Below the pieces are notes generated by a model that saw only the letters and a list, made by a program, of their open reading frames with translations, had not been told where the DNA came from and ran no database searches. Shown here in pieces: positions 1 through 64,000 of a stretch of DNA of 64,000 nucleotides. Position 1 is the stretch's first letter. Each line of letters begins with the position of its first letter. The translations under genes were made by a program, and so were the position numbers. This stretch comes from Mustelus asterias. Lineage: Eukaryota. Location: the NCBI RefSeq assembly GCF_964213995.1, contig NW_027590479.1, positions 186,001-250,000 of the forward strand. The letters are read 5' to 3'.

Positions 1-391
1 AAGGACAAATAGGGACTTCGGGATCAGAGGACGTCACACAGACATGGAGAACTGTCCGTCTGCTGTGTGTGTGGCGCTTCACGGCCAGGTTTGACGGATG
101 TTTGGGATTTTATCACCCAGGTCTGATTTTAGAGGAATACAGAGTTGATTAGCAGCAGAAGGGACGATTTAATTGACACATTCATTATGTGATGGACTTG
201 TCGGCCTAAAACGGTTCTGCAGTTTGTTTTCTCGGCCTCTCCTGGAAACAGCTGGGTGACAGTTGATCCGAGGTGAATATGGTTTCCTGTCGGTTTGTGT
301 TTGAGCGGCTGACAGCGCCGCTGCTCATTGTGGCTGCATCTGCCAGAGGTTCTATACAGCAGCGAGGAGCTCTGACTTATCTTGCTGAGAC

Positions 392-430
392 AGTTTTTGT
401 ACAGGAGTCAAACTGCTTTCCATCACTGTG
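392..430 (-). other. Recombination signal sequence, 23-bp spacer
   Basis: Heptamer CACAGTG (430-424), 23-nt spacer (423-401), nonamer ACAAAAACT (400-392). Confidence 0.95.
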
Positions 431-889
431 AGGCTGAAAGCGCAGTAATACACGGCCGCGTCAGACAACTGCAGATCCGAGATAGTCAAACTGATGGATT
501 TCTTCGAGGTTTGGAGGTTAGCCGAGAAACGGATTTTAGCAAAATCTGCTTTATATTCATTACCCCCCGAGTACTTCCACAGTATGCACTCGGGCTGGGA
601 GTCTGGATGCTGTCGGTACCAGTATAAATAATAGTAGGTTTCTGCAGTATCATAGTTGCAGTTTAATGTCACCGCGTCTCCTTCTGTCTTAACATCTGAG
701 GACAGCGGCTGAGTGACAGAATCTCCATGGGTCAGACCTGGAAAATATGTTCAGATAGATAAAGAATAGAGTGACGTGTACTCAACAGTAAGATTCAACC
801 CAAGTTTTGGAAATGAGAAAACAAACGTGATGTCCAGATATACCTGTTACAAATGCCCCCCACACAATCCAGATGCCGAGTACCCGCAT
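431..889 (-). CDS. T-cell receptor alpha/delta V gene segment (V-delta-like). Leader exon 889-844, V exon 737-431
   Basis: Leader MRVLGIWIVWGAFVT with GT donor at 843; AG acceptor at 739-738. V domain DSVTQP..LNCNY..LYWYRQ..LTISDLQLSDAAVYYCAFS, followed directly by an RSS. Confidence 0.93.
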
Positions 890-1799
890 TGTCTCTGTCC
901 GCTCTGTAAAGGAGGAATCGGATATTTGAAGACACCCATTCTAATCCCCACCCTTAATAATCTGATGACGAGTCTCAGAATGCTCACGCGTCAGTTCCGT
1001 GTCTCGCCAGTGGCTCCGTGAGATTGATAATTGCTCAGATGACTGTTAGTGAATGGAAGCTCTCCAACTTGTCCTCCATTCGATGTCCCTGTTGGGCGAA
1101 TTGTTCCGCTTTGGAAACGGGATGTCAAGAAAAAAAAACTTCATTTTGTTATTGGAACGGAGGAGCAAGGAGTGTTGATTGATTTGGTGGATTTCCAATC
1201 AATGTTCTGTGCACTTTCTCTTAGCTTTCGCATCCGAGCATTAGTGCCTGAGACTCCAGTGAGAGTCCAGAGAACGGTGGAGGCTGAGGGCCACAGAATA
1301 ATTTTAAAGCTGAGTGAAACCAATATTTTAACTAAAATTTATGCCATGGTTCAAGAAGATCAAGGCAGCAAAGTGGATTTAAACGGAAGATCAGATGAAC
1401 TGTAATCTGACTGAATGGTAGAGCAGATTTGCAGGCAGCCGAATTTTTATGTTCGAATGTTCAGATATCAGTGGATGGGCTGTGAGATACTTTGCAATCT
1501 TCGTTGTTTTACTAAAGGAACAGGGAAGTCGATCAGTGAGCTCCAGTTGCCTGTTTATTGTTCCTGAGATAATGTAAAAAGTGTACTGTGGATGTTGTAC
1601 TGAAACTTGACCATGCCTGAAATCAGCAGGGTTAGGATATCAAATTGTTATAGTGCAGCTAATTATGACATTGCCTTTTCTTCAAAGGTCCACTCAGGGA
1701 CAACAAGATGCACTTGGTAGTTGTGGCCCCATCTCATATAATATACTGGGAAGTGTCAACTTCAAGAACTTCCGTTTTTTCTTCTTAATCATTGTCAAC

Positions 1800-2180
1800 A
1801 TGGGGTCACTGGGAAAGTAATTCACGAACCCAGAATGATGCTTTGGGAAAAGTAGTTCAATCCCATCATATCAACTGGTTACATTTAAATTCGATTGACG
1901 AGAAAAGTAGTCAAAATTCTACCCCAGCAGCTGGTTAAATTTAAATGTGATTAATTGATATTGAAAGCTACTCGCAATGATCGTTCCGAACGCGATCACT
2001 GCAAATCCGCCTGGTTCACTAATGCACTTTGTGGAAGGAAATCTGCCTTCCTAGCCTGGCCTGCTCTGTGTGTGACTACAGAACAACTGTAGTCACATAA
2101 CTAACTCTCAAATAGCCCAGCCCGTTTCGAGGACAATTAGTGATCGACAAAATCTTGGACTTGTGACCGACACCCAATAA
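1800..2180 (+). mobile_element. Degenerate shark SINE (family with GGTTCACTAATG..GGAAGGAAATCTGCC core)
   Basis: Same core recurs at about 27015, 35295 and on the minus strand at about 22400-22640 and 27530-27800. Confidence 0.55.
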
Positions 2181-2463
2181 ATATTTTTCTTTAAAAAGAG
2201 TGGTCATCATTTGATTAATAGTAATACCTAAATTACAGCAGTCAGGAGAACAGCATATTCTTTACTTTTAATTGGGAAGGAAACGCTAAGTGAAAAAGTG
2301 ATATATTGACGAGCAGAGGTCCTTCTCCCGAATCAGTAACGTTGCAGTTCAGGAAATATTCTCCTGGAGTGGAAATACAGATTCACGCCCCCACAACGCT
2401 CATAGTTCCACCCGCATTTCTGATACAACCAGTGCCAAACAAGTAATTCGACAGGAGTCTCTT

Positions 2464-2755
2464 CATAGAATCCCTACAGTGCCGAAGGAGGCCATTCAGC
2501 CCATTAAGCTTGCACCGACAACAGTCACACCAAGGCCCTATCCCCGTAACCCCACGTGTTAATCTCCTAACTCCCCTAACACTAAGGGATAATTTAGCAT
2601 GACTATTCCACCTAACCTGCACATTTTTGGACTGTGGGAGGAAACGCACGCAGAGACGGGGAGAAGGTGAAAACCCCACACAGACAGTTACCCAAGGCCG
2701 GAATTGAACCCCTTTGCTATGAGGCAGGAGTGCCAGCCATTGTGCCACCGTGTCG
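2464..2755 (-). mobile_element. HE1-type V-SINE
   Basis: tRNA-like head (GTGGCACAATGG..GGTTCAATTCC), V-domain core, CR1-like TTCTATG tail. Confidence 0.85.
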
Positions 2756-2890
2756 CCTATTTACTAATACAGGATACATGAAGTGAGAGCAGAACAATGG
2801 GACTGCGTGGCTACTGCCAATAGCAGCGATATGCGAATGGTGCCACAGGTTTTGTCGCCATCATTTCAAGTTGGGAGAAATATGTGACGA

Positions 2891-2906
2891 CTGCGCCCTC
2901 TGGCGG
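2891..2906 (-). promoter_or_regulatory. CTCF-like site
   Basis: Minus strand reads CCGCCAGAGGGCGCAG, close to the CTCF core consensus. Confidence 0.6.
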
Positions 2907-3225
2907 TGACTCAGGTTAAGTGACGCTGTCCGCAAGTGCAAGGTTGTCGATGGGCCGTCTCCAGCGGGCTTTTACTGAGAGACGTGTTTTCAAACAATGC
3001 AACTCTATAAATAGACGTGAGTGAAATATGAGTAATTTGAGAGAACAATGCATTCAGGGTCATTTCTGAATCTCTTCCTTTCTGTCTTTCTCACAGCTTT
3101 TGACTTTGTATTTCGCACTCGTAATGTCTCACTTTCCTTCAATTCTCCTTTCATACTTTTCTGATTTGTTGTCCTCTGCCCGTAATCTTAAACCGAAAAC
3201 CAATTCCAGGATTTTGACGCAAGGG

Positions 3226-3577
3226 AGCGGCGTTACGTAGAGCACAGTGGTTAGCACTGCTGCTTCACAGCTCCAGGGACCTGGGTTCGATTCCCAGCTC
3301 GGGTCACTGTCTGTGTGGAGTTTGCACATTCTCCTCGTGTCTGCGTGGGTTTCCTCCGGGTGCTCCGGTTTCCTCCCACAGTCCAAAGATATGCGGGTTA
3401 GGTTGATTGGCCATGCTAAAAATTGCCCCTTAGTGTCCTGAGATGCGTAGGTTAGAGGGATTAGCGGGTAAAATTAGCAGGGAAATGGGGTTGGGCTTTG
3501 GTGCGATTGTGGTCGGTGCAGACTCGATGGGCCAACTGGCCTCTTTCTGCACTGTAGCGTTTCTATGATTCTATGAT
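3226..3577 (+). mobile_element. HE1-type V-SINE, full length
   Basis: A/B-box head, central GTGGAGTTTGCACATTCTC..GGTTTCCTCCGGGTGCTCCGG domain, (TTCTATGA)n tail. Confidence 0.9.
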
Positions 3578-4249
3578 ATGGTTCAAAATGAGGATGGTGT
3601 GCGGCTTGAAGGGGTGTTCTCATGCAGCTGTTCCTCTTATCCTTCTAGATGGAAGAGATTCCGGGTTCGCAAGGTGCTGTCGAAGCAGGCTTGGCGGATT
3701 AATATAATCACAATGTAAAGTACATGCATCAACTTCTAGTGTAGGATTGTGGTTTTGTTGGTTAACAAATAAGGAACTGGACGCCGTTATTTTTAAGCAG
3801 ATTTGTTTATTGATGAGAAACGTTGTGCAAACATTGTTGCCCAGTCTGCCCAGAGGCATTGGAATGCAATGATTTATAGAGTCCACTCTCTAGGCCTCTT
3901 GTGCCATCCACCTCCTGCTCTTCCAGTTACCATGCCCTAAGAGGGCATTGGTGACCATGAATGTCCTTATCATTCTGTGACTGTTTATTTCAAATTATTC
4001 CAGCGGATTGCCATTGACCTCTGCAGTATTGTTGACCAGGCATCTGTTCCGTTCCCATCACCTGCCATCAGGAATACTGAAAGGGTTTACACGGCACACA
4101 ACCCCAGAATAGAGGGACGACACTATAGAACCGATTTGACTTTAATGTCTCTTTCCCGGGTGACTGTTTGCGTGCCAGGCAACCATCTTATGTGTACCCA
4201 TCTGTATATGGGTACACATAAGATGGGACTTAATAGACATTAAACCCCC

Positions 4250-4832
4250 ACCCCATCAACATCCTGGGAGTTGACAGAAAACTGGACCCAGGAATATAAA
4301 TACAGTGGCTACCAGAGCTGATCAAAGGTTAGGAATCCTGCGGCGAGTAACTCACCTCCTGACTCCCCAAAGCCTGTCCACCATCTACAAGGTACAAGTC
4401 AGGAGTGAGATGGAATACCCTCTACTTGCTTGGATGAGTGTAGCTGCAACCACACTCAAGAGGCTCGACAGAATGCAGGACAAATCAGCCCGCTTGATTG
4501 CTACCCATTGCATGAACATTCATTCCTGCCACCACAGACGAACAGTGACAGCCGTGTGCACCATCTGCAGGATACACTGCAGCAACTCACCAAGGTTTTT
4601 TTAGGCAGCACAATCCAAACACACGAACACTGCCATCTAGGAGAAGAAGGGCAGCGGGGCACATGGGAACACCACAACCTCGAGGTTCCCTTCCAAGTTA
4701 TTCTACATCCCTACATGGAAATATATCGTTGTTCCTTCACGGTCACTGTGCCAAATCACTGGAACTCCCTCACTAACAGCACAGTGTGTGTACCTGCACA
4801 TCAGGGACCATAAGAAGGCAGTTCACCACCAC
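4250..4832 (+). mobile_element. LINE 3' fragment (CR1/L2 group), degenerate ORF2 C-terminus
   Basis: LGILRRVTHLLTPQSLSTIYKVQVRSEMEY; the tail AAGAAGGCAG.TCACCACCAC recurs at about 23280 and 63950. Confidence 0.75.
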
Positions 4833-5300
4833 ACAATACACCAATGTCAGCTGTGGGAATAGACTATCTTCGTGCTGCGAGGTGAGTCTCTGTGAGTCCC
4901 GGATTTATAATAATAGTCGTGTTGCTAAGTGAGTCTGTGTGGAGGTTATTGTGCATTTCATTTGTTATGAACTTCAGCAGACTTTGATCCATTCTGCATT
5001 GAGTTATCGGACGAATGCCGAGGAGTCGGTGTCCGTGGGCTCATCTGAGTTAACAATTCTGGATGAACAGCCGGTAATTTTCTGCTATATTACCCCCACT
5101 TCTGAGCGCATCCTTCAGCTGATAGCTCGATACTCCTGGTATCTGCTTACTATATAAGTCGCGGCATGGGGTTTAGTCTCGAGATTTACCAAAGTGCTTC
5201 TATGATGATTTGAACAAGGTCAAATTGTCTGGTAAATAGAATCGCCGCCTTCGTGAACACGTGATCAAAACATCTTCATGGAGTTGTAAATACGCGCTGA

Positions 5301-5339
5301 GGTTTTTGTACGGGGTTTCAGCTGTAATCTAACGCTGTG
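5301..5339 (-). other. Recombination signal sequence, 23-bp spacer
   Basis: Heptamer CACAGCG (5339-5333), 23-nt spacer, consensus nonamer ACAAAAACC (5309-5301). Confidence 0.93.
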
Positions 5340-5827
5340 CCTCACTGCACAGTAATAGACCGCTCCGTCCTCCGAACTGAGGGCGCTTATATTGAGGGAG
5401 CCGCTCTGTGTGGACTTGTCAGTAGCCGCCAGATATCGTCCTGAAACTTCATTTTCCTCCACTACTAATGCATTGGTAATAACCCATCTCGGTGGCTGTG
5501 CCGGTTTCTGCTGATACCATTGCATGTAGCTCATATCCTTGTCTGTATAGTTACAATCCAACTGCACCGAATCCCCTTCTGATGCTGTTATTGTCACCGG
5601 TGACTGAGTTACTGGATCTGCGCACAGTCCACCTGTAAAGGTAGAGGAATTAAATATCAAGAGTTCATGTAAATTTATAGTTTGTGGAACCTCCCATCTA
5701 CACCTCACATGGATATTTTTGATGGTTAATTAAATTGGCATCTTTGTGTATAAATATGTTTCCGTGGTTTGATGAACGTTATCCGGTACTTACTGTGCAA
5801 GAGCGCCGCCAGAATGATCAGAAACAT
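5340..5827 (-). CDS. T-cell receptor alpha/delta V gene segment (V-alpha-like). Leader exon 5827-5794, V exon 5632-5340
   Basis: Leader MFLIILAALLH with GTAAGT donor; TTTACAG acceptor. V domain DPVTQSP..LDCNY..QWYQQKP..LNISALSSEDGAVYYCAV. Confidence 0.92.
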
Positions 5828-5984
5828 GTCCGAGTGGATTTATTTCAGTGAATGAGAATGGAGGAGTCAGAGAGTGAGAAAGAGAGCGGGAACCCAGACT
5901 CTGCTCCGTTGATTGCAGTGTGTGAGTGAGTGTGGGTCAGTTTGTCTGTGTGGGTGTGATTGTGGGGAGGGGAAGTGGAGTCTA

Positions 5985-6130
5985 TTGTGACCTCAGCAGC
6001 CTACCATCCATACAGGCTCCAGTGATAATGTCACGTGAGATTGTAGCACCGCCCCTCCCCCCCCCCCCCCCCCCCCAGGATCCCTCCCCACTCCAAAACC
6101 GGGCTCGAGATTGGCGCCCTCTGCTGACAA
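5985..6130 (-). promoter_or_regulatory. Putative V-gene promoter elements: CRE-like TGAGGTCA, E-box CACGTG, CTCF-like CAGCAGAGGGCGCC
   Basis: Motifs at 5988-5995, about 6032-6037 and 6113-6126, 160-300 bp upstream of the leader ATG. Confidence 0.5.
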
Positions 6131-6349
6131 ATGTTGTTTAATGCAAGTTCGCATTTGGCTGTTGAATCGATTCAGGGTTTACTCCAACACATACCAAGGC
6201 ACAAATGCTGCCCAGGAATCCGAATTGGTGCTCTGTAGAAAGTCCTTGTTACGTTTCCTACTTACATCGTAGAATGATGCTAAACCTGCGGGCATCATTC
6301 CTGGAATTCTCTGTTCAAATCCCGGGTACACCGAAGTCCAGAGCATACC

Positions 6350-6690
6350 AAGACTTTGGGAAAAGTGCGGTGCTGGGGGAGATATATCCGTGTAAGTCAG
6401 AGAGACGAGGATCCAAGGGCACAGCCTCAGAGTAAAGGGACGATCCTTTAAAGTAGAGATGAGGAGGAATTTCTTCAGCCAGTGGGTGGTGAATCGATGG
6501 AATTCATTGCCACAGAAGGATGTGGAGGTCAGGTCATTGAGTAGATATGTTTTTGATTTGTAAGGGGATCAAAGTTTCCGGGAAAAGGCGGGAGAATGGG
6601 GATGAGAAACTTAGCAGCCACAATTGAATGGCGGAGCAGACTTGATGGGTCGAATGGTCTAATGCTACTCCTATATCTTATCGTCTTAAA
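6350..6690 (+). mobile_element. CR1 LINE 3' fragment
   Basis: Degenerate ORF2 end (..EMRRNFFSQ.VVN.WNSLPQ) and CR1 3' UTR. Confidence 0.8.
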
Positions 6691-6883
6691 GGCTTATGGT
6701 TATAAATCAGAATAGTGCCAGGGATCAACAGACTAATTTGGTTTATTTTGCTTACAAACAAGAAGGTACAAAGGCGACTCAGTTGATATGTTTAGAATTT
6801 TCCTCTTTTCAGAGAGTAAAATTTAACATTATAAATTTAATATATGCCGCGATTTATATAATTGTATAATTTAATATTGGAAA

Positions 6884-6960
6884 GTCACCGCTTCTCCTTC
6901 TGTCTTTACTGCTGAGGACAGTGGCTGAGTGACAGAATCTCAGTGACCCATATCTGGAAA
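6884..6960 (-). pseudogene. TCR V relic (acceptor plus FR1 only)
   Basis: Aligns with 668-745 of the first V gene (DSVTQPLSS.VKTEG.AVT). No CDR, FR3 or RSS follows. Confidence 0.8.
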
Positions 6961-7214
6961 AAGGTTGTCTTTGGAGGAGGTGGACTCATAAGAAAATATT
7001 CACGTTCATTCAGTTTGGCACTCGACATTCTTTGTGTAGTGTAGCGGGTAACATCTGTATTTTATACACGACAGCGCCCAGTTCCAAACAGTCGAGTTAG
7101 CAAAATACTAACGTGCTGCGTTTGTTCAACAATTTCAGGCTTTTGCCAAGGATTTCTGAGCTGCTTTGGATACAAGCAAACCAGTTATATTTCGGTGAAA
7201 GCGCCGGTTGCGTA

Positions 7215-7260
7215 GGCTCGTTGGTCTAGGGGCATGATTTTCGCTTTGGGCATTAGAGGT
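7215..7260 (+). pseudogene. 5' portion of a tRNA-Pro(TGG), truncated before the T-arm
   Basis: GGCTCGTTGGTCTAGGGGCATGATTTTCGCTTTGGGCATTAGAGGT matches the vertebrate tRNA-Pro 5' part; a CR1 fragment follows immediately. Confidence 0.8.
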
Positions 7261-7374
7261 TGACTGGGACAGCCATCGTATTAGACGGTTGGATGGAGCG
7301 AAATTTGTTGAGTGTATTCAGGAGGAATTTCTCATTCCCGAGGAGAGGGGGCAAAACTTTACTTCCTCTTGGGA

Positions 7375-10300
7375 AATAATGTGTTGTTTCTGCATTATGT
7401 GGGAGCTGGTGGACCCCACTGTGGTTCCCAGTGAGCATGTCTGCAGTAAGTGTTGGTTGCTTGAGGTACTCCGGCTCAGGGTTGATGAGCTGGAGTCTGA
7501 GCTTCAGACACTGCGACATATCAGGGAGGGGAAGAGTTACCTGGACGCTGTGTTTCAAGAGGCAGTCACACCCCTTAGACTAACTAATTCAGCCGGGGGT
7601 CAGGGACAAGAGGGTGTGGCTGCGAGCAAGGCAGGAAGTGGGATCCAGAAGGTAGAGTTGCAAGAGCCTCAGTCCCTGAATCTGTGCAACAAGTTTGAGA
7701 TTCTTGCTCCCAGTGTGGACGGGAACGGGGGCTGCAAGGAGGATGAGCAAACTGCCCACGGCACCGTGGTACAAGGAGCCGTTCAGGTGGAGGAAGAAAA
7801 AAGAAATGTAGTGGTAATTGGGGATAGTGTAGTTCGGGGCATTGACACTGTTCTTTGTGACCAAGATTGAGAATACCAAAGGTTGTGTTGCCTGCCTGGT
7901 GCTCGGGTCCAGGATATCTCATCTGAGCTGCAGAGGAACTTGGATTGGGAGAGTAAGAATCCAGTTGTAGTGGTCCACGTAGGTGCCAACGACATAGGCA
8001 GAACAGGAACAAAGGTTCTGCAGAGGGAGTATGAAAAGCTAGGAGCCAAATTAAAAAGCAGAACCAACAAGGTGGTAATCTCTGGATTACTACCTGAGCC
8101 ACAAGCAAATTGGCGTAGGGTCAATAAGATTAAGGAGGTAAATGTGTGGCTCAAAGATTGGTGTGGGAGGAATGGGTTTGAATTCATGGGACATTGGCAC
8201 CAGTATTGGGGAAGATGGGACCTGTTCAGATGGGATGGTCTTCGTCTGAATCATGCTGGGACCAGAGTCCTGGCGAATCGTATAACCAGGGCTGTAAATA
8301 GGGCTTTAAACTGAATAGTGAGGTGGGGAGGGGGGGGGTGTGAGGGAGGGAGGGTTCAGGGGTATGGGGAATTACAAAATCAAAGGTAAAGGAGAGGGTA
8401 CGAGTGAGGGTTAATGATGAGGACATTCACCGAGTTAAAGGAGTCAAGGGCTCAGGCAGAGTGAAAAAGGTGACAAACACAAGAAGGGAGGTGGTTAACG
8501 CACTGCAAGGAGATGGTCTGGGGAAGGATAACCAGTTTGCGACAGGTAGGGACAGAGCGTGCAATCAAAAGAATGCACTAACAAATCAGGTCCATATAAA
8601 GGCCAGCATAAAGACACTTTATCTGAATGCACGTAGCATTTGAAACAAAGTGAATGTGTTGATGGCACAAATCAGTACAAATGGGTATGATCTAGTGGCC
8701 ATTACAGAAACGTGGTTGCAGGGTGACCAGGACTGGGAACTGAATATCCAGGGGTATCAGACATTTCAGAAGGATAGACAGGAAGGAAAAGGAGGTGGGA
8801 TAGCTCTGTTAATTAAAGATAACATCAGGGCGGTAGTGAGAGACGATATAGGCTCTCAGGAGCAGAATGTGGAATCGTTGTGGGTGGAGATAAGGAATAG
8901 TAAGGGGAGTAAGTCACCGGTGGGTGTGGTCTATAGGCCCCCAAATAATAACTTTGAGGTGGGTCGGGCTACAAAAAAGCAAATAATGGATGCGTGCAAA
9001 AACGGAACAGCAATAATCATGGGGGATTTTAACCTGCATATTGATTGGTTGACTCAAGTCGGACACGGTGGACTTGAGGAAGAGTTCTTAGAATGCTGTC
9101 GGGATAGTTTCCTCGGACAGTATGTTACAGAACCTACGAGGGAGCAAGCTACCTTGGATCTGGTCCTGTGTAATGAGACAGGTAAAATTAATGATCTTCT
9201 TGTGAGGAATCCTCTTGGAATGAGTGATCACAATATGGTTGAATTTCTAATACAAATGGAGGGAGAGAAAATAGGGTCCCAAACCAGTGTCCTCTGCTTG
9301 AACAGAGGGGAGTACAATAGGATGAGGGCAGAATTGGCTAATGTAGACTGGGAGCGCAGACTAGTTGGTCGGACAGCTGAGCAACAGTGGCGGATATTTA
9401 AGGAGATTTTTCTCAGTAGTCAGCAAAAATATATTCCTGTGATAAAGGGGAAATATGAAGACATAAGGCAGCAAATTAGAGGAGTAAATTGGAAGGAGGG
9501 ATTCTCGGGGAAATCTACTGAAGAGAGGTGGCAGTTTTTCAAGGAATGTCTGTCTAGGGTTCTACAGGACAATGTTCCGAGCAGACAGGGAGGAGTTGGT
9601 AGGTTAAAGGAACCATGGTGCACGAAAGCTGTGCGGGACCAAGTCGAGAAGAAAGGAAGCGTACAAAAGGCTCAGAGAGCTTGGCGAAGATAGGGATTTA
9701 GAAGAGTATACGGCTTGTAGGAAGGGACTAAAGAAGGAAGTTTGGAGAGCCAGTAGGGGTCACGAGAAAGCCTTGGCAAGTAGAATTAAGGAAAACCCTA
9801 AGGCGTTCTATAAATATGTGAAGAGTAAAAGGATGAGACGTGAAGGAATAGGGCCTATAAAAGGTGAAGGCGGGAAAATCAGTACGGAACCAGTAGAAAT
9901 GGCAGAGGTGCTTAATGAGTATTTTGCCTCGGTTTTCACAGAGGAGAAGGACATGGATGGATGTACTGTGGGCTTGCGGTGGACTGAAAAGATTGAGTAT
10001 GTGGACTTTAATAAAGAGGTTGTGCTGGAATCTTTGAATGGCATCAAGATAGATCAGTCGCCGGGTCCGCATGAGATGTACCCCAGGTTACTGTGGGAGG
10101 TGAGGGAAGAGATTGCAGAGCCTCTGGCAATGATCTTTGCGTCGTCGATGGAGACGGGAGAGGTGCCGGAGGATTGGAGGATTGCGGATGTGGTTCCTAT
10201 TTTCAAGAAGGGGAATAGGGATAGCCCAGGAAATTACCAACCGGTGAGTCTAACCTCAGTGGTTGGTAAGCTGATGGAGAAGATCCTGAGGGACAAGATT

Positions 10301-12335
10301 TATGAGCATTTAGAGAGGTTTAGTATGCTCAAGAATACTCAGCATGGCTTTGTCACAGGCAGATCGTGCCTTACGAGCCTGGTGGAGTTCTTCGAAAATG
10401 TGACTAAACACATTGACGAAGGGAAAGCGGTAGATGTGGTTTATATGGATTTTAGCAAGGCGTTTGATAAGGTCCCCCATGCAAGGCTTCTCGAAAAAGT
10501 GAGAGGGCATGGGATCCAAGGGGCTGCTGCCCTGTGGATCCAGAACTGGCTTGCCCAAAGGAGGCAAGATGAAGGTATAGATGGGTCTTTTTCTAAATGG
10601 AGGTTGGTCACCAGTGGTGTGCCCCAGGGATCTGTTCTCGGACCCTTGCTGTTTGTCATTTTCATAAATGACCTGGATGAGGAATTGGAGGGATGGGTTG
10701 GTAAGTTTGCCGACGACACGAAGGTTGGTGGGGTTGTGGATAGTCTGGAGGGATGTCAGAAGTTACAGAGGGACATAGATAGGATGCAAGTCTGGGCGGA
10801 GAAGTGGCAGATGGACTTCAACCCAGATAAATGCGTAGTGGTCCATTTTGGCAGGTCAAATGGGATGAAGGAGTACAATATAAAGGGAAAGACTCTTAGT
10901 ACTGTAGAGGATCAGAAGGACCTTGGGGTCCGGGTCCATAGGGCTCTAAAATCGGCCCCACAAGTAGAGGAGGTGGTTAAGAAGGCGTATGGTGTGCTGA
11001 CCTTTATCAATCGAGGGATTGAGTTTCGGAGTCCGGGGATAATGATGCAGCCATATAAGACCCTCGTCAGACCCCACTTGGAGTACTGTGCTCAGTTCTG
11101 GTCGCCTCATTACAGGAAGGATGTGGAAAAGATTGAAAGGGTGCAGAGGCGATTTACAGGGATGTTGCCTGGATTGAGTGGCATGCCTTATGAGGATAGG
11201 CTGAGGGAGCTCGGTCTTTTCTCCTTGGAGAGACGTAGGATGAGGGGAGACCTAATAGAGGTATATAAGATGTTGAGGGGCATAGATCGGGTGGACTCTC
11301 AGAGGCTTTTTCCCAGGGTGGAAATGGCTGCTACGAGAGGACACAGGTTTAAGGTGCTGGGGTGTAGGTGCAGGGGAGATGTTCGGGGGAAGTTTATCAC
11401 ATGGAGGGTGGTGGGCGAATGGAATTGGCTGCCGTCAGTGGTGGTGGAGGCAAAGTCAGTAGGGTCTTTTAAGAGACTCCTGGATGAGTACATGGGACTT
11501 AATAGGATGGAGGGTTATAGGTAGGCCTAAAAGGTCGGGATATGTTCGGCACAACTTGTGGGGCCGAAGGGCCTGTTTTGTGCTGCAGTTTTCTATGTTT
11601 CTATGTTAAAGAAGGAATGTAAGAAAAGGGATAACCAGCCGTGGATAACTAAGGAAATAAAGGAGAGTATTAAATTAAAAACCGATGCGTACAGAGTGGC
11701 CAAAACTAGTGGGGGATTAGAAGGTTGGGAAAGCTTTAAAAAACAACAAAGAACGACTAAGAAAGCGAGAAAGAAAGGAAAGATAGATTATGAAACTAAA
11801 CTAGCACAAAATATAAAAACTGATAGCAAAAGTTTTTACAAATGTATAAAAAGGAAAAGAGTAGCTAAAGTAAATGTTGGACCCTTAGAAGACGAGAAGG
11901 AGGATTTAATAATGGGAAACGAGGAAATGGCCAAGGCCTTAAACAAGTTTTTTGTGTCGGTCTTCACGGTAGAGGACACAAATAGCTTACCGAAAATTGA
12001 CGGTTGTGGGACTATAGGGGGTGAGGTCCTTAAAACGATTACTATTACTAAAGAGGTAGTGCTTGGTTGGCTAATGGGACTAAAGGTAGACAAGTCCCCG
12101 GGCCCGGATGGAATGCATCCCAGGGTCCTGATAGAAATGGCAGAAGTAATAGCAGATGCGTTGGTTGTAATTTATCAAAATTCACTGGACTCTGGGGATG
12201 TGCCAGCTGATTGGAAAACAGCTAATGTGACGCCACTGTTTAAAAAAGGAGGTAGACAAAAGGCGGGTAACTACAGCCCGGTTAGCTTAACATCCGTAGT
12301 TGGGAAAATGCTGGAATCTATCATTAAACATTTCT
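7375..12335 (+). mobile_element. CR1 LINE (host copy): ORF1 about 7375-8314 (Cys-rich/leucine zipper plus SGNH esterase); ORF2 about 8600-9447 and 11612-12335; 3'-truncated and disabled
   Basis: ORF1 motifs VCSKC..LRLRVDELE, VVIGDSVVRG, HVGAND, DGL.LN. ORF2 APE endonuclease motifs LNARSI, ITETW, GDFN, LDLVL, SDH. In-frame stops at 7868 and 8641. Confidence 0.92.
9448..11606 (+). mobile_element. Nested 5'-truncated CR1 LINE with RT domain and 3' tail
   Basis: ORF 9773-11524 contains DFSKAFD, GVPQGSVLGP, FADD. Tail TTCTATGTTTCTATGT. TAAAG duplicated at 9443-9447 and 11607-11611; removing the insert restores host ..YIPVIKKECKKRDNQPW. Confidence 0.92.
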
Positions 12336-12649
12336 AAAACAAAAAGGTAAAAGTTATGGTCAATTGAGCCAGGATTGTATTCTGGGACCTTCCTGTCCAG
12401 AAGTCCAGAAGTAACATCAGCTGAGATTGTAACTTAGCAGCAGAAACCCATCTTCTGTTCTATTCCCCCAATTCCCACAAAATAGTTTTTAGATTTGGGT
12501 GAGTTTGTATAAAATTGACAGCGGTGGAGATTCAAGACACTTAACAAGTGAATAAAGGCAAAAGATTCCACAGATTCTGCACAAACAAAATAAACTTTAC
12601 TATACACAATGATAAAGGGAAAACAAGTTACAATATGTGGAAGGTAAAA

Positions 12650-13075
12650 CATTCAAGGACTTTAGAGAGGAAAGGGAGATGGGATGGTAGTTTACAAGGG
12701 CATGTGTCAAAGATATTTTATTGAGAAGTGGGTGATGATATCGGATTTGAAGGAGAGGAAGATATTGGCAATATCAGCTGATATGGAGAAGTTGTGCTGT
12801 CAGTAGGACAGTGGGAATAGGATTGAGGGATCAAGAGATGGGTCTCATGGGCAAGATGAGCTCTAAGAGGACATGAGGGGAGGCAGGAGAGAAACTGCAG
12901 AAAGATGAGAGTTCAGAGCTCAGACAAAGGGGAGCGTTAGAGGAGGTTTGTTCCAGTGGGTTAGGGGAAGGAGGGAAGCAGGAGAGGCAGCTGATTGGAT
13001 TGTCTCAAACTTAGTGACAAAGAAGATTGTGAGTTTTATTCCCAATGAGCACTTGCGGGGAAGTGAAGCTGGATG
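12650..13075 (-). mobile_element. Ancient L2-like LINE fragment
   Basis: Degenerate; homologous pieces lie 3' of several ZNF genes (19255-19440, 42260-42340, 47050-47760, 61320-61700). Confidence 0.55.
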
Positions 13076-13286
13076 AGGGACAAAGGGAGAGCAACTCAAA
13101 AGGAATTCAGTTGTGCTGATGATATTAAAAAGATTCACAGTACTGAACACAAAGATAATTTATTTGACTTTTATTCAGAATATTAAACCGTATAACTGGC
13201 TGGAGTTCATTAACATCAACAAAAACAAACGCAATGAACATATTACAGTCCTGGATAGGATTAGCAGCAGATTCCAATCACTGTGG

Positions 13287-14492
13287 TTACTCGTGAATTC
13301 TTTGGTGTCTAAGCAGGTAGGATGACCGAGTGAATCTCTTCCCACTCTCAGAGCAGCTGAATGGCCTCTCCCCAGTGTGAGCTCGCTTGTGTCTCAGCAG
13401 GGTGGAGGACTGAATGAATCCCTTCCCACATTCAGAGCAGGTGAATGGCTTTTCCCCAGTGTGGGTGCGCTGGTGTAGAATGAGATCATATGATCGCCTG
13501 AACCCAGTCCCACAGTGAGAGCACCTGAACGGTCTCTCATCAGTGTGAACACGTTGATGGGAAGTCAGTTCACCAGAACTTTTATAGCACTTCTCACAGT
13601 CAGAGCATTTAAAAGGTCTCTCCCCGGTGTGAACTCGCTGGTGTGTCAATAGGTGGGATGACCGAGTGAATCCCTTCCCACAGTAGGAGCAGGTGAATGG
13701 CCTCTCCCCAGTGTGAACTCGCTGGTGTTGCAGCAGGCGGGATGACCGAGTGAATCCCTTTCCACACTCGGAGCAGGTGAATGGCCTTTCCCCAGTGTGG
13801 ATGCGCTGGTGTGGAATGAGGTCATATGATCGCTTGAACCCAGCCCCGCAGTGAGAGCACCTGAATGGTCTCTCATCAGTGTGAACACGTTGATGGGACA
13901 TCAGTTCATCAGAACTTTTATAGCACTTCTCACAGTCAGAGCATTTAAAAGGTCTCTCCCCAGTGTGAACTCGCTGGTGTGTCAATAGTTGGGATGACCG
14001 AGTGAATCCCTTTCCACACGCGGAGCAGGTGAATGGTCTCTCCCCAGTGTGAACTCGCTGGTGTACAGTGAGGTTATGTGAATGCTGGAACCCAATCCCA
14101 CAGTGGGAGCACCTGAATGGTCTCTCATCAGTGTGAACACGTTGATGGGACATCAGTTCCCAAGAACTTTTGAAGCACTTCCCACAGTCTGAGCATTGGA
14201 AAGGTCTCTCATCAGTGTGAACTCGCTGATGAGTAAGTAGGTGGGATGACTGAGTGAATCCCTTCCCACACTCAGGGCAGGTGAACGGCCTCTCCCCAGT
14301 GTGACTGCGCCGATGAGTTTCCAGCTGGGATGGGGAATTAAATTCCTTCCCACAGTCCACACATTTCCACAGTTTTTCCATGGAGTGACTGCACTTACGT
14401 TTTGACAGGCCAGAGGATCGGCTGAAGCCTCGTCCACACACAGAACCCGTGTACGGATTCTCCCCACTGTGAATAGTGCTTTTTCCTTCCAT
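13287..14492 (-). CDS. C2H2 zinc-finger protein, 12 canonical plus 2 degenerate fingers (type A, MEGKST start)
   Basis: Open ORF from ATG at 14492 with TGERPF linkers. No N-terminal effector domain in the exon. Confidence 0.9.
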
Positions 14493-14844
14493 GTTCAAAA
14501 TCCACTGATATTCAGTTATGATAAATTAGACGACTCTGGCAGTTCCTGATATGATGTTTACTTTCAGTTTCCTGACTGCAAATCGTCCCCTTCTAGTCCC
14601 TTTGAAGCTGATTCAAAACACAAAAAAGGGGATTGAGAGAAAACCCATAGAGACAGGTGATGAATAGAGTCCAGACCGAAGCAACAATAAAAATAAAACA
14701 CGCAGGAGGCCAGGAACTGAGGATCATCAAGATATTCAGCAGACTGGGCAGCCTGTGAGAGTTACAAACATTATTGAGGACTCAGGTTGCTGACTTGCCC
14801 TCAGTCTATAATGAAACATCTGGAGTCAGGCACTGACTAATGGC

Positions 14845-14870
14845 AGTCACATTTCCCACAATGCTCTGCG
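14845..14870 (+). promoter_or_regulatory. ZNF143/Staf-like site
   Basis: AGTCACATTTCCCACAATGCTCTGCG; conserved in the paralog at 49045-49070. Confidence 0.45.
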
Positions 14871-14916
14871 CCCCAGAAACCCCTCTATTCAAAAGTTGCT
14901 CACCGTAATTCACTAA

Positions 14917-15590
14917 TCATAGAATCCTGACAGTGCAGGAAGAGGCCATTTTACCCATTGAGTCTGTACTGACTCTGAGAGCATCTTTCCCAGGCTCACC
15001 TCCTATCCCAGTAACCCCACGCACTGACCCTGCGAATCCCCATCCTGACCTTTTTCTTCTGTGTGGCTACCAAATAAACCTGTTGGACTTTAACCTGGTG
15101 TTGTTAAACTTCTTACTGTGTTTACCCCAGTCCAACGCCGGCATCTCCACATCAGTGAGAGGAAACCAGAGCACCCAGAGGAAATGCACACAGACTGGGG
15201 GAGATTGTGCAAACTCCACACCTGAGGTGGAGATGTTGGACTGGGGTGGGCACAGTAAGAAGTCTCACAACACCAGGTTATTTGGAACTACGAGCTTTTG
15301 GAGAGCTGATGAAGGAGCAGCTTTGACAAACGGTCATCTGGACTCAAAATGTCAGTTCTTTTCTCTCCTTACAGATGCTGCCAGACCTGCTGAGGTTTTC
15401 CAGCATTTTCTCTTTTGGTTTCAGATTCCAGAATCCGCAGTAATTTGCATTGATTCCAAATAACTTAGTGGACTTTAACCTGATATTGTGAGACTTCTTA
15501 CTGTGCAAACTCCACACTGACAGTCACACACCCACGGCTGGAGTCGAACCCTGGCGCTGTGAGGCAGCAGTGCGAACCACTGTGCCACAG
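14917..15590 (-). mobile_element. V-SINE interrupted by Penelope-like terminal fragments
   Basis: SINE pieces at 14917-15040, 15155-15220 and 15503-15590; PLE pieces at 15060-15152 and 15225-15500. Confidence 0.75.
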
Positions 15591-16413
15591 TGAAGGGAGT
15601 TTGCCGCAAATTTCGGGTGATAACAATGGGCTGGATGTTGCTCAGAATGTGGAGCACTGCAGCAAAGTACAGAGAGACAGAGACAGAGCAGCAAACTGGA
15701 CTGAGAAATGGAGTCTGCAGACTGGAACTGGCAGCATGAGGAGAGGTTATTTAGTCTAACACTCACAGCAATCTACAACCCACCCCCATTACCGAGACAG
15801 TGAGACACAGATCACAAACACTCACCAACACAGCTCCAGTGAAACGTCCCAGGAAAAAGGGGGAATCTGTGGCTGTTCCTGTCCTGAAATAGCCCCAGGA
15901 CTGTCACTCAACCCCCAACCCGGCCCAGTTCACAGCTCAGCCTCTCAGCTTGCAGCTTCCTGCACCTTGAGCCAACCTTGCCCAGGTGTGGGAGGGATGT
16001 GGAACCAGAGTGGGGGGAGGGGTGACCTCCTGCTGTGCCCCAAATAGTTTCTCCTTCCCCTCCCCCTTGGCGCTCTCAGCTCTCAATGTGGATGGGTTGC
16101 TGGACTTTGCAGAGCCTCACTGAGCTGCGCTTGTCCCTTATCCTGCGTCACCCCTTCCTCCTGGGTTCAGTGTGTTCAGTTCGCTGCTTCGTTCCCTGCT
16201 GAACCTTCAGTTAATCAAAAACAGGAAGTGCTGGAAAACCTCAGCAGGTCTGGCAGCATCTGTGATCATCCAGACGGGAAGTATTAACTCTATTCTCTCT
16301 CCACAGATGCTGAGATTTCCAGCATTTTCTGTTTCTGTTTCAGATTCCAGCACCCGCAGTATTTTCAGCACTCTGCATCCAGGGCAGGAAGCAGTGAGCA
16401 TGGATCTGTCAAT

Positions 16414-16951
16414 CACACATGAGGACGGCCTCAACCGGGATCTTGGGTTCATGTCACACTATCTATAACCCCCCACAACTTGCCTGGGCTTGCAAAATCT
16501 CACTAACTGTCCTTCATCTGATGAAGGAGCAGCGCTCCGAAAGCTAGTGGCATTTGCTACCAAATAAACCTGTTGGACTTTAACCTGGTGTTGTTAGACT
16601 CCTTACTGTGTTTACCCCAGTCCAACGCCTGCATCTCCACATGCAGACAATACACACCTCTTTAATCTGTGCTTAATCCTCTCTCCACTCACATTGTCTG
16701 TACCTTTAAGACTTGATTACCTGTAAAGACTCACATTCCAACCATTATCTTGTAAATTGAGTTTGTGTCTTTATATGCCCTGTTTGGGATCACGACTCCC
16801 ACTCACCTGATGAAGGGGCTGCGCTCCAAAAGCTTGTGGCTTGTGCTACCAAATAAACCTCCTGCTGTGGTTTATTTGGTAGCTGGACTTTAACGTGGTG
16901 TTGTGAGACTTCCTACTGTGCTTACCCCAGTCCAACGCCGGCATCTCCACA
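16414..16951 (+). mobile_element. Penelope-like element 3' ends (two tandem partial pLTRs)
   Basis: GIY-YIG C-terminus THEDGLNRDLGFMSHYL*, hammerhead motifs, terminus CCAACGCCGGCATCTCCAC. Confidence 0.85.
16515..16549 (+). ncRNA. Minimal type I hammerhead ribozyme
   Basis: CAT-CTGATGA-A-GGAGC(AGC)GCTCC-GAA-AGCT-A^GTG: core boxes, stem II, palindromic loop 3, stem I. Confidence 0.8.
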
Positions 16952-17379
16952 CTCTGAGTGGAAACAGAGAGAAGTAGGAGAGGCCGGAGGTGAGGAGAGA
17001 TTTTATACATCTACAACTCAACAGGAACTTTGACAGAATTTCCAAACCCTGTGAACACCATCAGCTCCAAGTTCCTCTCCAACCCACACACCATCCTGAC
17101 TTGTCTGACATCCAGTACTGAAAGATCAGAAATTTATTTCATATAAATTCTGGGAAGACTGAACCCATTGTGTTCAGTCCCCACTACAAACTCCACTCCC
17201 TCGCCAACAACTTTATCTCTCCTCCTGGCAACTGTCTGAGGCTGAACCAGGCTGTTCACAACCAGGGTGAAATAGTTCATCTCAAGATGAGCTTCCAGCC
17301 ACATGTCCACATCATCATCAGAGACCACCGTCATTCATAGAAGCATTAATAGTAATTAATTAACAATAATGAATAATAA

Positions 17380-17672
17380 AATACAGTGTAGAAGGAGGCC
17401 ATTCAGCCCATCGAGCCTGCACTGACAACAATCCCATCCAGGCCCTATCCACATATTTACCTGTTAATTCCCCGATACCAAGTGGCAATTTATCACGGCC
17501 AATCCGTCTAACCGGCACATCTTTGGACTGTGGAAGGAAACCGGAACACCCGGAGGAAACCCACACAGACACGGGGAGAATGTAGAAACTCTGCACAGAC
17601 AGTGACCCGAGGCTGGAATTGAACCCGGGTCCCTGGCGCTGTTAGGCAGCTGCACTAACCACTGTGCCACCG
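17380..17672 (-). mobile_element. HE1-type V-SINE inserted in an L2 relic (17090-17335)
   Basis: V-SINE core on the minus strand. Confidence 0.85.
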
Positions 17673-17729
17673 GGCCACATGTCAGTGTCATCACCCGACT
17701 CCAGCCCAGTCTCAGCTCATCTGGAACCC

Positions 17730-17808
17730 TCACCCATTCCATTGTGACGTCACACTCTCACCCATTCCATTGTGACGTCACACTGTCACCCATTCCATTG
17801 TGACGTCA
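17730..17808. repeat. 28-bp tandem repeat, 3 copies, each with a perfect CRE (TGACGTCA)
   Basis: TGACGTCA at 17745, 17773 and 17801. Confidence 0.9.
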
Positions 17809-17849
17809 GGGCTTCACTCTCCGATCACAATCCCTGCCGGCCTCCCACA

Positions 17850-18300
17850 TGCAGCCTCAATGGCGGCAGTCAGCCCGGGTCTAACACTACAAGCTGCCGC
17901 TCCATTTGGTACAAAGGGGGGGGACCGGGAAGTTCATTTCCGGGGTTTGGGTTTGGGTTTGAACAACATGTTTACAAAGCCTCTCCACCCACCCGCCACA
18001 TTTATCATTCCCCGCGCGCCGCCCTCTACCTCGTATTGATCTCGCTTCCAAGTTAAAACCATCCGTCTGTCCGTCGCCATTACCCGCACTGCGCATGCTT
18101 CAGGTCCCGCCCCTCATTCACTCTGATTGGTCGGAGGACCAGCCGCTCCCGCTCAGTCCTCCAGCCCCGCCCCCTCTTCCTATTGGTCCGGAGCTGCCGT
18201 CAATCAGTGCCGGGCATTGTGATGTGGAGCATGCGCAGTGTCATTGCTGTCCTTGGCGGTTGTTTGTCCCGGAGAAGCGGAGTCAGCGTTAGGCGGTGGC
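17850..18300. promoter_or_regulatory. CpG-island bidirectional promoter module, copy 1
   Basis: NRF1-like TGCGCATGC, GC boxes, two CCAAT boxes, YY1-like ATGGCGGC. 18060-18658 is an inverted paralog of 38843-39430. Confidence 0.75.
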
Positions 18301-18659
18301 TGGGAGGATTTGGAAACACTTTGTGGATCCGCAAACCCTTCAGAATCATTGTCAGCTCCCTGGTTTGCAGCTGCGGGGCTTCTCCCTCCCTCCCTCCCGG
18401 GAACAGGCCCAGGTTAACGGCCCCATCCTGGCTCAGCCACTGGAGGATGGTTCACATCAGAGGATGGGGGAGGGGGACAATAAATAAGAGGTTACACTTT
18501 GGCCTCAAATCAATGAGGACTCTGATCTCTGGGAAGGAAGGAAACCCTGGGAGGTGGGCAGGGAGGATTCACAAACACCCGCTGGAGGCCCCAACACCCC
18601 CAATAAGACCCATTGGTTTTATTGTCAGTCTGCAGACAGGAGCTGGAGAACTGAATCCA

Positions 18660-19160
18660 TGATGTGGAGATGCCGGCGTTGACTGGGGTAAAGACAGTAA
18701 GAAGTTTAACAACACCAGGTTAAAGTCCAACAGGTTTATTTGGTCGCAAATGCCACTAGCTTTTGGAGCGCTGCCCCTTCGTCAGGTGGAGTGGAGAAAT
18801 GCTCACTAATAGGGTATACAGAGACACAAACTCAATTTACAGAATAATGATTGGAATGCAGTCTTTACAGATATTCAAGTCTTAAAGGTACAAACAATGT
18901 GAATGGAGGGAGCATTAAGCACACGTTAAAGAGATGTGTATTGTCTCCAGACAGGACAGCCAGTGAGATTCTGCAAGTCCAGACAAGCTGTTCGGGTCAA
19001 TGCGTCTAACCAGCACGTCTTTCAGAATGTGGGAGGAAACCGGAGCACCTGGAGGAAACCCACGCAGACACGGGGAGAATGTGCAAACTCCACACAGACA
19101 GTGACCCAAGCCGGCAATCAAATCTGGGTCCCTGGCGCTGTGAAGCAGCAGTGCTAACCA
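18660..19160 (-). mobile_element. Penelope-like terminus (18660-18985) joined to a V-SINE 5' part
   Basis: PLE terminal sequence with a mutated hammerhead (CTGACGA..AAAAGCT); SINE head at 18990-19160. Confidence 0.8.
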
Positions 19161-19627
19161 CTGTGCTACCGTGCCTCCCAAAACATTAAATCTGTTTCTC
19201 TCGCCAGAGGTGCTGTCAGACCCGCGTGTTTTTACAGCACTTCCTGTTTGTATTTATGAGTTCAAGAGTCAGGCCAGAAGGAAATTTAAAGACAGTTTGG
19301 CCCGGTGGGCGAATGGAAGAGAGGGAAGGAGCAGAGACAGCTGATCAGATTGTCTCAATCTTGGTGACAAAGAAGCTCCATGAGCTCCTCACACTTGTTG
19401 GAGGTGAGGATGGAGGAGACGGGAGAGGGGGAAGCCCTTCAAATGGAACTAACATGTTTGAGGTATTAAAAGCATTCATCACACTGTGTTGAACATAAAG
19501 CTTGTGTATTTGAGTTCCACCCAAAATATAAACCTTCCAGCTGGGCTAGGATTTATCAGCAGAAACAGACACCAATGAAAATAGTCAGGACCTTGATGTG
19601 ATTAAGAGCAAAATCCAGTCCTTGCAG

Positions 19628-22022
19628 TCACTCGTGAACACGCTGGTGTTTCAGCAAGTGAGGTGACTGAGTGAATCCCTTCCCACACACGGAGCAGGTG
19701 AATGGCCTGTCCCCAGTGTGAATTCGCTGGTGCTTTACCAGGTTGGATGATTGACTGAATCTCTTACCACAATCAGAGCAGGTGAATGGTCTCTCCCCGG
19801 TGTGAACTCGCTGGTGTCTCTGCAGGGTGGATGAATCAATAAATCCCTTCCCACAACTGGAGCAAGTGAATGGCCTCTCCCCAGTGTGAACTCGCTGGTG
19901 TTTCAACAAGATGAATGACTGACTGAAGCCCTTCCCACACTCAGAGCAGGTGAACGGCTTCTCTCCGGTGTGACCTCGCTGGTGTTTTAGGAGGTTGAAT
20001 GACTGGGTAAATCCCTTTCCACATTCGGAGCAGATAAATGGCCTCTCCCCATTATGAATTCTCTGGTGTTTCAGCAGGTCGGATGAATCAGTGAATCCCT
20101 TTCCACACTCAGAGCAGGTGAACGGGCTCTCTCCAGTGTGAACTCGCTGGTGTTTCAGCAGGATAGAAGAGGTAGGGAATCCCTTCCCACAATCAGAGCA
20201 TCTGAATGGTCTCTCTCTAGTGTGAACTCTCTGGTGTGTCAGCAGGATTGATGAGGTAGCGAATCCCTTCCCACACTCATGACAGTTGAATGGCCTCTCC
20301 CCAGTGTGAACCCACCAGTGTTTCAGCAGATGCGATGAACAAATGAATCCCATCCCACACTTGGAGCAGGTGAACGGTCTCTCCCCAGTGTGAACTCGCC
20401 GGTGTGTCAGCAAGATGGATGAGGTAGTGAATCCCTTCCCACACTCAGAGCAGGTGAATGGTCTCAAGAACAAAGAACAATACAGCACAGGAACAGGCCC
20501 TTCGGCCCTCCAAGCCCGCGCCGCTCCCCGGTCCAGGATTGAATCCTGAATCCAGGATCCCCGCCCAATTTTCCAGCCTATCTACATACCAATATCCTGT
20601 CCACCGAGCTGTCCCTCACAGCTACGATGCTTTGTTCATCACAACCTATTAACTCACCCCCACCCCCCCATTCCAGACCATGTGATCTCCAGGGAGAGGC
20701 GAAAACCCAGAGTGAAAACCCCAGGGCCAATATGGGGAAAAAGAATCTGGGAAATTCCTCTCCGACCCCCTGAAGCGATCGAAACGAGTCCAGGAGATCA
20801 CAATGGCCCTGATCGGAAAATGCTTCCCAACCCTAGTCATTTCCACTTCCACAAACACCATATGAATTCCCTGCCCCCGAGACAGGTTCCCAACTATCCG
20901 CAGTCTCGCTCTGTACTGGCACCAGCAAGATGATCATAGAATGAAGCCTTGAAACGAGAAACAAGGAACAATTAGCCCGCGCCGCTCCCTGGTCCAAACT
21001 AGACCACTCTTTTGTATCCCTCCATTCCCACTCCGTTCATATAGCTGTCTAGATAAGTCTTAAATGTTCCCAGTGTGTCCGCCTTCACCACCTTGCCCGG
21101 CAACACATTCCAGGCCCCCACGACCCTCTGTGTGAAATATGTCCTTCTGATATCTGTGTTAAACCTCCCCCCCTTCACCTTGAACCTATGACCCCTCGTG
21201 AACGTCACCACCGACCCGGGGAAAAGCTTCCCACCGTTCACCCTATCTATGCCTTTCATAATTTTATACACCTCTATTAAGTCTCCCCTCATCCTCCGTC
21301 TTTCCAAGGAGAACAACCCCAGTTTCCCCAATCTCTCCTCATAACCAAGCCCCTCCATACCAGGCAACATCCTGGTAAACCTCCTCTGTACTCTCTCCAA
21401 AGCCTCCACGTCCTTCTGGTAGTGTGGCGACCAGAACTGGACGCAGTATTCCAAATGCGGCCGAACCAACGTTCTATACATCTGCAACATCAGACCCCAA
21501 CTCTTATACTCTATGCCCCCTCCTATAAAGGCAAGCATGCCATATGCCTTCTTCACCACCTTCTCCACCTGTGACGTCACCTTCAAAGATCTGTGGACTT
21601 GCACACCCAGGTCCCTCTGCGACTCTACACCCTTTATGGTTCTTCCATTTATCGTGTAGCTCCTCCCTACATTATTCCCACCAAAATGCATCACTTCTCA
21701 TTTATCAGGATTGAACTCCATCTGCCATTTCCTTGCCCAAATTTCCAGCCTATCTATATCCTTCTGTAGCCTCTGACAATGTTCCTCACTATCTGCAAGT
21801 CCTGCCAGTTTTGTGTCGTCTCTCTCCAGTGTGATTGTGTCGATGAGTTTTCAGTTCAGATGGGAATCTGAATCTCTTCCCACAGTCTCCACATTTCCAT
21901 TGTTTCTCCCTGTTGTGACTGCATTTATGTTTCAACAGGCCAGATGATCGGCTGAATGTTCGTCCACACACAGAACACGTGTACAGTTTCTCTCCACTGT
22001 TAACCGTGCTTTCCCCTTCCAT
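19628..22022 (-). pseudogene. 12-finger C2H2 ZNF gene split by a CR1 insertion
   Basis: 5' part 22022-21818 and 3' part 20465-19628 rejoin in frame (HTGERPF) when 20466-21817 and one GTCTC copy are removed. Confidence 0.9.
20466..21817 (-). mobile_element. Young 5'-truncated CR1 with an unusually long 3' UTR
   Basis: Open ORF2 C-terminus ending at 20999; tail TTGTTCTTTGTTCTT; GTCTC target duplication at 20461-20465 and 21818-21822. Confidence 0.92.
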
Positions 22023-22779
22023 GTTCAAAACCCAATGATATTCAGATTACACTAATTTAGGCGATAGCGTCGGATCCTGATGCGATGTTTGGTTTGAGTT
22101 TTCTCCCTTCCACTCCTGCGCTTCTAATATCCTGTAAGAAAAAGTCCAAAGTTAAAAATTGAAGCAAACTTGGTTTGAGTTTACTGTGTGTAAATCCTCC
22201 CCTTCTCACCCTCTGGAAAAGGAGACTCCAAAATCTATCAATGTCAGTCCAGGATAGAAATTCACATTTTCTCACAGGGACAGTGATAACCGTGCCTGTG
22301 TCCTGCTCCCGAGAAAGATGACATCCATTAACCTACGTCTATCAGTGTTTCTCCTTCACTATTTCATGTGATGTGGTTTTATTGCCAAGACCAGCATTTA
22401 TTTCCTGCCCCTGAGGAGGGCAGTTAGAGACTGAATCGCATGTTGACAAGTCTATGGAGAGACAGCAGATTCCCATGAATAAACAGGATGGGTTTTTAAA
22501 ATTGTTCACAGCTGTAATGGTTACTCAAGTGAAATTATATTCCAGATTTTCCAGCGTTTTGTGAATTCTATTTAAACCCCCCCCAGCCCCATGATGGGAC
22601 TTGAACCCATCCCCAGAACATGAGGCTGTGTCACTGATATTACCACCACCTCCCCGATTTTAGAGCTGCTGCAATTACCCCCCGGGTCGGTGCAAACTTG
22701 GGCCCGGGGGTTCCTTATTCTGGGTTTTGAGGCCTCCTCCACTAACTGTTTCTGAAGCCTCTGCACCCACTTCCCCGCC

Positions 22780-22930
22780 TCCCTGCAGCTCCAGCACCCA
22801 CACTGCGCATGGGCCAGTCCGAATCCGCACAGCGCATGCTCCACGCGGAATCAGGTACTGCGCCTGCGCAGGCGGCTGCTATTGTGACAATACGGCACAT
22901 TCTCTCTCGCTGCGAATGCTGGGTAAGAGC
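22780..22930. promoter_or_regulatory. GC-rich promoter with NRF1-like sites
   Basis: TGCGCATG, GCGCATGCT, TGCGCCTGCGCA; paralogous to 31300-31410 including GAATGCTGGGTAAG. Confidence 0.6.
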
Positions 22931-23364
22931 ACCGCCATAGGAAGGAGATAATGTTCAACACAAAATTGTGCTTTGTCATCCAATTACGATCAGAACTACA
23001 GGGTTAATATATAAAATTATTCAACCAATTGATACATCTACCAATGTGCGTGGTGGAATTGTTACTGGATGAGCATTCCAGAGACCCAGGGTCCTTTTAG
23101 AGTCTTCCCCACTCTGTCGTAGGTTGCAGCACAATATAGTTGGGTTGGTCACATGGGCAGAACAGTGGTCGACTTCAAAATATATCACCATTCCGTCACA
23201 GTCGCTGGGACAAAATCCTGGAATTCCCTCCCTAACCACATTGTAGGTAAACCCACAGCACACGAGCTGCAGTGATTCAAGAAGGTAGCTCACCACCACC
23301 TTCTTAAGGGCAACTCGGGATGGCCAACTAGCGACGCCCATGTCCCACAAATGAATAAAAAAAA

Positions 23365-24160
23365 TATGGTATTTAATCTTGATAAGTGCGAAGTGATGCA
23401 CTTTGGAAGAAGTAACAAGACAAAGAAATAATTAATGAATGGAAGGACACGAGGTAAAATCAGAGGAGCAGATGGGGATCTTGGGGTACTTATTCACTTA
23501 AGGTAACAGAGCAGCTGAATAGAATAGATAAGAAGGCATATGAGACACTTGCTTTTATCAGTCGTGGCATACAGTATAAGAACAAAGAGATAATGTTGGA
23601 GCTGTACAGAATGTTGGTTAGGTCACAGCTGGAGTACTGTGTGCAGTTCGAGTCACCTCACTCCAGGAAGGATGTGATTGCACTGGAGGGGGTACAGAGG
23701 AGATTCACCAGGATGTTGCCTGGGATGGAACATTTGAGCTATAAGGAGACTGGATAGGTTTGGAGTGTTTACTTCAGAGCAGAGAAGGCTGAGGGGGACA
23801 TGATTGTGGTGTATAAGATTATGAAGGATATGGATCGGGTGAGTAGAACCCTTGGTTGAGGGGGTCAATCATGAGGGGACATAGTTTTAGGGTGCCTGGC
23901 AAGAGATTCAGAGGGAAGTTGAGAAAAAAAAAATCAGAGGGTGGTGGGAATCTGGAATAAACTGCCTGGGAAGGTAGTGGAGGCTGGAAACTTAACAACC
24001 TTTAAAAAGTATTTGGATGAGCACTTGAAATATTATAGCATTCAGATAAGGATATGGGACAAGTGCTGGAAAATGGGATTAGCATGGGGTTTAGTGGTAG
24101 CTATTGTTGGTGCAGACTCTATGGGTCGAAGGGTGTTTTCTGCACTGTATGACTATGACT
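23365..24160 (+). mobile_element. Degenerate CR1 3' fragment
   Basis: KCEVMHFG, LEYCVQF, VQRRFTRMLPG relics; TATGAC tail. Confidence 0.85.
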
Positions 24161-25902
24161 GTAACTCTCACTCAGTCTCTTTCACTCTAACAGTCTCTGT
24201 CTGTGTCTCTATTTCCCTCTTTTGGTCTTTGTTCTATCTGCTCACTGTCTTTGTGCAACTAAATTTCACTGGATTGATTCCTGAGATGAGGTGGTTGTCC
24301 TTGGAGGACATTCAGTGGGATGAGTCTGTCCTCTCTGAAATTCAGAATAATGAGAAGTGATATAATTGAAAAGGGAGGGAAAAGGAAGGATCAGGAAAGC
24401 AGCAAACACTTGATGTTGTTCCAGGAAAAGTGGGGTCTGGTGGTGTGGATGTCAGGTTTTACACAGCATATGGTCAGCCTGTGGATTCACCCAGGATGAA
24501 GAATCTCTGAATGATTCTATTCAAATCACCCGGAGAGGAACCTTTGAGAGGAAGCACCTAAGAAGAAGCAGCACATAAAGATATCCAAACACAGAGATCC
24601 AAACACACTCTCTCTCCCTGTCTCTTACACAGACATGGGCAAACATAGAGACATACCCACAACCAAACAGACATCTTCATTCATAGACACACACCCACAC
24701 CCAGACAGGCATCTTCATTCATAGACACACACCCACACAGATAATTCCAGCCCTATCATGTGGAGAATATAGCCCATTCTGACTAATACTGGAGATGAAA
24801 TAACAGTGGCTTTACAAACTACGATGTTTGAGAAATTCAAGTAACCATTACCCGTCAGGGACAGTGAGCAGTTCTGATTACCCATTTCCACTCCTTTCTC
24901 TAAACTTGAATCTATATTGAACAACATCTGGGACAGCAGCAATGACAAATCACTAACACTGAGCTGCCTCGTGTCAGCCTGGGTGAAGAGCCCTGCTGGG
25001 GGATAGTGTAAATTACAGAACAACATCCCTGGGTAATCAGTGTCTCTGGGTTCTGGAATTACAGAAGATGCTAATTCCCCTCACATTGATGGTCCAGTTA
25101 ATGAAGAGAATTCTAAGACAGGTTTCAAGCATAAAGAATATAATGTTGTTTCGAATCTGTCATCCTGGCCTCATTCATTACTGCTCCAATGTCCTGGGAA
25201 ATGTGCTGCACCACATCCAGCAGGTACCACAGACACTGTTCATCTTTTTCAACATGTGGATTCGAATCCAGGTCCCCAGAACATTAGCTGGGTTTCTGGA
25301 TTAATAGTCTATCGATAATACCATTAGACATCGCCTCCCCCAAATGTGTTCCCTTTAGAACAAAGAAGCTGAAATGGAGATTTCATGGATCTGTTCAAGA
25401 TGATCGGGGTGGGGACGGGTGGTTTGATAGAGCAGATCGGGAGAAACTGTTCCACTGATGCGGGTCAGTAACCAGAGGACTGGGATTGAAGATAATTAAA
25501 GAAAGACAGACTGGCATCAATATCGCACATTTCCCAACCAGCAGGAATCACAATGGGATCATTGTTATAATGAAGGCTGAATGGCCGAATGCTGCTCCTA
25601 CGGCTTATGGTCTATTCCTTAGTTCCCTCGAAACGGGGATAATCCCAGCCTCCCAAATGAAGATGCAGTCATTCAAAAATTAAAACAAAGTTGATGTTTT
25701 TTTATTTTTAACCCAGAATACTAATATCTAAATCTGCACTGGATATTGTTAACATCAGACCCCAATAAATATAGTTCAGTTCTGGATGTGATTAACAGCA
25801 AACTCCAATCTGGCTGGTGTGTCAGCACGTTGGATGACTGATTGAATCCTTTCCCACACTTGAAGCAGATGAATGGTTTCTCCCCAGTGTGAACTCGCTG
25901 GT

Positions 25903-26748
25903 TTACAGTGAGAGGAGATGATTGTCTGAACTCAGTCCCACAGTGAAAGCATCTGAACGGACTCGAGTGTGAACCCGTTGATGGGTCATCAAGTTCCCAA
26001 AACTTTTAAAGCACTTTCCACAGTCTGGGCATTTAAAAGGTCTCTCGTCAGTGTGAATCCGTTGATGGCAGATCAGGTTCGAAGAGTTAGCGAATTCCTT
26101 CCCACATTTGGAGCAGATGAACGGGTTATCCTCAGTGTGAATCCGCTGGTGTGTCAACAGTTCTGTTGATGTAATGAATGCCTTCTCACACTCAGAGCAG
26201 GTGAATGGTCTCTCTCCAGAGTGAATTCGCTGGTGAATCAGAAGGTGAAACGACCGGCTGAATTTCTTCCCACACTCGGAGCAGGTGAATGGTCTCTCCC
26301 CAGTGTGAACTCGCTGGTGTGTCACCAGGTGGGTTGACTGAGTGAATCCCATTTTGCACTCGGAGCAGGTGAATGGTCTCTCTCCCGTGTGAACTCGCTG
26401 GTGTGACACCAGGTGGGCTGACTGAGTGAATCCCACCTTGCACACAGAGCAGGTGAAAGGTCTCTCCCCAGTGTGAATTCGCTGGTGTCTCACCAGGTGG
26501 GACAACTGAGTGAATCCTTTCCCACACTCGGAGCAGGTGAACGGTCTCTCCCCAGTGTGACACCGTCGATGAATTTCCAGCTCTGATGGGGAACTGAATC
26601 CCTTGCCACAACACTCACATTTCCACAATTTCTCCCCACCGTGACTGCATTTATGTTTTGACAGGCCAGATAAACGGCTGAATCCTCGTCCACACACGGA
26701 ACACGTGTACAGTTTCTCCCCACTGTGAGCGGTGCTTTTTCCTTCCAT
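25903..26748 (-). CDS. C2H2 ZNF (type A), 9 finger units, C-terminal frameshift
   Basis: ORF from ATG at 26748; out-of-frame finger relics continue to about 25810. Confidence 0.8.
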
Positions 26749-28159
26749 GTTCAAAATCCAATGATACGCATATTACGATAAATTGGGCGACTCTGTCTGA
26801 TCCTGATGTGATGTTTGGTTTCAGTTTTCTGACTGCAAATCCTCACCTTTGAATATGCTGTGAAATTGATTTAAAAAAGAAAAGAGAGTGAGAGAAAACC
26901 CACAAAATCACCAAGGCAGGTTGTGAAATGGAGCTGAATGAATCTGGTAATTTGTGGGGCCGGCACTGGGAAAAAGAGACCAAGAAAACTGATGGATTGT
27001 CATAAAAACCCAACTGGTTCACTAATGTCCTTCAGGGAAGGGAACCTTTGAGCCAGTCTGAACCTATACAAGACCAGAGCTTCAATGTGAAGAGGCAGCG
27101 GATGGGCGGGATTAAGAGATGTGGGAGGAGAAGAGGTGAAGGAGTGGATACATCTACAACCAGATAGAAACTCCCAAACCCTCAACCTCCACCATTTAGA
27201 AAGACCAGGTTCACAGGTGAATGTGAACATCATCACCTCAAAGTCACACAGCATCGCGACTGGACTGAGATCCTGTCCTGGATTCGGAGAAGTTTCCTCC
27301 ATTTAAAGAGTGAGAAACATGAAACGATTGTCTTCAGTCCGTGCGACAAACTCCACCCCGTGGACACTGACACCATCCCACTCTGGTGCTGAAGCAGGCT
27401 GTTTACAACCAGCTTCAAATATTTATTTTCTAAATCTGACTTTGCAGGGTCGACAAGGCCGTTTCCCGTGTCAAGGCCCATGCCTGGTCTGCCCATTTCC
27501 ATACCTTTTTAGTAACTTTGTACTAGTTGGGTACAACTGAGTGGCTTGCTGTGCCATATCAGAGGGAATTTAAGATTCAACCACGTTGCAGATCTGGAGA
27601 TACATGTAGGCCAGACCAGGTGAAGATGGCAGATTTGTTTTTCCCTAAACAGCACCAGTGAACCCAATGGGCTTTAATGATAATCAATAATGATTTTTTT
27701 GCTCATCATTAGCCTTTCAAATTCAAACTTGTATTCAATGTAAATTCCACCACCTGCCATGGCAGGATTTGAACCTCAGTTCCCAGAACATTACTCTGGG
27801 TCTCACCCCCCACCCCCGATGCCCTTCCAACCACACACCTGTTCCATCTCCAAGAATGGGTTTCCATCGGTGAGGGGGCTGGGACCTCACACTGCATACT
27901 TCTTTGAAAACATGTATTGATATCCTCATAGCTATTTCTAAAATTATTAAAATGGGAGAAATAGCTGAATCTGAGAGTGTTTCTGACCCCTGAACAAATG
28001 GAGCAATCTGGGAGACACAAAGAAACTCACACCTCATTCTCCCAGAAGCGACATTTTGATTCTGGATCATGTGAAACACAATTGTTCTCTGTGATCTCTG
28101 CACTGTAAATCGTTCCTTTCTCTGTCCATCTTCTATGTATTAATGCATCCATCATTACG

Positions 28160-29726
28160 AAGTGCTTCGAAAGGTTAGTCATGGCACAAATCAGTCCGGT
28201 CTCCCAGACTGCCTGGATCCACTACAGTTCACTACCGCCGCAACAGGTCCACAGCAGACACCATCTCCCTGACCCTGCACTCAACCCTGGAACCACCAAG
28301 ATAACAAAGCACCCATTTCAGACTCCTATTTATTGACTACAGCTCAGCCTTCAACACCATTATTCCTACGAAACACATCTCCAAATTCCGTGGCCTGGCC
28401 TTAGCTCCTCTCTACGACTGGGTCCAAGACTTCCTAACACTCAGATCAGTAAGAATAGGCAACAACACCTCCTCCACGATCATCCTCAACACTGGTGCCC
28501 AACAAGGCTGTGTCCTCAGCCCCTTACTATACTCCTTATACACCTATGGCTGAGTGGCCAAATTCCCCCCCAACTTGATTTTCATGATTGCTGATGACAC
28601 CACCGCAGTGGGTCGGATCTCAAACAATGATGAGACAGAGAACAGGAATGAGACAGAGAATCTGGTGAACTGGTGCGGTGACAATAATCTCTCCCTCAAT
28701 GTCAACAAAATGAAGGAGATAGTCATCGCCTTCAGGAAGCGTAGTTGGGGACATGCCCCTGTCTACATCAACAGAGATGAAGTGGAAATGGTCGAGAGCT
28801 GAGTTTCTAGGTGACCAGATACCAACAACCTGTCCTGGTCCCTCCATGCCAATGCTACAACTAAGAAAGCCCACCAATGCCTCTGCTTTCTCAGGAGGCT
28901 AAGGAAATTTGGCATGTCCGTGATGATTTTCACCAACTTTTATAGATACACCATAGAAAGCATTCTTTCTGGTTGTATCACAGCTTGGCGTGGCTCCTGC
29001 TCTATCCAAGAACACAAGAAACTACAATGGGTCATGACTGAAGCCGAGTCCATCACGCAAACCAGCCTCCCACCCCTTGACTCTGTCTACACTTACCGCG
29101 ACCTCGGAAAAGCAGCCAGTATAATCAATGAACCCCACACATCCCAGACATTCTCTCTTCCAACTTCTTCCCTCGGGAAAAAGATACAAAAGTCTGAGGT
29201 CCCGTACCAATCGACTCAAGAACAGCTTCGCCCCTGCTGCCATCAAACTTTTGAATGGACCTCCTTTAAGTTTATCTTTCTCTACACCCTAGCTCTGACT
29301 GTAACACAACATTCTGCACACTCTCCTTTCGTTCTCTATCTACGGTATGCTTTATCTGTATGGCGTGCAAGAAACAATACTTTTCACTTCATACTATTAC
29401 ATGGTGGCACAGTGGTTAGCACTGCTGCCTCACAGCACCAGGGACCCAGATTCGATTCCCGGCTTGGCTCACTGTCTGTGTGGAGTTTGCATGTTCTCCC
29501 TGTGTCTGCGTGGGTTTCTTCCGGGTGCTCCGGTTTCCTCCCACACTCCAAAGATGTGCAGGTTAGGTTAATTGGCCATGCTAAAATTCTCCCTCAATTC
29601 TCCCTCTGAACAGGTGCTAGAGTGTGGCGACGAGGGGATTTTCACAGGACCTTCATCGCAGTCTGAATGTAAGCCTACTTGTAACTAATAAATAAACTTT
29701 GTGTGACAATAATAAATCAAATCAAA
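28160..29726 (+). mobile_element. Rex1/Babar-like LINE fragment with a V-SINE (29400-29700) nested in its 3' end
   Basis: [45 protein letters not shown] relics; ATAAATCAAATCAAAT tail. Confidence 0.75.
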
Positions 29727-30406
29727 TGGCGCAACATTGAGTTTCCACATTTGGAGTGTCTGTGAGTAAACTAAAGTTAATTCTCACTTAGAGTCATAGA
29801 GGTTTACAGCATGGAAACAGGCCCTTCGGCCCAACTTGTCCATGCCACCCCTTTTTTAAAACCCCCTAAGCTAGTACCAATTGCCCGCATTTGGCCCATA
29901 TCCCTCTATAGCCCTCTTACCCATTTCCTTCCCTAAAGGACATTAGTGAACATGTATACGGATATATGAATTACGAGCAGGAGTAAGCCTTGAAGTATTG
30001 GGTAGTATGTCACTGCTTATAAAGGACGAATCAAATCAAAAACATCGTTCTGGTCACAGACAGATGTGAGATGAGAAATAAATGTGGAATAAGTTACCTT
30101 CCACCCCTCCTGTGGATAACATATCCCCCTAACATGGCTCACCCTGGCCCTGTCTTAGTATTGTTTCTGAAAATTTCATGCATTCCCTCCTGACTTGACT
30201 GGACAGCCTCATCTATTCATTACCAACTTGAGTTTCTCTAAATCCCTGTCTCAGCTGAGGTTTCTGGAACTTTCATTCATTCCTTTATTTTCTTTAGACT
30301 TGACTGTCAGTGTCCCTCATTTAATCCATGAAAAACTTTGGTGTATATAAACCTCTGTCCTCTGCATCAAGTCCCACACACTCACCCATCACCATGTCCT
30401 CACCAT

Positions 30407-30660
30407 GGGGCTGCGGTGGTTAGCACTGCTGCCTCACAGTGCCAGAGACCTGGGTTCAATTCATGGCTTGGGTGACTGTCTGTGTGGAGTCTGCACATTC
30501 TCCCCAGGTCTGCATGGGTTTCCTCCCAGTCAGAAAGGCTTACTGGTTAGGTGCATTGACCCGAACAAGCGCCGGAGTGTGGCAACTAGGGGAATTTCAC
30601 AGCAACTTCATTGCAGTGTTAATGTGAGCTCAGCTAATGTGACACTAATAAATGAACTTT
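30407..30660 (+). mobile_element. V-SINE, alternative-tail subfamily
   Basis: Core plus GAGTGTGGC.ACTAGGGG..CACTAATAAA tail, as at 29400 and 52460. Confidence 0.8.
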
Positions 30661-30779
30661 AAAACAATTCAATTGAAAAAATTGCATCCTTTTTTTGCAA
30701 ATCCTTCCATGACATTATTGTTCCCTATTTCCAGTCACACAGATGTTTGAATCTTTTTCTACAGACACACTTACAATCA

Positions 30780-31410
30780 GGTTCTGATGAATTGAGTGAC
30801 TCTGTCAGGTTTTGATCTGATGTTTGGTTTGAGTTTCCCTTCAAATTTTGTCATCAAATTTCCTGTAAAAAAGATCATCACTGTCAGTCAAGAATAGAAA
30901 TTAAGTGAGAAACATTTCTCTTGGGTTGAGTTTTCTGTGTGTAAATCCTCCCCTTCTGACTCCCTGTAAAAGGAGTTTCCAAAGTCCATCCCTGTCAGTC
31001 CAGGAGAGAAATTCACAACTTTCTCTCCTCCTGCTGGCAGGGAGCGCCGCGCATGCGCACTATTGCCCATCGCCCCGAGAAAGATGGCCTCCGTCAACTC
31101 GGGGCCTCCAAATCAGGCATCTGCGGTCGCGGCCCCGAATGGTAGGAACGCGGCACTGAACAGTTATTATTCGGGTTTTTCTGTATCCACTGGGTGCTTA
31201 TGAAGCCTCCGCATCCACCCCGCCGCCTGCATTACCCTCCAGAATAAGCCGTTTCCCTGGAAACCCGGAGCCGATATAACCGCCTTCCTGCGACTGCGGC
31301 AGCAACATCCACTGCGCATGCACTTTGGATCTACAGTACGCATGCGCAAGGTTTGCTGTAAGGATAGATCATATTCTGATTCACTGTGAATGCTGGGTAA
31401 GATACCCACC
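30780..31410. promoter_or_regulatory. ZNF promoter and acceptor module with no adjacent ZF exon
   Basis: GCGCATGCGC (NRF1), AAGATGGC (YY1), and two copies of the ZNF acceptor/5'-UTR module. Paralogous to 22060-22330 and 22800-22990. Confidence 0.6.
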
Positions 31411-31869
31411 ATTGAAGTATGTTCTTGCATTAAAAAAAATATGTTTTGTGATTCAATTACAACTGAAGCCAAAGCACCAAGGTATAAAATGAAAATAACT
31501 AATACAGCAGCTAATGTCAACAGGCACCACAGCTCTGTCCTGAGTTTAATTAATAGCGGAATAAACGTCTACACCTGAAGATGAACTCCTTGGAGTGTCA
31601 GCTGGTGTAACGAACTGATTGATTTACCATCCACCCCTTCTCCACACACACACACGGACTTGACAATAAGAATGGACTCATGTTTGATCAAATCCTTTGA
31701 ACTTTTAAATATGTTAACAGATGGGAAACTGAATAAATCCATTTACACACATAACATATCTGAATGGTCTCTTTCTGGTGTGGCTGTGCTGCTGTAAATA
31801 GGATAACTGACCACTTACATTCCAGAACTGACTGGGTCAGCACTGCTCTATTTCCAAGACCAACATTGA

Positions 31870-32180
31870 GGGGCAGCACAGTGGTTAGCACTGCTGTTTC
31901 ACAGCGCCTGGGACCTGGGTTCTATTCCCAGCTTGGGTCACTGTCTGTGTGGAGTTTGCACATTCTTCTCATGTTGGCGTGGGTTTCCTCCCGGTGCTCT
32001 GGTTTCCTCCCACACTCCAAAGATATGCGGGTTAAGTGGATTGGCCATGCTAAAAATTGTCAGGGGGACTAGCTAGGGTTAATGCATGGGGTTATGGAGA
32101 TAGGGCGTGGGTGGGATTGTGGTCGGTCCAGACCCGATGGGCTGAATGGCCTTCTTCTGCACTGTAGGATTCTATGATCC
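31870..32180 (+). mobile_element. HE1-type V-SINE
   Basis: Full head, core and TTCTATGA tail. Confidence 0.88.
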
Positions 32181-32694
32181 TTGAAAAGGTACGAAATCAA
32201 CTGCATTACTGCAAATAGTTTTATTTCCAAAAGTGTATGAGAATTCCCACCTGACTCTATTGATTCAAGGAAACTTTGTCAATTTTAAAAGTGTCCATGA
32301 ATACTGCAGAGGCTTCTGCAACTCTTCCGATGTTGTTGTTTGTTAACTCAGATTTTTCAGAAAGAGAATTGAACAATTGTTTGAAAGGAGAAATAATGCA
32401 CGTTTTTATGAAAGGGAATGATATTAGGACTAATTGTATAACTGTTTGAAAATAAGCTAGCACAGACATGATGTGTGTCCTCATGAGCTATGTTATTTCA
32501 CGATTCTATTGTTAGATCAATGTCTCTCCAACATTCCAAAATATCCTGTCCAAATTCTATCTCTGCAAATCAAGGTCACGAACTACAGCATGACGACACA
32601 GTTTGAAATACTCTGCAGTCCCTTTGAGATGCTGACCGTGACGTGTGTCTGTAGTGTACTGATTATCATTCACCTCACACGATGAAAGATCCCC

Positions 32695-32970
32695 AGTTGA
32701 AAGTGAGAGGGGGAAAGTTTAAAAGAGATGTAAGGGGGAAGTTTTCCAAGAGTGGTAAATTTGTGGAACTCGCTGCCCCACAGCGTGGTGGAGTCTGAAT
32801 CGTTGAATGGTTTCAAGAAGGAGATAGATATATTTCTGACACAAAAAGGGATGGGAGATATGGGGAACAAGTGGGGGGATCGATTTGAGACCAGGGAGAG
32901 ATCAGCCATGATCTGATTGAATCGCAGAGCAGGCTCTAAGGGCTGAAATTTACCTACTTCTGTTCCTATA
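32695..32970 (+). mobile_element. CR1 3' fragment
   Basis: RVVNLWNSLP relic and 3' UTR. Confidence 0.75.
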
Positions 32971-34404
32971 AATACAAGTTAAGTGAGAGTTTATTGGTCA
33001 CAAGTAGGCCAACATTAATAATGCAGTGAAGTTACTGTGAAAATCCCCTAGTTATTACTGTATCACAGCAGCTCGTTTGCACAATGTGACTGAACCATCA
33101 CATCAATACTTGGAGTAAATGACTGGGCTGAGATCTGGCTTGGGTAAAATCATGAGGGTCACTTATCATCACAGAATCTGAGAAATTTACAGCACAGGAT
33201 GCCATTCAGCCCATCATGCCTGTGCCAGGTGAAAATGAGCTGTCCAGTTTAGTCGCACTTTCCAGGTATAGGTTGATGGCCCTATAGGACACAGCATGTC
33301 AAGTCCATACCTGAATACCTCTTGCATATGAACATTTCTGTCTCCACCACTCTTTCAGAGAGTGAGTTTGATTCCCCACCACCCTCTGGGTGAAAACATC
33401 TCCACATTTTTCTAATCCTTCTGCCAATGTCTTTACCTCTCTGCCCCTTAGTTCTTGACATCTCTGTTAAGGAACTAGGACCTTCTGAGCCACACTCTCT
33501 GGCTACCCCTAACTAGAATGGTGCTGAGTACCCTAGCTGTGATCCAGCTAGTGTTTTTAGTAGTTCCAGGATAACCACTCTCTCACCTTCCATTGGTTCA
33601 GTATAATGGAAACTGGGAGTTGCAACCGGTCAGCATTTCAAAGATATTCATAAATGATTGGAGGGTTTCTTACAGTTGGGATCTTTCTCTGTTCTGTCCA
33701 CTCGATGAGTGAGATAAGACTTTCTGCTGTGAATGTCCAGCTGGAGTTTGGGCCCTGATGTGTTTCTTTGTTCATCTTGTTGACTCTAAATATTGAATCT
33801 TGTGATTTCAGACACCAGCTAATCAAACTCCCAACAAAAGATTGTCTTTTACTGATTGTATTAATAGCACTGCAATAATACAAAGTATAGTTACCCCATC
33901 CAGAAAACAGGGAGAATGTTGTTTTCTGTGGATCATCTCCTGACGGGAGAGTCCGATGTGGGATCGACATGGACATCCACAGAACTGGCAGTTCATGATG
34001 TTGTTGTTAATGCTCAAGGGGGATGGGGGGAGCTCTGCGGCTCCGCTCCACCCCTGGTCTTGCTCTGCCACCGCTCCACTTCTGATCTTCCTCTCGATAC
34101 CTCGGATGTTGAGAGTTTGGTGATGATGGTCCTTGAAACTGAACCAAATTTCAGTGCTGCCCCCACACATGCCGGTCGCCACAGTGTTTTCCGCAGAGAG
34201 GTGGTCCGCAGTGCATAAGTTTGTGAGGATATATTTTACGGGGTCCGTGTGTCATTTGTATTGACCACCTTGATGTTGTTTGCCCTGAGACAGTCTCCCA
34301 TCGGGAAACTTCAACACATTGGACTTGGTCTCTTGAAATAAGTCAGGAATATGGATTGTTAATAAACTCCTGTCCTGCTTCTTGTGCTGTCCCCATAATA
34401 AGAG

Positions 34405-34588
34405 TAGTAAGAAGTCTTACAACACCAGGTTAAAGTCCAACCTGGCCACAGAAAACAACATTCTCCCTGTTCTCTGGATGGGGGAACTATATTCTGTCCG
34501 TATTATTGCAGTGCTATTAATACAATCAGTAACCTGGTGTTGTTAGACTTCTTACTGCATTTACCCCAGTCCAACACCGGCATCTCCA
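34405..34588. mobile_element. Short inverted Penelope-like insertion containing captured host DNA
   Basis: 14-bp duplication CCCCATAATAAGAG at 34391-34404 and 34589-34602; inverted PLE termini. Confidence 0.85.
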
Positions 34589-37026
34589 CCCCATAATAAG
34601 AGCCTGTCAACCTGAAAATTATACATCAATCCCTTCTCTTTGTCCTTTAACAACTCTTTTACCAATGCTAATATTTCACCCCCAGTGACATGAGCCCTTA
34701 TCCTGTGCAACAACCTTGTGTATGGCACCTTATCAAATGGTTTTTAGAAATTCAATCAATGCAATATTCTCTGGTTCCCCTTTATCTAACCTGTTAGTTA
34801 CATCCTCAACAAATTCTACTAGATTTGTCAAATTCTTTCATAAACCAATGTTGACTTTGTCCAATCATGTTCTAATTTTCTAATTGTATTGTTGTCACTT
34901 CCTGAATGATAGATTCCAATATTTTCCTCCAAGTCCTGCAGTTTGATTTGAAACAGCTCAGCTTTTCTTTTTGGCTTCACACACAGACTCAAACTTCCTC
35001 CTCTGGCCAACATTTATGAGAAAAACACTCCCCCCCCCCCCCCCGCCTTCCTTGGAAATACAGAGAGTTGTGGGATTCTGGAACTGGAATTAGAGCTGGA
35101 GGATAACCCAGGGTAATGATTTTGGCATAAAGCAAAATCCTGCAGATGCTGGAATTCTGACTGAAACAGACCTGCTGAGTTTATCCAGTATTTTCTGTTT
35201 TTATTAGAATGATTTTGGGACCTGGGTTTGAATCCCACCTCGTTTCAATAAAAATATTGATGCAACATGAATCAATTATTGTAAAAACACATCTGGTTTT
35301 CTAATGCCCTTTAAGGAAGGAAATCTGCCGCCCTGATCCAGTCTAACCGACATGTGACTGGATTCACAAACAATTCAAGGGCTGACTGGGTAAACAGGGA
35401 ATGTCACCATCAGAAAAACAGAGCCCCTGGAGGGCAGAAGGGTTAGGACAGGTTATGGAGGTTAAAACTGTCATCATTGAGAACAACCCAGACTTCAATG
35501 GAACAACTGGTCCCAAACACAATCTCTTGTAGTTAATGTGGCAGGTATGGTGAATCAGGTTTAAAAAGAGTCAAATTATATATGTTTTCTGGTTTGGACA
35601 ACCACATTTAAATCTGGGACTCGGATGAGGATATGAATTGGTGTTCGGTGGTAAGATCTAAATCTGTGTATTACGCCTGGAAGCCTGAAGCCCAGAGTGA
35701 GAATATTTCAGAACCAGGATTCAAAATACATGGCTGTGGAGGGTGAATTCACCCTCAAAACGGCCGTGGAAATTCTGTCATTGGAGGAACTACTGGAAGA
35801 AAAATCACCCTGTACATGGGAGAGACAGAAACTGTGAGGACCATCGCCTCCAATCACAGATTCTGTCTCTCCTGATGTTGCTACATCTGCAGAGACGGAG
35901 TCTCAAATTGGAGGAACAGCTTTGCCACCTATTTTGAGAAAGGAAGGTCACTGACTCAGCAGCCCGTCTGTGATGTGTGGAGGAGTTGTGTCTTCCTAAC
36001 TAGTTTCATAGCAATGTGAACCTCAAAAGGAATGATCCAACCATTGACAACACAGAGCTTTCCCCATTCTGCTGAACATTATTTTTATATATCTCAGTAG
36101 GTGGGGTGTACAGCTCAGGAATTTGAGTAATCAGGTATTCTGAACTTACCTACCAATCACTTGGGTCATCACATAGAAATTGAGATACATTCATCCAGGT
36201 TCATATTGTAAACTGCTTTTATTTGCAGTTTACCGCTCACAGACAACATACAGAATCCCCGGTCAGAGCTGATCTCAGCTGGTGTAGTGAGGTTATTGAT
36301 GGGTTATTAATGTAAATCCACACACAATGAAGATCAGAATCGGGTGAGTTTTTTTCCTGCTCCAGGGTCTGATCCAATAAACAGTCTGCCCCGATTCAGT
36401 TACCTTGTGTCAAATAGTCCTATAGTCGATTTCCAAAATCTCATTTATTTTTAAAATAAATTAACAAAAAAATCTTATTTATAGATTACAATTGAAAAGA
36501 TTTAATATACACACAGTCTTTGGTATTTGTGCTAGCTTACCTAAAGAAGCAAACTCAAAAGATATTCAACACACACACAGAAGGTAATGTTACTACGTGA
36601 CTACATCACTAAATAAAGGAGTTACTGAGAATGGAAAAGGATCCCCTGGAAACCAAAAAATAGCCCTTAAAATCAAAGAGTAGCTCTCGAGAAAATCCCA
36701 ACAAAAGCATTGAAAAGAAATACTTTGAACCCTCCCGATGGATCTTTCAGATACTGAATTGTAGATTTTGAACCAAGAATCAATTTAGAATTGAAGCAAA
36801 AGTTCATAATTTTATTCCAAACAGGTTCCTGTTGAAAGTTCTTCAATTAAGGGGGAATTAAGATGGTGCTTTTAAAAAGTGACATTGCAGCCCTGAAAAT
36901 CAGTGACATCTCCAGAATATTAAATTCCAGCCAGTTATGGGATTTGTTAACATCAGCAGAAATAAAATATTGTCAGACTGTCAATACTGAACAGCAGCAA
37001 AAACAGCAAAATCCAACCCCTGCAGT

Positions 37027-38550
37027 CACTTGTGAACTTGAAGTCTCAATAATCATTGCGACTGAGTGAATCCCTTCCCACACACAGAGCAGTTGCATGG
37101 CTTCTTAGTGTGAGTGCATTGGTGAGCCAGCAGGTTGAAAGACTTTGCGAATCCCTTCCCACACACGGAGCAAGCGAATGGCCTCTCCCCTGTGTGAACT
37201 CGCTGGTGAGCAGAGAGGTTGGATGACCGATTGAATCCCTTCCCACACACGGAGCACGTGAATGGCCTTTCTGCAGTGTGAGTGCGTCGGTGAGCAGTGA
37301 GGTTGGATGACTGCCTGAAATTCTTTCCACAGTCAGTGCAGCTGAACGGCTTCTCTTTAGTGTGAATTTTCTGGTGTCTCAGCAGCGTGGTGAAAGCTGT
37401 GAATCCCTTTCCACACACAAAGCAAGTAAATGGTCTCTCCCCAGTGTGAATTCGCTGGTGTGCAATGAGGGAGGATGCCTGTCTGAAACTCCGTCCACAG
37501 TCAGTGCAGCTGAATGGCTTCTCCTCAATGTGAACTTGCTGGTAAGACAGTAAGTGGGATGACCGAGTGAATCACGGTGGCACGGTAGCGGTAGTGGTTA
37601 GCACTGCTGCTTCACAGCTCCAGGGACCTGGGTTCGATTCCCAGCTTGGGACACTGTCTGTGTGGAATTTGCACATTCTCCTCGTGTCTGCGTGGGTTTC
37701 CTCCAGGTGCTCCGGTTTCCTCCCACACTCCAAAGATGTGCAGGTTAGGTTGATTGGCTATGCTAAAATTGCCCCTTAGTGTCCTGAGATGCGTAGGTTA
37801 GAAGGATTAGTGGGTAAATATATAGGGATATGGGGGTAGGGCCTGGGTGGAATTGTGGTCGGTGCAGACTCGATGGGCCAAATGGCCTCTTTCTGCACTG
37901 TAGGGTTTCTATGGTTCTATGGAATCCCTTTCCACAGTCGGAGCAGGTGAACGGCCTCTCCCCAGTATGAACTCGCTGGTGTGACAGCAGGTGGAATGAC
38001 TGAGTGATTCCCTTCCCACACACGGAGCAGATGAATGGTCTCTCCCCGGTGTGAGTGCGTTGGTGCACAGTGAGTGCTGAAGAATGCCTGAACCTCTTCC
38101 CACAGGAGGTGCAGGTGAATGGCTTTTCCTCAGTGTGAATTCTCTGGTGAGACCAAAGGCCAGATGACTGAATGAATCCCTCCCCACAGACAGAACAGGT
38201 GAACGGTCTCTCACCAGTGTGACTGCGCCGATGGTTTTCCAGCAGAGAAGGGTAACTGAATCCTTTCCCACAGTCCCCACATTTCCATGGTGCCAGTGTC
38301 CTTGTGTCTCTCCAGGTTGGATGATCAGTTGATGCCTCGTCCACACACAGAACACGCGTATAGTTTCTCCTCGCTGTGAATGCTGTGATGTTTTTTCAGG
38401 CTGCGGAACTGGTTAAAGCTCTTTCTACAGTTAGTTCACTGGAACACTCTCACTTGGGTGCGTGTGTGTATGTCTTGGCTTTTCCAGTCACACTGATGTT
38501 TGAAATCTTCTCCTCCAGGCAGAACAAACGAACATTTCTCCTTCCACGTT
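37027..38550 (-). pseudogene. C2H2 ZNF pseudogene (type B)
   Basis: 11-bp deletion at the start (CCATGGAGAAA lost relative to the 54529 paralog), SINE insertion, premature TGA at 37053. Confidence 0.85.
37574..37921 (+). mobile_element. HE1-type V-SINE inserted in the ZNF exon
   Basis: GAATC duplicated at 37569-37573 and 37922-37926. Confidence 0.92.
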
Positions 38551-39229
38551 CAAAGTCTGAGGATATTCAGGTCCTAATGAAGCGAGACTCTGTCTGATTT
38601 TGATGTGATGTTTCCTCACCTCACCTGTAAAAGAAATTTACAAAAGTCATCACTGTCAATCCAGATAGAAATTCTGAACGGACAATTCTAGTTTCTCTGG
38701 AACATTTCTTCCTCTCTCGTTCCCCCAAATCTGTAAATCCCTGTCCCACACACTCTCCCTCCTCCCTGGGCTGAAATCCAAACCCATCTGCACCATTTCT
38801 ATCCTCCACTCCCAGTTTTCTCCCTCCCTCTCCTCTGTCTGGGTTCAGTTCTCCAGCTCCTGTCTGCAGACTGACAATAAAACCAATGGGTCTTATTGGG
38901 GGTGTTGGGTCTCCAGCGGGTGTTTGTGAATCCTCCCCGCCCACCTCCCAGGGTTTCCTTCCTTCCCAGAGATCAGAGTCCTCATTGATTTGAGGCCAAA
39001 GTGTAACCTCTTATTTATTGTCCCCCTCCCCCATCCTCTGATGTGAACCATCCTCCAGTGGCTGAGCCAGGATGGGGCCGTTAACCTGGGCCTGTTCCCG
39101 GGAGGGAGAAGCCCCGCAGCTGCAAACCAGGGAGCTGACAATGATTCTGAAGGGTTTGCGGATCCACAAAGTGTTTCCAAATCCTCCCAGCCACCGCCTA
39201 ACGCTGACTCCGCTTCTCCGGGACAAACA

Positions 39230-39680
39230 AGCGCCAAGGACAGCAATGACACTGCGCATGCTCCACATCCCAATGCCCGGGGGCTGATTGACGGCAGCTC
39301 CGGACCAATAGGAAGAGAGGGCGGGGCTGGAGGACCGAGCGGGAGCGGTTGGTCCTCCAAACAATCGGAGTGAAAGTGGGGCGGGGCCGGGCTGTGACTG
39401 AAGCATGCGCACTGAGGGTAATGGCGATGGAGAGCGGATTAACTTTCAGCTGCAGAATTGGTAAGACGGATGATGGCGGAATGGAGGGAGCGAGAGATCG
39501 GGCCGGAGGTGGAGAGGCTTCTTAAACAAATTGTGTCACCGCCAAACCCCAAAACAAACCCAATCTGTTTCCATTCACATCGAGAGCGAGAACAGCTCCT
39601 CGTGATCGGCTTGTGTTAACGGCCGTCCACTTTATTGGGGGCAATGTGCAGTCACAGGGAGGCACGGCCGCCATGTTTGT
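39230..39680. promoter_or_regulatory. CpG-island bidirectional promoter module, copy 2
   Basis: CCAAT, GC-box, NRF1-like and GCCGCCATG motifs between divergent ZNF genes. Confidence 0.78.
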
Positions 39681-40384
39681 AGGGGACAATGTTGTCAATG
39701 AGTGGGAGGAGCTTGTTCCCCATTGTTCAGAATGGAGACAACTTGTCCATCAAACTGCATCAACCCTCTGAGTCCCAATGTCTTATTGATGAGGCAGAGC
39801 GGTGGCAGAGAAGGAAAGAAAGGGAAATAAATCCTGTTTTCCAGATCCCACTACCGCATGGGACTGCTTGTGCCATGTGTCCAAAGATATGCGACTCAGT
39901 TGGCAGAAACTCACAACCCTGAGTCAACGTCATCCTCGAATTGTGGGGCTGCTGACAATGACAACTGCCACCGTGCTGGAGGGAGCATGAGTTCATAAGA
40001 TATAGGAGCAGAATTAGGCCATTCGGCCCATCGAGTCCGCTCCGCCATTCAATCATGGCTGATATGCTCCTCATCCCCATTTTCCGACGAGCAACCATCC
40101 TGAACCCAGTAACAGGAGGAGAAAACGTGACGATTTTCTATCCTAGACTGACAGTGATGGATTCGGCAAACTAAAACAAGAGAAATGTTTGTCTCTTCAT
40201 TTCTATCCTTGACTAATACTGTTGACTTTTGCAAAACTTTCACAGGAGCTTCGAAGAAGATTTGCAGAAGATTTGAAACAAGTATCACATAAAAATCATA
40301 CATTGTCGCTTGATATTATCATCTTTGAGTGTGAACATTGAGCTCTATGTCATAACCACTCACTGTGTAAACTTTCTTCCCAGA

Positions 40385-40700
40385 ATCATAGAATCCTACA
40401 GTGCAGAAGGAGGCCATTCAGCCCATTGAGCCTGCACCGACCACAATCTCACCCCAGACCCTATCCCCATACCCCCACATATTTACCCTGCTAATCCCCT
40501 GTCACTAGGGTCAATTTAGCATGGCCAATCCAGCTAACCCGCACATCTTCGGACTGTGGGAGGAAATCGGAGAACCCACAGGAAACCCACGCAGACACGG
40601 GGAGAATGTGCAAACTCCACACATACAGTGACGTGAGGCTGGAATTGAACCTGCGTCCCTGGCCCTGTGAGGCAGCAGTGCTCACCACTGTGCCATCGTA
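40385..40700 (-). mobile_element. HE1-type V-SINE
   Basis: Complete core and tail. Confidence 0.88.
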
Positions 40701-40847
40701 CCAGCCCTGCCATTCCCTTGTAGATATTGCTCAAAATTTAAAATTAGAAGGGGAGGATTGTGGTCAAGAAACTTAAACCAAAGATCACATTAGGATCTGA
40801 TGTCCTCTCCCACTTCATCTCAACCTGAATAGCATAGAATTTTGAAT

Positions 40848-42083
40848 ATGGAAAGAAAAAGCACTGTTCACAGTGGGGAGAAACTGTACACATGTTCTGT
40901 GTGTGGACAAGGCTTCAGCCAATCATCCGGCCTGTTAAAACATAAATGCAGTCACGACAGGGAGAAACCGTGGAAATGTGGAGACTGTGAGAAGGGATTC
41001 AATCACCCATCTGACCTGGAAACTCATCGACGCAGTCACACCGGAGAGAGACCATTCACATGCTCTGTGTGTAGGAAAGGATTCACCCAGTCATCCCACC
41101 TGCTGAGACACCAGCGAGTTCACACTGACGAGAGACCTTTTAAATGCTCAAACTGTGGGAAGTGCTGTAAAGGTTTTGGCGATCTGATGTCCCATCAACG
41201 TGTTCACACTGACGGGAGACCTTTTAAATGCTCAGATTGTGTAAAGTGCTATAAAAGTTCTGGGGAACTAATGCGTCACCAACGTGTCCATACTGAGGAG
41301 AAACCTTTTAAGTGCCTGGACTGTGGGAAGTGCTATAAAGGTTCTGGGGAACTGATGTCCCATCAACGTGTTCACACTGATGAGAGACCTTTTAAATGTC
41401 CAGACTGTGGGAAATGCTATAAAAGTTCTGGGGAACTGATGCACCATCAACGTGTTCACACTGATGAGAGACCATTCAGGTGCTCTCACTGTGGGACTGG
41501 GTTCAGGAAATCATCAGGCCTCACTGAACACCAGCGGATTCACACTGGGGAGAGACCGTTCATTTGCATTAAATGTGGTAAGGGATTCACGCAGTCATCA
41601 ACCTTGCTAAGACACCAGCTAGTTCACACTGAAGAGAGACCTTTTAAATGTACAGACTGTGGGAAATGCTATAAAAGTTCTGGGGAACTGATGCTCCATC
41701 AACGTGTTCACACTGATGAGAGACCGTTCAGGTGCTCTTACTGCGGGACTGGGTTCAAGCAATCATCTCAACTCTCTAAACACCAGAGGATTCACACTGG
41801 GGAGAGGCCATTCATCTGCACTGAATGTGGGAAGGGGTTCACTCAGTCATCCAGTCTGCTGACACACCAGCGAGTTCACAGTGAGGAAAAAAATAAATGC
41901 ACAGACTACAGGAAGTGCCATAAAATTTCTGGGAACATCCCACCTCATTTCAAACCAGCGAGTTCACACTGGGGAGAGACCCTCCACTTGCATCATGTGT
42001 GGGAAGGAATTCACTCAGTCATCCAACCTACTGAGACACTACCAAGTTCACAAGTGACTCCAGGAGTTGGATTTTGCTGTTAG
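40848..42083 (+). CDS. C2H2 ZNF (type A), 12 finger units, last finger frameshifted
   Basis: ATG at 40848; five KC(Y/C)K.(S/F)G(E/D)LM-type fingers. Confidence 0.87.
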
Positions 42084-43109
42084 TCACATCCAGACACCAT
42101 GTTCCTTGGGATCTGTTTTCTGCTGGTGGTAATATGCTACAGGCCAGTTAGAGGTGTTAATATGCTGGATAGAGATAAAATAAATCAGCTTTGTGTCAAA
42201 CTCTGTGTGTTGAATCTTTTTAATATCGCAAACACAAGTTAGTTCCTTTGAAGGACCATCTCCGCTGTCTCCTCCATCCTCACCTCCAACAAGTGTGAGG
42301 AGCTCATGGAGCTTATTTGTCAGTAAGATTGAGACAATCCGATAAGGTTATGTGGATTAGTCATGCGAAATTGCTCCCAAAGATTTGCAGGTTGGTGGAT
42401 TGACAATTGGAAACTGCACGGAGTTATGGGGATTGGGTACAAGTGAGTGCCTGGGTGGGATGCTCTTTTGAAGAGTTGGTACATATTTGACGGGCTGAAT
42501 GGCACCCTATGAATTCTATGTTTCTATGGTTCGAGATTCCCTCCTTTCCACTAGCCATTGAGCCACAAGTCCTGTAAACTTCCTCCTCGTCTGAGCCCTG
42601 AACTCACATCTTTCTCCAGTTTCTCTCCCCAAGTACCTTGAGGGCTCATCTTCGCAGTCAGGCCCTCTCCAACCCATTGATCAAACCTCCTCTTCGGCAT
42701 CTTTGTTACAAGGAGAACAACAGCAGCTTCTCCAGTCTATCTATAGACCTGTGATCCATCAACCCTAAATCATTCCACTAAATTTCATCAATTCCCTCTC
42801 CATGTCTTCCCTAAGCCTTCATGTCCTCCCTAAGGTTTGGCACCACCAGTTACATCCACAAAGGTTTGTCACCCTGACATAATACAATGAAATGGATTAA
42901 ATGTGTGTGAAACAATACACAAACAATTACTATTCAGGTTATATAACAACAGGTTTTCAAAGGCATGGCTCATACTGAGCCAGGTGTTTTACATGTTACG
43001 TTGGGTTGTTTCACAATGTACCAAAGTATTAATCGAAGGTAGTGGTTTCTGTTGGCAAAATATATTGCTTTTTAATTATAGCAACGTTCAGAGCACTAAA
43101 TTTGACTCA

Positions 43110-44080
43110 TAGAATCACTACAGAAGGAGGCCATTTGGTTCATCCGGCCTACACCGACACCCGATCCCCATAACCTCATGTATTTACCTCCTGACACTAA
43201 TGAGGCAAGTTCCCATGGCCAATCCACCTAACTTGCAAATCTTTAGACTGTTGGAGGAAACCAGAGCACCTGGAGGAAACCCACACAGACATGGGGAGAA
43301 CATTCATACTCTGTACGGACAGTAGTCCGAAGCTGGAACTGAACCCGGGTTACTGGTGCTGTGAGGCAGCAGTGCCAACCACTGTGCCACCCATAACCAG
43401 GGACATGGCAGAGATGACCAGTGTGTGAATTGCTGGTCTTGTCCCTGTGGCTCCAATCTGTGTTCACAAAGGGACATACAATTACCCAGCATTTCCTGCG
43501 GGAACGTGCAGGCGCACTGTCCGGCTGTTCTGGGAGCATATGCATTGTGGATGGAAGCGTGAGGAGGTCTTGTCCTTTCACAACAGGTGAAATAAAACAC
43601 CGAGTGTGGATGGGGAACTGAGCCTGTACGTGGGCAGGTTTCATTAACACCAGATTCAAGTCGCAAAGTTCAAGTAAAAATCTAACGGTCCCGCATTTGG
43701 AGACCGATAGATTTGGTTGTTCTCTCGGTATCGGGCCGGGCTTGCCGGCCACCATCTTTATTGGGGGCAATCACAGAACCCGACAGTGCAGAAGAAGGCC
43801 GTTCGGCTCATGGAGTCTGCACCGACCACAATCCCACCCGCCCTATCCCCATAACACCTTACATTTACCCTCGCTAGTCCCCCTGACACTAAGGGTCAAT
43901 TCATCATGGCCAATCCATCTAACCTGCACATCTTTGGACTGTGGGAGAAAACCGGAGCGCCCCGGAGGAAACCCACGCAGACACGGGGAGAAAGTGCAAA
44001 TTCAACACAGTGACCCAAGCCGGGAATCAAACCCATGTCCCTGACACTGTGAGGCAGCAGTGCTAGCCACTGTGCCAACA
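43110..44080 (-). mobile_element. Two V-SINE copies (43110-43392 and 43770-44080)
   Basis: V-SINE core on the minus strand. Confidence 0.85.
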
Positions 44081-44577
44081 TGTCGCCTGTTCCTGCTGGG
44101 GCTCGTGCAAATGTCATGGCAATATGGTGGTCGGTCCCATCTCTCTACGGGCCCCAGATGTCCCACCAAAGAACAGCGGCCAAGAGACCATGGGGAGCAG
44201 CAGCCGAGATGGTTACCGCGGGCCCTGCTGGACTGGAGGGGCAGCAGCACAGTCTCTGCCCAAAGGCTTCTGCAGTTCAGCTGCTCAGAGATTCTGGGAA
44301 CCTCTTCAAATATAAACTTCAGCTTCTCACATTCACCCCCATCCATCCCTCCCTACAACCAGAACCATTCTCTCTGCACAGCAGTTTCTCCCTCATGGCC
44401 CCAGTGTGTATTCCAGCCTTTATCACATCCACTCTGCTCCCAGATACTTTACACCATTAGATATTACAATTCAAACTTTATAATCTTTACAATTTAATAC
44501 TTGTTCAGGCAGTTTACAGACAGCAGACAAATCATCAATTCCACTCCCACCGGGAGCTATGGGGATATATTTATACG

Positions 44578-46135
44578 GTAAGAAGTTTAACAACACCAGG
44601 TTAAAGTCCAACAGGTTTATTTGGTAGCAAAAGCCACACAAGCTTTCGGAGCCCCAAGCCCCTTCTTCAGGTGAGTGGGAATTCTGTTCACAAACAGAGC
44701 TTATAAAGACACAGACTCAGTTTACATGAACAATGGTTGGAATGCAAATACTTACAACTAATCAAGTCTTTAAGATACAAACATGTGAGTGGAGAGAGCA
44801 TCAAGACAGGCTAAAGAGATGTGTATTGTCTCCAGACAGGACAGCCAGTGAGACTCTGCAGGTCCAGGCAGGTTGTGGGGATTACAAATAGCGTGACATG
44901 AACCCAATATCCCGGTTGAGGCCGTCCTCATGTGTTTGTCTGCGAGTTCGCCTCTTGCTGTTCTGAGGTTGGTTTCAATTCTCTGAATAGGTTTGTCTGT
45001 ATTAGCATAAAAATAATAGGAACAAGAAAAATACAGCAGCACAATCCTCCAACGTTTCTATGTTTGAATAAGATCCTTCAGTCGCCTGAGGATTCAGTGA
45101 TTATGTGGAGATGCCGGCGTTGGACTGGGGTAAACACAGTAAGAAGTCTCACAACACCAGGTTAAAGTCCAACAGGTTTATTTGGTAGCACAAAAAAGCT
45201 ACCGAAAGCTTGTGGCTTGTGCTACCAAATAAACCTATTGGACTTTAACCTGGTGTTGTGAGACTTCTTATTGGATTCTGTGATTTCCCAGGCAGATGCC
45301 ATTTAGACGCCACTAGACGGAGCTCTCTCGCTGTGATTGTGTGTTCACGATGTGGAGATGCTGGCGTTGGACTGGGGTAAACACAGTAAGAAGTCTCACA
45401 ACACCAGGTTAAGGTCCAACAGGTTTATCTGGGAGCAAAAGCCACTAGCTTTCGGAGCACTTCGTCAGGTGAGTGGGAGTTCTATTCATAAACAGGGCAT
45501 ATAAAGACACAAACTCAATTTACAAATTAATGGTTGGAATGCGAGTCTTTACAGGTAATCAAGTCTTAAAGGTACAGACAATGTGAGTGGAGAGAGGGTT
45601 AAGCACTGGTTAAAGAGATGTGTATTGTCTCCAGCCAGGATAGTTCGTGAGATTTTGCAAGCCCAGGCAAGTCGTGGGGATTACAGATAGTGTGACATGA
45701 ACCCAAGATCCCAGTTGAGGCCGTCCTCATGTGTGCGGAACTTGGCTATCAGTCTCTGCTCAGCGACTCTGCGTTGTCGTGTGTCGTGAAGGCCGCCTTG
45801 AAGAACGCTTACATGGGTTCATGTCACACTACCTGAAACCCCCACGACTTGCCTGGGCTTGCAAAATCTCACTAACTGTCCTGTCTGGAGACAATACACA
45901 CCTCTTTAACCTGTGCTTAACGCTCTCTCCACTCACATTGTCTGTACCTTTAAGACTTGATTACCTGTAAAGACTCACATTCCAACCATTATTTTGTAAA
46001 TTGAGTTTGTGTCTTTATATGCCGTTTGTGATCAGAACTCCCACTCACCTGACGAAGGGGCAGCACTCCGAAAGCTAGTGGCTTTTGCTACCAAATAAAC
46101 CTGTTCGACTTTAACCTGGTGTTGTGAGACTTCTC
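44578..46135. mobile_element. Cluster of Penelope-like 3' ends, including an inverted pair at 45349-46135
   Basis: The minus strand of 45685-45810 encodes a GIY-YIG C-terminus (VLQGGLHDTRQRRVAEQRLIAKFRTHEDGLN.DLGFMSHYL*). Hammerheads at 44637-44673 (-) and 46046-46080 (+). Confidence 0.88.
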
Positions 46136-46384
46136 ATTGTTCACTGCAGCGGGAGATGTGTGGAATGAAGGAACCTTGTGTTACTGTCAATCTTTTCATG
46201 TTTAAAAGTTATTTTTGTTAAAAGCTAATTGTCCGTCCAGTGACTCTGTTCATCCACATTTCTAAAGCAAAACGGCAAAAGTTACGATCAATTGAGCCAA
46301 GGTTTCATTTTGGGACTGTCGTGTCCAGTAGGAACATTAGCTGGGATTGTAACACTCTCCATTTCCTCTGAGCAGCTCTTCTTG

Positions 46385-46832
46385 ATGTGGAGATGCCGGC
46401 GTTGGACTGGGGTAAACACAGTAAGAAGTTTAACAACACCAGGTTAAAGTCCAACAGGTTTATTTGGTAGCAAAAGGCACACATGCTTTCGGAGCTCCAA
46501 GCCCCTTCTTCAGGTGAGTGGGAATTCTGTTCACAAACAGAGCTTATAAAGACACAGACTCAATTTACATGAATAATGGTTGGAATGCGAATACTTACAA
46601 CTAATCAAGTCTTTAAATCAAAACGTTGTTTTGTTTCTTAAAGACTTGATTAGTTGTAAGTATTCGCATTCCAACCATTATTCATGTAAATTGAGTTTGT
46701 GTCTTTATAAGCTCTGTTTGTGAACAGAATTCCCACTCACCTGAAGAAGGGGCTTGCAGCTCCGAAAGCTTGTGTGGCTTTTGCTACCAAATAAACCTGT
46801 TGGACTTTAACCTGGTGTTGTTAAACTTCTTA
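46385..46832. mobile_element. Palindromic Penelope-like insertion with a hammerhead on each arm
   Basis: About 200-bp near-perfect inverted arms; 12-bp duplication CAGCTCTTCTTG at 46373-46384 and 46833-46844; absent from the 12.4 kb paralog. Confidence 0.9.
46738..46774 (+). ncRNA. Minimal type I hammerhead ribozyme
   Basis: CAC-CTGAAGA-A-GGGGC(TTGCA)GCTCC-GAA-AGCT-T^GTG. Confidence 0.8.
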
Positions 46833-47205
46833 CAGCTCTTCTTGTCCAGGAGACCCACCTTCTGTTCTGTTCCCCCAATAAACTGCTTTTAGATCTGAGT
46901 GAGTTTGTATAAAATAGATAAAGTTGGAAATTCAAGATACGTAACAAGTGAATAAAGGCACAAGATTCCACAGATTCTGAATAAAAATAAACTTTCCTAT
47001 ACAAGGTCAGAAGGGTAAAACAAATTACCATATGTGGAAGGTAAAACATTCAAGGACTTTAGAGAGGAAAGGGAGATGGGATGGTAGTTTAAAAGGGTAT
47101 GTGTCACGGATTAGTTTGAGAAGTGGATGGTGACATTGGATTTGAAGGAGAAAGGGAGATATTAACAATATCAGCTGATATGAAGAAGTTATGTCAGTAG
47201 TTCAA

Positions 47206-47483
47206 TGATGTGGAGATGCCAGCATTGGACTGGGTTGGGCACAGTAAAAAGTCACAACGCCAGGTTAAAGTCCAACAGGTTTATTTGGAATCACAAGCTT
47301 TCGGAGCGCTACTCCATCAGGTCACTCGCATTCCAACCATTATCTTGCAATTGTGTCTCTGTCAATATATGCCATGTTTGTGAACCTACCTCTCCATTCA
47401 CCTGATGAAGGAGCAGTGCTCCAAAAGCTCAGGATTCCAAATAAACCTGTTGGACTTTAACATGGCGTTGTGAGCCTTCTTAC
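47206..47483. mobile_element. Inverted Penelope-like termini
   Basis: Same terminal sequence on both strands with degenerate hammerheads. Confidence 0.8.
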
Positions 47484-47965
47484 AATAGATCAGTGGAATA
47501 GGATTGAGGGATCAGGTAGTGGGTCTCATGGACAAGATGAGCTCTAAAAGGACACGGGGGGAGGCGGGAGTGAAACTGCAGAAAGATGAGTTCAGAGTTC
47601 AAAGGGGAGCGTTCGAGGAGGTTTGGTCCAGTGGGTTAGGGGAAGGGAGGGAAGCAGCAGAGGCAGCTGATTGGATTGCCTCAAACTTAGCAACAAAGAA
47701 GATCATGAGTTTCTCCACCATGAGCACTTGTGGGGAGGTGAAGATGGAGGAGGGAAAAAGAGAGAACACTTCAAAAGAAATTCAGTTGTGTTGATGATAT
47801 TGAAAAGATCTAACACAGTATTAAACACAAAGCTAATTTATTTGATTTTTATTCAGAATGTTAAACCGTATAACTGGCTGGAGTTCATTAACATCAACAA
47901 AAAACAAACACAATGAACACCTTACAATCATGGATAGGATTAACAGCAGATTCCAATCACTGTGG

Positions 47966-48583
47966 TTACTTGTGAATTCTTTGGTGTCTAAGCAGGTTGG
48001 GTGAATGAATGAATCCCTTCCCACATTCAGAGCAGATGAATGGCCTTTCCCCAGTGTGGGTGCGCTGGTGTAGAATTAGGTCTTCTGATCGCCTGAACCC
48101 AATCCCACAGTGAGAGCATCTGAACGGTCTCTCATCAGTGTGAACACGTTGATGGGACATCAGTTCATTAGAACTTTTAAAGCATTTCCCACAATCTGAG
48201 CATTTAAAAGGTCTCTCGTCAGTGTGAACACATTGGTGTGACACCAGGCTGGATGACTGAGTGAATTCCTTCCCGCACTCAGAGCAGATGAATGGCCTCT
48301 CCCCAGTGTGAACCCGCTGATGAGTAAGTAGGTGGGATGACTGAGTGAATCCCTTCCCACACTCAGAGCAGGTGAACGGTCTCTCCCCAGTGTGACTGCG
48401 CCGATGCATTTCCAGCTGGGATGGGGAATTGAATTTCTTCCCACATTCCACACATTTCTGCAGTTTTTTCATGGAATGACCACACTTATGTTTTGCCAGA
48501 CCAGATGATCGGCTGAAGCCTTGTCCACACCCAGAACCCATGTACACTTTCTCTCCACTGTGAATAGTGCTTTTTCCTTCCAT
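47966..48583 (-). CDS. C2H2 ZNF (type A), 6 canonical plus 1 degenerate finger; paralog of 13287-14492
   Basis: Open ORF from ATG at 48583, lying in the duplicated segment. Confidence 0.85.
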
Positions 48584-49102
48584 GTTCAAAGTCCACTGAT
48601 ACTCAGTTATGACAAATTGGGCAACTTTGGCAGATCCTGGTATGATATTTACTGTCAGTCCTGGACTGCAAATCGTCTCCTTCTCGTCCCTGTGAAACTG
48701 ATTTAAAACAGAAAAAAGGGGATTGAAAGAGAACCCAGAGACAGGTTATAAATAGAGTTCAAACTGAAGCAACAATAAAACAAAAGCTCACACAGGAGGC
48801 CAGGGACTGATTTCTGCGTCCAACACGTAGCCTGATTCAAACCGGCTCTGAACTGTGTTTCTAAACTCAAACTTATAAAGCAATAAAACAGAAACAAAAC
48901 TCTGTAGACACTGCATCTGGGACAAAGAGAATAATACTGGAGATATTCAGCCTCTGTGGAGTGACAAACAGAATTAAGGGCTCAGGTTGCTGACTTGCCC
49001 TCAGTCTACAATGAAATATTCAGAGTCAGGCACAGACTAATGGCGGTCACAATTCCCACAATGCTCTGTGCCCCAGAAACCCATCTATTCAAAAGTTGTT
49101 CA

Positions 49103-49742
49103 CCTTACTTGAGAAAGGATATCCTTACTTGAGAAAGGATATACTGACACTGGAGGGGGTGCAGAGGAGATTCACTAGGTTGATTCCGGAGTTGAGAAGG
49201 TTGGCTTATGAGGAGAGACTGAGTAGACTGGGGCTATACTCATTGGATTTCAGAAGAATGAGGGGAGAATTCACAAGTAACCACAGTGATTGGAATCTGC
49301 TGTTAATCCTATCCATGATTGTAAAGTGTTCATTGTGTTTGTTTTTTGCTGATGTTAATGAACTCCAGCCAGTTATACGGTTTAACATTCTGAATAAAAA
49401 TCAAATAAATTAGCTTTGTCCAATAAAGAAAGAAGCAGGGAGGTTGTTTCCACTGGTGGGTGAAACTAGAACTTGGGGGCATAGCCTCAAAATAAGGGGA
49501 AGCAGATTTAGGACTGAGTTGACAAAGGGTTGTGAATCTGTGGAATTCCCTGCCCTGTGAAGCAGTTGAGGCTACCTCACTGAATGTTTTTAAGGCAAGG
49601 ATAGATAGATTTTTGAACAGTAAAGGAATTAAGGGTTATGGTGAGCGGGCGGGTAAATGGAGCTGAGTCCACAAAAAGATCAGCCATGATCAATCATGGC
49701 TTGAGGGGCCAGATGGCCTATTCCTGCTCCTAATTCTTATGT
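49103..49742 (+). mobile_element. CR1 3' fragment carrying a captured ZNF 3'-UTR copy
   Basis: PYLRKDILTLEGVQRRFTRLIP, CR1 tail TTCTTATGTT; absent from the 14.9 kb paralog. Confidence 0.88.
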
Positions 49743-50669
49743 TATTCACTAATCATAGAATCCTTACAGTGCAGGAGGAGGCTATTTGACCCAGTGTGTA
49801 CTGACCCTGTGACAGAGCCTCTTTCTCAGGCGTACTCCTATCCCTGTAACCCCATTCTGCTAATCCCCCTGCTGACCTTTTTCTTCACCCTGCCTGTAAC
49901 TGCAACAATATATACAGAAAAAAACATAACTTGATAAAGTACACGGGGGAAAGGAAAAGAGACCCGACTCATTTCCTTTCCCCATGTACATTATCAATTT
50001 ATGTTGTTTTCTCTATAACACGCAAGAAGTAACAATTTTCACTGTATCCCAGAACATGCGACAATAAATCAAATTAGACCAGACATATCTTGGGAAACCA
50101 AGGGACAAATTTAGCACGGTCAATCCACCTAACCTGCACATCTTTGGGCAGTGAGAGGAAACCGGAGCACCTGGAGGAAATGCACACAGACAGAGGGAGA
50201 ATGTGCAAACTCCACACATGAGGTGGAGATGCCAGCACTGAACTGGGGTAAGCACAGTAAGAAGCCTCAAAATACAAGGTTAAAGACCAACAGGTTTATT
50301 TGGAACCACGAGCTTTCGGAGCACTGATGAAGGAGTAGCTTTGAAAAAGGTTCATCTGGACTCAAAATGTCAGCTCTTTTCTCTCCTTACAGGTGCTGCC
50401 AGACCTGCTGAGATTTTCCAGTATTTTCTCTTTTGGTTTCAGATTCCAGCATCCGCAGTAATTTGCATTGATTTCAAATAAACTTATTTGACTTTAACCT
50501 GATATTGTGAGAGTTCATACTGTGCAAACTCCACACAGTCACACACCCACGGCTGGAATCGAACCCTGGCGCAGTGAGGCAGCAGTGCGAACCACTGTGC
50601 CACAGTGAAGGGAGTTTGCTGCAATTTTTGGGTGATAACAATGGGCTGGATTAACCAGGGAGCAAAACT

Positions 50670-51161
50670 TACCAAGCGTTCTCCAACGCTTGGTAATCGT
50701 TCTCCAAGGCGGCCTTCACGACACAACAACGCAGAGTCGCTGAGCAGAGACTGATTGCCAAGTTCCGCACACATGAGGACGGCTTCAACCGGGATCTTGG
50801 GTTCATGTCACACTATCTGTAACCCCCACGACTTGTCTGGACTTGCAAAATCCCACTAACTGTCCTGTCTGGAGACAATACACACCTCTTTAACCTGTGC
50901 TTAACCCTCTCTCCACTCACATTGTCTGTACCTTTAAGACTTGATTACCTGTAAAGACTCGCATTCCAATCATTATTTTGTAAATTGAGTTTGTGTCTTT
51001 ATATGCCCTGTTTGTGAACAGAACTCCCACTTACCTGATGAAGGGGCAGCGCTCCGATAGCTGGTGGCTTGTGCTACCAAATTAACCTGTTGGACTTTAA
51101 CCTGGTGTTGTGAGACTTCTTACTGTGTTTACCCCCAGTCCAACGCCGGCATCTCCACATC
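50670..51161 (+). mobile_element. Penelope-like element 3' end
   Basis: GIY-YIG C-terminus, hammerhead at about 51032-51065 (GAAA changed to GATA), terminus GCATCTCCACATC. Confidence 0.85.
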
Positions 51162-52459
51162 GTGTTTGAACAGAGACAGTGAACATTCCAACAAACCCTC
51201 AATATGATCAGAACCACTTCACTCAGGTTCATTCACTGCAGTCCAGCTTGTATTTTCATGTCATCAATGATTCTTTCCCATATCTCTCTCCTCGTATGAT
51301 ATTCAATCTTTCAAAGTTTGTCTTATCCTCTGTGACCTCAATTCTCCCTGGTTAATCATTGCTACAATTCTCTGATTTGAGAAATTATTTATATATATTG
51401 GGATACAGTGACAAACATTATTTCTTGCATGCTATACAAACAAAGCATACCATTCATAGAGTACATGGGGGAGAAGGAAAGGAGAGGGTGCAGAATGTAA
51501 TGTTACAGTTATAGCGAGGGTGTGGAGAAGCAACAGCTTAATATATGGTAGGTCCATTCAAAGGTCTGATGGCAGCAGGGAAGAAGCTGTACTTGCATCA
51601 GTTGGTACATTATTTCACCTGGCTTTATATGTACAGATTCAACAATAATCAATCCACCTCCTGTGTTAAAGAAAAGGAAACAGCTGTAATTTATGGGATA
51701 GACAGGAAATTGTGAATTTTTTGTTATAAACCATTTCTGAAAAGCTGCTGGTTCTGGAATGTAAAAGGGAAATTTGTGCCGATCTCGATTAAAGTGAACT
51801 GATGTATCGATTAGGTAGACAGAGAGAAACTATTTCCTCTGGTGAGGGAATCAAGAACAAGGGTGCATTGTGTGAAAGATTTGAGCTCAGACAGTCTGGA
51901 GTGAAATCAGGCAGCAATTCTTCAATTGTGACGAAAAGTCAAAAGGACCTGAAATGTTAGCTCTGTTTTCTCTCCGAATAGATGCTGGTCGACCTGCTGA
52001 GTTTTTCCGGCGTCCTCTGTTCTTGTAGCAATTCTTTCCAAATGGGAATAAAAAACAACAAATGCTGGAAAATGGGGTTGAGAAGAATGATTCCAGGGGT
52101 GAGAAACTTCAGATATGAAGATAGATTGGAGAAGCTGCGACTCTTGCACTTGGAGAAAAGAAGGCTAAGAGGAGGTTTGATAGAAGTATTCAAAATCATG
52201 AGGATGCAGAAGAGATTCACTGAGGTGGTCACAGGGAACAGAGGCTTTAGTTATCAGGAAAGATTAGAGAAACTGAGGCTCTTTTAATTGGAACAAAATC
52301 TGATTGAATATCTGAGGAAGAGGTTTAAAATTTCATCAGGTAAATGAAGAAAAACTATTTCCCCCAGTCGGTGAGTCAGGAACTAAAGGACATCAAATTC
52401 AAATCATCAACAAAAGTCTCAGAGCCAGGAATGAAATATTGAGCAGGCAACAATTAATT

Positions 52460-52745
52460 GAAAGTTTATTTATTGGTGTCACAAGTAGGCTCACATTGCC
52501 ACTCTAATAAAGTTACTGTGAAAATCCCCTAGTCACCATATCCCGGCGCCTGTTCAGGTAAACATGAGGGAGAATTTAGCATGTTTATTGCACCTAACCA
52601 GCATGTCTTTCTGACTGTGGGAGGAAACCAGAGCACCAGAGGAAACCTATGCAGACACGGGAATAACGTGCAAATCCCACACAGACAGTGACCTAAGCCG
52701 GGAATCGAACCGAGGTCCCTGGCGCTGTGAGGCAGCAGTGCTAAG
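52460..52745 (-). mobile_element. V-SINE, alternative-tail subfamily
   Basis: Core and tail on the minus strand. Confidence 0.82.
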
Positions 52746-52944
52746 CATTGAATGGGACTCCCACTGTCCCTGTGGATTTGTGTTCATACTGTCCCATCAA
52801 ACACTCCGAAGGGAAGTACATGCCTGTGTTACTGATACCTCGGAGGGATACCAAGGCTAAGAGAGACTCTTTGGAAGGGATGGGAAGTGGGTTCATGAGA
52901 GTAACCAGAGGGCTAAGAACTGAAATAATCCAAGTAATGAGGTC

Positions 52945-53685
52945 TTGGCTCAGTGGTTGCTTTCTCATATCTGAGTCAGGAGGTTGCAGGTTCAAATGCA
53001 GATCCAGACAATTGAACAGAAATTCCGAACTGACACTCCATTGCAGTACTGAGGGAGCCCCGCACTGTCAGAGGTCCCGTGTTTGAGGTGAGACTGAACA
53101 GACAGGTGCAAGAGATCCATTGATGCTATTTCAAAGAGCTGGGGATTTCCCCCCAGAGTCTTGGTCAATCTTTATTCCTCAATCAACATCACTCAAATAC
53201 ACGAGCGCACAGTGGTTAGCACTGCTGCCTCACAGCTCCAGCGACCTGGGTCCAATTCCTGGTTTGGGTCACTGTCTGTGTGGAGTTTGCACATTCACCC
53301 CGTGTCTGCGTGGGTTTCCTCCGGGTGCTCCGGTTTCCTCTCACAGTCCAAAGATGTGCGGGTTATGTGCATTGGCTATGCTAAGTTGCCCATAGTGTCC
53401 CGGGATGTGTAGGTTAGAGGGAATAGCGGGGTAAATATGTGGGATTGTGACAATAGGGCCTGGGGGGCGGATTGTTGTCGGTGCACACTCGATGGGCCAA
53501 ATGGCCTCATTCTGCACTGTAGGGTTTCTACATTATCTGGAGTATTGTTCATGGGATCTTGCTGTGCACATGAGCTGCTGCATTTTCAACATCGTCTGAA
53601 CTTCAAAAGAAATTAATTGGCTGAAAAAAGCTTTGGGACAACCTGATGTCATGAAAGGCTCGACAGAAATATAAATCTTTTTTTA
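52945..53685 (+). mobile_element. DeuSINE (SacSINE1/AmnSINE1-like) with a nested V-SINE at 53205-53530
   Basis: GTACTGAGGGAG..CACTGTCAGAGG, TTTATTCCTCAATCAACATCACT, GGATCTTGCTGTGCAC, CTTTGGGACA..GAAAGGC resemble the Deu domain and tail, recognised from memory. Confidence 0.7.
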
Positions 53686-53938
53686 AATGAGAAAAGACCA
53701 GAAATGGAACAGTCGAGAACAGGATTTCAATTCGCCCCCTCTTATCCTGGAGAAAACAAATACTTAACAAAAGGGTATTTGACACTGAGCTGATTTATTT
53801 TACATGTATTCAGAGTATTAAACTCCATCCCAGTTCTTGGGATTATCATCAGAAACAAACTCCACAAGTTAGAATGAACATGGTTCAGTCCAGGATGTGA
53901 TTAACAGCAGCAATAGCAGCAGAATCCAATCCCTGCTG

Positions 53939-54529
53939 TCACTTGTGAACCCGCTGGTGTCTCAGTAAGTGGGATGAATTAGTGAATCTCTTCCCACACT
54001 GGGAGCAGGTGAATGGCCTCTCCCCTGTGTGAACTCGTTTGTGTCTCAGTAGGTGGGATGACTGAATGAATCCCTTCCTACACACAGAGCAGGTGAACAG
54101 TCTTTCCCGCGTGTGAACTCGCTGGTGTTTTAGCAGAATTGATGAGTGAATGAACCCCTTCCCACACTCGGAGCAGGTGAACGGCCTCTCCCCAGTGTGA
54201 ACTTGCTGGTGTGTCTGCAGGTTGGATGACTGAGTGAATCCCTTCCCACACTGAGAGCAGGTGAACGGTCTCTGCCCGGTGTGAATGCGCTGGTGAGTCA
54301 GCAAATCCGGTTTCCTTTTAAAGCTCTTCTCACAGTCAGAGCAAGTGAAAAGTTTGTTATCAGAATGAACAAGATGGTGTGTCTGAAGACAGGATAACCG
54401 AGTGAATCCTTTCCCACACACAGAGCAGGTGAATGGCCGTTCCCCGGTGTGACTGCGTCGATGAGCCTCCAGATGGGAAGGACAACTGAATCCCTTCCCA
54501 CAGTCCCCACATTTCCATGGTTTCTCCAT
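53939..54529 (-). CDS. C2H2 ZNF (type B, MEKPWK start), 7 fingers
   Basis: Open ORF with Kozak-like GGCACCATGG; fossil fingers lie upstream. Confidence 0.88.
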   Translation of the reverse strand: MEKPWKCGDCGKGFSCPSHLEAHRRSHTGERPFTCSVCGKGFTRLSCLQTHHLVHSDNKLFTCSDCEKSFKRKPDLLTHQRIHTGQRPFTCSQCGKGFTQSSNLQTHQQVHTGERPFTCSECGKGFIHSSILLKHQRVHTRERLFTCSVCRKGFIQSSHLLRHKRVHTGERPFTCSQCGKRFTNSSHLLRHQRVHK

Positions 54530-55923
54530 GGTGCCAGTGTCCTTGTGTCTCTCCAGGTTGGGTGATCAGTTGAAGCCTCGTCCACACACAGAACACGTGT
54601 ACAGTTTCTCCTCGCTGTGAATGGTGTGATGATTTTTTAGGCTTTGTAACTGGTTCAAGCTCTTTCCACAGTCGGTTCACTGGAACACTCTCACTCAGGT
54701 GTGTGTGTGTCTCGGTGCTTTTCTAGTCACACTGATGTTTGAAATTCTTTTCCCACAAACAGAACAGGCAAACGTTTCTCCTTCCACATTCAGAGGTTGA
54801 TGATATTCAGCTCCTGATGAATCGAGTGAATGTCAGATATTGACGAGTGTTTCCCGATTGTAACTCCCTGCGGAAAAAAGTGTTTAGAAAAGCTGTCAAT
54901 GTAAGAACAGGATAACATTCAGAACAAACGTTTCTCTTGGTTTGAGTTTGCTGTGTATTAATCCTCCCCCTTTAACCCCTTAGAAAAGGAGTTTCCAAAA
55001 TCCATCACTGTCAGTCCAGGATACAAACTCTGAATTTGGTTATCTGAAGGGGATAAATGAACCGGGTTAGACGGAAAAGGCAGGGGAATACCACTCAGTG
55101 AATTGCTCATTCTGAGAGCCAGCACAGACACAATGGGCCAAATGGCCTCTTTCTGTGCTGTAACAATTCAGAGAAAGTCACAACATTCCCTCCTCCTGGT
55201 TTCTCGCCCAGGATGACGACACATTGATTTGATTTATTGTGACATGTGAAAAGTAATGTTTCTGGCAACCTATACAGACAAAACATACCATTCGTAGAGT
55301 ATATAAGGGAGAAATACAAAGTCTCACAACACCAGGTTAAAGTCCAACAGGTTTATTTGGTATCACGAGCTTTCAGAGCACTGCTCCTTCATTAGGTGAG
55401 CGTGTTCACCTGATGAAGGAGCAGTGTTCCAAAAGCTCCCAAATTTTTAACAAATTTAACAAAAGAATAACCAATTTTAACAAAAATAACAAACAGAACA
55501 TAATTTCATTCATGCCTTGTGAAAAACATGGATCTGAATCTTGTGTTCAGGGCTGGGTGTGTGGAGATATTTTCAGATGAGCCTTGGTCAACACCACTGA
55601 GACTAACTTTAAATTGCAGATTGTTTGAATTGAATGGATTTGAAGCCCTGTCCCCAGAACATTGTGCTGTCTCTCTGGATTACTAATGCAGTGACATTGC
55701 CACAGGTTCAGTCTCTGAATTCAGGGGAATGATCACAGTCACATATTCTTAAAGGGAGACTGCAGGTCCAAGAACATAATCAGCTAATTAACTAGAATCT
55801 TAAACTCCAGCCAGTATTATGGTTGGTAACATCAGAGAAACAAACCTGAATTGTCAGAATGAACGTGGTTCAGTCCTGGGTATGATGAACACCAGCAACA
55901 TCAGTGGAATCCAAACCCTTCAG

Positions 55924-56560
55924 TCACTTGTGAACTTGCTGGTGTGTCATCAGGTGGGCTAGCTGACTGAATCCCCTTGCACACACTGAACAGGCGAATG
56001 GTTTCTCCCGGGTGTCAACTCGCTGGTGTGTCAGAAGGTTTGATGAAGTTTTGAATCCTTTCTCACACATGGAACAAACGAATGGTCTCTCGCCAGTGTG
56101 AACTCGCTGGTGTGTCAGAATGTTTGATGAATTAGTGAATCTCTTCTCACACACAGAGCAGGTGAATGGCCTCTCCCCAGTGTGAACTCGCTGGTGTGTC
56201 AGCAGCTGGGATAACTGAATGAATCCCCTCCCACAAACAGAACAGGTGAATGGCTTTTCTCCAGTATGAACTCTCTGATGTATCAGAAGCTCAGATGACT
56301 GAGTGAATCCCTTCCCACATACGGAACAAGTGAACAGCTTCTCTCCAGTGTGACTGAATTTCCAGCAAGGATGGGTATTTGAATCCCTTTCCGCAATCTC
56401 CACATTTACAGTTTCTCCGTGATGCTGGTGTCCTTATTTCTCTCCAGGTTGGATGATCAGCTCAAGCCTCGTACACAGTACACGTCTACGGATTCTCTCT
56501 GCTTCAATTGCAATGTTTTATACACTATGCAACTGTTAAAACAATCTTCCCTCCATATTC
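55924..56560 (-). pseudogene. C2H2 ZNF (type B) probable pseudogene, 5 intact fingers
   Basis: Start ATG changed to ACG, TAA or frameshift, and a deletion in finger 1. Confidence 0.75.
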
Positions 56561-57319
56561 AAAGGGCAATAATACTCACACTCCGATTCATTGAGTATCA
56601 GATATTGATGCGATGTTTGGTTTGCGTTTCCCACCTCCAAATCCTCTGCTTCTAATAACCTGATAAAGGAGTTTGAAAAGTCATCACTGTCAGTACAAGA
56701 TAGAAATTCTGAACAGACAGTTCTCATTTGGTGGAATATTTTCCACTTTCATTCCCCCAAATTAATTTGGTCCTGAATTGATCCTAAATTGAATATCTTC
56801 TCCACAAATCCTCAGCTTCTAATATGTTGTCAATGGAGTTTACAAATGTAACCAATGTCAGTCCAGGATATAAATTCTCAACAGACAATTCAAATCTGTA
56901 TATCCCCATCCCACACACTCTCCCTCCTCCCTGGAAATCCAAATTAAGTTTTGGATAATACTTTCGAGATCCTTTTAACAAATTTAACAAAAAAAAACAA
57001 TTTTAACAAAAATAACAAATTGAGCATAATTTCATTCATTACTTGTGACAAACATGAATCTGAATCACTCTGACTGGCCAGACAGAATAACAGACGTTAA
57101 CGTTAACAGTTACATGGGTAAGATGGGTATAGAGGGATATGGACCAAATGCAAGCGATTGGGAGTAGTTTAGGGGTTTAAACAAAAAGGGCGGCATGGAC
57201 AAGTTGGGCCGAAGGGCCTGTTTCCATGCTGTAAACCTCTATGACTCTAACCTTGCGTCCAGAACTGTGTGTGTGGAGATTTTCTCAGAGGAGCCTCAGT
57301 CACCAGGGGTTTACAATGG

Positions 57320-57610
57320 GTTTGCCTCACAGCATCAGGGACCCGGGTTCAATTCCCGGCTTGGATCACTGTCTGTGTGGAGTGCATTTTCTCCCCATGT
57401 TTGCGTGGGTTTCCTCCGGGTACTCCAGTTTCCTCACAGTCCAAAGGTATGCAGGTTAGGTTGATTGGCTATGCTAAATTGACCCTAGTGTCAGGGGGGG
57501 ATTAGCAGGGTAAATGTGTGGGGTTACGGGAATAGGGCCTGGGTGGGATTGAGGTCGGTGCAGATTCAATGGGCCGAATAGTCTTCTGTACTGCAGGGAT
57601 CCTATGATTA
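57320..57610 (+). mobile_element. V-SINE
   Basis: Core and tail. Confidence 0.82.
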
Positions 57611-57829
57611 CCATCACTGAATCTAACTTTAAATTGCAGATTGTATTAATTGAATGGATTTGAAGCCCTGTCCCCAGAACATTGTGCTGTCTCTCTGGAT
57701 TACTAATGCAGTGACATTGTCACTCGGTCAGTGTGTCCCCCCTGCTCTCTTTATTGGAGGTGGTTTGTGGGGAGAAAACGGAAGCGGTGGATAGTGAGAG
57801 TGGAGAATGTTCATTGTAATCCCCCGGCC

Positions 57830-58275
57830 CCCCGGCACTGACCTCTCACCCGACACCTCACAATGCTTGGGGACTGATTGACAGCAGCTCCGACCAATAG
57901 GAGGAGGGGACGGGGCTGGAGGACCAATCGGAATGAATGAGAGGCGAGGCTGAGTGAGGCATGCGCAGTGTGATTAAGGGCAATGGGGAAGATTTTTTTT
58001 CCGATCTGCAATCCGTCCAGGAGAGAATGGCGGGAGCGATGGATCAGGTCAGTGACTGGATACGCTTCGTAAGCATGTCATATAGATTGCAAATGAGAAA
58101 GAATAACCCACCGGTTCCCGGGGACCGTTCCCCCGCCCTGGAGTGCTTTTCTCACAGAGCTGGGTTAGCGGCCGCCATCCTTATCCGGGCACTCGCAGTA
58201 GATAGAGCGCATGCGCAGCCGCCAGTTTTATTCGGGTACCAGGTAGAGCGCATGCGCAACCGCCATCTTTGTTGG
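57830..58275. promoter_or_regulatory. CpG-island bidirectional promoter module, copy 3
   Basis: Two CCAAT boxes, three GCATGCGCA (NRF1), CCGCCATCTT (YY1); aligns with 39250-39430. Confidence 0.78.
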
Positions 58276-58487
58276 GGGCAATAATTTTGATTATTTTTTC
58301 CACGAGAAATCAACCTGCTTCACGCTTCCACTTCCAGTTTCTTATTATTGAGGCAGAACAATGATAAATGGCCAGGGCAGTGACAATCATTTCTATTTAT
58401 GTTGTGTCTTCAACAAAATAAAAGTTTTAAGGCAATTCGGAGAAATGTTACAAAATAACAATTGACACTGAGCCAAATGACGAGATC

Positions 58488-58772
58488 ACAGAATCCCTGT
58501 CGTGCAAACCATTGGGCCCATCGAGACTGCATCAACAACAATCCCACCCTGACCCTATCCCCGTAACCCCACGTATTTACCTTGCTGACATGAAGGGGCA
58601 ATGCAGCATAGCCAATCAACCTAACCTGCACATCTTTGGAGTGAGGGAGGAAACTGGAGCACCCGGAGGAAACTCATGCAGACATCGGGGAAATGTGCAA
58701 ACTCTGCACAGAGGCTGGAATTGAACCTGAGTCCCTGGCGCTATGAGACAGCAGTGCTAACCACTGTGCCAT
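58488..58772 (-). mobile_element. V-SINE
   Basis: Core on the minus strand. Confidence 0.82.
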
Positions 58773-59972
58773 CAGTTTTGAGTAGTCTTAACGAAGGAGA
58801 GTGAGGTAGAGAATCAGAGCGGCTTAAGGAGGAAATTCCAGAGCTTGTGACTTGGACAAATGAAAAAGGTCATTACTGGGAGAGTGATTAAAATCGGAAA
58901 TGCTTAAGAGCCTGTGTGGCTGAGAAATATTACATAAATTTGGATGATTGCAACTATGTAGGTAAACAGGAATGAGAAATTTAAAAATTTGGTGCTTCTT
59001 AAAAGGAAGTGTTTGTAGACTGGTAAGCTCTACGGTGATGGCCGAACAAGATTTGATGCGAGTGAGCACATAACCTTTAAAACAAAAAGTCTGGTTCAGC
59101 CTCATTCATTTGGCAGGGACAGGGATAGAGCTGCTGGTGAGGAACTGAGTGCAATGGGTCCACTCTTCTCAGAATGTCAGACGAATTTGGATGGTGCGTG
59201 GCTCAGAGGGGAGCTTGCAGGTGATGGTGTCCACATACTCCTGCTGCCCTGGTCCATCCAGGTGGTGGAGGTTGAGGGTTTCGGAGATTCTATCAAATTG
59301 TGGCTCTGTTCTAGGTCTATAAAATGCCTCTCCATTGCCCATGTCTCTCCCACCCACTTCTCTCATTCTTACTCTTTCTGTCTCTCTTGTCACATTGAAT
59401 TCTCTAGCCCAGGGTGGTAGATGTTCCATCGTTGGTTAAGTTTAAGGATGGGATGGAGAGATTTTTGGTTTCTTGGGCGGGGCGGGGTGGGGAGAGGGGA
59501 GGGGGGGGTGGAGGTGGAGGTGAAAGATATGGGGAGCTGGCGGGAAAGTGGAATTGAAGACCAACACCAGCCATGATCATGTTGAATGGCTGGAGCCGGC
59601 TCAACAGGCCAAATGGTCTACTCCTGCTCCTATTGCTTGTGTTCGTGCAGATCTATGTGTAGACTCAGACCGAGTGGCAGGCTCCCTTCCCTGAAGGAGC
59701 TGATTGAACCTGATCACTTTTCACAAAAGATCCAACAGCTTTCATGGTCACCTTTCCCTCCTGTCAGCCCCATATAACACCAAATTCATTCACCTCAATT
59801 TCACAACCTGTTTTTGTGAGTTCTCTCTCACTCCCATTTTACTGTCTGAGATCAATTCCACGGGGTATCAGAAGGGGAGGATTTGCAGTCAGAAAACTCA
59901 AACCAAACATCCCATCAGATTCAAATGAAGTCACCTAATTTATCGTAACCTGAATATTTGTGAATCGTGAAA

Positions 59973-60993
59973 ATAGAAGGATAAAGCGTCATTCACAGTG
60001 GGGAGAAACGATGGGAATGTGGGGAGGGATTCAGATCTCCATGTGAACATTGGCCCAGACACACCGGGGAGAGGTCATTCACTTGCTCCAAGTGTGGGAA
60101 GGGATTCTCTCGCTCATCCAGCCTGCTGCAACACCAGCGAGTTCACACTGGAGAGAGACCTTTCACTTGCTCCAACTGTGGGAAGGGATTCGCTCAGTCA
60201 AACAACCTGCTGAGACACCAGCGAGTTCACACTGGGAAGAGACCATTCACTTGCTCGGAGTGTGGGAAAGGATTCGCTCGGTCCTCTGACTTGATGGCGC
60301 ACCAGCGAGTTCACACTGACGAGAGACCATTCAAATGTCCAGACTGTGGGAAGTGCTATAAAAGTTCCCGGGACCTGATACTCCATCAACGTGCTCACAG
60401 TGACGAGAGGCCATTCAGATGCTGTCATTGTGAGACTGGGTTCAAACAATCATCTCAACCCACTGAGTACCAGCATAGTCACACCGGGGAGAGGCCATTC
60501 ACCTGCTCAGTGTGTGGGAATGGGTTCAGTCGGTCATCTAACCTGCGGACACACCAGCGAATTCACACTGGGGAGAGACCTTTCACCTGTTCTGAGTGTG
60601 GGAAGGGATTCACTCAGTTATCCACTCTGCTGAATCACCAGAGTGTTCACAATGAGAAGAGACCATTTCAATGTCCAGACTGCAGGAAGTGCTACAAAAG
60701 TTCCCGGCAACTGCTCCACCATCAACAAGTTCACACTGAGGAGAGACCTTTTAAATGCCCAGACTGTGAGAAGTGTTTTAAAAGTTCTGGGGAACTGATG
60801 CGCCATCAACGTGTTCACACCGATGAGAAACCGTTCAGGTGCTCTCACTGTGACACTGGGTTCAAGACATCATCTGAACCTCACTGTACATCAGCGAGTT
60901 CACACTGGGGAGCGACCATTCACCTGCTCCCAGTGTGGGAAGGGATTCACTCAGTCATCCCCTCTGCTGACACACCAGCGAGTTCATAGGTAA
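59973..60993 (+). pseudogene. C2H2 ZNF (type A) probable pseudogene, about 11 fingers
   Basis: ATG changed to ATA plus TAA at the start, N-terminal deletion, 1-nt frameshift near 60875. The frame is open from about 59985 to the frameshift. Confidence 0.75.
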
Positions 60994-61319
60994 CTAAGGT
61001 GATTAGATTTTACTGTTAATAAGATCAGGACTGATCCATGTTCATTGGGGTCTGTTTCTGTTCATGTTGGTAAACTTCAAACCAAAAGAGAAAATGCTGG
61101 AAAATCTCAGCAGGTCTGGCAGCATCTTTAAAGAGAGAAAAGAGCTGACGTTTCAAGTCCAGATGACCCTTTGTCAAAGCTTAGTTGGTAAACTTCAACC
61201 CAGTTACATGGGCTAATACTCTGGATAAAAGTTAAATAAGTCAACATTGTGTTCGCACATTATGTTGAATCTTTAACACCTCAAACATTAGTTAGTTCCT
61301 TCTGAAGGTCTCTTTCTCG

Positions 61320-62230
61320 CCCATCTCCTCCATTCTCACCTCCAACAAGTGTGAGGAGTTCATGAAGCTTCTTTGTTACTAAGATTGAGATAATTCGATC
61401 AGCTGCCGCTGCTGTATCCCTCCCTTCCACGCGCCTACTGGGACAAACCATGTCTCAAGTTCCCTCTTGACCAAGCCCAGAACAGACATCTTTCTCCAGT
61501 TTCTCTCCTATCTCCCCTCGTGCCCGCTCCATGTTTATCTTGTCCATGAGACCCACCCCGTGCTCCATCGACCCTATTCTCACTAAATTGCTGATCATCC
61601 AACTTCCCCACATTTGGTGATATTGTTAATGGTTCTCTCTTTTCCCTGGTACTGTCCCCCTCACTTTTGAATCCTCTGAAATCACCCACCCTGAAAAAAA
61701 CACTCAATCCCAGTCTTTGCCAACTATTGCCCCATCTCCAATCTCCCTTTCCTCTCCAAACCCCCTGAACTCGGTGAGCCCCAAGGATCTATCCTTGGCC
61801 CCTCCTATTTCTCATCCACATGCTGCCACTGAATGACATCATCCAAAAGCACCGTGTTAGTTTTCCCATCTACACTGACAACACCCAGCTCTACCCATCC
61901 CTCTCCATTCCTCCACTGTTACTAAATTATCAAACTGCTTATCCCACATTCAGTACTGGATCAACAGAAATTTCCTCCAATTAAAAATTGGGAAGACCAA
62001 AGTCATTGTCTTCAGTCACCGTTACAAATTCTGTTCCCGAACTGCCAAGTCCATCCCTCTCCCTGGGAGCTGTCTGAAGCTGAATCACACTCTTCACAAT
62101 CTCCATGTCAGATTTGACCCCAAGATGAGTTTCTGACCACATATCCACACCATCACTAATACCAGATATTTCAATCCCCGTAACATCACCTGACCCCACC
62201 CCACCCCACCCCAGCTCATCTGCTGTAGCT
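61320..62230 (+). mobile_element. L2 LINE relic
   Basis: PQGSILGP.LF and Y.D.TQLY relics. Confidence 0.7.
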
Positions 62231-62589
62231 CCTTACCCAGCAGCCCACTGTGGAGGCACTGTGCTGGTCCCATTGGCCTGAGCCAACTGAGCATGTGTGG
62301 TGCTGGCAGGTGATCTGCATATTTAAAGGGACACTGTCCCTCTGTGCTGTTGTCATTTGAGCAGGACAAAAGTATTGTGAGAGAGGCTCATTTCAACAAA
62401 GAGGAGGGAGAGTGGGATTCAGGGGAATAAAAATAATGTAAAGTTATAAAACGGTCCACCCTGAAATGGTCCTTTTTTCTTTACAGTAATTACTAATATA
62501 AATAGTGAAATGAACAGGAAGCTCAGACCAGGCATCACATCAATCTCACCGAGTCGCTCGATTCATCAGGACTGAATATCATTGGCATC

Positions 62590-63351
62590 ATGGAAGGTGA
62601 GAGCAGCAGTCACAGCGAAGACAAACTGTACACGTGTTCCACATGTGGATCTGGATTCAACCAATCGACTGATATGGGAAGGCACAAGTGTAACCGAAAC
62701 AGGGAGAGTCCATGTGGACAATGTGGGAATACTGGGAACAGATTCCATTATCCGTCTGATCAGGAAACGAATCGATTTGGTCACACTGGGGAGAGTCCAT
62801 GTGGACAATGTGGGGATACCAGGAAGGGATTCTGTTATCCCTCTGATCAGGAAATTCATCGATGCAGTCACACTGGGGAGAGTCCATTCACCTGCCCCTT
62901 GTGTGAAAAGCGATTCACTCGATTTTCAAACATGTTGCGACACCAGCAGGTTCACACCGGGGAGAAACCCTTCACCTGCTCCCAATGCGGAAAGGGATTC
63001 ACTCAGTCATCCCACCTGCTGACACACCAGCGAGTTCACACTGGGGAGAGACCGTTCACCTGCTGGGTGTGTGGAAAGAGATTCACTGAGTCATCGGCCC
63101 TGCTGAGACACAAGCGAGTTCACACCGGGGAGAGACCATTCCCCTGCTGTGTGTGTGGGAAGGGATTTGCTGAATCATCAATCCTGCTGCGACACCAGCA
63201 AGTTCACACCGGGGAGAGGCCATTCAGCTGCTCAGTGTGTGGGAAGGGATTCACTCAATCATCCAACCTTGTGAGACACCAGCGGGTTCACAAGCAACTG
63301 CACTGTTCTGATTCTGCAGTTATTACTGCTGTTAATCAGATTCGGGGGTGA
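62590..63351 (+). CDS. C2H2 ZNF, 5 canonical fingers after 3 atypical units
   Basis: Open 253-aa ORF; acceptor TTTTTTCTTTACAG at about 62475-62487. Confidence 0.88.
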   Translation: MEGESSSHSEDKLYTCSTCGSGFNQSTDMGRHKCNRNRESPCGQCGNTGNRFHYPSDQETNRFGHTGESPCGQCGDTRKGFCYPSDQEIHRCSHTGESPFTCPLCEKRFTRFSNMLRHQQVHTGEKPFTCSQCGKGFTQSSHLLTHQRVHTGERPFTCWVCGKRFTESSALLRHKRVHTGERPFPCCVCGKGFAESSILLRHQQVHTGERPFSCSVCGKGFTQSSNLVRHQRVHKQLHCSDSAVITAVNQIRG

Positions 63352-63764
63352 ACCTTGTTCATTATAAAACAGGGGAGTCTTGATGCTGTTGCTGATAACC
63401 ACAGCAACTGGGCTACAGTTGGAAGAATTTTCATTGATATAGTGCCTTTCACAACCTCAGGGTACCTCGATGCGCAGACAGAAATGTGATGCTGATCAGA
63501 GGTGATCTGTTTTTAGTGAGGTTGGCTGAGAGCGAAATATATAATAAATTTATAATAGAATTTTACACTAAGTTTGAAAACAATGTTACTCAATCTGAAA
63601 CAGGAGTCTTAAATCCTAACAGAAGTAACCGTGAAGTTATGAGGACGCAACTGGATTGTGGTGGATTAGGAAAATACCGAAAAGCAGTGGATCCGTTGTC
63701 AACAAATGTATTCCCACAAACAAAGCTGATAAAAGACTGAGTCAATCTCTTCCCACACACACAA

Positions 63765-63977
63765 CCACCATCATCTAGAAGGACAAGGACAGCAGACACA
63801 TGGGAACACCACCTGCTGGAAATTCCCCTCCTAGCCACACACCTTCCTAACTTGGAAATACATCACCGTTCCTTCATTGTCACTGGATCAAAATCCTGTA
63901 ATTCCCTCCCTAACAGCACTATGGGTGTACCTATAACACATGGACTGAAGGAAGGCAGCTCACCACCACCTTCTCAG
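63765..63977 (+). mobile_element. LINE 3' tail, same family as 4250-4832
   Basis: CATCTAGAAGGACAAGG..CATGGGAACACCAC..GAAGGCAGCTCACCACCAC. Confidence 0.7.
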
Positions 63978-64000
63978 TAAATTTATGCAAAAGTCTGAAA

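Follow-up and report, generated by a model that had tools for sequence, protein, structure and literature searches.

A promoter module at three sites in a shark zinc-finger cluster, with a polarised and probably inherited head-to-head layout

A predicted promoter module (P) is present three times in the window, the whole 64-kb stretch of Mustelus asterias DNA analysed here, with one side always turned toward a type A zinc-finger gene and the other, where a gene is found, toward type B. The module probably arose when two copies of one ancestral unit were joined head to head long ago, and it now sits within a birth-and-death cluster featuring conversion. Its layout is most likely the relic of a mirror-image duplication among broken copies, and not the mark of a working two-protein team. 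Exon structure, divergent transcription, the inverted-duplication origin and the mode of action are what we infer from the sequence. The three copies are composed as follows:

17830..18061, minus strand: A arm of P18, predicted first exon and donor-like element
18062..18240, unstranded: core P18, inverted relative to P39 and P58; NRF1-like sites at both ends, two CCAAT and two GC boxes
18241..18659, plus strand: B arm of P18, ended by a repeat, with no B gene beyond
38845..39249, minus strand: B arm of P39 with two copies of the donor-like element; predicted first exon, non-coding
39250..39440, unstranded: core P39
39441..39700, plus strand: A arm of P39, YY1-like site at 39669
57842..57996, unstranded: core P58, 77% identical to the P18 and P39 cores; B side without the shared donor-like element
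57997..58290, plus strand: A arm of P58, two NRF1-like sites and one YY1-like site

Each single-copy nhmmer query recovers both remaining cores (E 1.7e-39 to 5.9e-15), while a three-copy profile of the core yields its next match only at E 0.9: the module, reported in the preliminary description at about 18.1, 39.3 and 57.9 kb, is thus present in exactly three copies in the 64-kb window. All three cores are CpG-island-like (CpG o/e 0.86–0.99, vs 0.40 window-wide). Motifs were scanned as consensus strings rather than with matrices; by these strings, all 11 NRF1-like matches fall inside the three P and two Q regions (Q being a second promoter family, described below). Of the CCAAT/GC/NRF1/YY1 content originally assigned to the module, the YY1-like site is found in two of the three copies, in the A arm and outside the core, and the 57.9 kb copy lacks an exact GC box. 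The exact core pattern had no matches in metagenome contigs. NRF1, NF-Y, YY1 and GC sites, again as consensus strings, are combined with a CpG island between divergent genes, as in bidirectional CpG-island promoters. Vertebrate promoters of this kind, enriched in NRF1, NF-Y, YY1 and GABPA, are alike in motif set, CpG richness and geometry, as far as described in PMC3082894, where NRF1, NF-Y and YY1 sites are an ordinary bidirectional-promoter signature; unlike them, the promoter of the window is predicted, is itself a duplicated family, and has paralogous genes on both arms.

The polarity of the module is conserved in all five arms with a zinc-finger exon at most 4 kb away (three A, two B). 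The A side leads to 14.5, 40.8 and 60.0 kb, the B side to 38.3 and 56.4/54.5 kb; the CCAAT side had been described as facing type B and the opposite side type A, and every informative arm agrees. The two types are real subfamilies, as shown by a tree of the shared 5' block, where A and B separate into clades with support 97/98. Type A members are:

13287..14492, minus strand: A14.5, intact ORF, 401 aa, 12 C2H2 fingers, no further domain
19628..22022, minus strand: A22, A-start gene (MEGES), interrupted behind its second finger by a LINE-like insertion (about 20460–21820)
25903..26748, minus strand: A26.7, 281 aa, 9 fingers, no P module adjoining
40848..42083, plus strand: A40.8, 411 aa, 12 in-frame fingers
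47966..48583, minus strand: A48.6, 205 aa, 6 fingers, a duplicate of A14.5 without its promoter
59855..60989, plus strand: A60.0, exon with degenerate start, first in-frame Met within finger 3
62590..63351, plus strand: A62.6, A-clade gene (MEGES), 253 aa, 5 canonical fingers

The ME.KS start ascribed to the three A genes next to the module is intact at 14.5 and 40.8 kb, but lost at 60.0 kb (ATG changed to ATA, then TAA). The KCYKSS.ELM fingers proposed as a type A mark are likewise found at 14.5 (one) and 40.8 kb (three), but in this strict form in only two of the ten arrays; the looser KC[YF]K form is present in five of the ten, including 26.7 and 48.6 kb, neither adjoining a module. Four further genes with ME-G/K-type starts (22.0, 26.7, 48.6 and 62.6 kb) lie outside the cassette as first described. 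Nine of the ten arrays contain at least five fingers in total, some being split by insertions.

Type B exons are three:

37030..38630, minus strand: B38.3, probable pseudogene with an 11-nt deletion and without in-frame ATG; after finger 4, a SINE-like repeat (about 37577–37921)
53939..54860, minus strand: B54.5, MEKPWK start at ATG 54529, 196 aa, 7 fingers; stop-bearing fossil-finger leader ahead
55924..56670, minus strand: B56.4, probable pseudogene, ATG changed to ACG, frameshift

Of the features attributed to type B, the fossil fingers are confirmed, since degenerate fingers with stops are found upstream of the B start. The MEKPWK start is found in one exon of the three, at 54.5 kb, but not at 38.3 kb, where the deletion leaves no in-frame Met, nor at 56.4 kb. 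The stop-bearing leader is, oddly, more conserved than most coding fingers: B38.3 and B54.5 share 148 of 164 positions (90%) in the leader, vs 62–82% identity in the first three coding fingers. A sawshark model terminates at the same stop as the B leader, and a search for sharks with intact leader fingers returned only teleost proteins (40–43% identity; 10 of the 14 candidates). Selenocysteine insertion or read-through at the leader TGAs was considered and set aside: the leader also contains a frameshift, its pN/pS is 0.86, and no codon periodicity is present.

The second promoter family and other separate pieces are:

22680..23016, unstranded: Q22, CpG-rich, with an NRF1-like site and no CCAAT match; left arm homologous to P arms
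31045..31489, unstranded: Q31, second promoter family
30728..30873, minus strand: relic last-exon leader (E 1e-15) and piece of B-type insert (E 9e-6), behind Q31
43618..43773, plus strand: orphan decayed A arm (A-arm profile E 1.8e-9), with no core and no gene after it

The Q family (22.8 and 31.2 kb) faces one A gene and one B-type relic. A arms, B arms and Q have one first-exon/donor-like element in common, and because of this an old head-to-head join is favoured. Profiles of the element, built leaving one arm out, re-find that arm in five of five cases (E 7.6e-8 to 1e-9); the ten pairwise scores among the five arms are all above all 500 dinucleotide shuffles; the A-arm profile matches the left arm of Q31 (E 6e-11). 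Two of the three B arms keep the element, the B side of P58 scoring at shuffle level. The last-exon leader and the start of the 3' UTR are homologous in all ten arrays. None of the five promoters exceeds 100 shuffles in palindromic self-similarity; since the cores lack this signal, it is the arms that suggest the inverted duplication.

Duplications differ in extent. P18 and P39 are identical at 402/405 positions in the B arm and 162/178 in the core, vs 118/218 in the A arm, so that their last exchange did not extend past the B arm and core. Between A14.5 and A48.6, collinear blocks of 79–93% identity span about 4.5 kb and end short of the promoter. The two youngest duplications are partial, one giving the 99% identical B arm, the other the promoterless A14.5 copy. 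The 39.3 and 57.9 kb units, alignable in B exon (79%), core (77%), A exon (70%) and also B intron, may well be old duplicates of the whole pair. Multi-finger arrays, clustered paralogs, duplication and pseudogenisation are all found, as in tandem C2H2 (Kruppel-type) clusters.

The window is part of an elasmobranch tandem C2H2 cluster, whose members probably derive from a single ancestral unit made up of a promoter arm with a CpG island, one or more short non-coding exons, and a last exon with the entire finger-only ORF. An old inverted duplication would have put two such units head to head, after which the sides diverged. Type A would start at the first ME codon; in type B the upstream fingers would have decayed to a long 5' leader and the start shifted one finger on. 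The NRF1/CCAAT/GC core, common to both sides, most likely fires constitutively both ways, so co-expression of A and B would be a by-product of the layout. Each protein most likely acts on its own, binding specific DNA sequences and either occupying the sites or bringing in cofactors through its fingers. The cluster would turn over as units are duplicated in whole or in part, copies convert one another, repeats insert and genes decay into pseudogenes.

Some observations count against such an inherited layout: polarity is kept in the five informative arms; the 39.3 and 57.9 kb units are alignable part by part, as duplication of whole pairs predicts; the shared element is missing from the B side of P58; and P58 could serve the intact B54.5 and the intact A-clade gene A62.6, skipping the broken exons between. 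The first two are also what would be expected if, as the preliminary description proposed, the A–P–B pair were amplified and selected, A and B proteins being partners, possibly on transposons; chorion pairs would be the analogy. The separate A and B clades, and the lack of an effector domain in searches of ORFs, upstream frames and homologs, are in line with this proposal, as is the report that ZNF number tracks retroelement number across animals, according to PMC10547256. Yet each of the three modules has at least one adjacent gene broken or missing: no in-frame start remains in B38.3 or B56.4, the ATG of A60.0 is gone, and a B gene is absent from the 18 kb copy, while intact A genes persist next to dead or missing B. 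Four of the seven A-clade genes are away from P, and those adjacent to P form no supported clade in the tree, where branching within A lacks resolution; A40.8 is no nearer to A14.5 than to A26.7 (232/276 identical positions each). Because no pair is intact, the young duplications are partial, and A genes and a B relic are found behind Q, the pair is not supported as a unit that is amplified and kept, although its polarised head-to-head layout stands. A selected partnership is thus unlikely, a strict amplified A+B cassette being weakly supported, and the sequence suggests inverted duplication as the simpler origin of the arrangement.

Silkmoth chorion A/B genes, as presented in PMC4639761, are alike in consisting of two superfamily branches arranged in head-to-head pairs on a common promoter, and in tandem amplification with inversions, conversion and pseudogenes. 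They differ in being mostly intact and strictly paired (44 pairs in 127 genes). The window has the fixed polarity, but not intact partners co-duplicated in most copies: none of its three modules has an intact pair, the majority of genes have no partner, and the proteins are DNA binders rather than structural components.

As improbable as the selected partnership is a module that is effectively one-directional for protein, driving a single ZF gene while its other arm yields non-coding or pseudogene transcripts, or none. Next to P, neither of the two B exons is intact, and the third B arm leads to no gene; Q22 and Q31 each conserve a donor-like site on the right, and that strand has no finger gene further downstream. 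B54.5, however, is intact, with pN/pS 0.23 against B38.3 in the first two fingers; two of the three B arms retain the donor-like element of A arms; and models with a MEKPWK start are present in other sharks (P0006, P0032).

A broader proposal would make the 1000+ head-less zinc-finger genes of sharks polarised head-to-head A/B units, whose products would be co-expressed DNA readers acting jointly in a KRAB-independent control of repeats, with the window at a decaying edge and the B leader a selected 5' UTR whose stops tune translation; the leader's identity relative to the fingers, with the shared sawshark stop, is the reason for the last point. The proposal as a whole is doubtful, slightly more so than the two preceding ones.

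The intact genes of the window appear to be finger-only. An in-frame stop is found 5–27 codons upstream of the ATG in five of the six intact ORFs, none of the 103 upstream frames of at least 35 aa in the intervals scanned has a Pfam match, and none of the 15 chondrichthyan homologs has KRAB, SCAN, BTB or zf-AD; the same search lists PF01352 for 7 tetrapod matches. A Pfam scan of 34 homologs, giving the best five families each, was left out of the KRAB exclusion. The earlier view of these proteins as effector-less is thus upheld, and the N-terminal KRAB on an upstream exon typical of KRAB-ZFPs is not found. The least probable explanation is that the acidic leader before the ME codon, with spliced upstream exons, represents a present or past small N-terminal head, comparable to FiNZ or KRAB. 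In its favour, the leader peptide can be recognised in gene models of seven shark species, where its reading frame often continues into the fingers; within the window its codon signal is weak but retained, at pN/pS 0.63; and two skate models (P0001, P0045) have a common N-terminus with a P-x-V-x-L-like stretch, which we take to resemble an HP1 box. Against it, stops or frameshifts interrupt all six A leaders examined in the window, the open-leader models are a biased sample with N-termini unrelated to one another, and the skate N-terminus is found in two of 154 candidates (355–1133 aa), itself and a single counterpart, its tblastn matches to the window, among those listed, being weak (E 0.05 or above) and from the leader onward only.

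Tetrapod KRAB-ZFPs and cyprinid FiNZ-ZNFs, as described in PMC10547256, are similar to the window genes: poly-finger genes in clusters, high copy numbers with many of the copies broken, TGE[KR]P linkers, and a single last exon that holds the whole array. The window differs in the stops before the ATG, in having no KRAB or other Pfam head found, and in two subfamilies at fixed polarity around one promoter. The FiNZ head is 28 aa long, acidic and on its own exon, in a cyprinid host; FiNZ-ZNF membership is unlikely, since the host is elasmobranch-like and stops precede the ATG. Cartilaginous fishes are reported as depleted of KRAB-domain families (PMC8455134), while their ZNF counts are among the largest in the table of PMC10547256, with 703–3586 ZNF ORFs in six shark assemblies in its supplement table; the TE binding by ZNFs shown or predicted in the same paper concerns, where stated, non-shark lineages. 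No description of shark ZNF gene build or control was found in the literature searched. The window samples little of a family that numbers about a thousand genes. It gives a concrete anatomy open to testing, with a single ancestral unit, two subfamilies, two families of promoters and finger-only ORFs. Were the pairing under selection and the proteins to cooperate on repeats, transposons would be controlled by a new route; more likely, the layout was inherited and the cluster is an ordinary one with birth-and-death turnover, of interest mainly for ZNF and shark-genome specialists.

The B side of the 18.1 kb copy had been described as ending at a Penelope-like element (PLE), with no gene. The arm does stop, geneless, at an interspersed repeat at 18.66 kb, but the PLE label has no library match:

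18659..18987, unstranded: interspersed repeat truncating the P18 B arm

This repeat we take to be Penelope-like, following the first label, which is plausible. The 44-aa fragment encoded by it has no Pfam match, Rfam gives no match across the whole window, and the one hammerhead-like core in the window is at chance level (39 of 100 shuffles). One of three repeat copies folds better than shuffles.

Ten arrays of C2H2 fingers are present in the window, alongside two V-set segments and repeats of LINE- and SINE-like type; its zinc-finger locus belongs to the tandem C2H2 cluster kind, and all counts refer to these 64 kb alone. A tree of their common 5' block, with all 10 rows retained, places the genes of type A and type B, named by their position in kb, in separate groups (support 97/98); the only group resolved within the A clade is A14.5 + A48.6. 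For the A start region, the nearest homologs bearing a name come from sharks and rays (as much as 83% across all 70 residues), pointing to an elasmobranch-like source.

Coding state of the zinc-finger genes
A14.5: intact, 401 aa
A26.7: intact, 281 aa
A40.8: intact, 411 aa
A48.6: intact, 205 aa
A62.6: intact, 253 aa
B54.5: intact, 196 aa
A22: broken, LINE-like insertion after finger 2
B38.3: broken, in-frame ATG removed by an 11-nt deletion, SINE-like repeat after finger 4
B56.4: broken, start lost and frameshift
A60.0: broken, ATG missing, a stop three codons later, first Met within finger 3

The motifs proposed in the preliminary description to mark the two types hold in part. The MEKPWK start of type B is present in one of the three B exons (B54.5), the other two having no in-frame start; KCYKSS.ELM fingers, taken as the mark of type A, occur in strict form in 2 of the 10 arrays and in a looser form in 5. 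In A62.6, two or three atypical repeated units of pattern PCGQCG-x-TG precede the canonical fingers (62700-62890, +). Highly decayed finger relics lie beyond the ten arrays (31714-31778 and 63733-63762, both -), and an inverted 154-bp copy (98.7%) of the A48.6 end and 3' UTR is located at 49266-49419, about 1.3 kb from A48.6.

A promoter module had been described at 18.1, 39.3 and 57.9 kb, and all three copies stand.

Cores of the promoter module P
18062-18240: P18, inverted
39250-39440: P39
57842-57996: P58

Each copy, used as query, recovers the other two (E 1.7e-39 to 5.9e-15), and a joint profile finds no fourth match in the window better than E 0.9. All three regions are CpG-island-like (o/e 0.86-0.99 vs 0.40 for the window). 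Together with regions at 22.8 and 31.2 kb they hold 11 of the 11 NRF1-like matches in the window, NRF1-like and YY1-like sites being matched as consensus strings. The YY1-like site ascribed to the module is matched in 2 of the 3 copies, and sits in the arm facing the A gene. A head-to-head arrangement applies to some 10% of human genes, with NRF1, NF-Y and YY1 enriched there (PMC3082894).

The fixed polarity previously claimed, A gene on one side and B gene on the other, is seen in all five arms with a finger exon within 4 kb. Random assignment of seven A and three B exons reproduces it with p ~0.04 (hand arithmetic), which is no evidence of selection, because the P copies are related by descent. 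None of the three modules has both neighbours intact, since B38.3, B56.4 and A60.0 are broken and P18 has no B gene. Such modules would also suit protein output in one direction only, a reading judged unlikely; P58 could still serve the intact B54.5 and A62.6 via exon skipping.

P18 and P39 are identical at 402 of 405 positions in the B arm, 162 of 178 in the core and 118 of 218 in the A arm, the last figure being near background, because forced alignments with the non-homologous P58 B side give 53-54% as well. By these identities, the most recent P18/P39 exchange, in which the inverted copies were either duplicated or converted, was confined to the B arm and the core. Collinear blocks (12443-16951 vs 46850-51159; 79-93%, partly repeats) link A14.5 with A48.6 and stop short of the promoter, and a decayed A arm stands alone at 43618-43773. 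The units at 39.3 and 57.9 kb can be aligned in each of their parts, at 79% in the B exon, 82-88% in pieces of the intron, 77% in the core and 70% in the A exon; an older whole-pair duplication would predict this, in favour of the model of the preliminary description. Such a duplication speaks for an A+B partner cassette under selection, a model that we hold improbable; that the pair is the kept, amplified unit is not supported, given the lack of any fully intact module (0/3) and the partial duplications, of B arm plus core and of the A14.5/A48.6 blocks without the promoter. Chorion A/B pairs (PMC4639761) are alike in layout; the present locus does not feature their intact, jointly duplicated partners.

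A second promoter family is found at 22.8 kb (Q22) and 31.2 kb (Q31); its two copies match each other at E 5e-15 and do not match the P core. Q22 faces A22; opposite Q31 come first a relic leader with a fragment of the B insert (E 9e-6) and, beyond it, A26.7. A donor-like element of ~70-120 nt is present in the A and B arms of P18 and P39, doubled in each B arm, and in the left arms of Q22 and Q31. Profiles of this element built with one arm left out recover the omitted arm in 5 of 5 cases (E 7.6e-8 to 1e-9), with a weaker match in the P58 A arm (E 5e-4 to 0.04) and none on the P58 B side. All arrays have a common last-exon leader and 3' UTR start. We infer that the P module arose when two copies of a single ancestral unit became joined head to head; no palindrome is detectable in its core.

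Conserved right-hand stretches of Q22 and Q31 (22851-23016 and 31336-31489, +) end in a strong donor-like site, downstream of which no finger gene is found on that strand. A ~60-nt module, often tandem, precedes the acceptor of several last exons, possibly providing alternative acceptors or mini-exons.

Copies of the pre-acceptor module
22215-22272
30870-31024
38628-38684
40132-40235
54875-55038
56665-56887

The best reading of these sequences, fairly probable as one whole, is that a constitutive NRF1/NF-Y/Sp-type island would fire both arms, short non-coding exons being spliced onto one coding exon; the predicted finger-only proteins would bind DNA singly, the A/B pairing would be a layout by inheritance, and the cluster would turn over via birth-and-death. 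Overall, the earlier observation is partly confirmed and its interpretation partly supported.

The absence of effector domains, as first claimed, is supported by several tests. In 5 of the 6 intact ORFs an in-frame stop lies 5-27 codons ahead of the ATG, downstream of a predicted acceptor; in the remaining one, A48.6, the sequence ahead of the ATG stays open over 54 codons, though in a shifted frame. None of 103 sense-strand frames of at least 35 aa between promoters and exons matched Pfam, in a scan excluding SINE-like stretches (~40.4-40.7 and ~57.3-57.6 kb) and 26.9-30.7, 48.7-53.9 and 61.0-62.5 kb. KRAB, SCAN, BTB or zf-AD is annotated in none of 15 chondrichthyan homologs, while KRAB is annotated in 7 tetrapod matches of the same search. 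A hidden N-terminal head is judged unlikely. On these frames and homologs, the window genes are not KRAB-ZFPs.

What speaks against a finger-only reading is an acidic leader peptide, which can be made out, in many cases in frame, in gene models of seven shark species (19 matches, 3 seemingly unrelated); its pN/pS is 0.63 vs 0.38 for coding sequence, and it may once have been coding. Proteins P0001 and P0045, from two skates and alone among 154 candidates, have a common N-terminal extension, in which a P-x-V-x-L-like stretch, presumably resembling an HP1-binding box, precedes the leader peptide.

Fossil fingers in the type B leader are borne out by TGA stops common to B38.3 and B54.5, in three degenerate fingers.

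Type B leaders compared (84-90% conserved, above coding fingers 2-3 and 3' UTR)
54530-54789, -: leader of B54.5
38295-38552, -: leader of B38.3

Between the two, fossil fingers 2-3 are identical at 148 of 164 positions, coding fingers 1-3 at 76/93, 56/84 and 52/84 (values that finger shuffling may depress) and the 3' UTR at 77/113. The common stops, a pN/pS of 0.86, the lack of codon periodicity and the sawshark model P0076, which terminates at the same FQTSV stop, indicate that the leader is old and non-coding; protein P0080 has Trp at that position. UTR selection and conversion among B copies would both fit its conservation in this single pair.

According to PMC10547256, KZNFs are sarcopterygian and FiNZ heads cyprinid, ZNF counts correlate with retroelement counts, and six shark assemblies contain 703-3586 ZNF ORFs; the word 'shark' is absent from its main text. 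KRAB-like and FiNZ heads are reported for ray-finned fish (PMC11603059), and the accessible portion of 10.1101/2022.10.17.512540 does not mention zinc fingers. Among the matches listed, with most subscription journals outside the scope, no paper concerns the structure of ZNF clusters in sharks or ZNF subfamilies that are paired at a common promoter.

Neighbouring elements
352-750 and 5265-5729, -: V-set segments, with ~8 kb between them and the first zinc-finger gene
7238-11524, +: long LINE-like element, its frames being GDSL-esterase-like, endonuclease and reverse transcriptase
15066-16951, 18659-18987, 44575-47483 and 50217-51164: one repeat family, dense, in both orientations

The first V-set segment carries a heptamer-spacer-nonamer signal at 393-430 (matched by 1 of 100 shuffles), and T-cell receptor alpha/delta chains are among its single-chain PDB matches; the zinc-finger cluster may thus lie next to an array of TCR V segments. 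The LINE-like element is presumably CR1/L2-type. The repeat family has no library match; its sister copies encode a common short peptide, one of them has a hammerhead-like core, a match at chance level (39 of 100 shuffles), and the family is plausibly Penelope-like.

Follow-up and report, generated by a model that had tools for sequence, protein, structure and literature searches.

A conserved structured RNA core was found in the 3' untranslated region (UTR) of a young CR1 retrotransposon of the shark Mustelus asterias, within the window, i.e. the whole 64,000-nucleotide stretch of DNA analysed. The core belongs to a cassette carried as a constant component by a young CR1 subfamily of about 10,000 copies, and sequence comparison indicates that it is under selective conservation. 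By analogy with known RNA elements the core may act in the CR1 RNA as a poly(A) clamp of the ENE type, a proposal to which we give an even chance. The features are collected in the table.

Features of the CR1 copy and its cassette (positions in the window)
Feature	Position	Strand	Remarks
Young CR1 LINE copy, 5'-truncated	20466..21820	-	within C2H2 zinc-finger exon, same strand
CR1 ORF2, C-terminal part from RT DD motif	20999..21820	-	
23-mer, 5' copy	20974..20996	-	single copy of empty sister elements is this version
53-nt spacer	20921..20973	-	without match in clustered unit
Segment common to cassette and clustered non-CR1 unit	20810..20920	-	67-69% identity
Conserved structured core	20676..20809	-	P1 and extension closing a three-way junction, side hairpin, P2-P3-P4 arm
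Side hairpin, 4-bp base with U.G pair	20764..20780	-	paired in 8/8 aligned sequences
Lower U-rich internal loop, P2/P3	20700..20756 (20752-56 opposite 20700-05)	-	G-C pairs flank; in all lineages seen
Upper U-rich internal loop, P3/P4	20712..20745 (20738-45 opposite 20712-18)	-	sharks only
G-rich tract, with leftover downstream UTR of the older CR1 lineage	20590..20675	-	
CR1 ORF2 piece, middle replaced by short palindrome	20534..20587	-	
23-mer, 3' copy, one mismatch	20513..20535	-	
CR1 terminal stem-loop and short tandem-repeat tail	20466..20512	-	common to filled and empty subfamilies

The host copy carries an in-frame stop at 21698-21700 in its ORF2, which ends at 20999-21001, and the CR1 tail ends at 20466. 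As a previous sequence-only reading had pointed out, the 3' UTR is long, about 533 nt here, the CR1 that ends near 11606 having about 82 nt. The target duplication is ambiguous and at most about 5 bp. The frame of the zinc-finger exon (19628-22010, minus strand) is stopped about 10 codons into the sense-oriented CR1. The same insertion with shared flanks recurs at two further places (L004, L005), so a duplication of the zinc-finger segment probably followed the CR1 insertion. The second CR1 of the window (9608-12337, plus strand) contains an RT domain (Pfam RVT_1), is about 70% identical and has a short UTR; it is followed by further ORF2-like sequence, which fits the nesting claimed earlier.

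The direct repeats said to bound the cassette are real (22/23 identical), and the reported resemblance to ORF2 holds, since 20534-20587 aligns to ORF2 at about 21706-21759; this piece is likely to be a template-switch scar. A pattern spanning the lower loop matched 4,880 + 4,912 places in the genome, its reversed control only 3, and the motif in the 3' piece gave 10,878. In all 60 sampled young copies (the best 30 search matches and the first 30 pattern matches) the same CR1 tail continues, with 94-100% identity. The earlier idea of a mobile passenger thus survives as a one-time capture and fails for an independently mobile unit, as 60/60 young copies share the CR1 tail. An independent insert with a 23-bp target duplication was rejected, no unrelated sites with ends of their own being found and other hosts lacking the 23-mers.

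A junction pattern accepting both forms gave 22,485 matches, and among the first 100 listed, counted by eye, 23 were filled and 77 empty, i.e. empty sisters outnumber filled copies by about 3:1 in that sample; the cassette module therefore appears to be dispensable for amplification. Nine empty loci match the window with 91-95% identity over the ORF2 end, each having one 23-mer. A tree built from 37 ORF2 ends groups the filled copies as one clade (100/99) within short-UTR families, and this nesting marks the cassette as a late gain. It is likely that the cassette was gained once, late, by template switching, of which the duplicated 23-mer and the ORF2 scrap would be the scars. The filled copies seem to represent the most recent wave, with the qualification that the tree included only 16 of 40 filled rows, taken from the top in BLAST order, which biases its short filled branches. 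Thirty unselected young copies differ by 0.6-1.4% from their majority, and divergence among copies is 0.85% in the core and 0.75-1.37% in the flanks. The module is also present in contigs of several related organisms and of guessed-RNA runs, these contigs being strandless and blind to expression; in the contigs of three related organisms the five listed core differences all fall outside the helices. A recurrent chimera (L038, L056, L263, L264) was observed, in which the complete 3' end of an older sister CR1 is followed by the young element from 21177 on, and which has apparently been amplified as one unit.

Looser patterns recovered decayed older copies of the core, the controls giving 0 matches. 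The consensus of 45 such fossils, whose anchor columns were fixed by the search patterns, reads from a different CR1 ORF2 end into the same core, a hairpin and a terminal stem-loop of its own. Single old copies mostly lack the full predicted fold, as expected from decay, and were used only via the consensus; for one (L089), an ORF2 directly upstream is supported by tblastn (32%). A DNA search with the sequence upstream of one better-preserved old copy led to a clustered non-CR1 unit with 19 full-length matches, 91-100% alike to the query (L266-L285 and L286-L289, on contigs C17, C22, C665, C833, C2031, C72 and others of assembly G000). Because these units were found through upstream DNA, their intact U loops were not built in by a pattern. 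The stretch 20920-20617 is common to the cassette and the clustered unit, with 75-79% identity over 20617-20675. A G7-U-G5 tract directly follows the core (20657-20669, minus strand), and the old consensus and the cluster unit are likewise G-rich there.

The clustered units are tandem repeats of 1.6-2 kb with a CCCAAT-type minisatellite, and the core, an AATAAA and a GU-rich tract lie in their end segment. In 18 of 19 units AATAAA is found 161-163 nt downstream of the core, with a GU/U-rich tract after the hexamer; the invariance of AATAAA is unremarkable, as 136 of 160 neighbouring columns are also invariant. No tRNA, Rfam or significant Pfam match was obtained for the unit, which is possibly a multi-copy non-coding gene and either the donor of the core or its co-descendant. 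One cluster unit adjoins long open frames (L286:156-4162) that we take to be those of a Gypsy-type LTR retrotransposon.

The comparison with three cluster copies argues for selection on the core, which is identical at 120-121 of 133 positions (90-91%), against 74-77/111 in the upstream and 42-45/55-57 in the downstream homologous flank (67-79%; Fisher p 4e-6 to 8e-5, core vs flanks). Between the young family and the cluster unit the flanks are about 32% and the core about 10% diverged. The core-vs-flank test is blind to which lineage felt the selection. Within the cluster, variable columns number 10/133 in the core and 83/527 in the flank (p 0.017), and the core CpGs are retained in 18-19 of 19 copies. 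The stems are no more conserved than the loops (p 0.13-0.37).

The nested helices proposed in the sequence-only reading are exact reverse complements, namely P1 (20681-90/20793-802), P2 (20693-99/20757-63), P3 (20706-11/20746-51) and P4 (20719-23/20733-37). With its extension P1 pairs 20793-20808 with 20676-20690. The junctions described as A-rich are so on the plus strand and U-rich on the element's own RNA; as the CR1 lies on the minus strand, they are two U-rich internal loops of that RNA. The expectation of a stable fold was borne out, 20670-20820 giving z -3.16 on the plus and -3.39 on the minus strand with 0/200 shuffles as good on each. The side hairpin is absent from the opposite-strand centroids, and the loss there of this hairpin with its U.G pair favours the CR1-sense strand, so that the minus strand is most likely the functional one. 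Folded on the minus strand within the whole UTR, the family majority adopts the structure with probability 0.93-1.0, and 20 of 30 sampled copies reach at least 0.8; the copy in the window has only 0.17 (at most 0.17 when folded in other spans). The low value is probably due to two private changes of this copy, at 20774 and 20743.

A metagenome scan gave four GC-rich, vertebrate-like non-shark loci with the core (L091-L094). They form one family, about 77-95% alike, and are presumably from birds, judged by the tail type of a separate CR1 in L091; the motif lies outside the UTR of that CR1. A short open frame precedes the motif in these contigs, within a multi-copy GC-rich unit, and three of the loci contain further degenerate tandem copies of the motif, up to three repeats with a period of about 175 nt and increasing decay. 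The upstream ORF of the non-shark loci gave no significant Pfam match, and it and the clustered shark unit show no mutual similarity.

In the search pattern for these loci the U-tracts were fixed, as was the purine or pyrimidine character of the P2 positions; P1 and P3 were unconstrained. Three of the seven P2 pairs carry changes in both partners, every cell remaining paired; the two P2 G-C pairs beside the loop are invariant in 8/8, and P3 opens with C-G pairs. The non-shark P1 differs in sequence, yet its pairing energy is -25 to -30 kcal/mol where shuffles average -13 to -15 (0-3 of 1000 shuffles as good), and P3 reaches 6-9 bp in three of the four loci (about 1% of shuffles reach 5). The three-way topology was seen in all four and is the minimum free energy structure in the three that were shuffle-tested (z -2.9 to -4.7). 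The upper U loop is absent from these homologs, which leaves the lower loop as the conserved one. The compensatory changes expected among homologs were found, but they rest essentially on one deep contrast, since the four loci are one family. Together with the higher conservation of the core than of its homologous flanks, these sequence comparisons support the earlier suggestion of a functional structured RNA. Elsewhere, two patterns gave 0 matches in the GTDB genomes and the non-shark P2 variant 0 matches in the shark's own genome; 78 loose-pattern matches in a viral collection behaved as chance, with a P2 run of at most 5 bp, and served as a control. A possibly similar arrangement of purine stem, U-tract and pyrimidine stem was noted in the first 400 letters of the teleost CR1 consensus AldAff_CR1-1 (PMC13343379 Supplementary Table 2, row 9).

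An ENE is a stem-loop with a U-rich internal loop beside G-C pairs and occurs in single- and double-domain forms (PMC7583470). In anatomy and position the core agrees with this definition (PMC7583470, PMC13541005). There are two U-rich loops in sharks and one in the non-shark homologs, G-C pairs adjoin the loop, where an ENE has its A-minor stem, and some 210 nt separate the core from the CR1 3' end, this being the genomic end and not a mapped RNA end. The U-tracts are intact in 30/30 young and 19/19 cluster copies. The upper loop of the young family sets U7-11 against U4-5; the lower loop opens with a conserved AA and has only 3-4 opposing U's.

A difficulty for the clamp is its partner, which would have to be supplied by the host. 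The CR1 has neither AATAAA nor ATTAAA and its A-runs do not exceed 4, so that a tail would have to come from a host site after read-through. In only 8 of 30 copies is the nearest downstream poly(A) signal no more than 250 nt away, and in 7 of 30 there is none within about 1.2 kb. Within the CR1 group, a poly(A) tail is seen in genomic copies of Zenon only (PMC13343379). The excess of empty sisters and the few opposing U's of the lower loop also weigh against a clamp. The following course of events is proposed. A short-tailed CR1 would have captured the core, an old conserved RNA fold, once, through template switching between copies of its own 23-mer; its RNA, polyadenylated at a downstream host signal after read-through, would offer the host-added poly(A) tail to the U-rich loops, which may bind it as a triple helix. 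This triple helix would slow the decay of the intronless CR1 RNA, and retrotransposition could benefit from the clamp.

The closest likeness is to the dENE of plant and fungal transposons such as the rice hAT TWIFB1 (PMC7583470, PMC13541005), which also has two U-rich loops with a short duplex between them and G-C flanks, close to the 3' end of a transposon RNA that lacks introns. The shark core differs in its vertebrate non-LTR host without an encoded poly(A) tail or signal, and in its three-way junction with a conserved side hairpin; a three-way junction is not mentioned as part of an ENE in the available part of PMC7583470. In the Arabidopsis retrotransposon Evade (Copia93) an ENE in the 3' UTR raises RNA stability and insertion number (PMC12501189); like the core it has four U tracts in a fold-back and sits in an unusually long 3' UTR of an active retroelement. 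Evade, however, is an LTR element whose ENE was tested in vitro and in planta, whereas the core belongs to a CR1 LINE. With the KSHV PAN ENE and the MALAT1/MEN-beta triple helices the core has in common an internal loop rich in U and flanking G-C stems, and the non-shark homologs are single-loop as these are. The shark CR1 has no encoded A-rich tract, unlike MALAT1, a processing element resembling a tRNA was not noticed, and the conserved loop has 3-4 opposing U's against the five triples of PAN.

It is also conceivable, though rather unlikely in our judgement, that the fold is a protein-binding scaffold for host or CR1 proteins, serving localisation, translation or RNP assembly, and forms no poly(A) triplex. 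This would account for the conservation of the junction and side hairpin sequence besides the U loops, for loops as conserved as stems and for the lack of an encoded poly(A) partner, and structured 3' UTRs do bind the ORF2 protein in stringent LINEs (PMC4176376). The 3' stem-loops of that class (UnaL2, ZfL2, CR1 tails; PMC4176376) resemble the core as structured RNA in a LINE 3' UTR. The stem-loop of this type, the one recognised by ORF2 protein, is however a separate element here (20466-20512), also present in empty sisters, and the core, which is dispensable for amplification, lies about 160 nt upstream of it. Against a scaffold it also counts that the core is conserved in units without the young CR1 tail and that opposed U tracts with G-C flanks are the ENE signature (PMC7583470).

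It is improbable, but would agree with several of the counts given above, that the fold was functional in the older CR1 lineage or the host unit and merely hitch-hikes in the young family. The excess of empty over filled sisters among the first 100 matches listed, the co-amplification of the CR1-plus-CR1 chimeras without evident benefit, a core only slightly less diverged than its flanks among young copies and the silence of the core-vs-flank test on the lineage under selection would all fit such a passenger. The contrast of flanks and core in divergence from the cluster unit, the absence of helix positions from the five listed differences in related organisms and the apparent youth of the filled wave, subject to the biased choice of tree rows, speak against it.

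The reading of the core as an undescribed self-cleaving ribozyme, possibly pseudoknotted, is very improbable. Retrotransposon ribozymes (HDV-like, hammerhead, twister) define the 5' ends of their elements, and like the core they are compact multi-helix RNAs inside non-LTR elements. The multi-helix fold with its three-way junction and conserved junction sequence would suit a ribozyme, as would a CUGA...GAAA-like run on the plus strand; this hammerhead-like run lacks the G8-A9 and stem I of the hammerhead consensus, and in three other organisms its CUGA is altered at 20773. The proposed comparison with Rfam ribozymes matched no family model: there was no gathering-level match in the window or in four cluster stretches, and E-value scans gave only chance-level hits, with E 1.8 for the best one near the core, and nothing significant for the distant homologs. 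The core thus shows no catalytic consensus and, as described next, no fixed copy boundary.

Self-cleavage, which had been proposed, finds no support, given this lack of an Rfam match and short copies without a common 5' end. Among the first 100 copies picked by the 3' piece, 23 were without the core pattern when the lists were compared by eye; 17 of these are truncated at 20581-20752, a spread of 172 nt with at most 4 within 20641-20645, and six are longer or interrupted. The scatter of the 17 ends gives no sign of an end defined by cleavage; a weak group (4/17) was noted about 15 nt downstream of the G7-U-G5 tract. Moreover, stringent LINE proteins recognise the RNA tail (PMC4176376), so that cleavage in the core would separate ORF2 from it. 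The supposed pseudoknot, a 6-nt loop/tail complementarity (20724-29/20804-09), is exact in the window and present in 27 of 30 young copies, which would favour a ribozyme; its 5' strand has a competing partner, however, that extends P1. In 19/19 cluster copies a change makes the P1 extension fully Watson-Crick while breaking the pseudoknot by an A.C mismatch, which leaves the pseudoknot without support.

Returning to the poly(A) clamp, it is tempting to speculate, as a tentative possibility, that a vertebrate module of this kind predates the split of sharks and land vertebrates and circulates among retroelements and host repeats, being lost and recaptured by CR1, kept by hosts in multi-copy intronless units and shielding the read-through tail; it would be the first ENE in vertebrate non-LTR elements, and its three-way junction would be a new architecture. 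The ENEs catalogued come from viruses, MALAT1/MEN-beta, transposons of plants, fungi and slime moulds, and stickleback retroviruses, LINEs not being among the sources (available part of PMC7583470). No description of the core motif in CR1 was found in the literature covered, ENE reviews and the first 400 letters of each CR1 consensus (PMC13343379) included. CR1-group elements account for 22-34% of the genome in sharks and rays, and the available part of PMC13343379 gives no account of how their RNA survives without an encoded tail. The near-identical filled and empty sister families offer a natural comparison, with and without the module, of RNA stability and LINE success, and the roughly 10,000 copies scattered through the genome could lend stability to host transcripts ending close to them.

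Also observed was an old copy of the core (L177:770-1190) that has an exon some 230 nt downstream of it, both being on the same strand. This exon we take to encode the C-terminus of an acidic ribosomal P protein.
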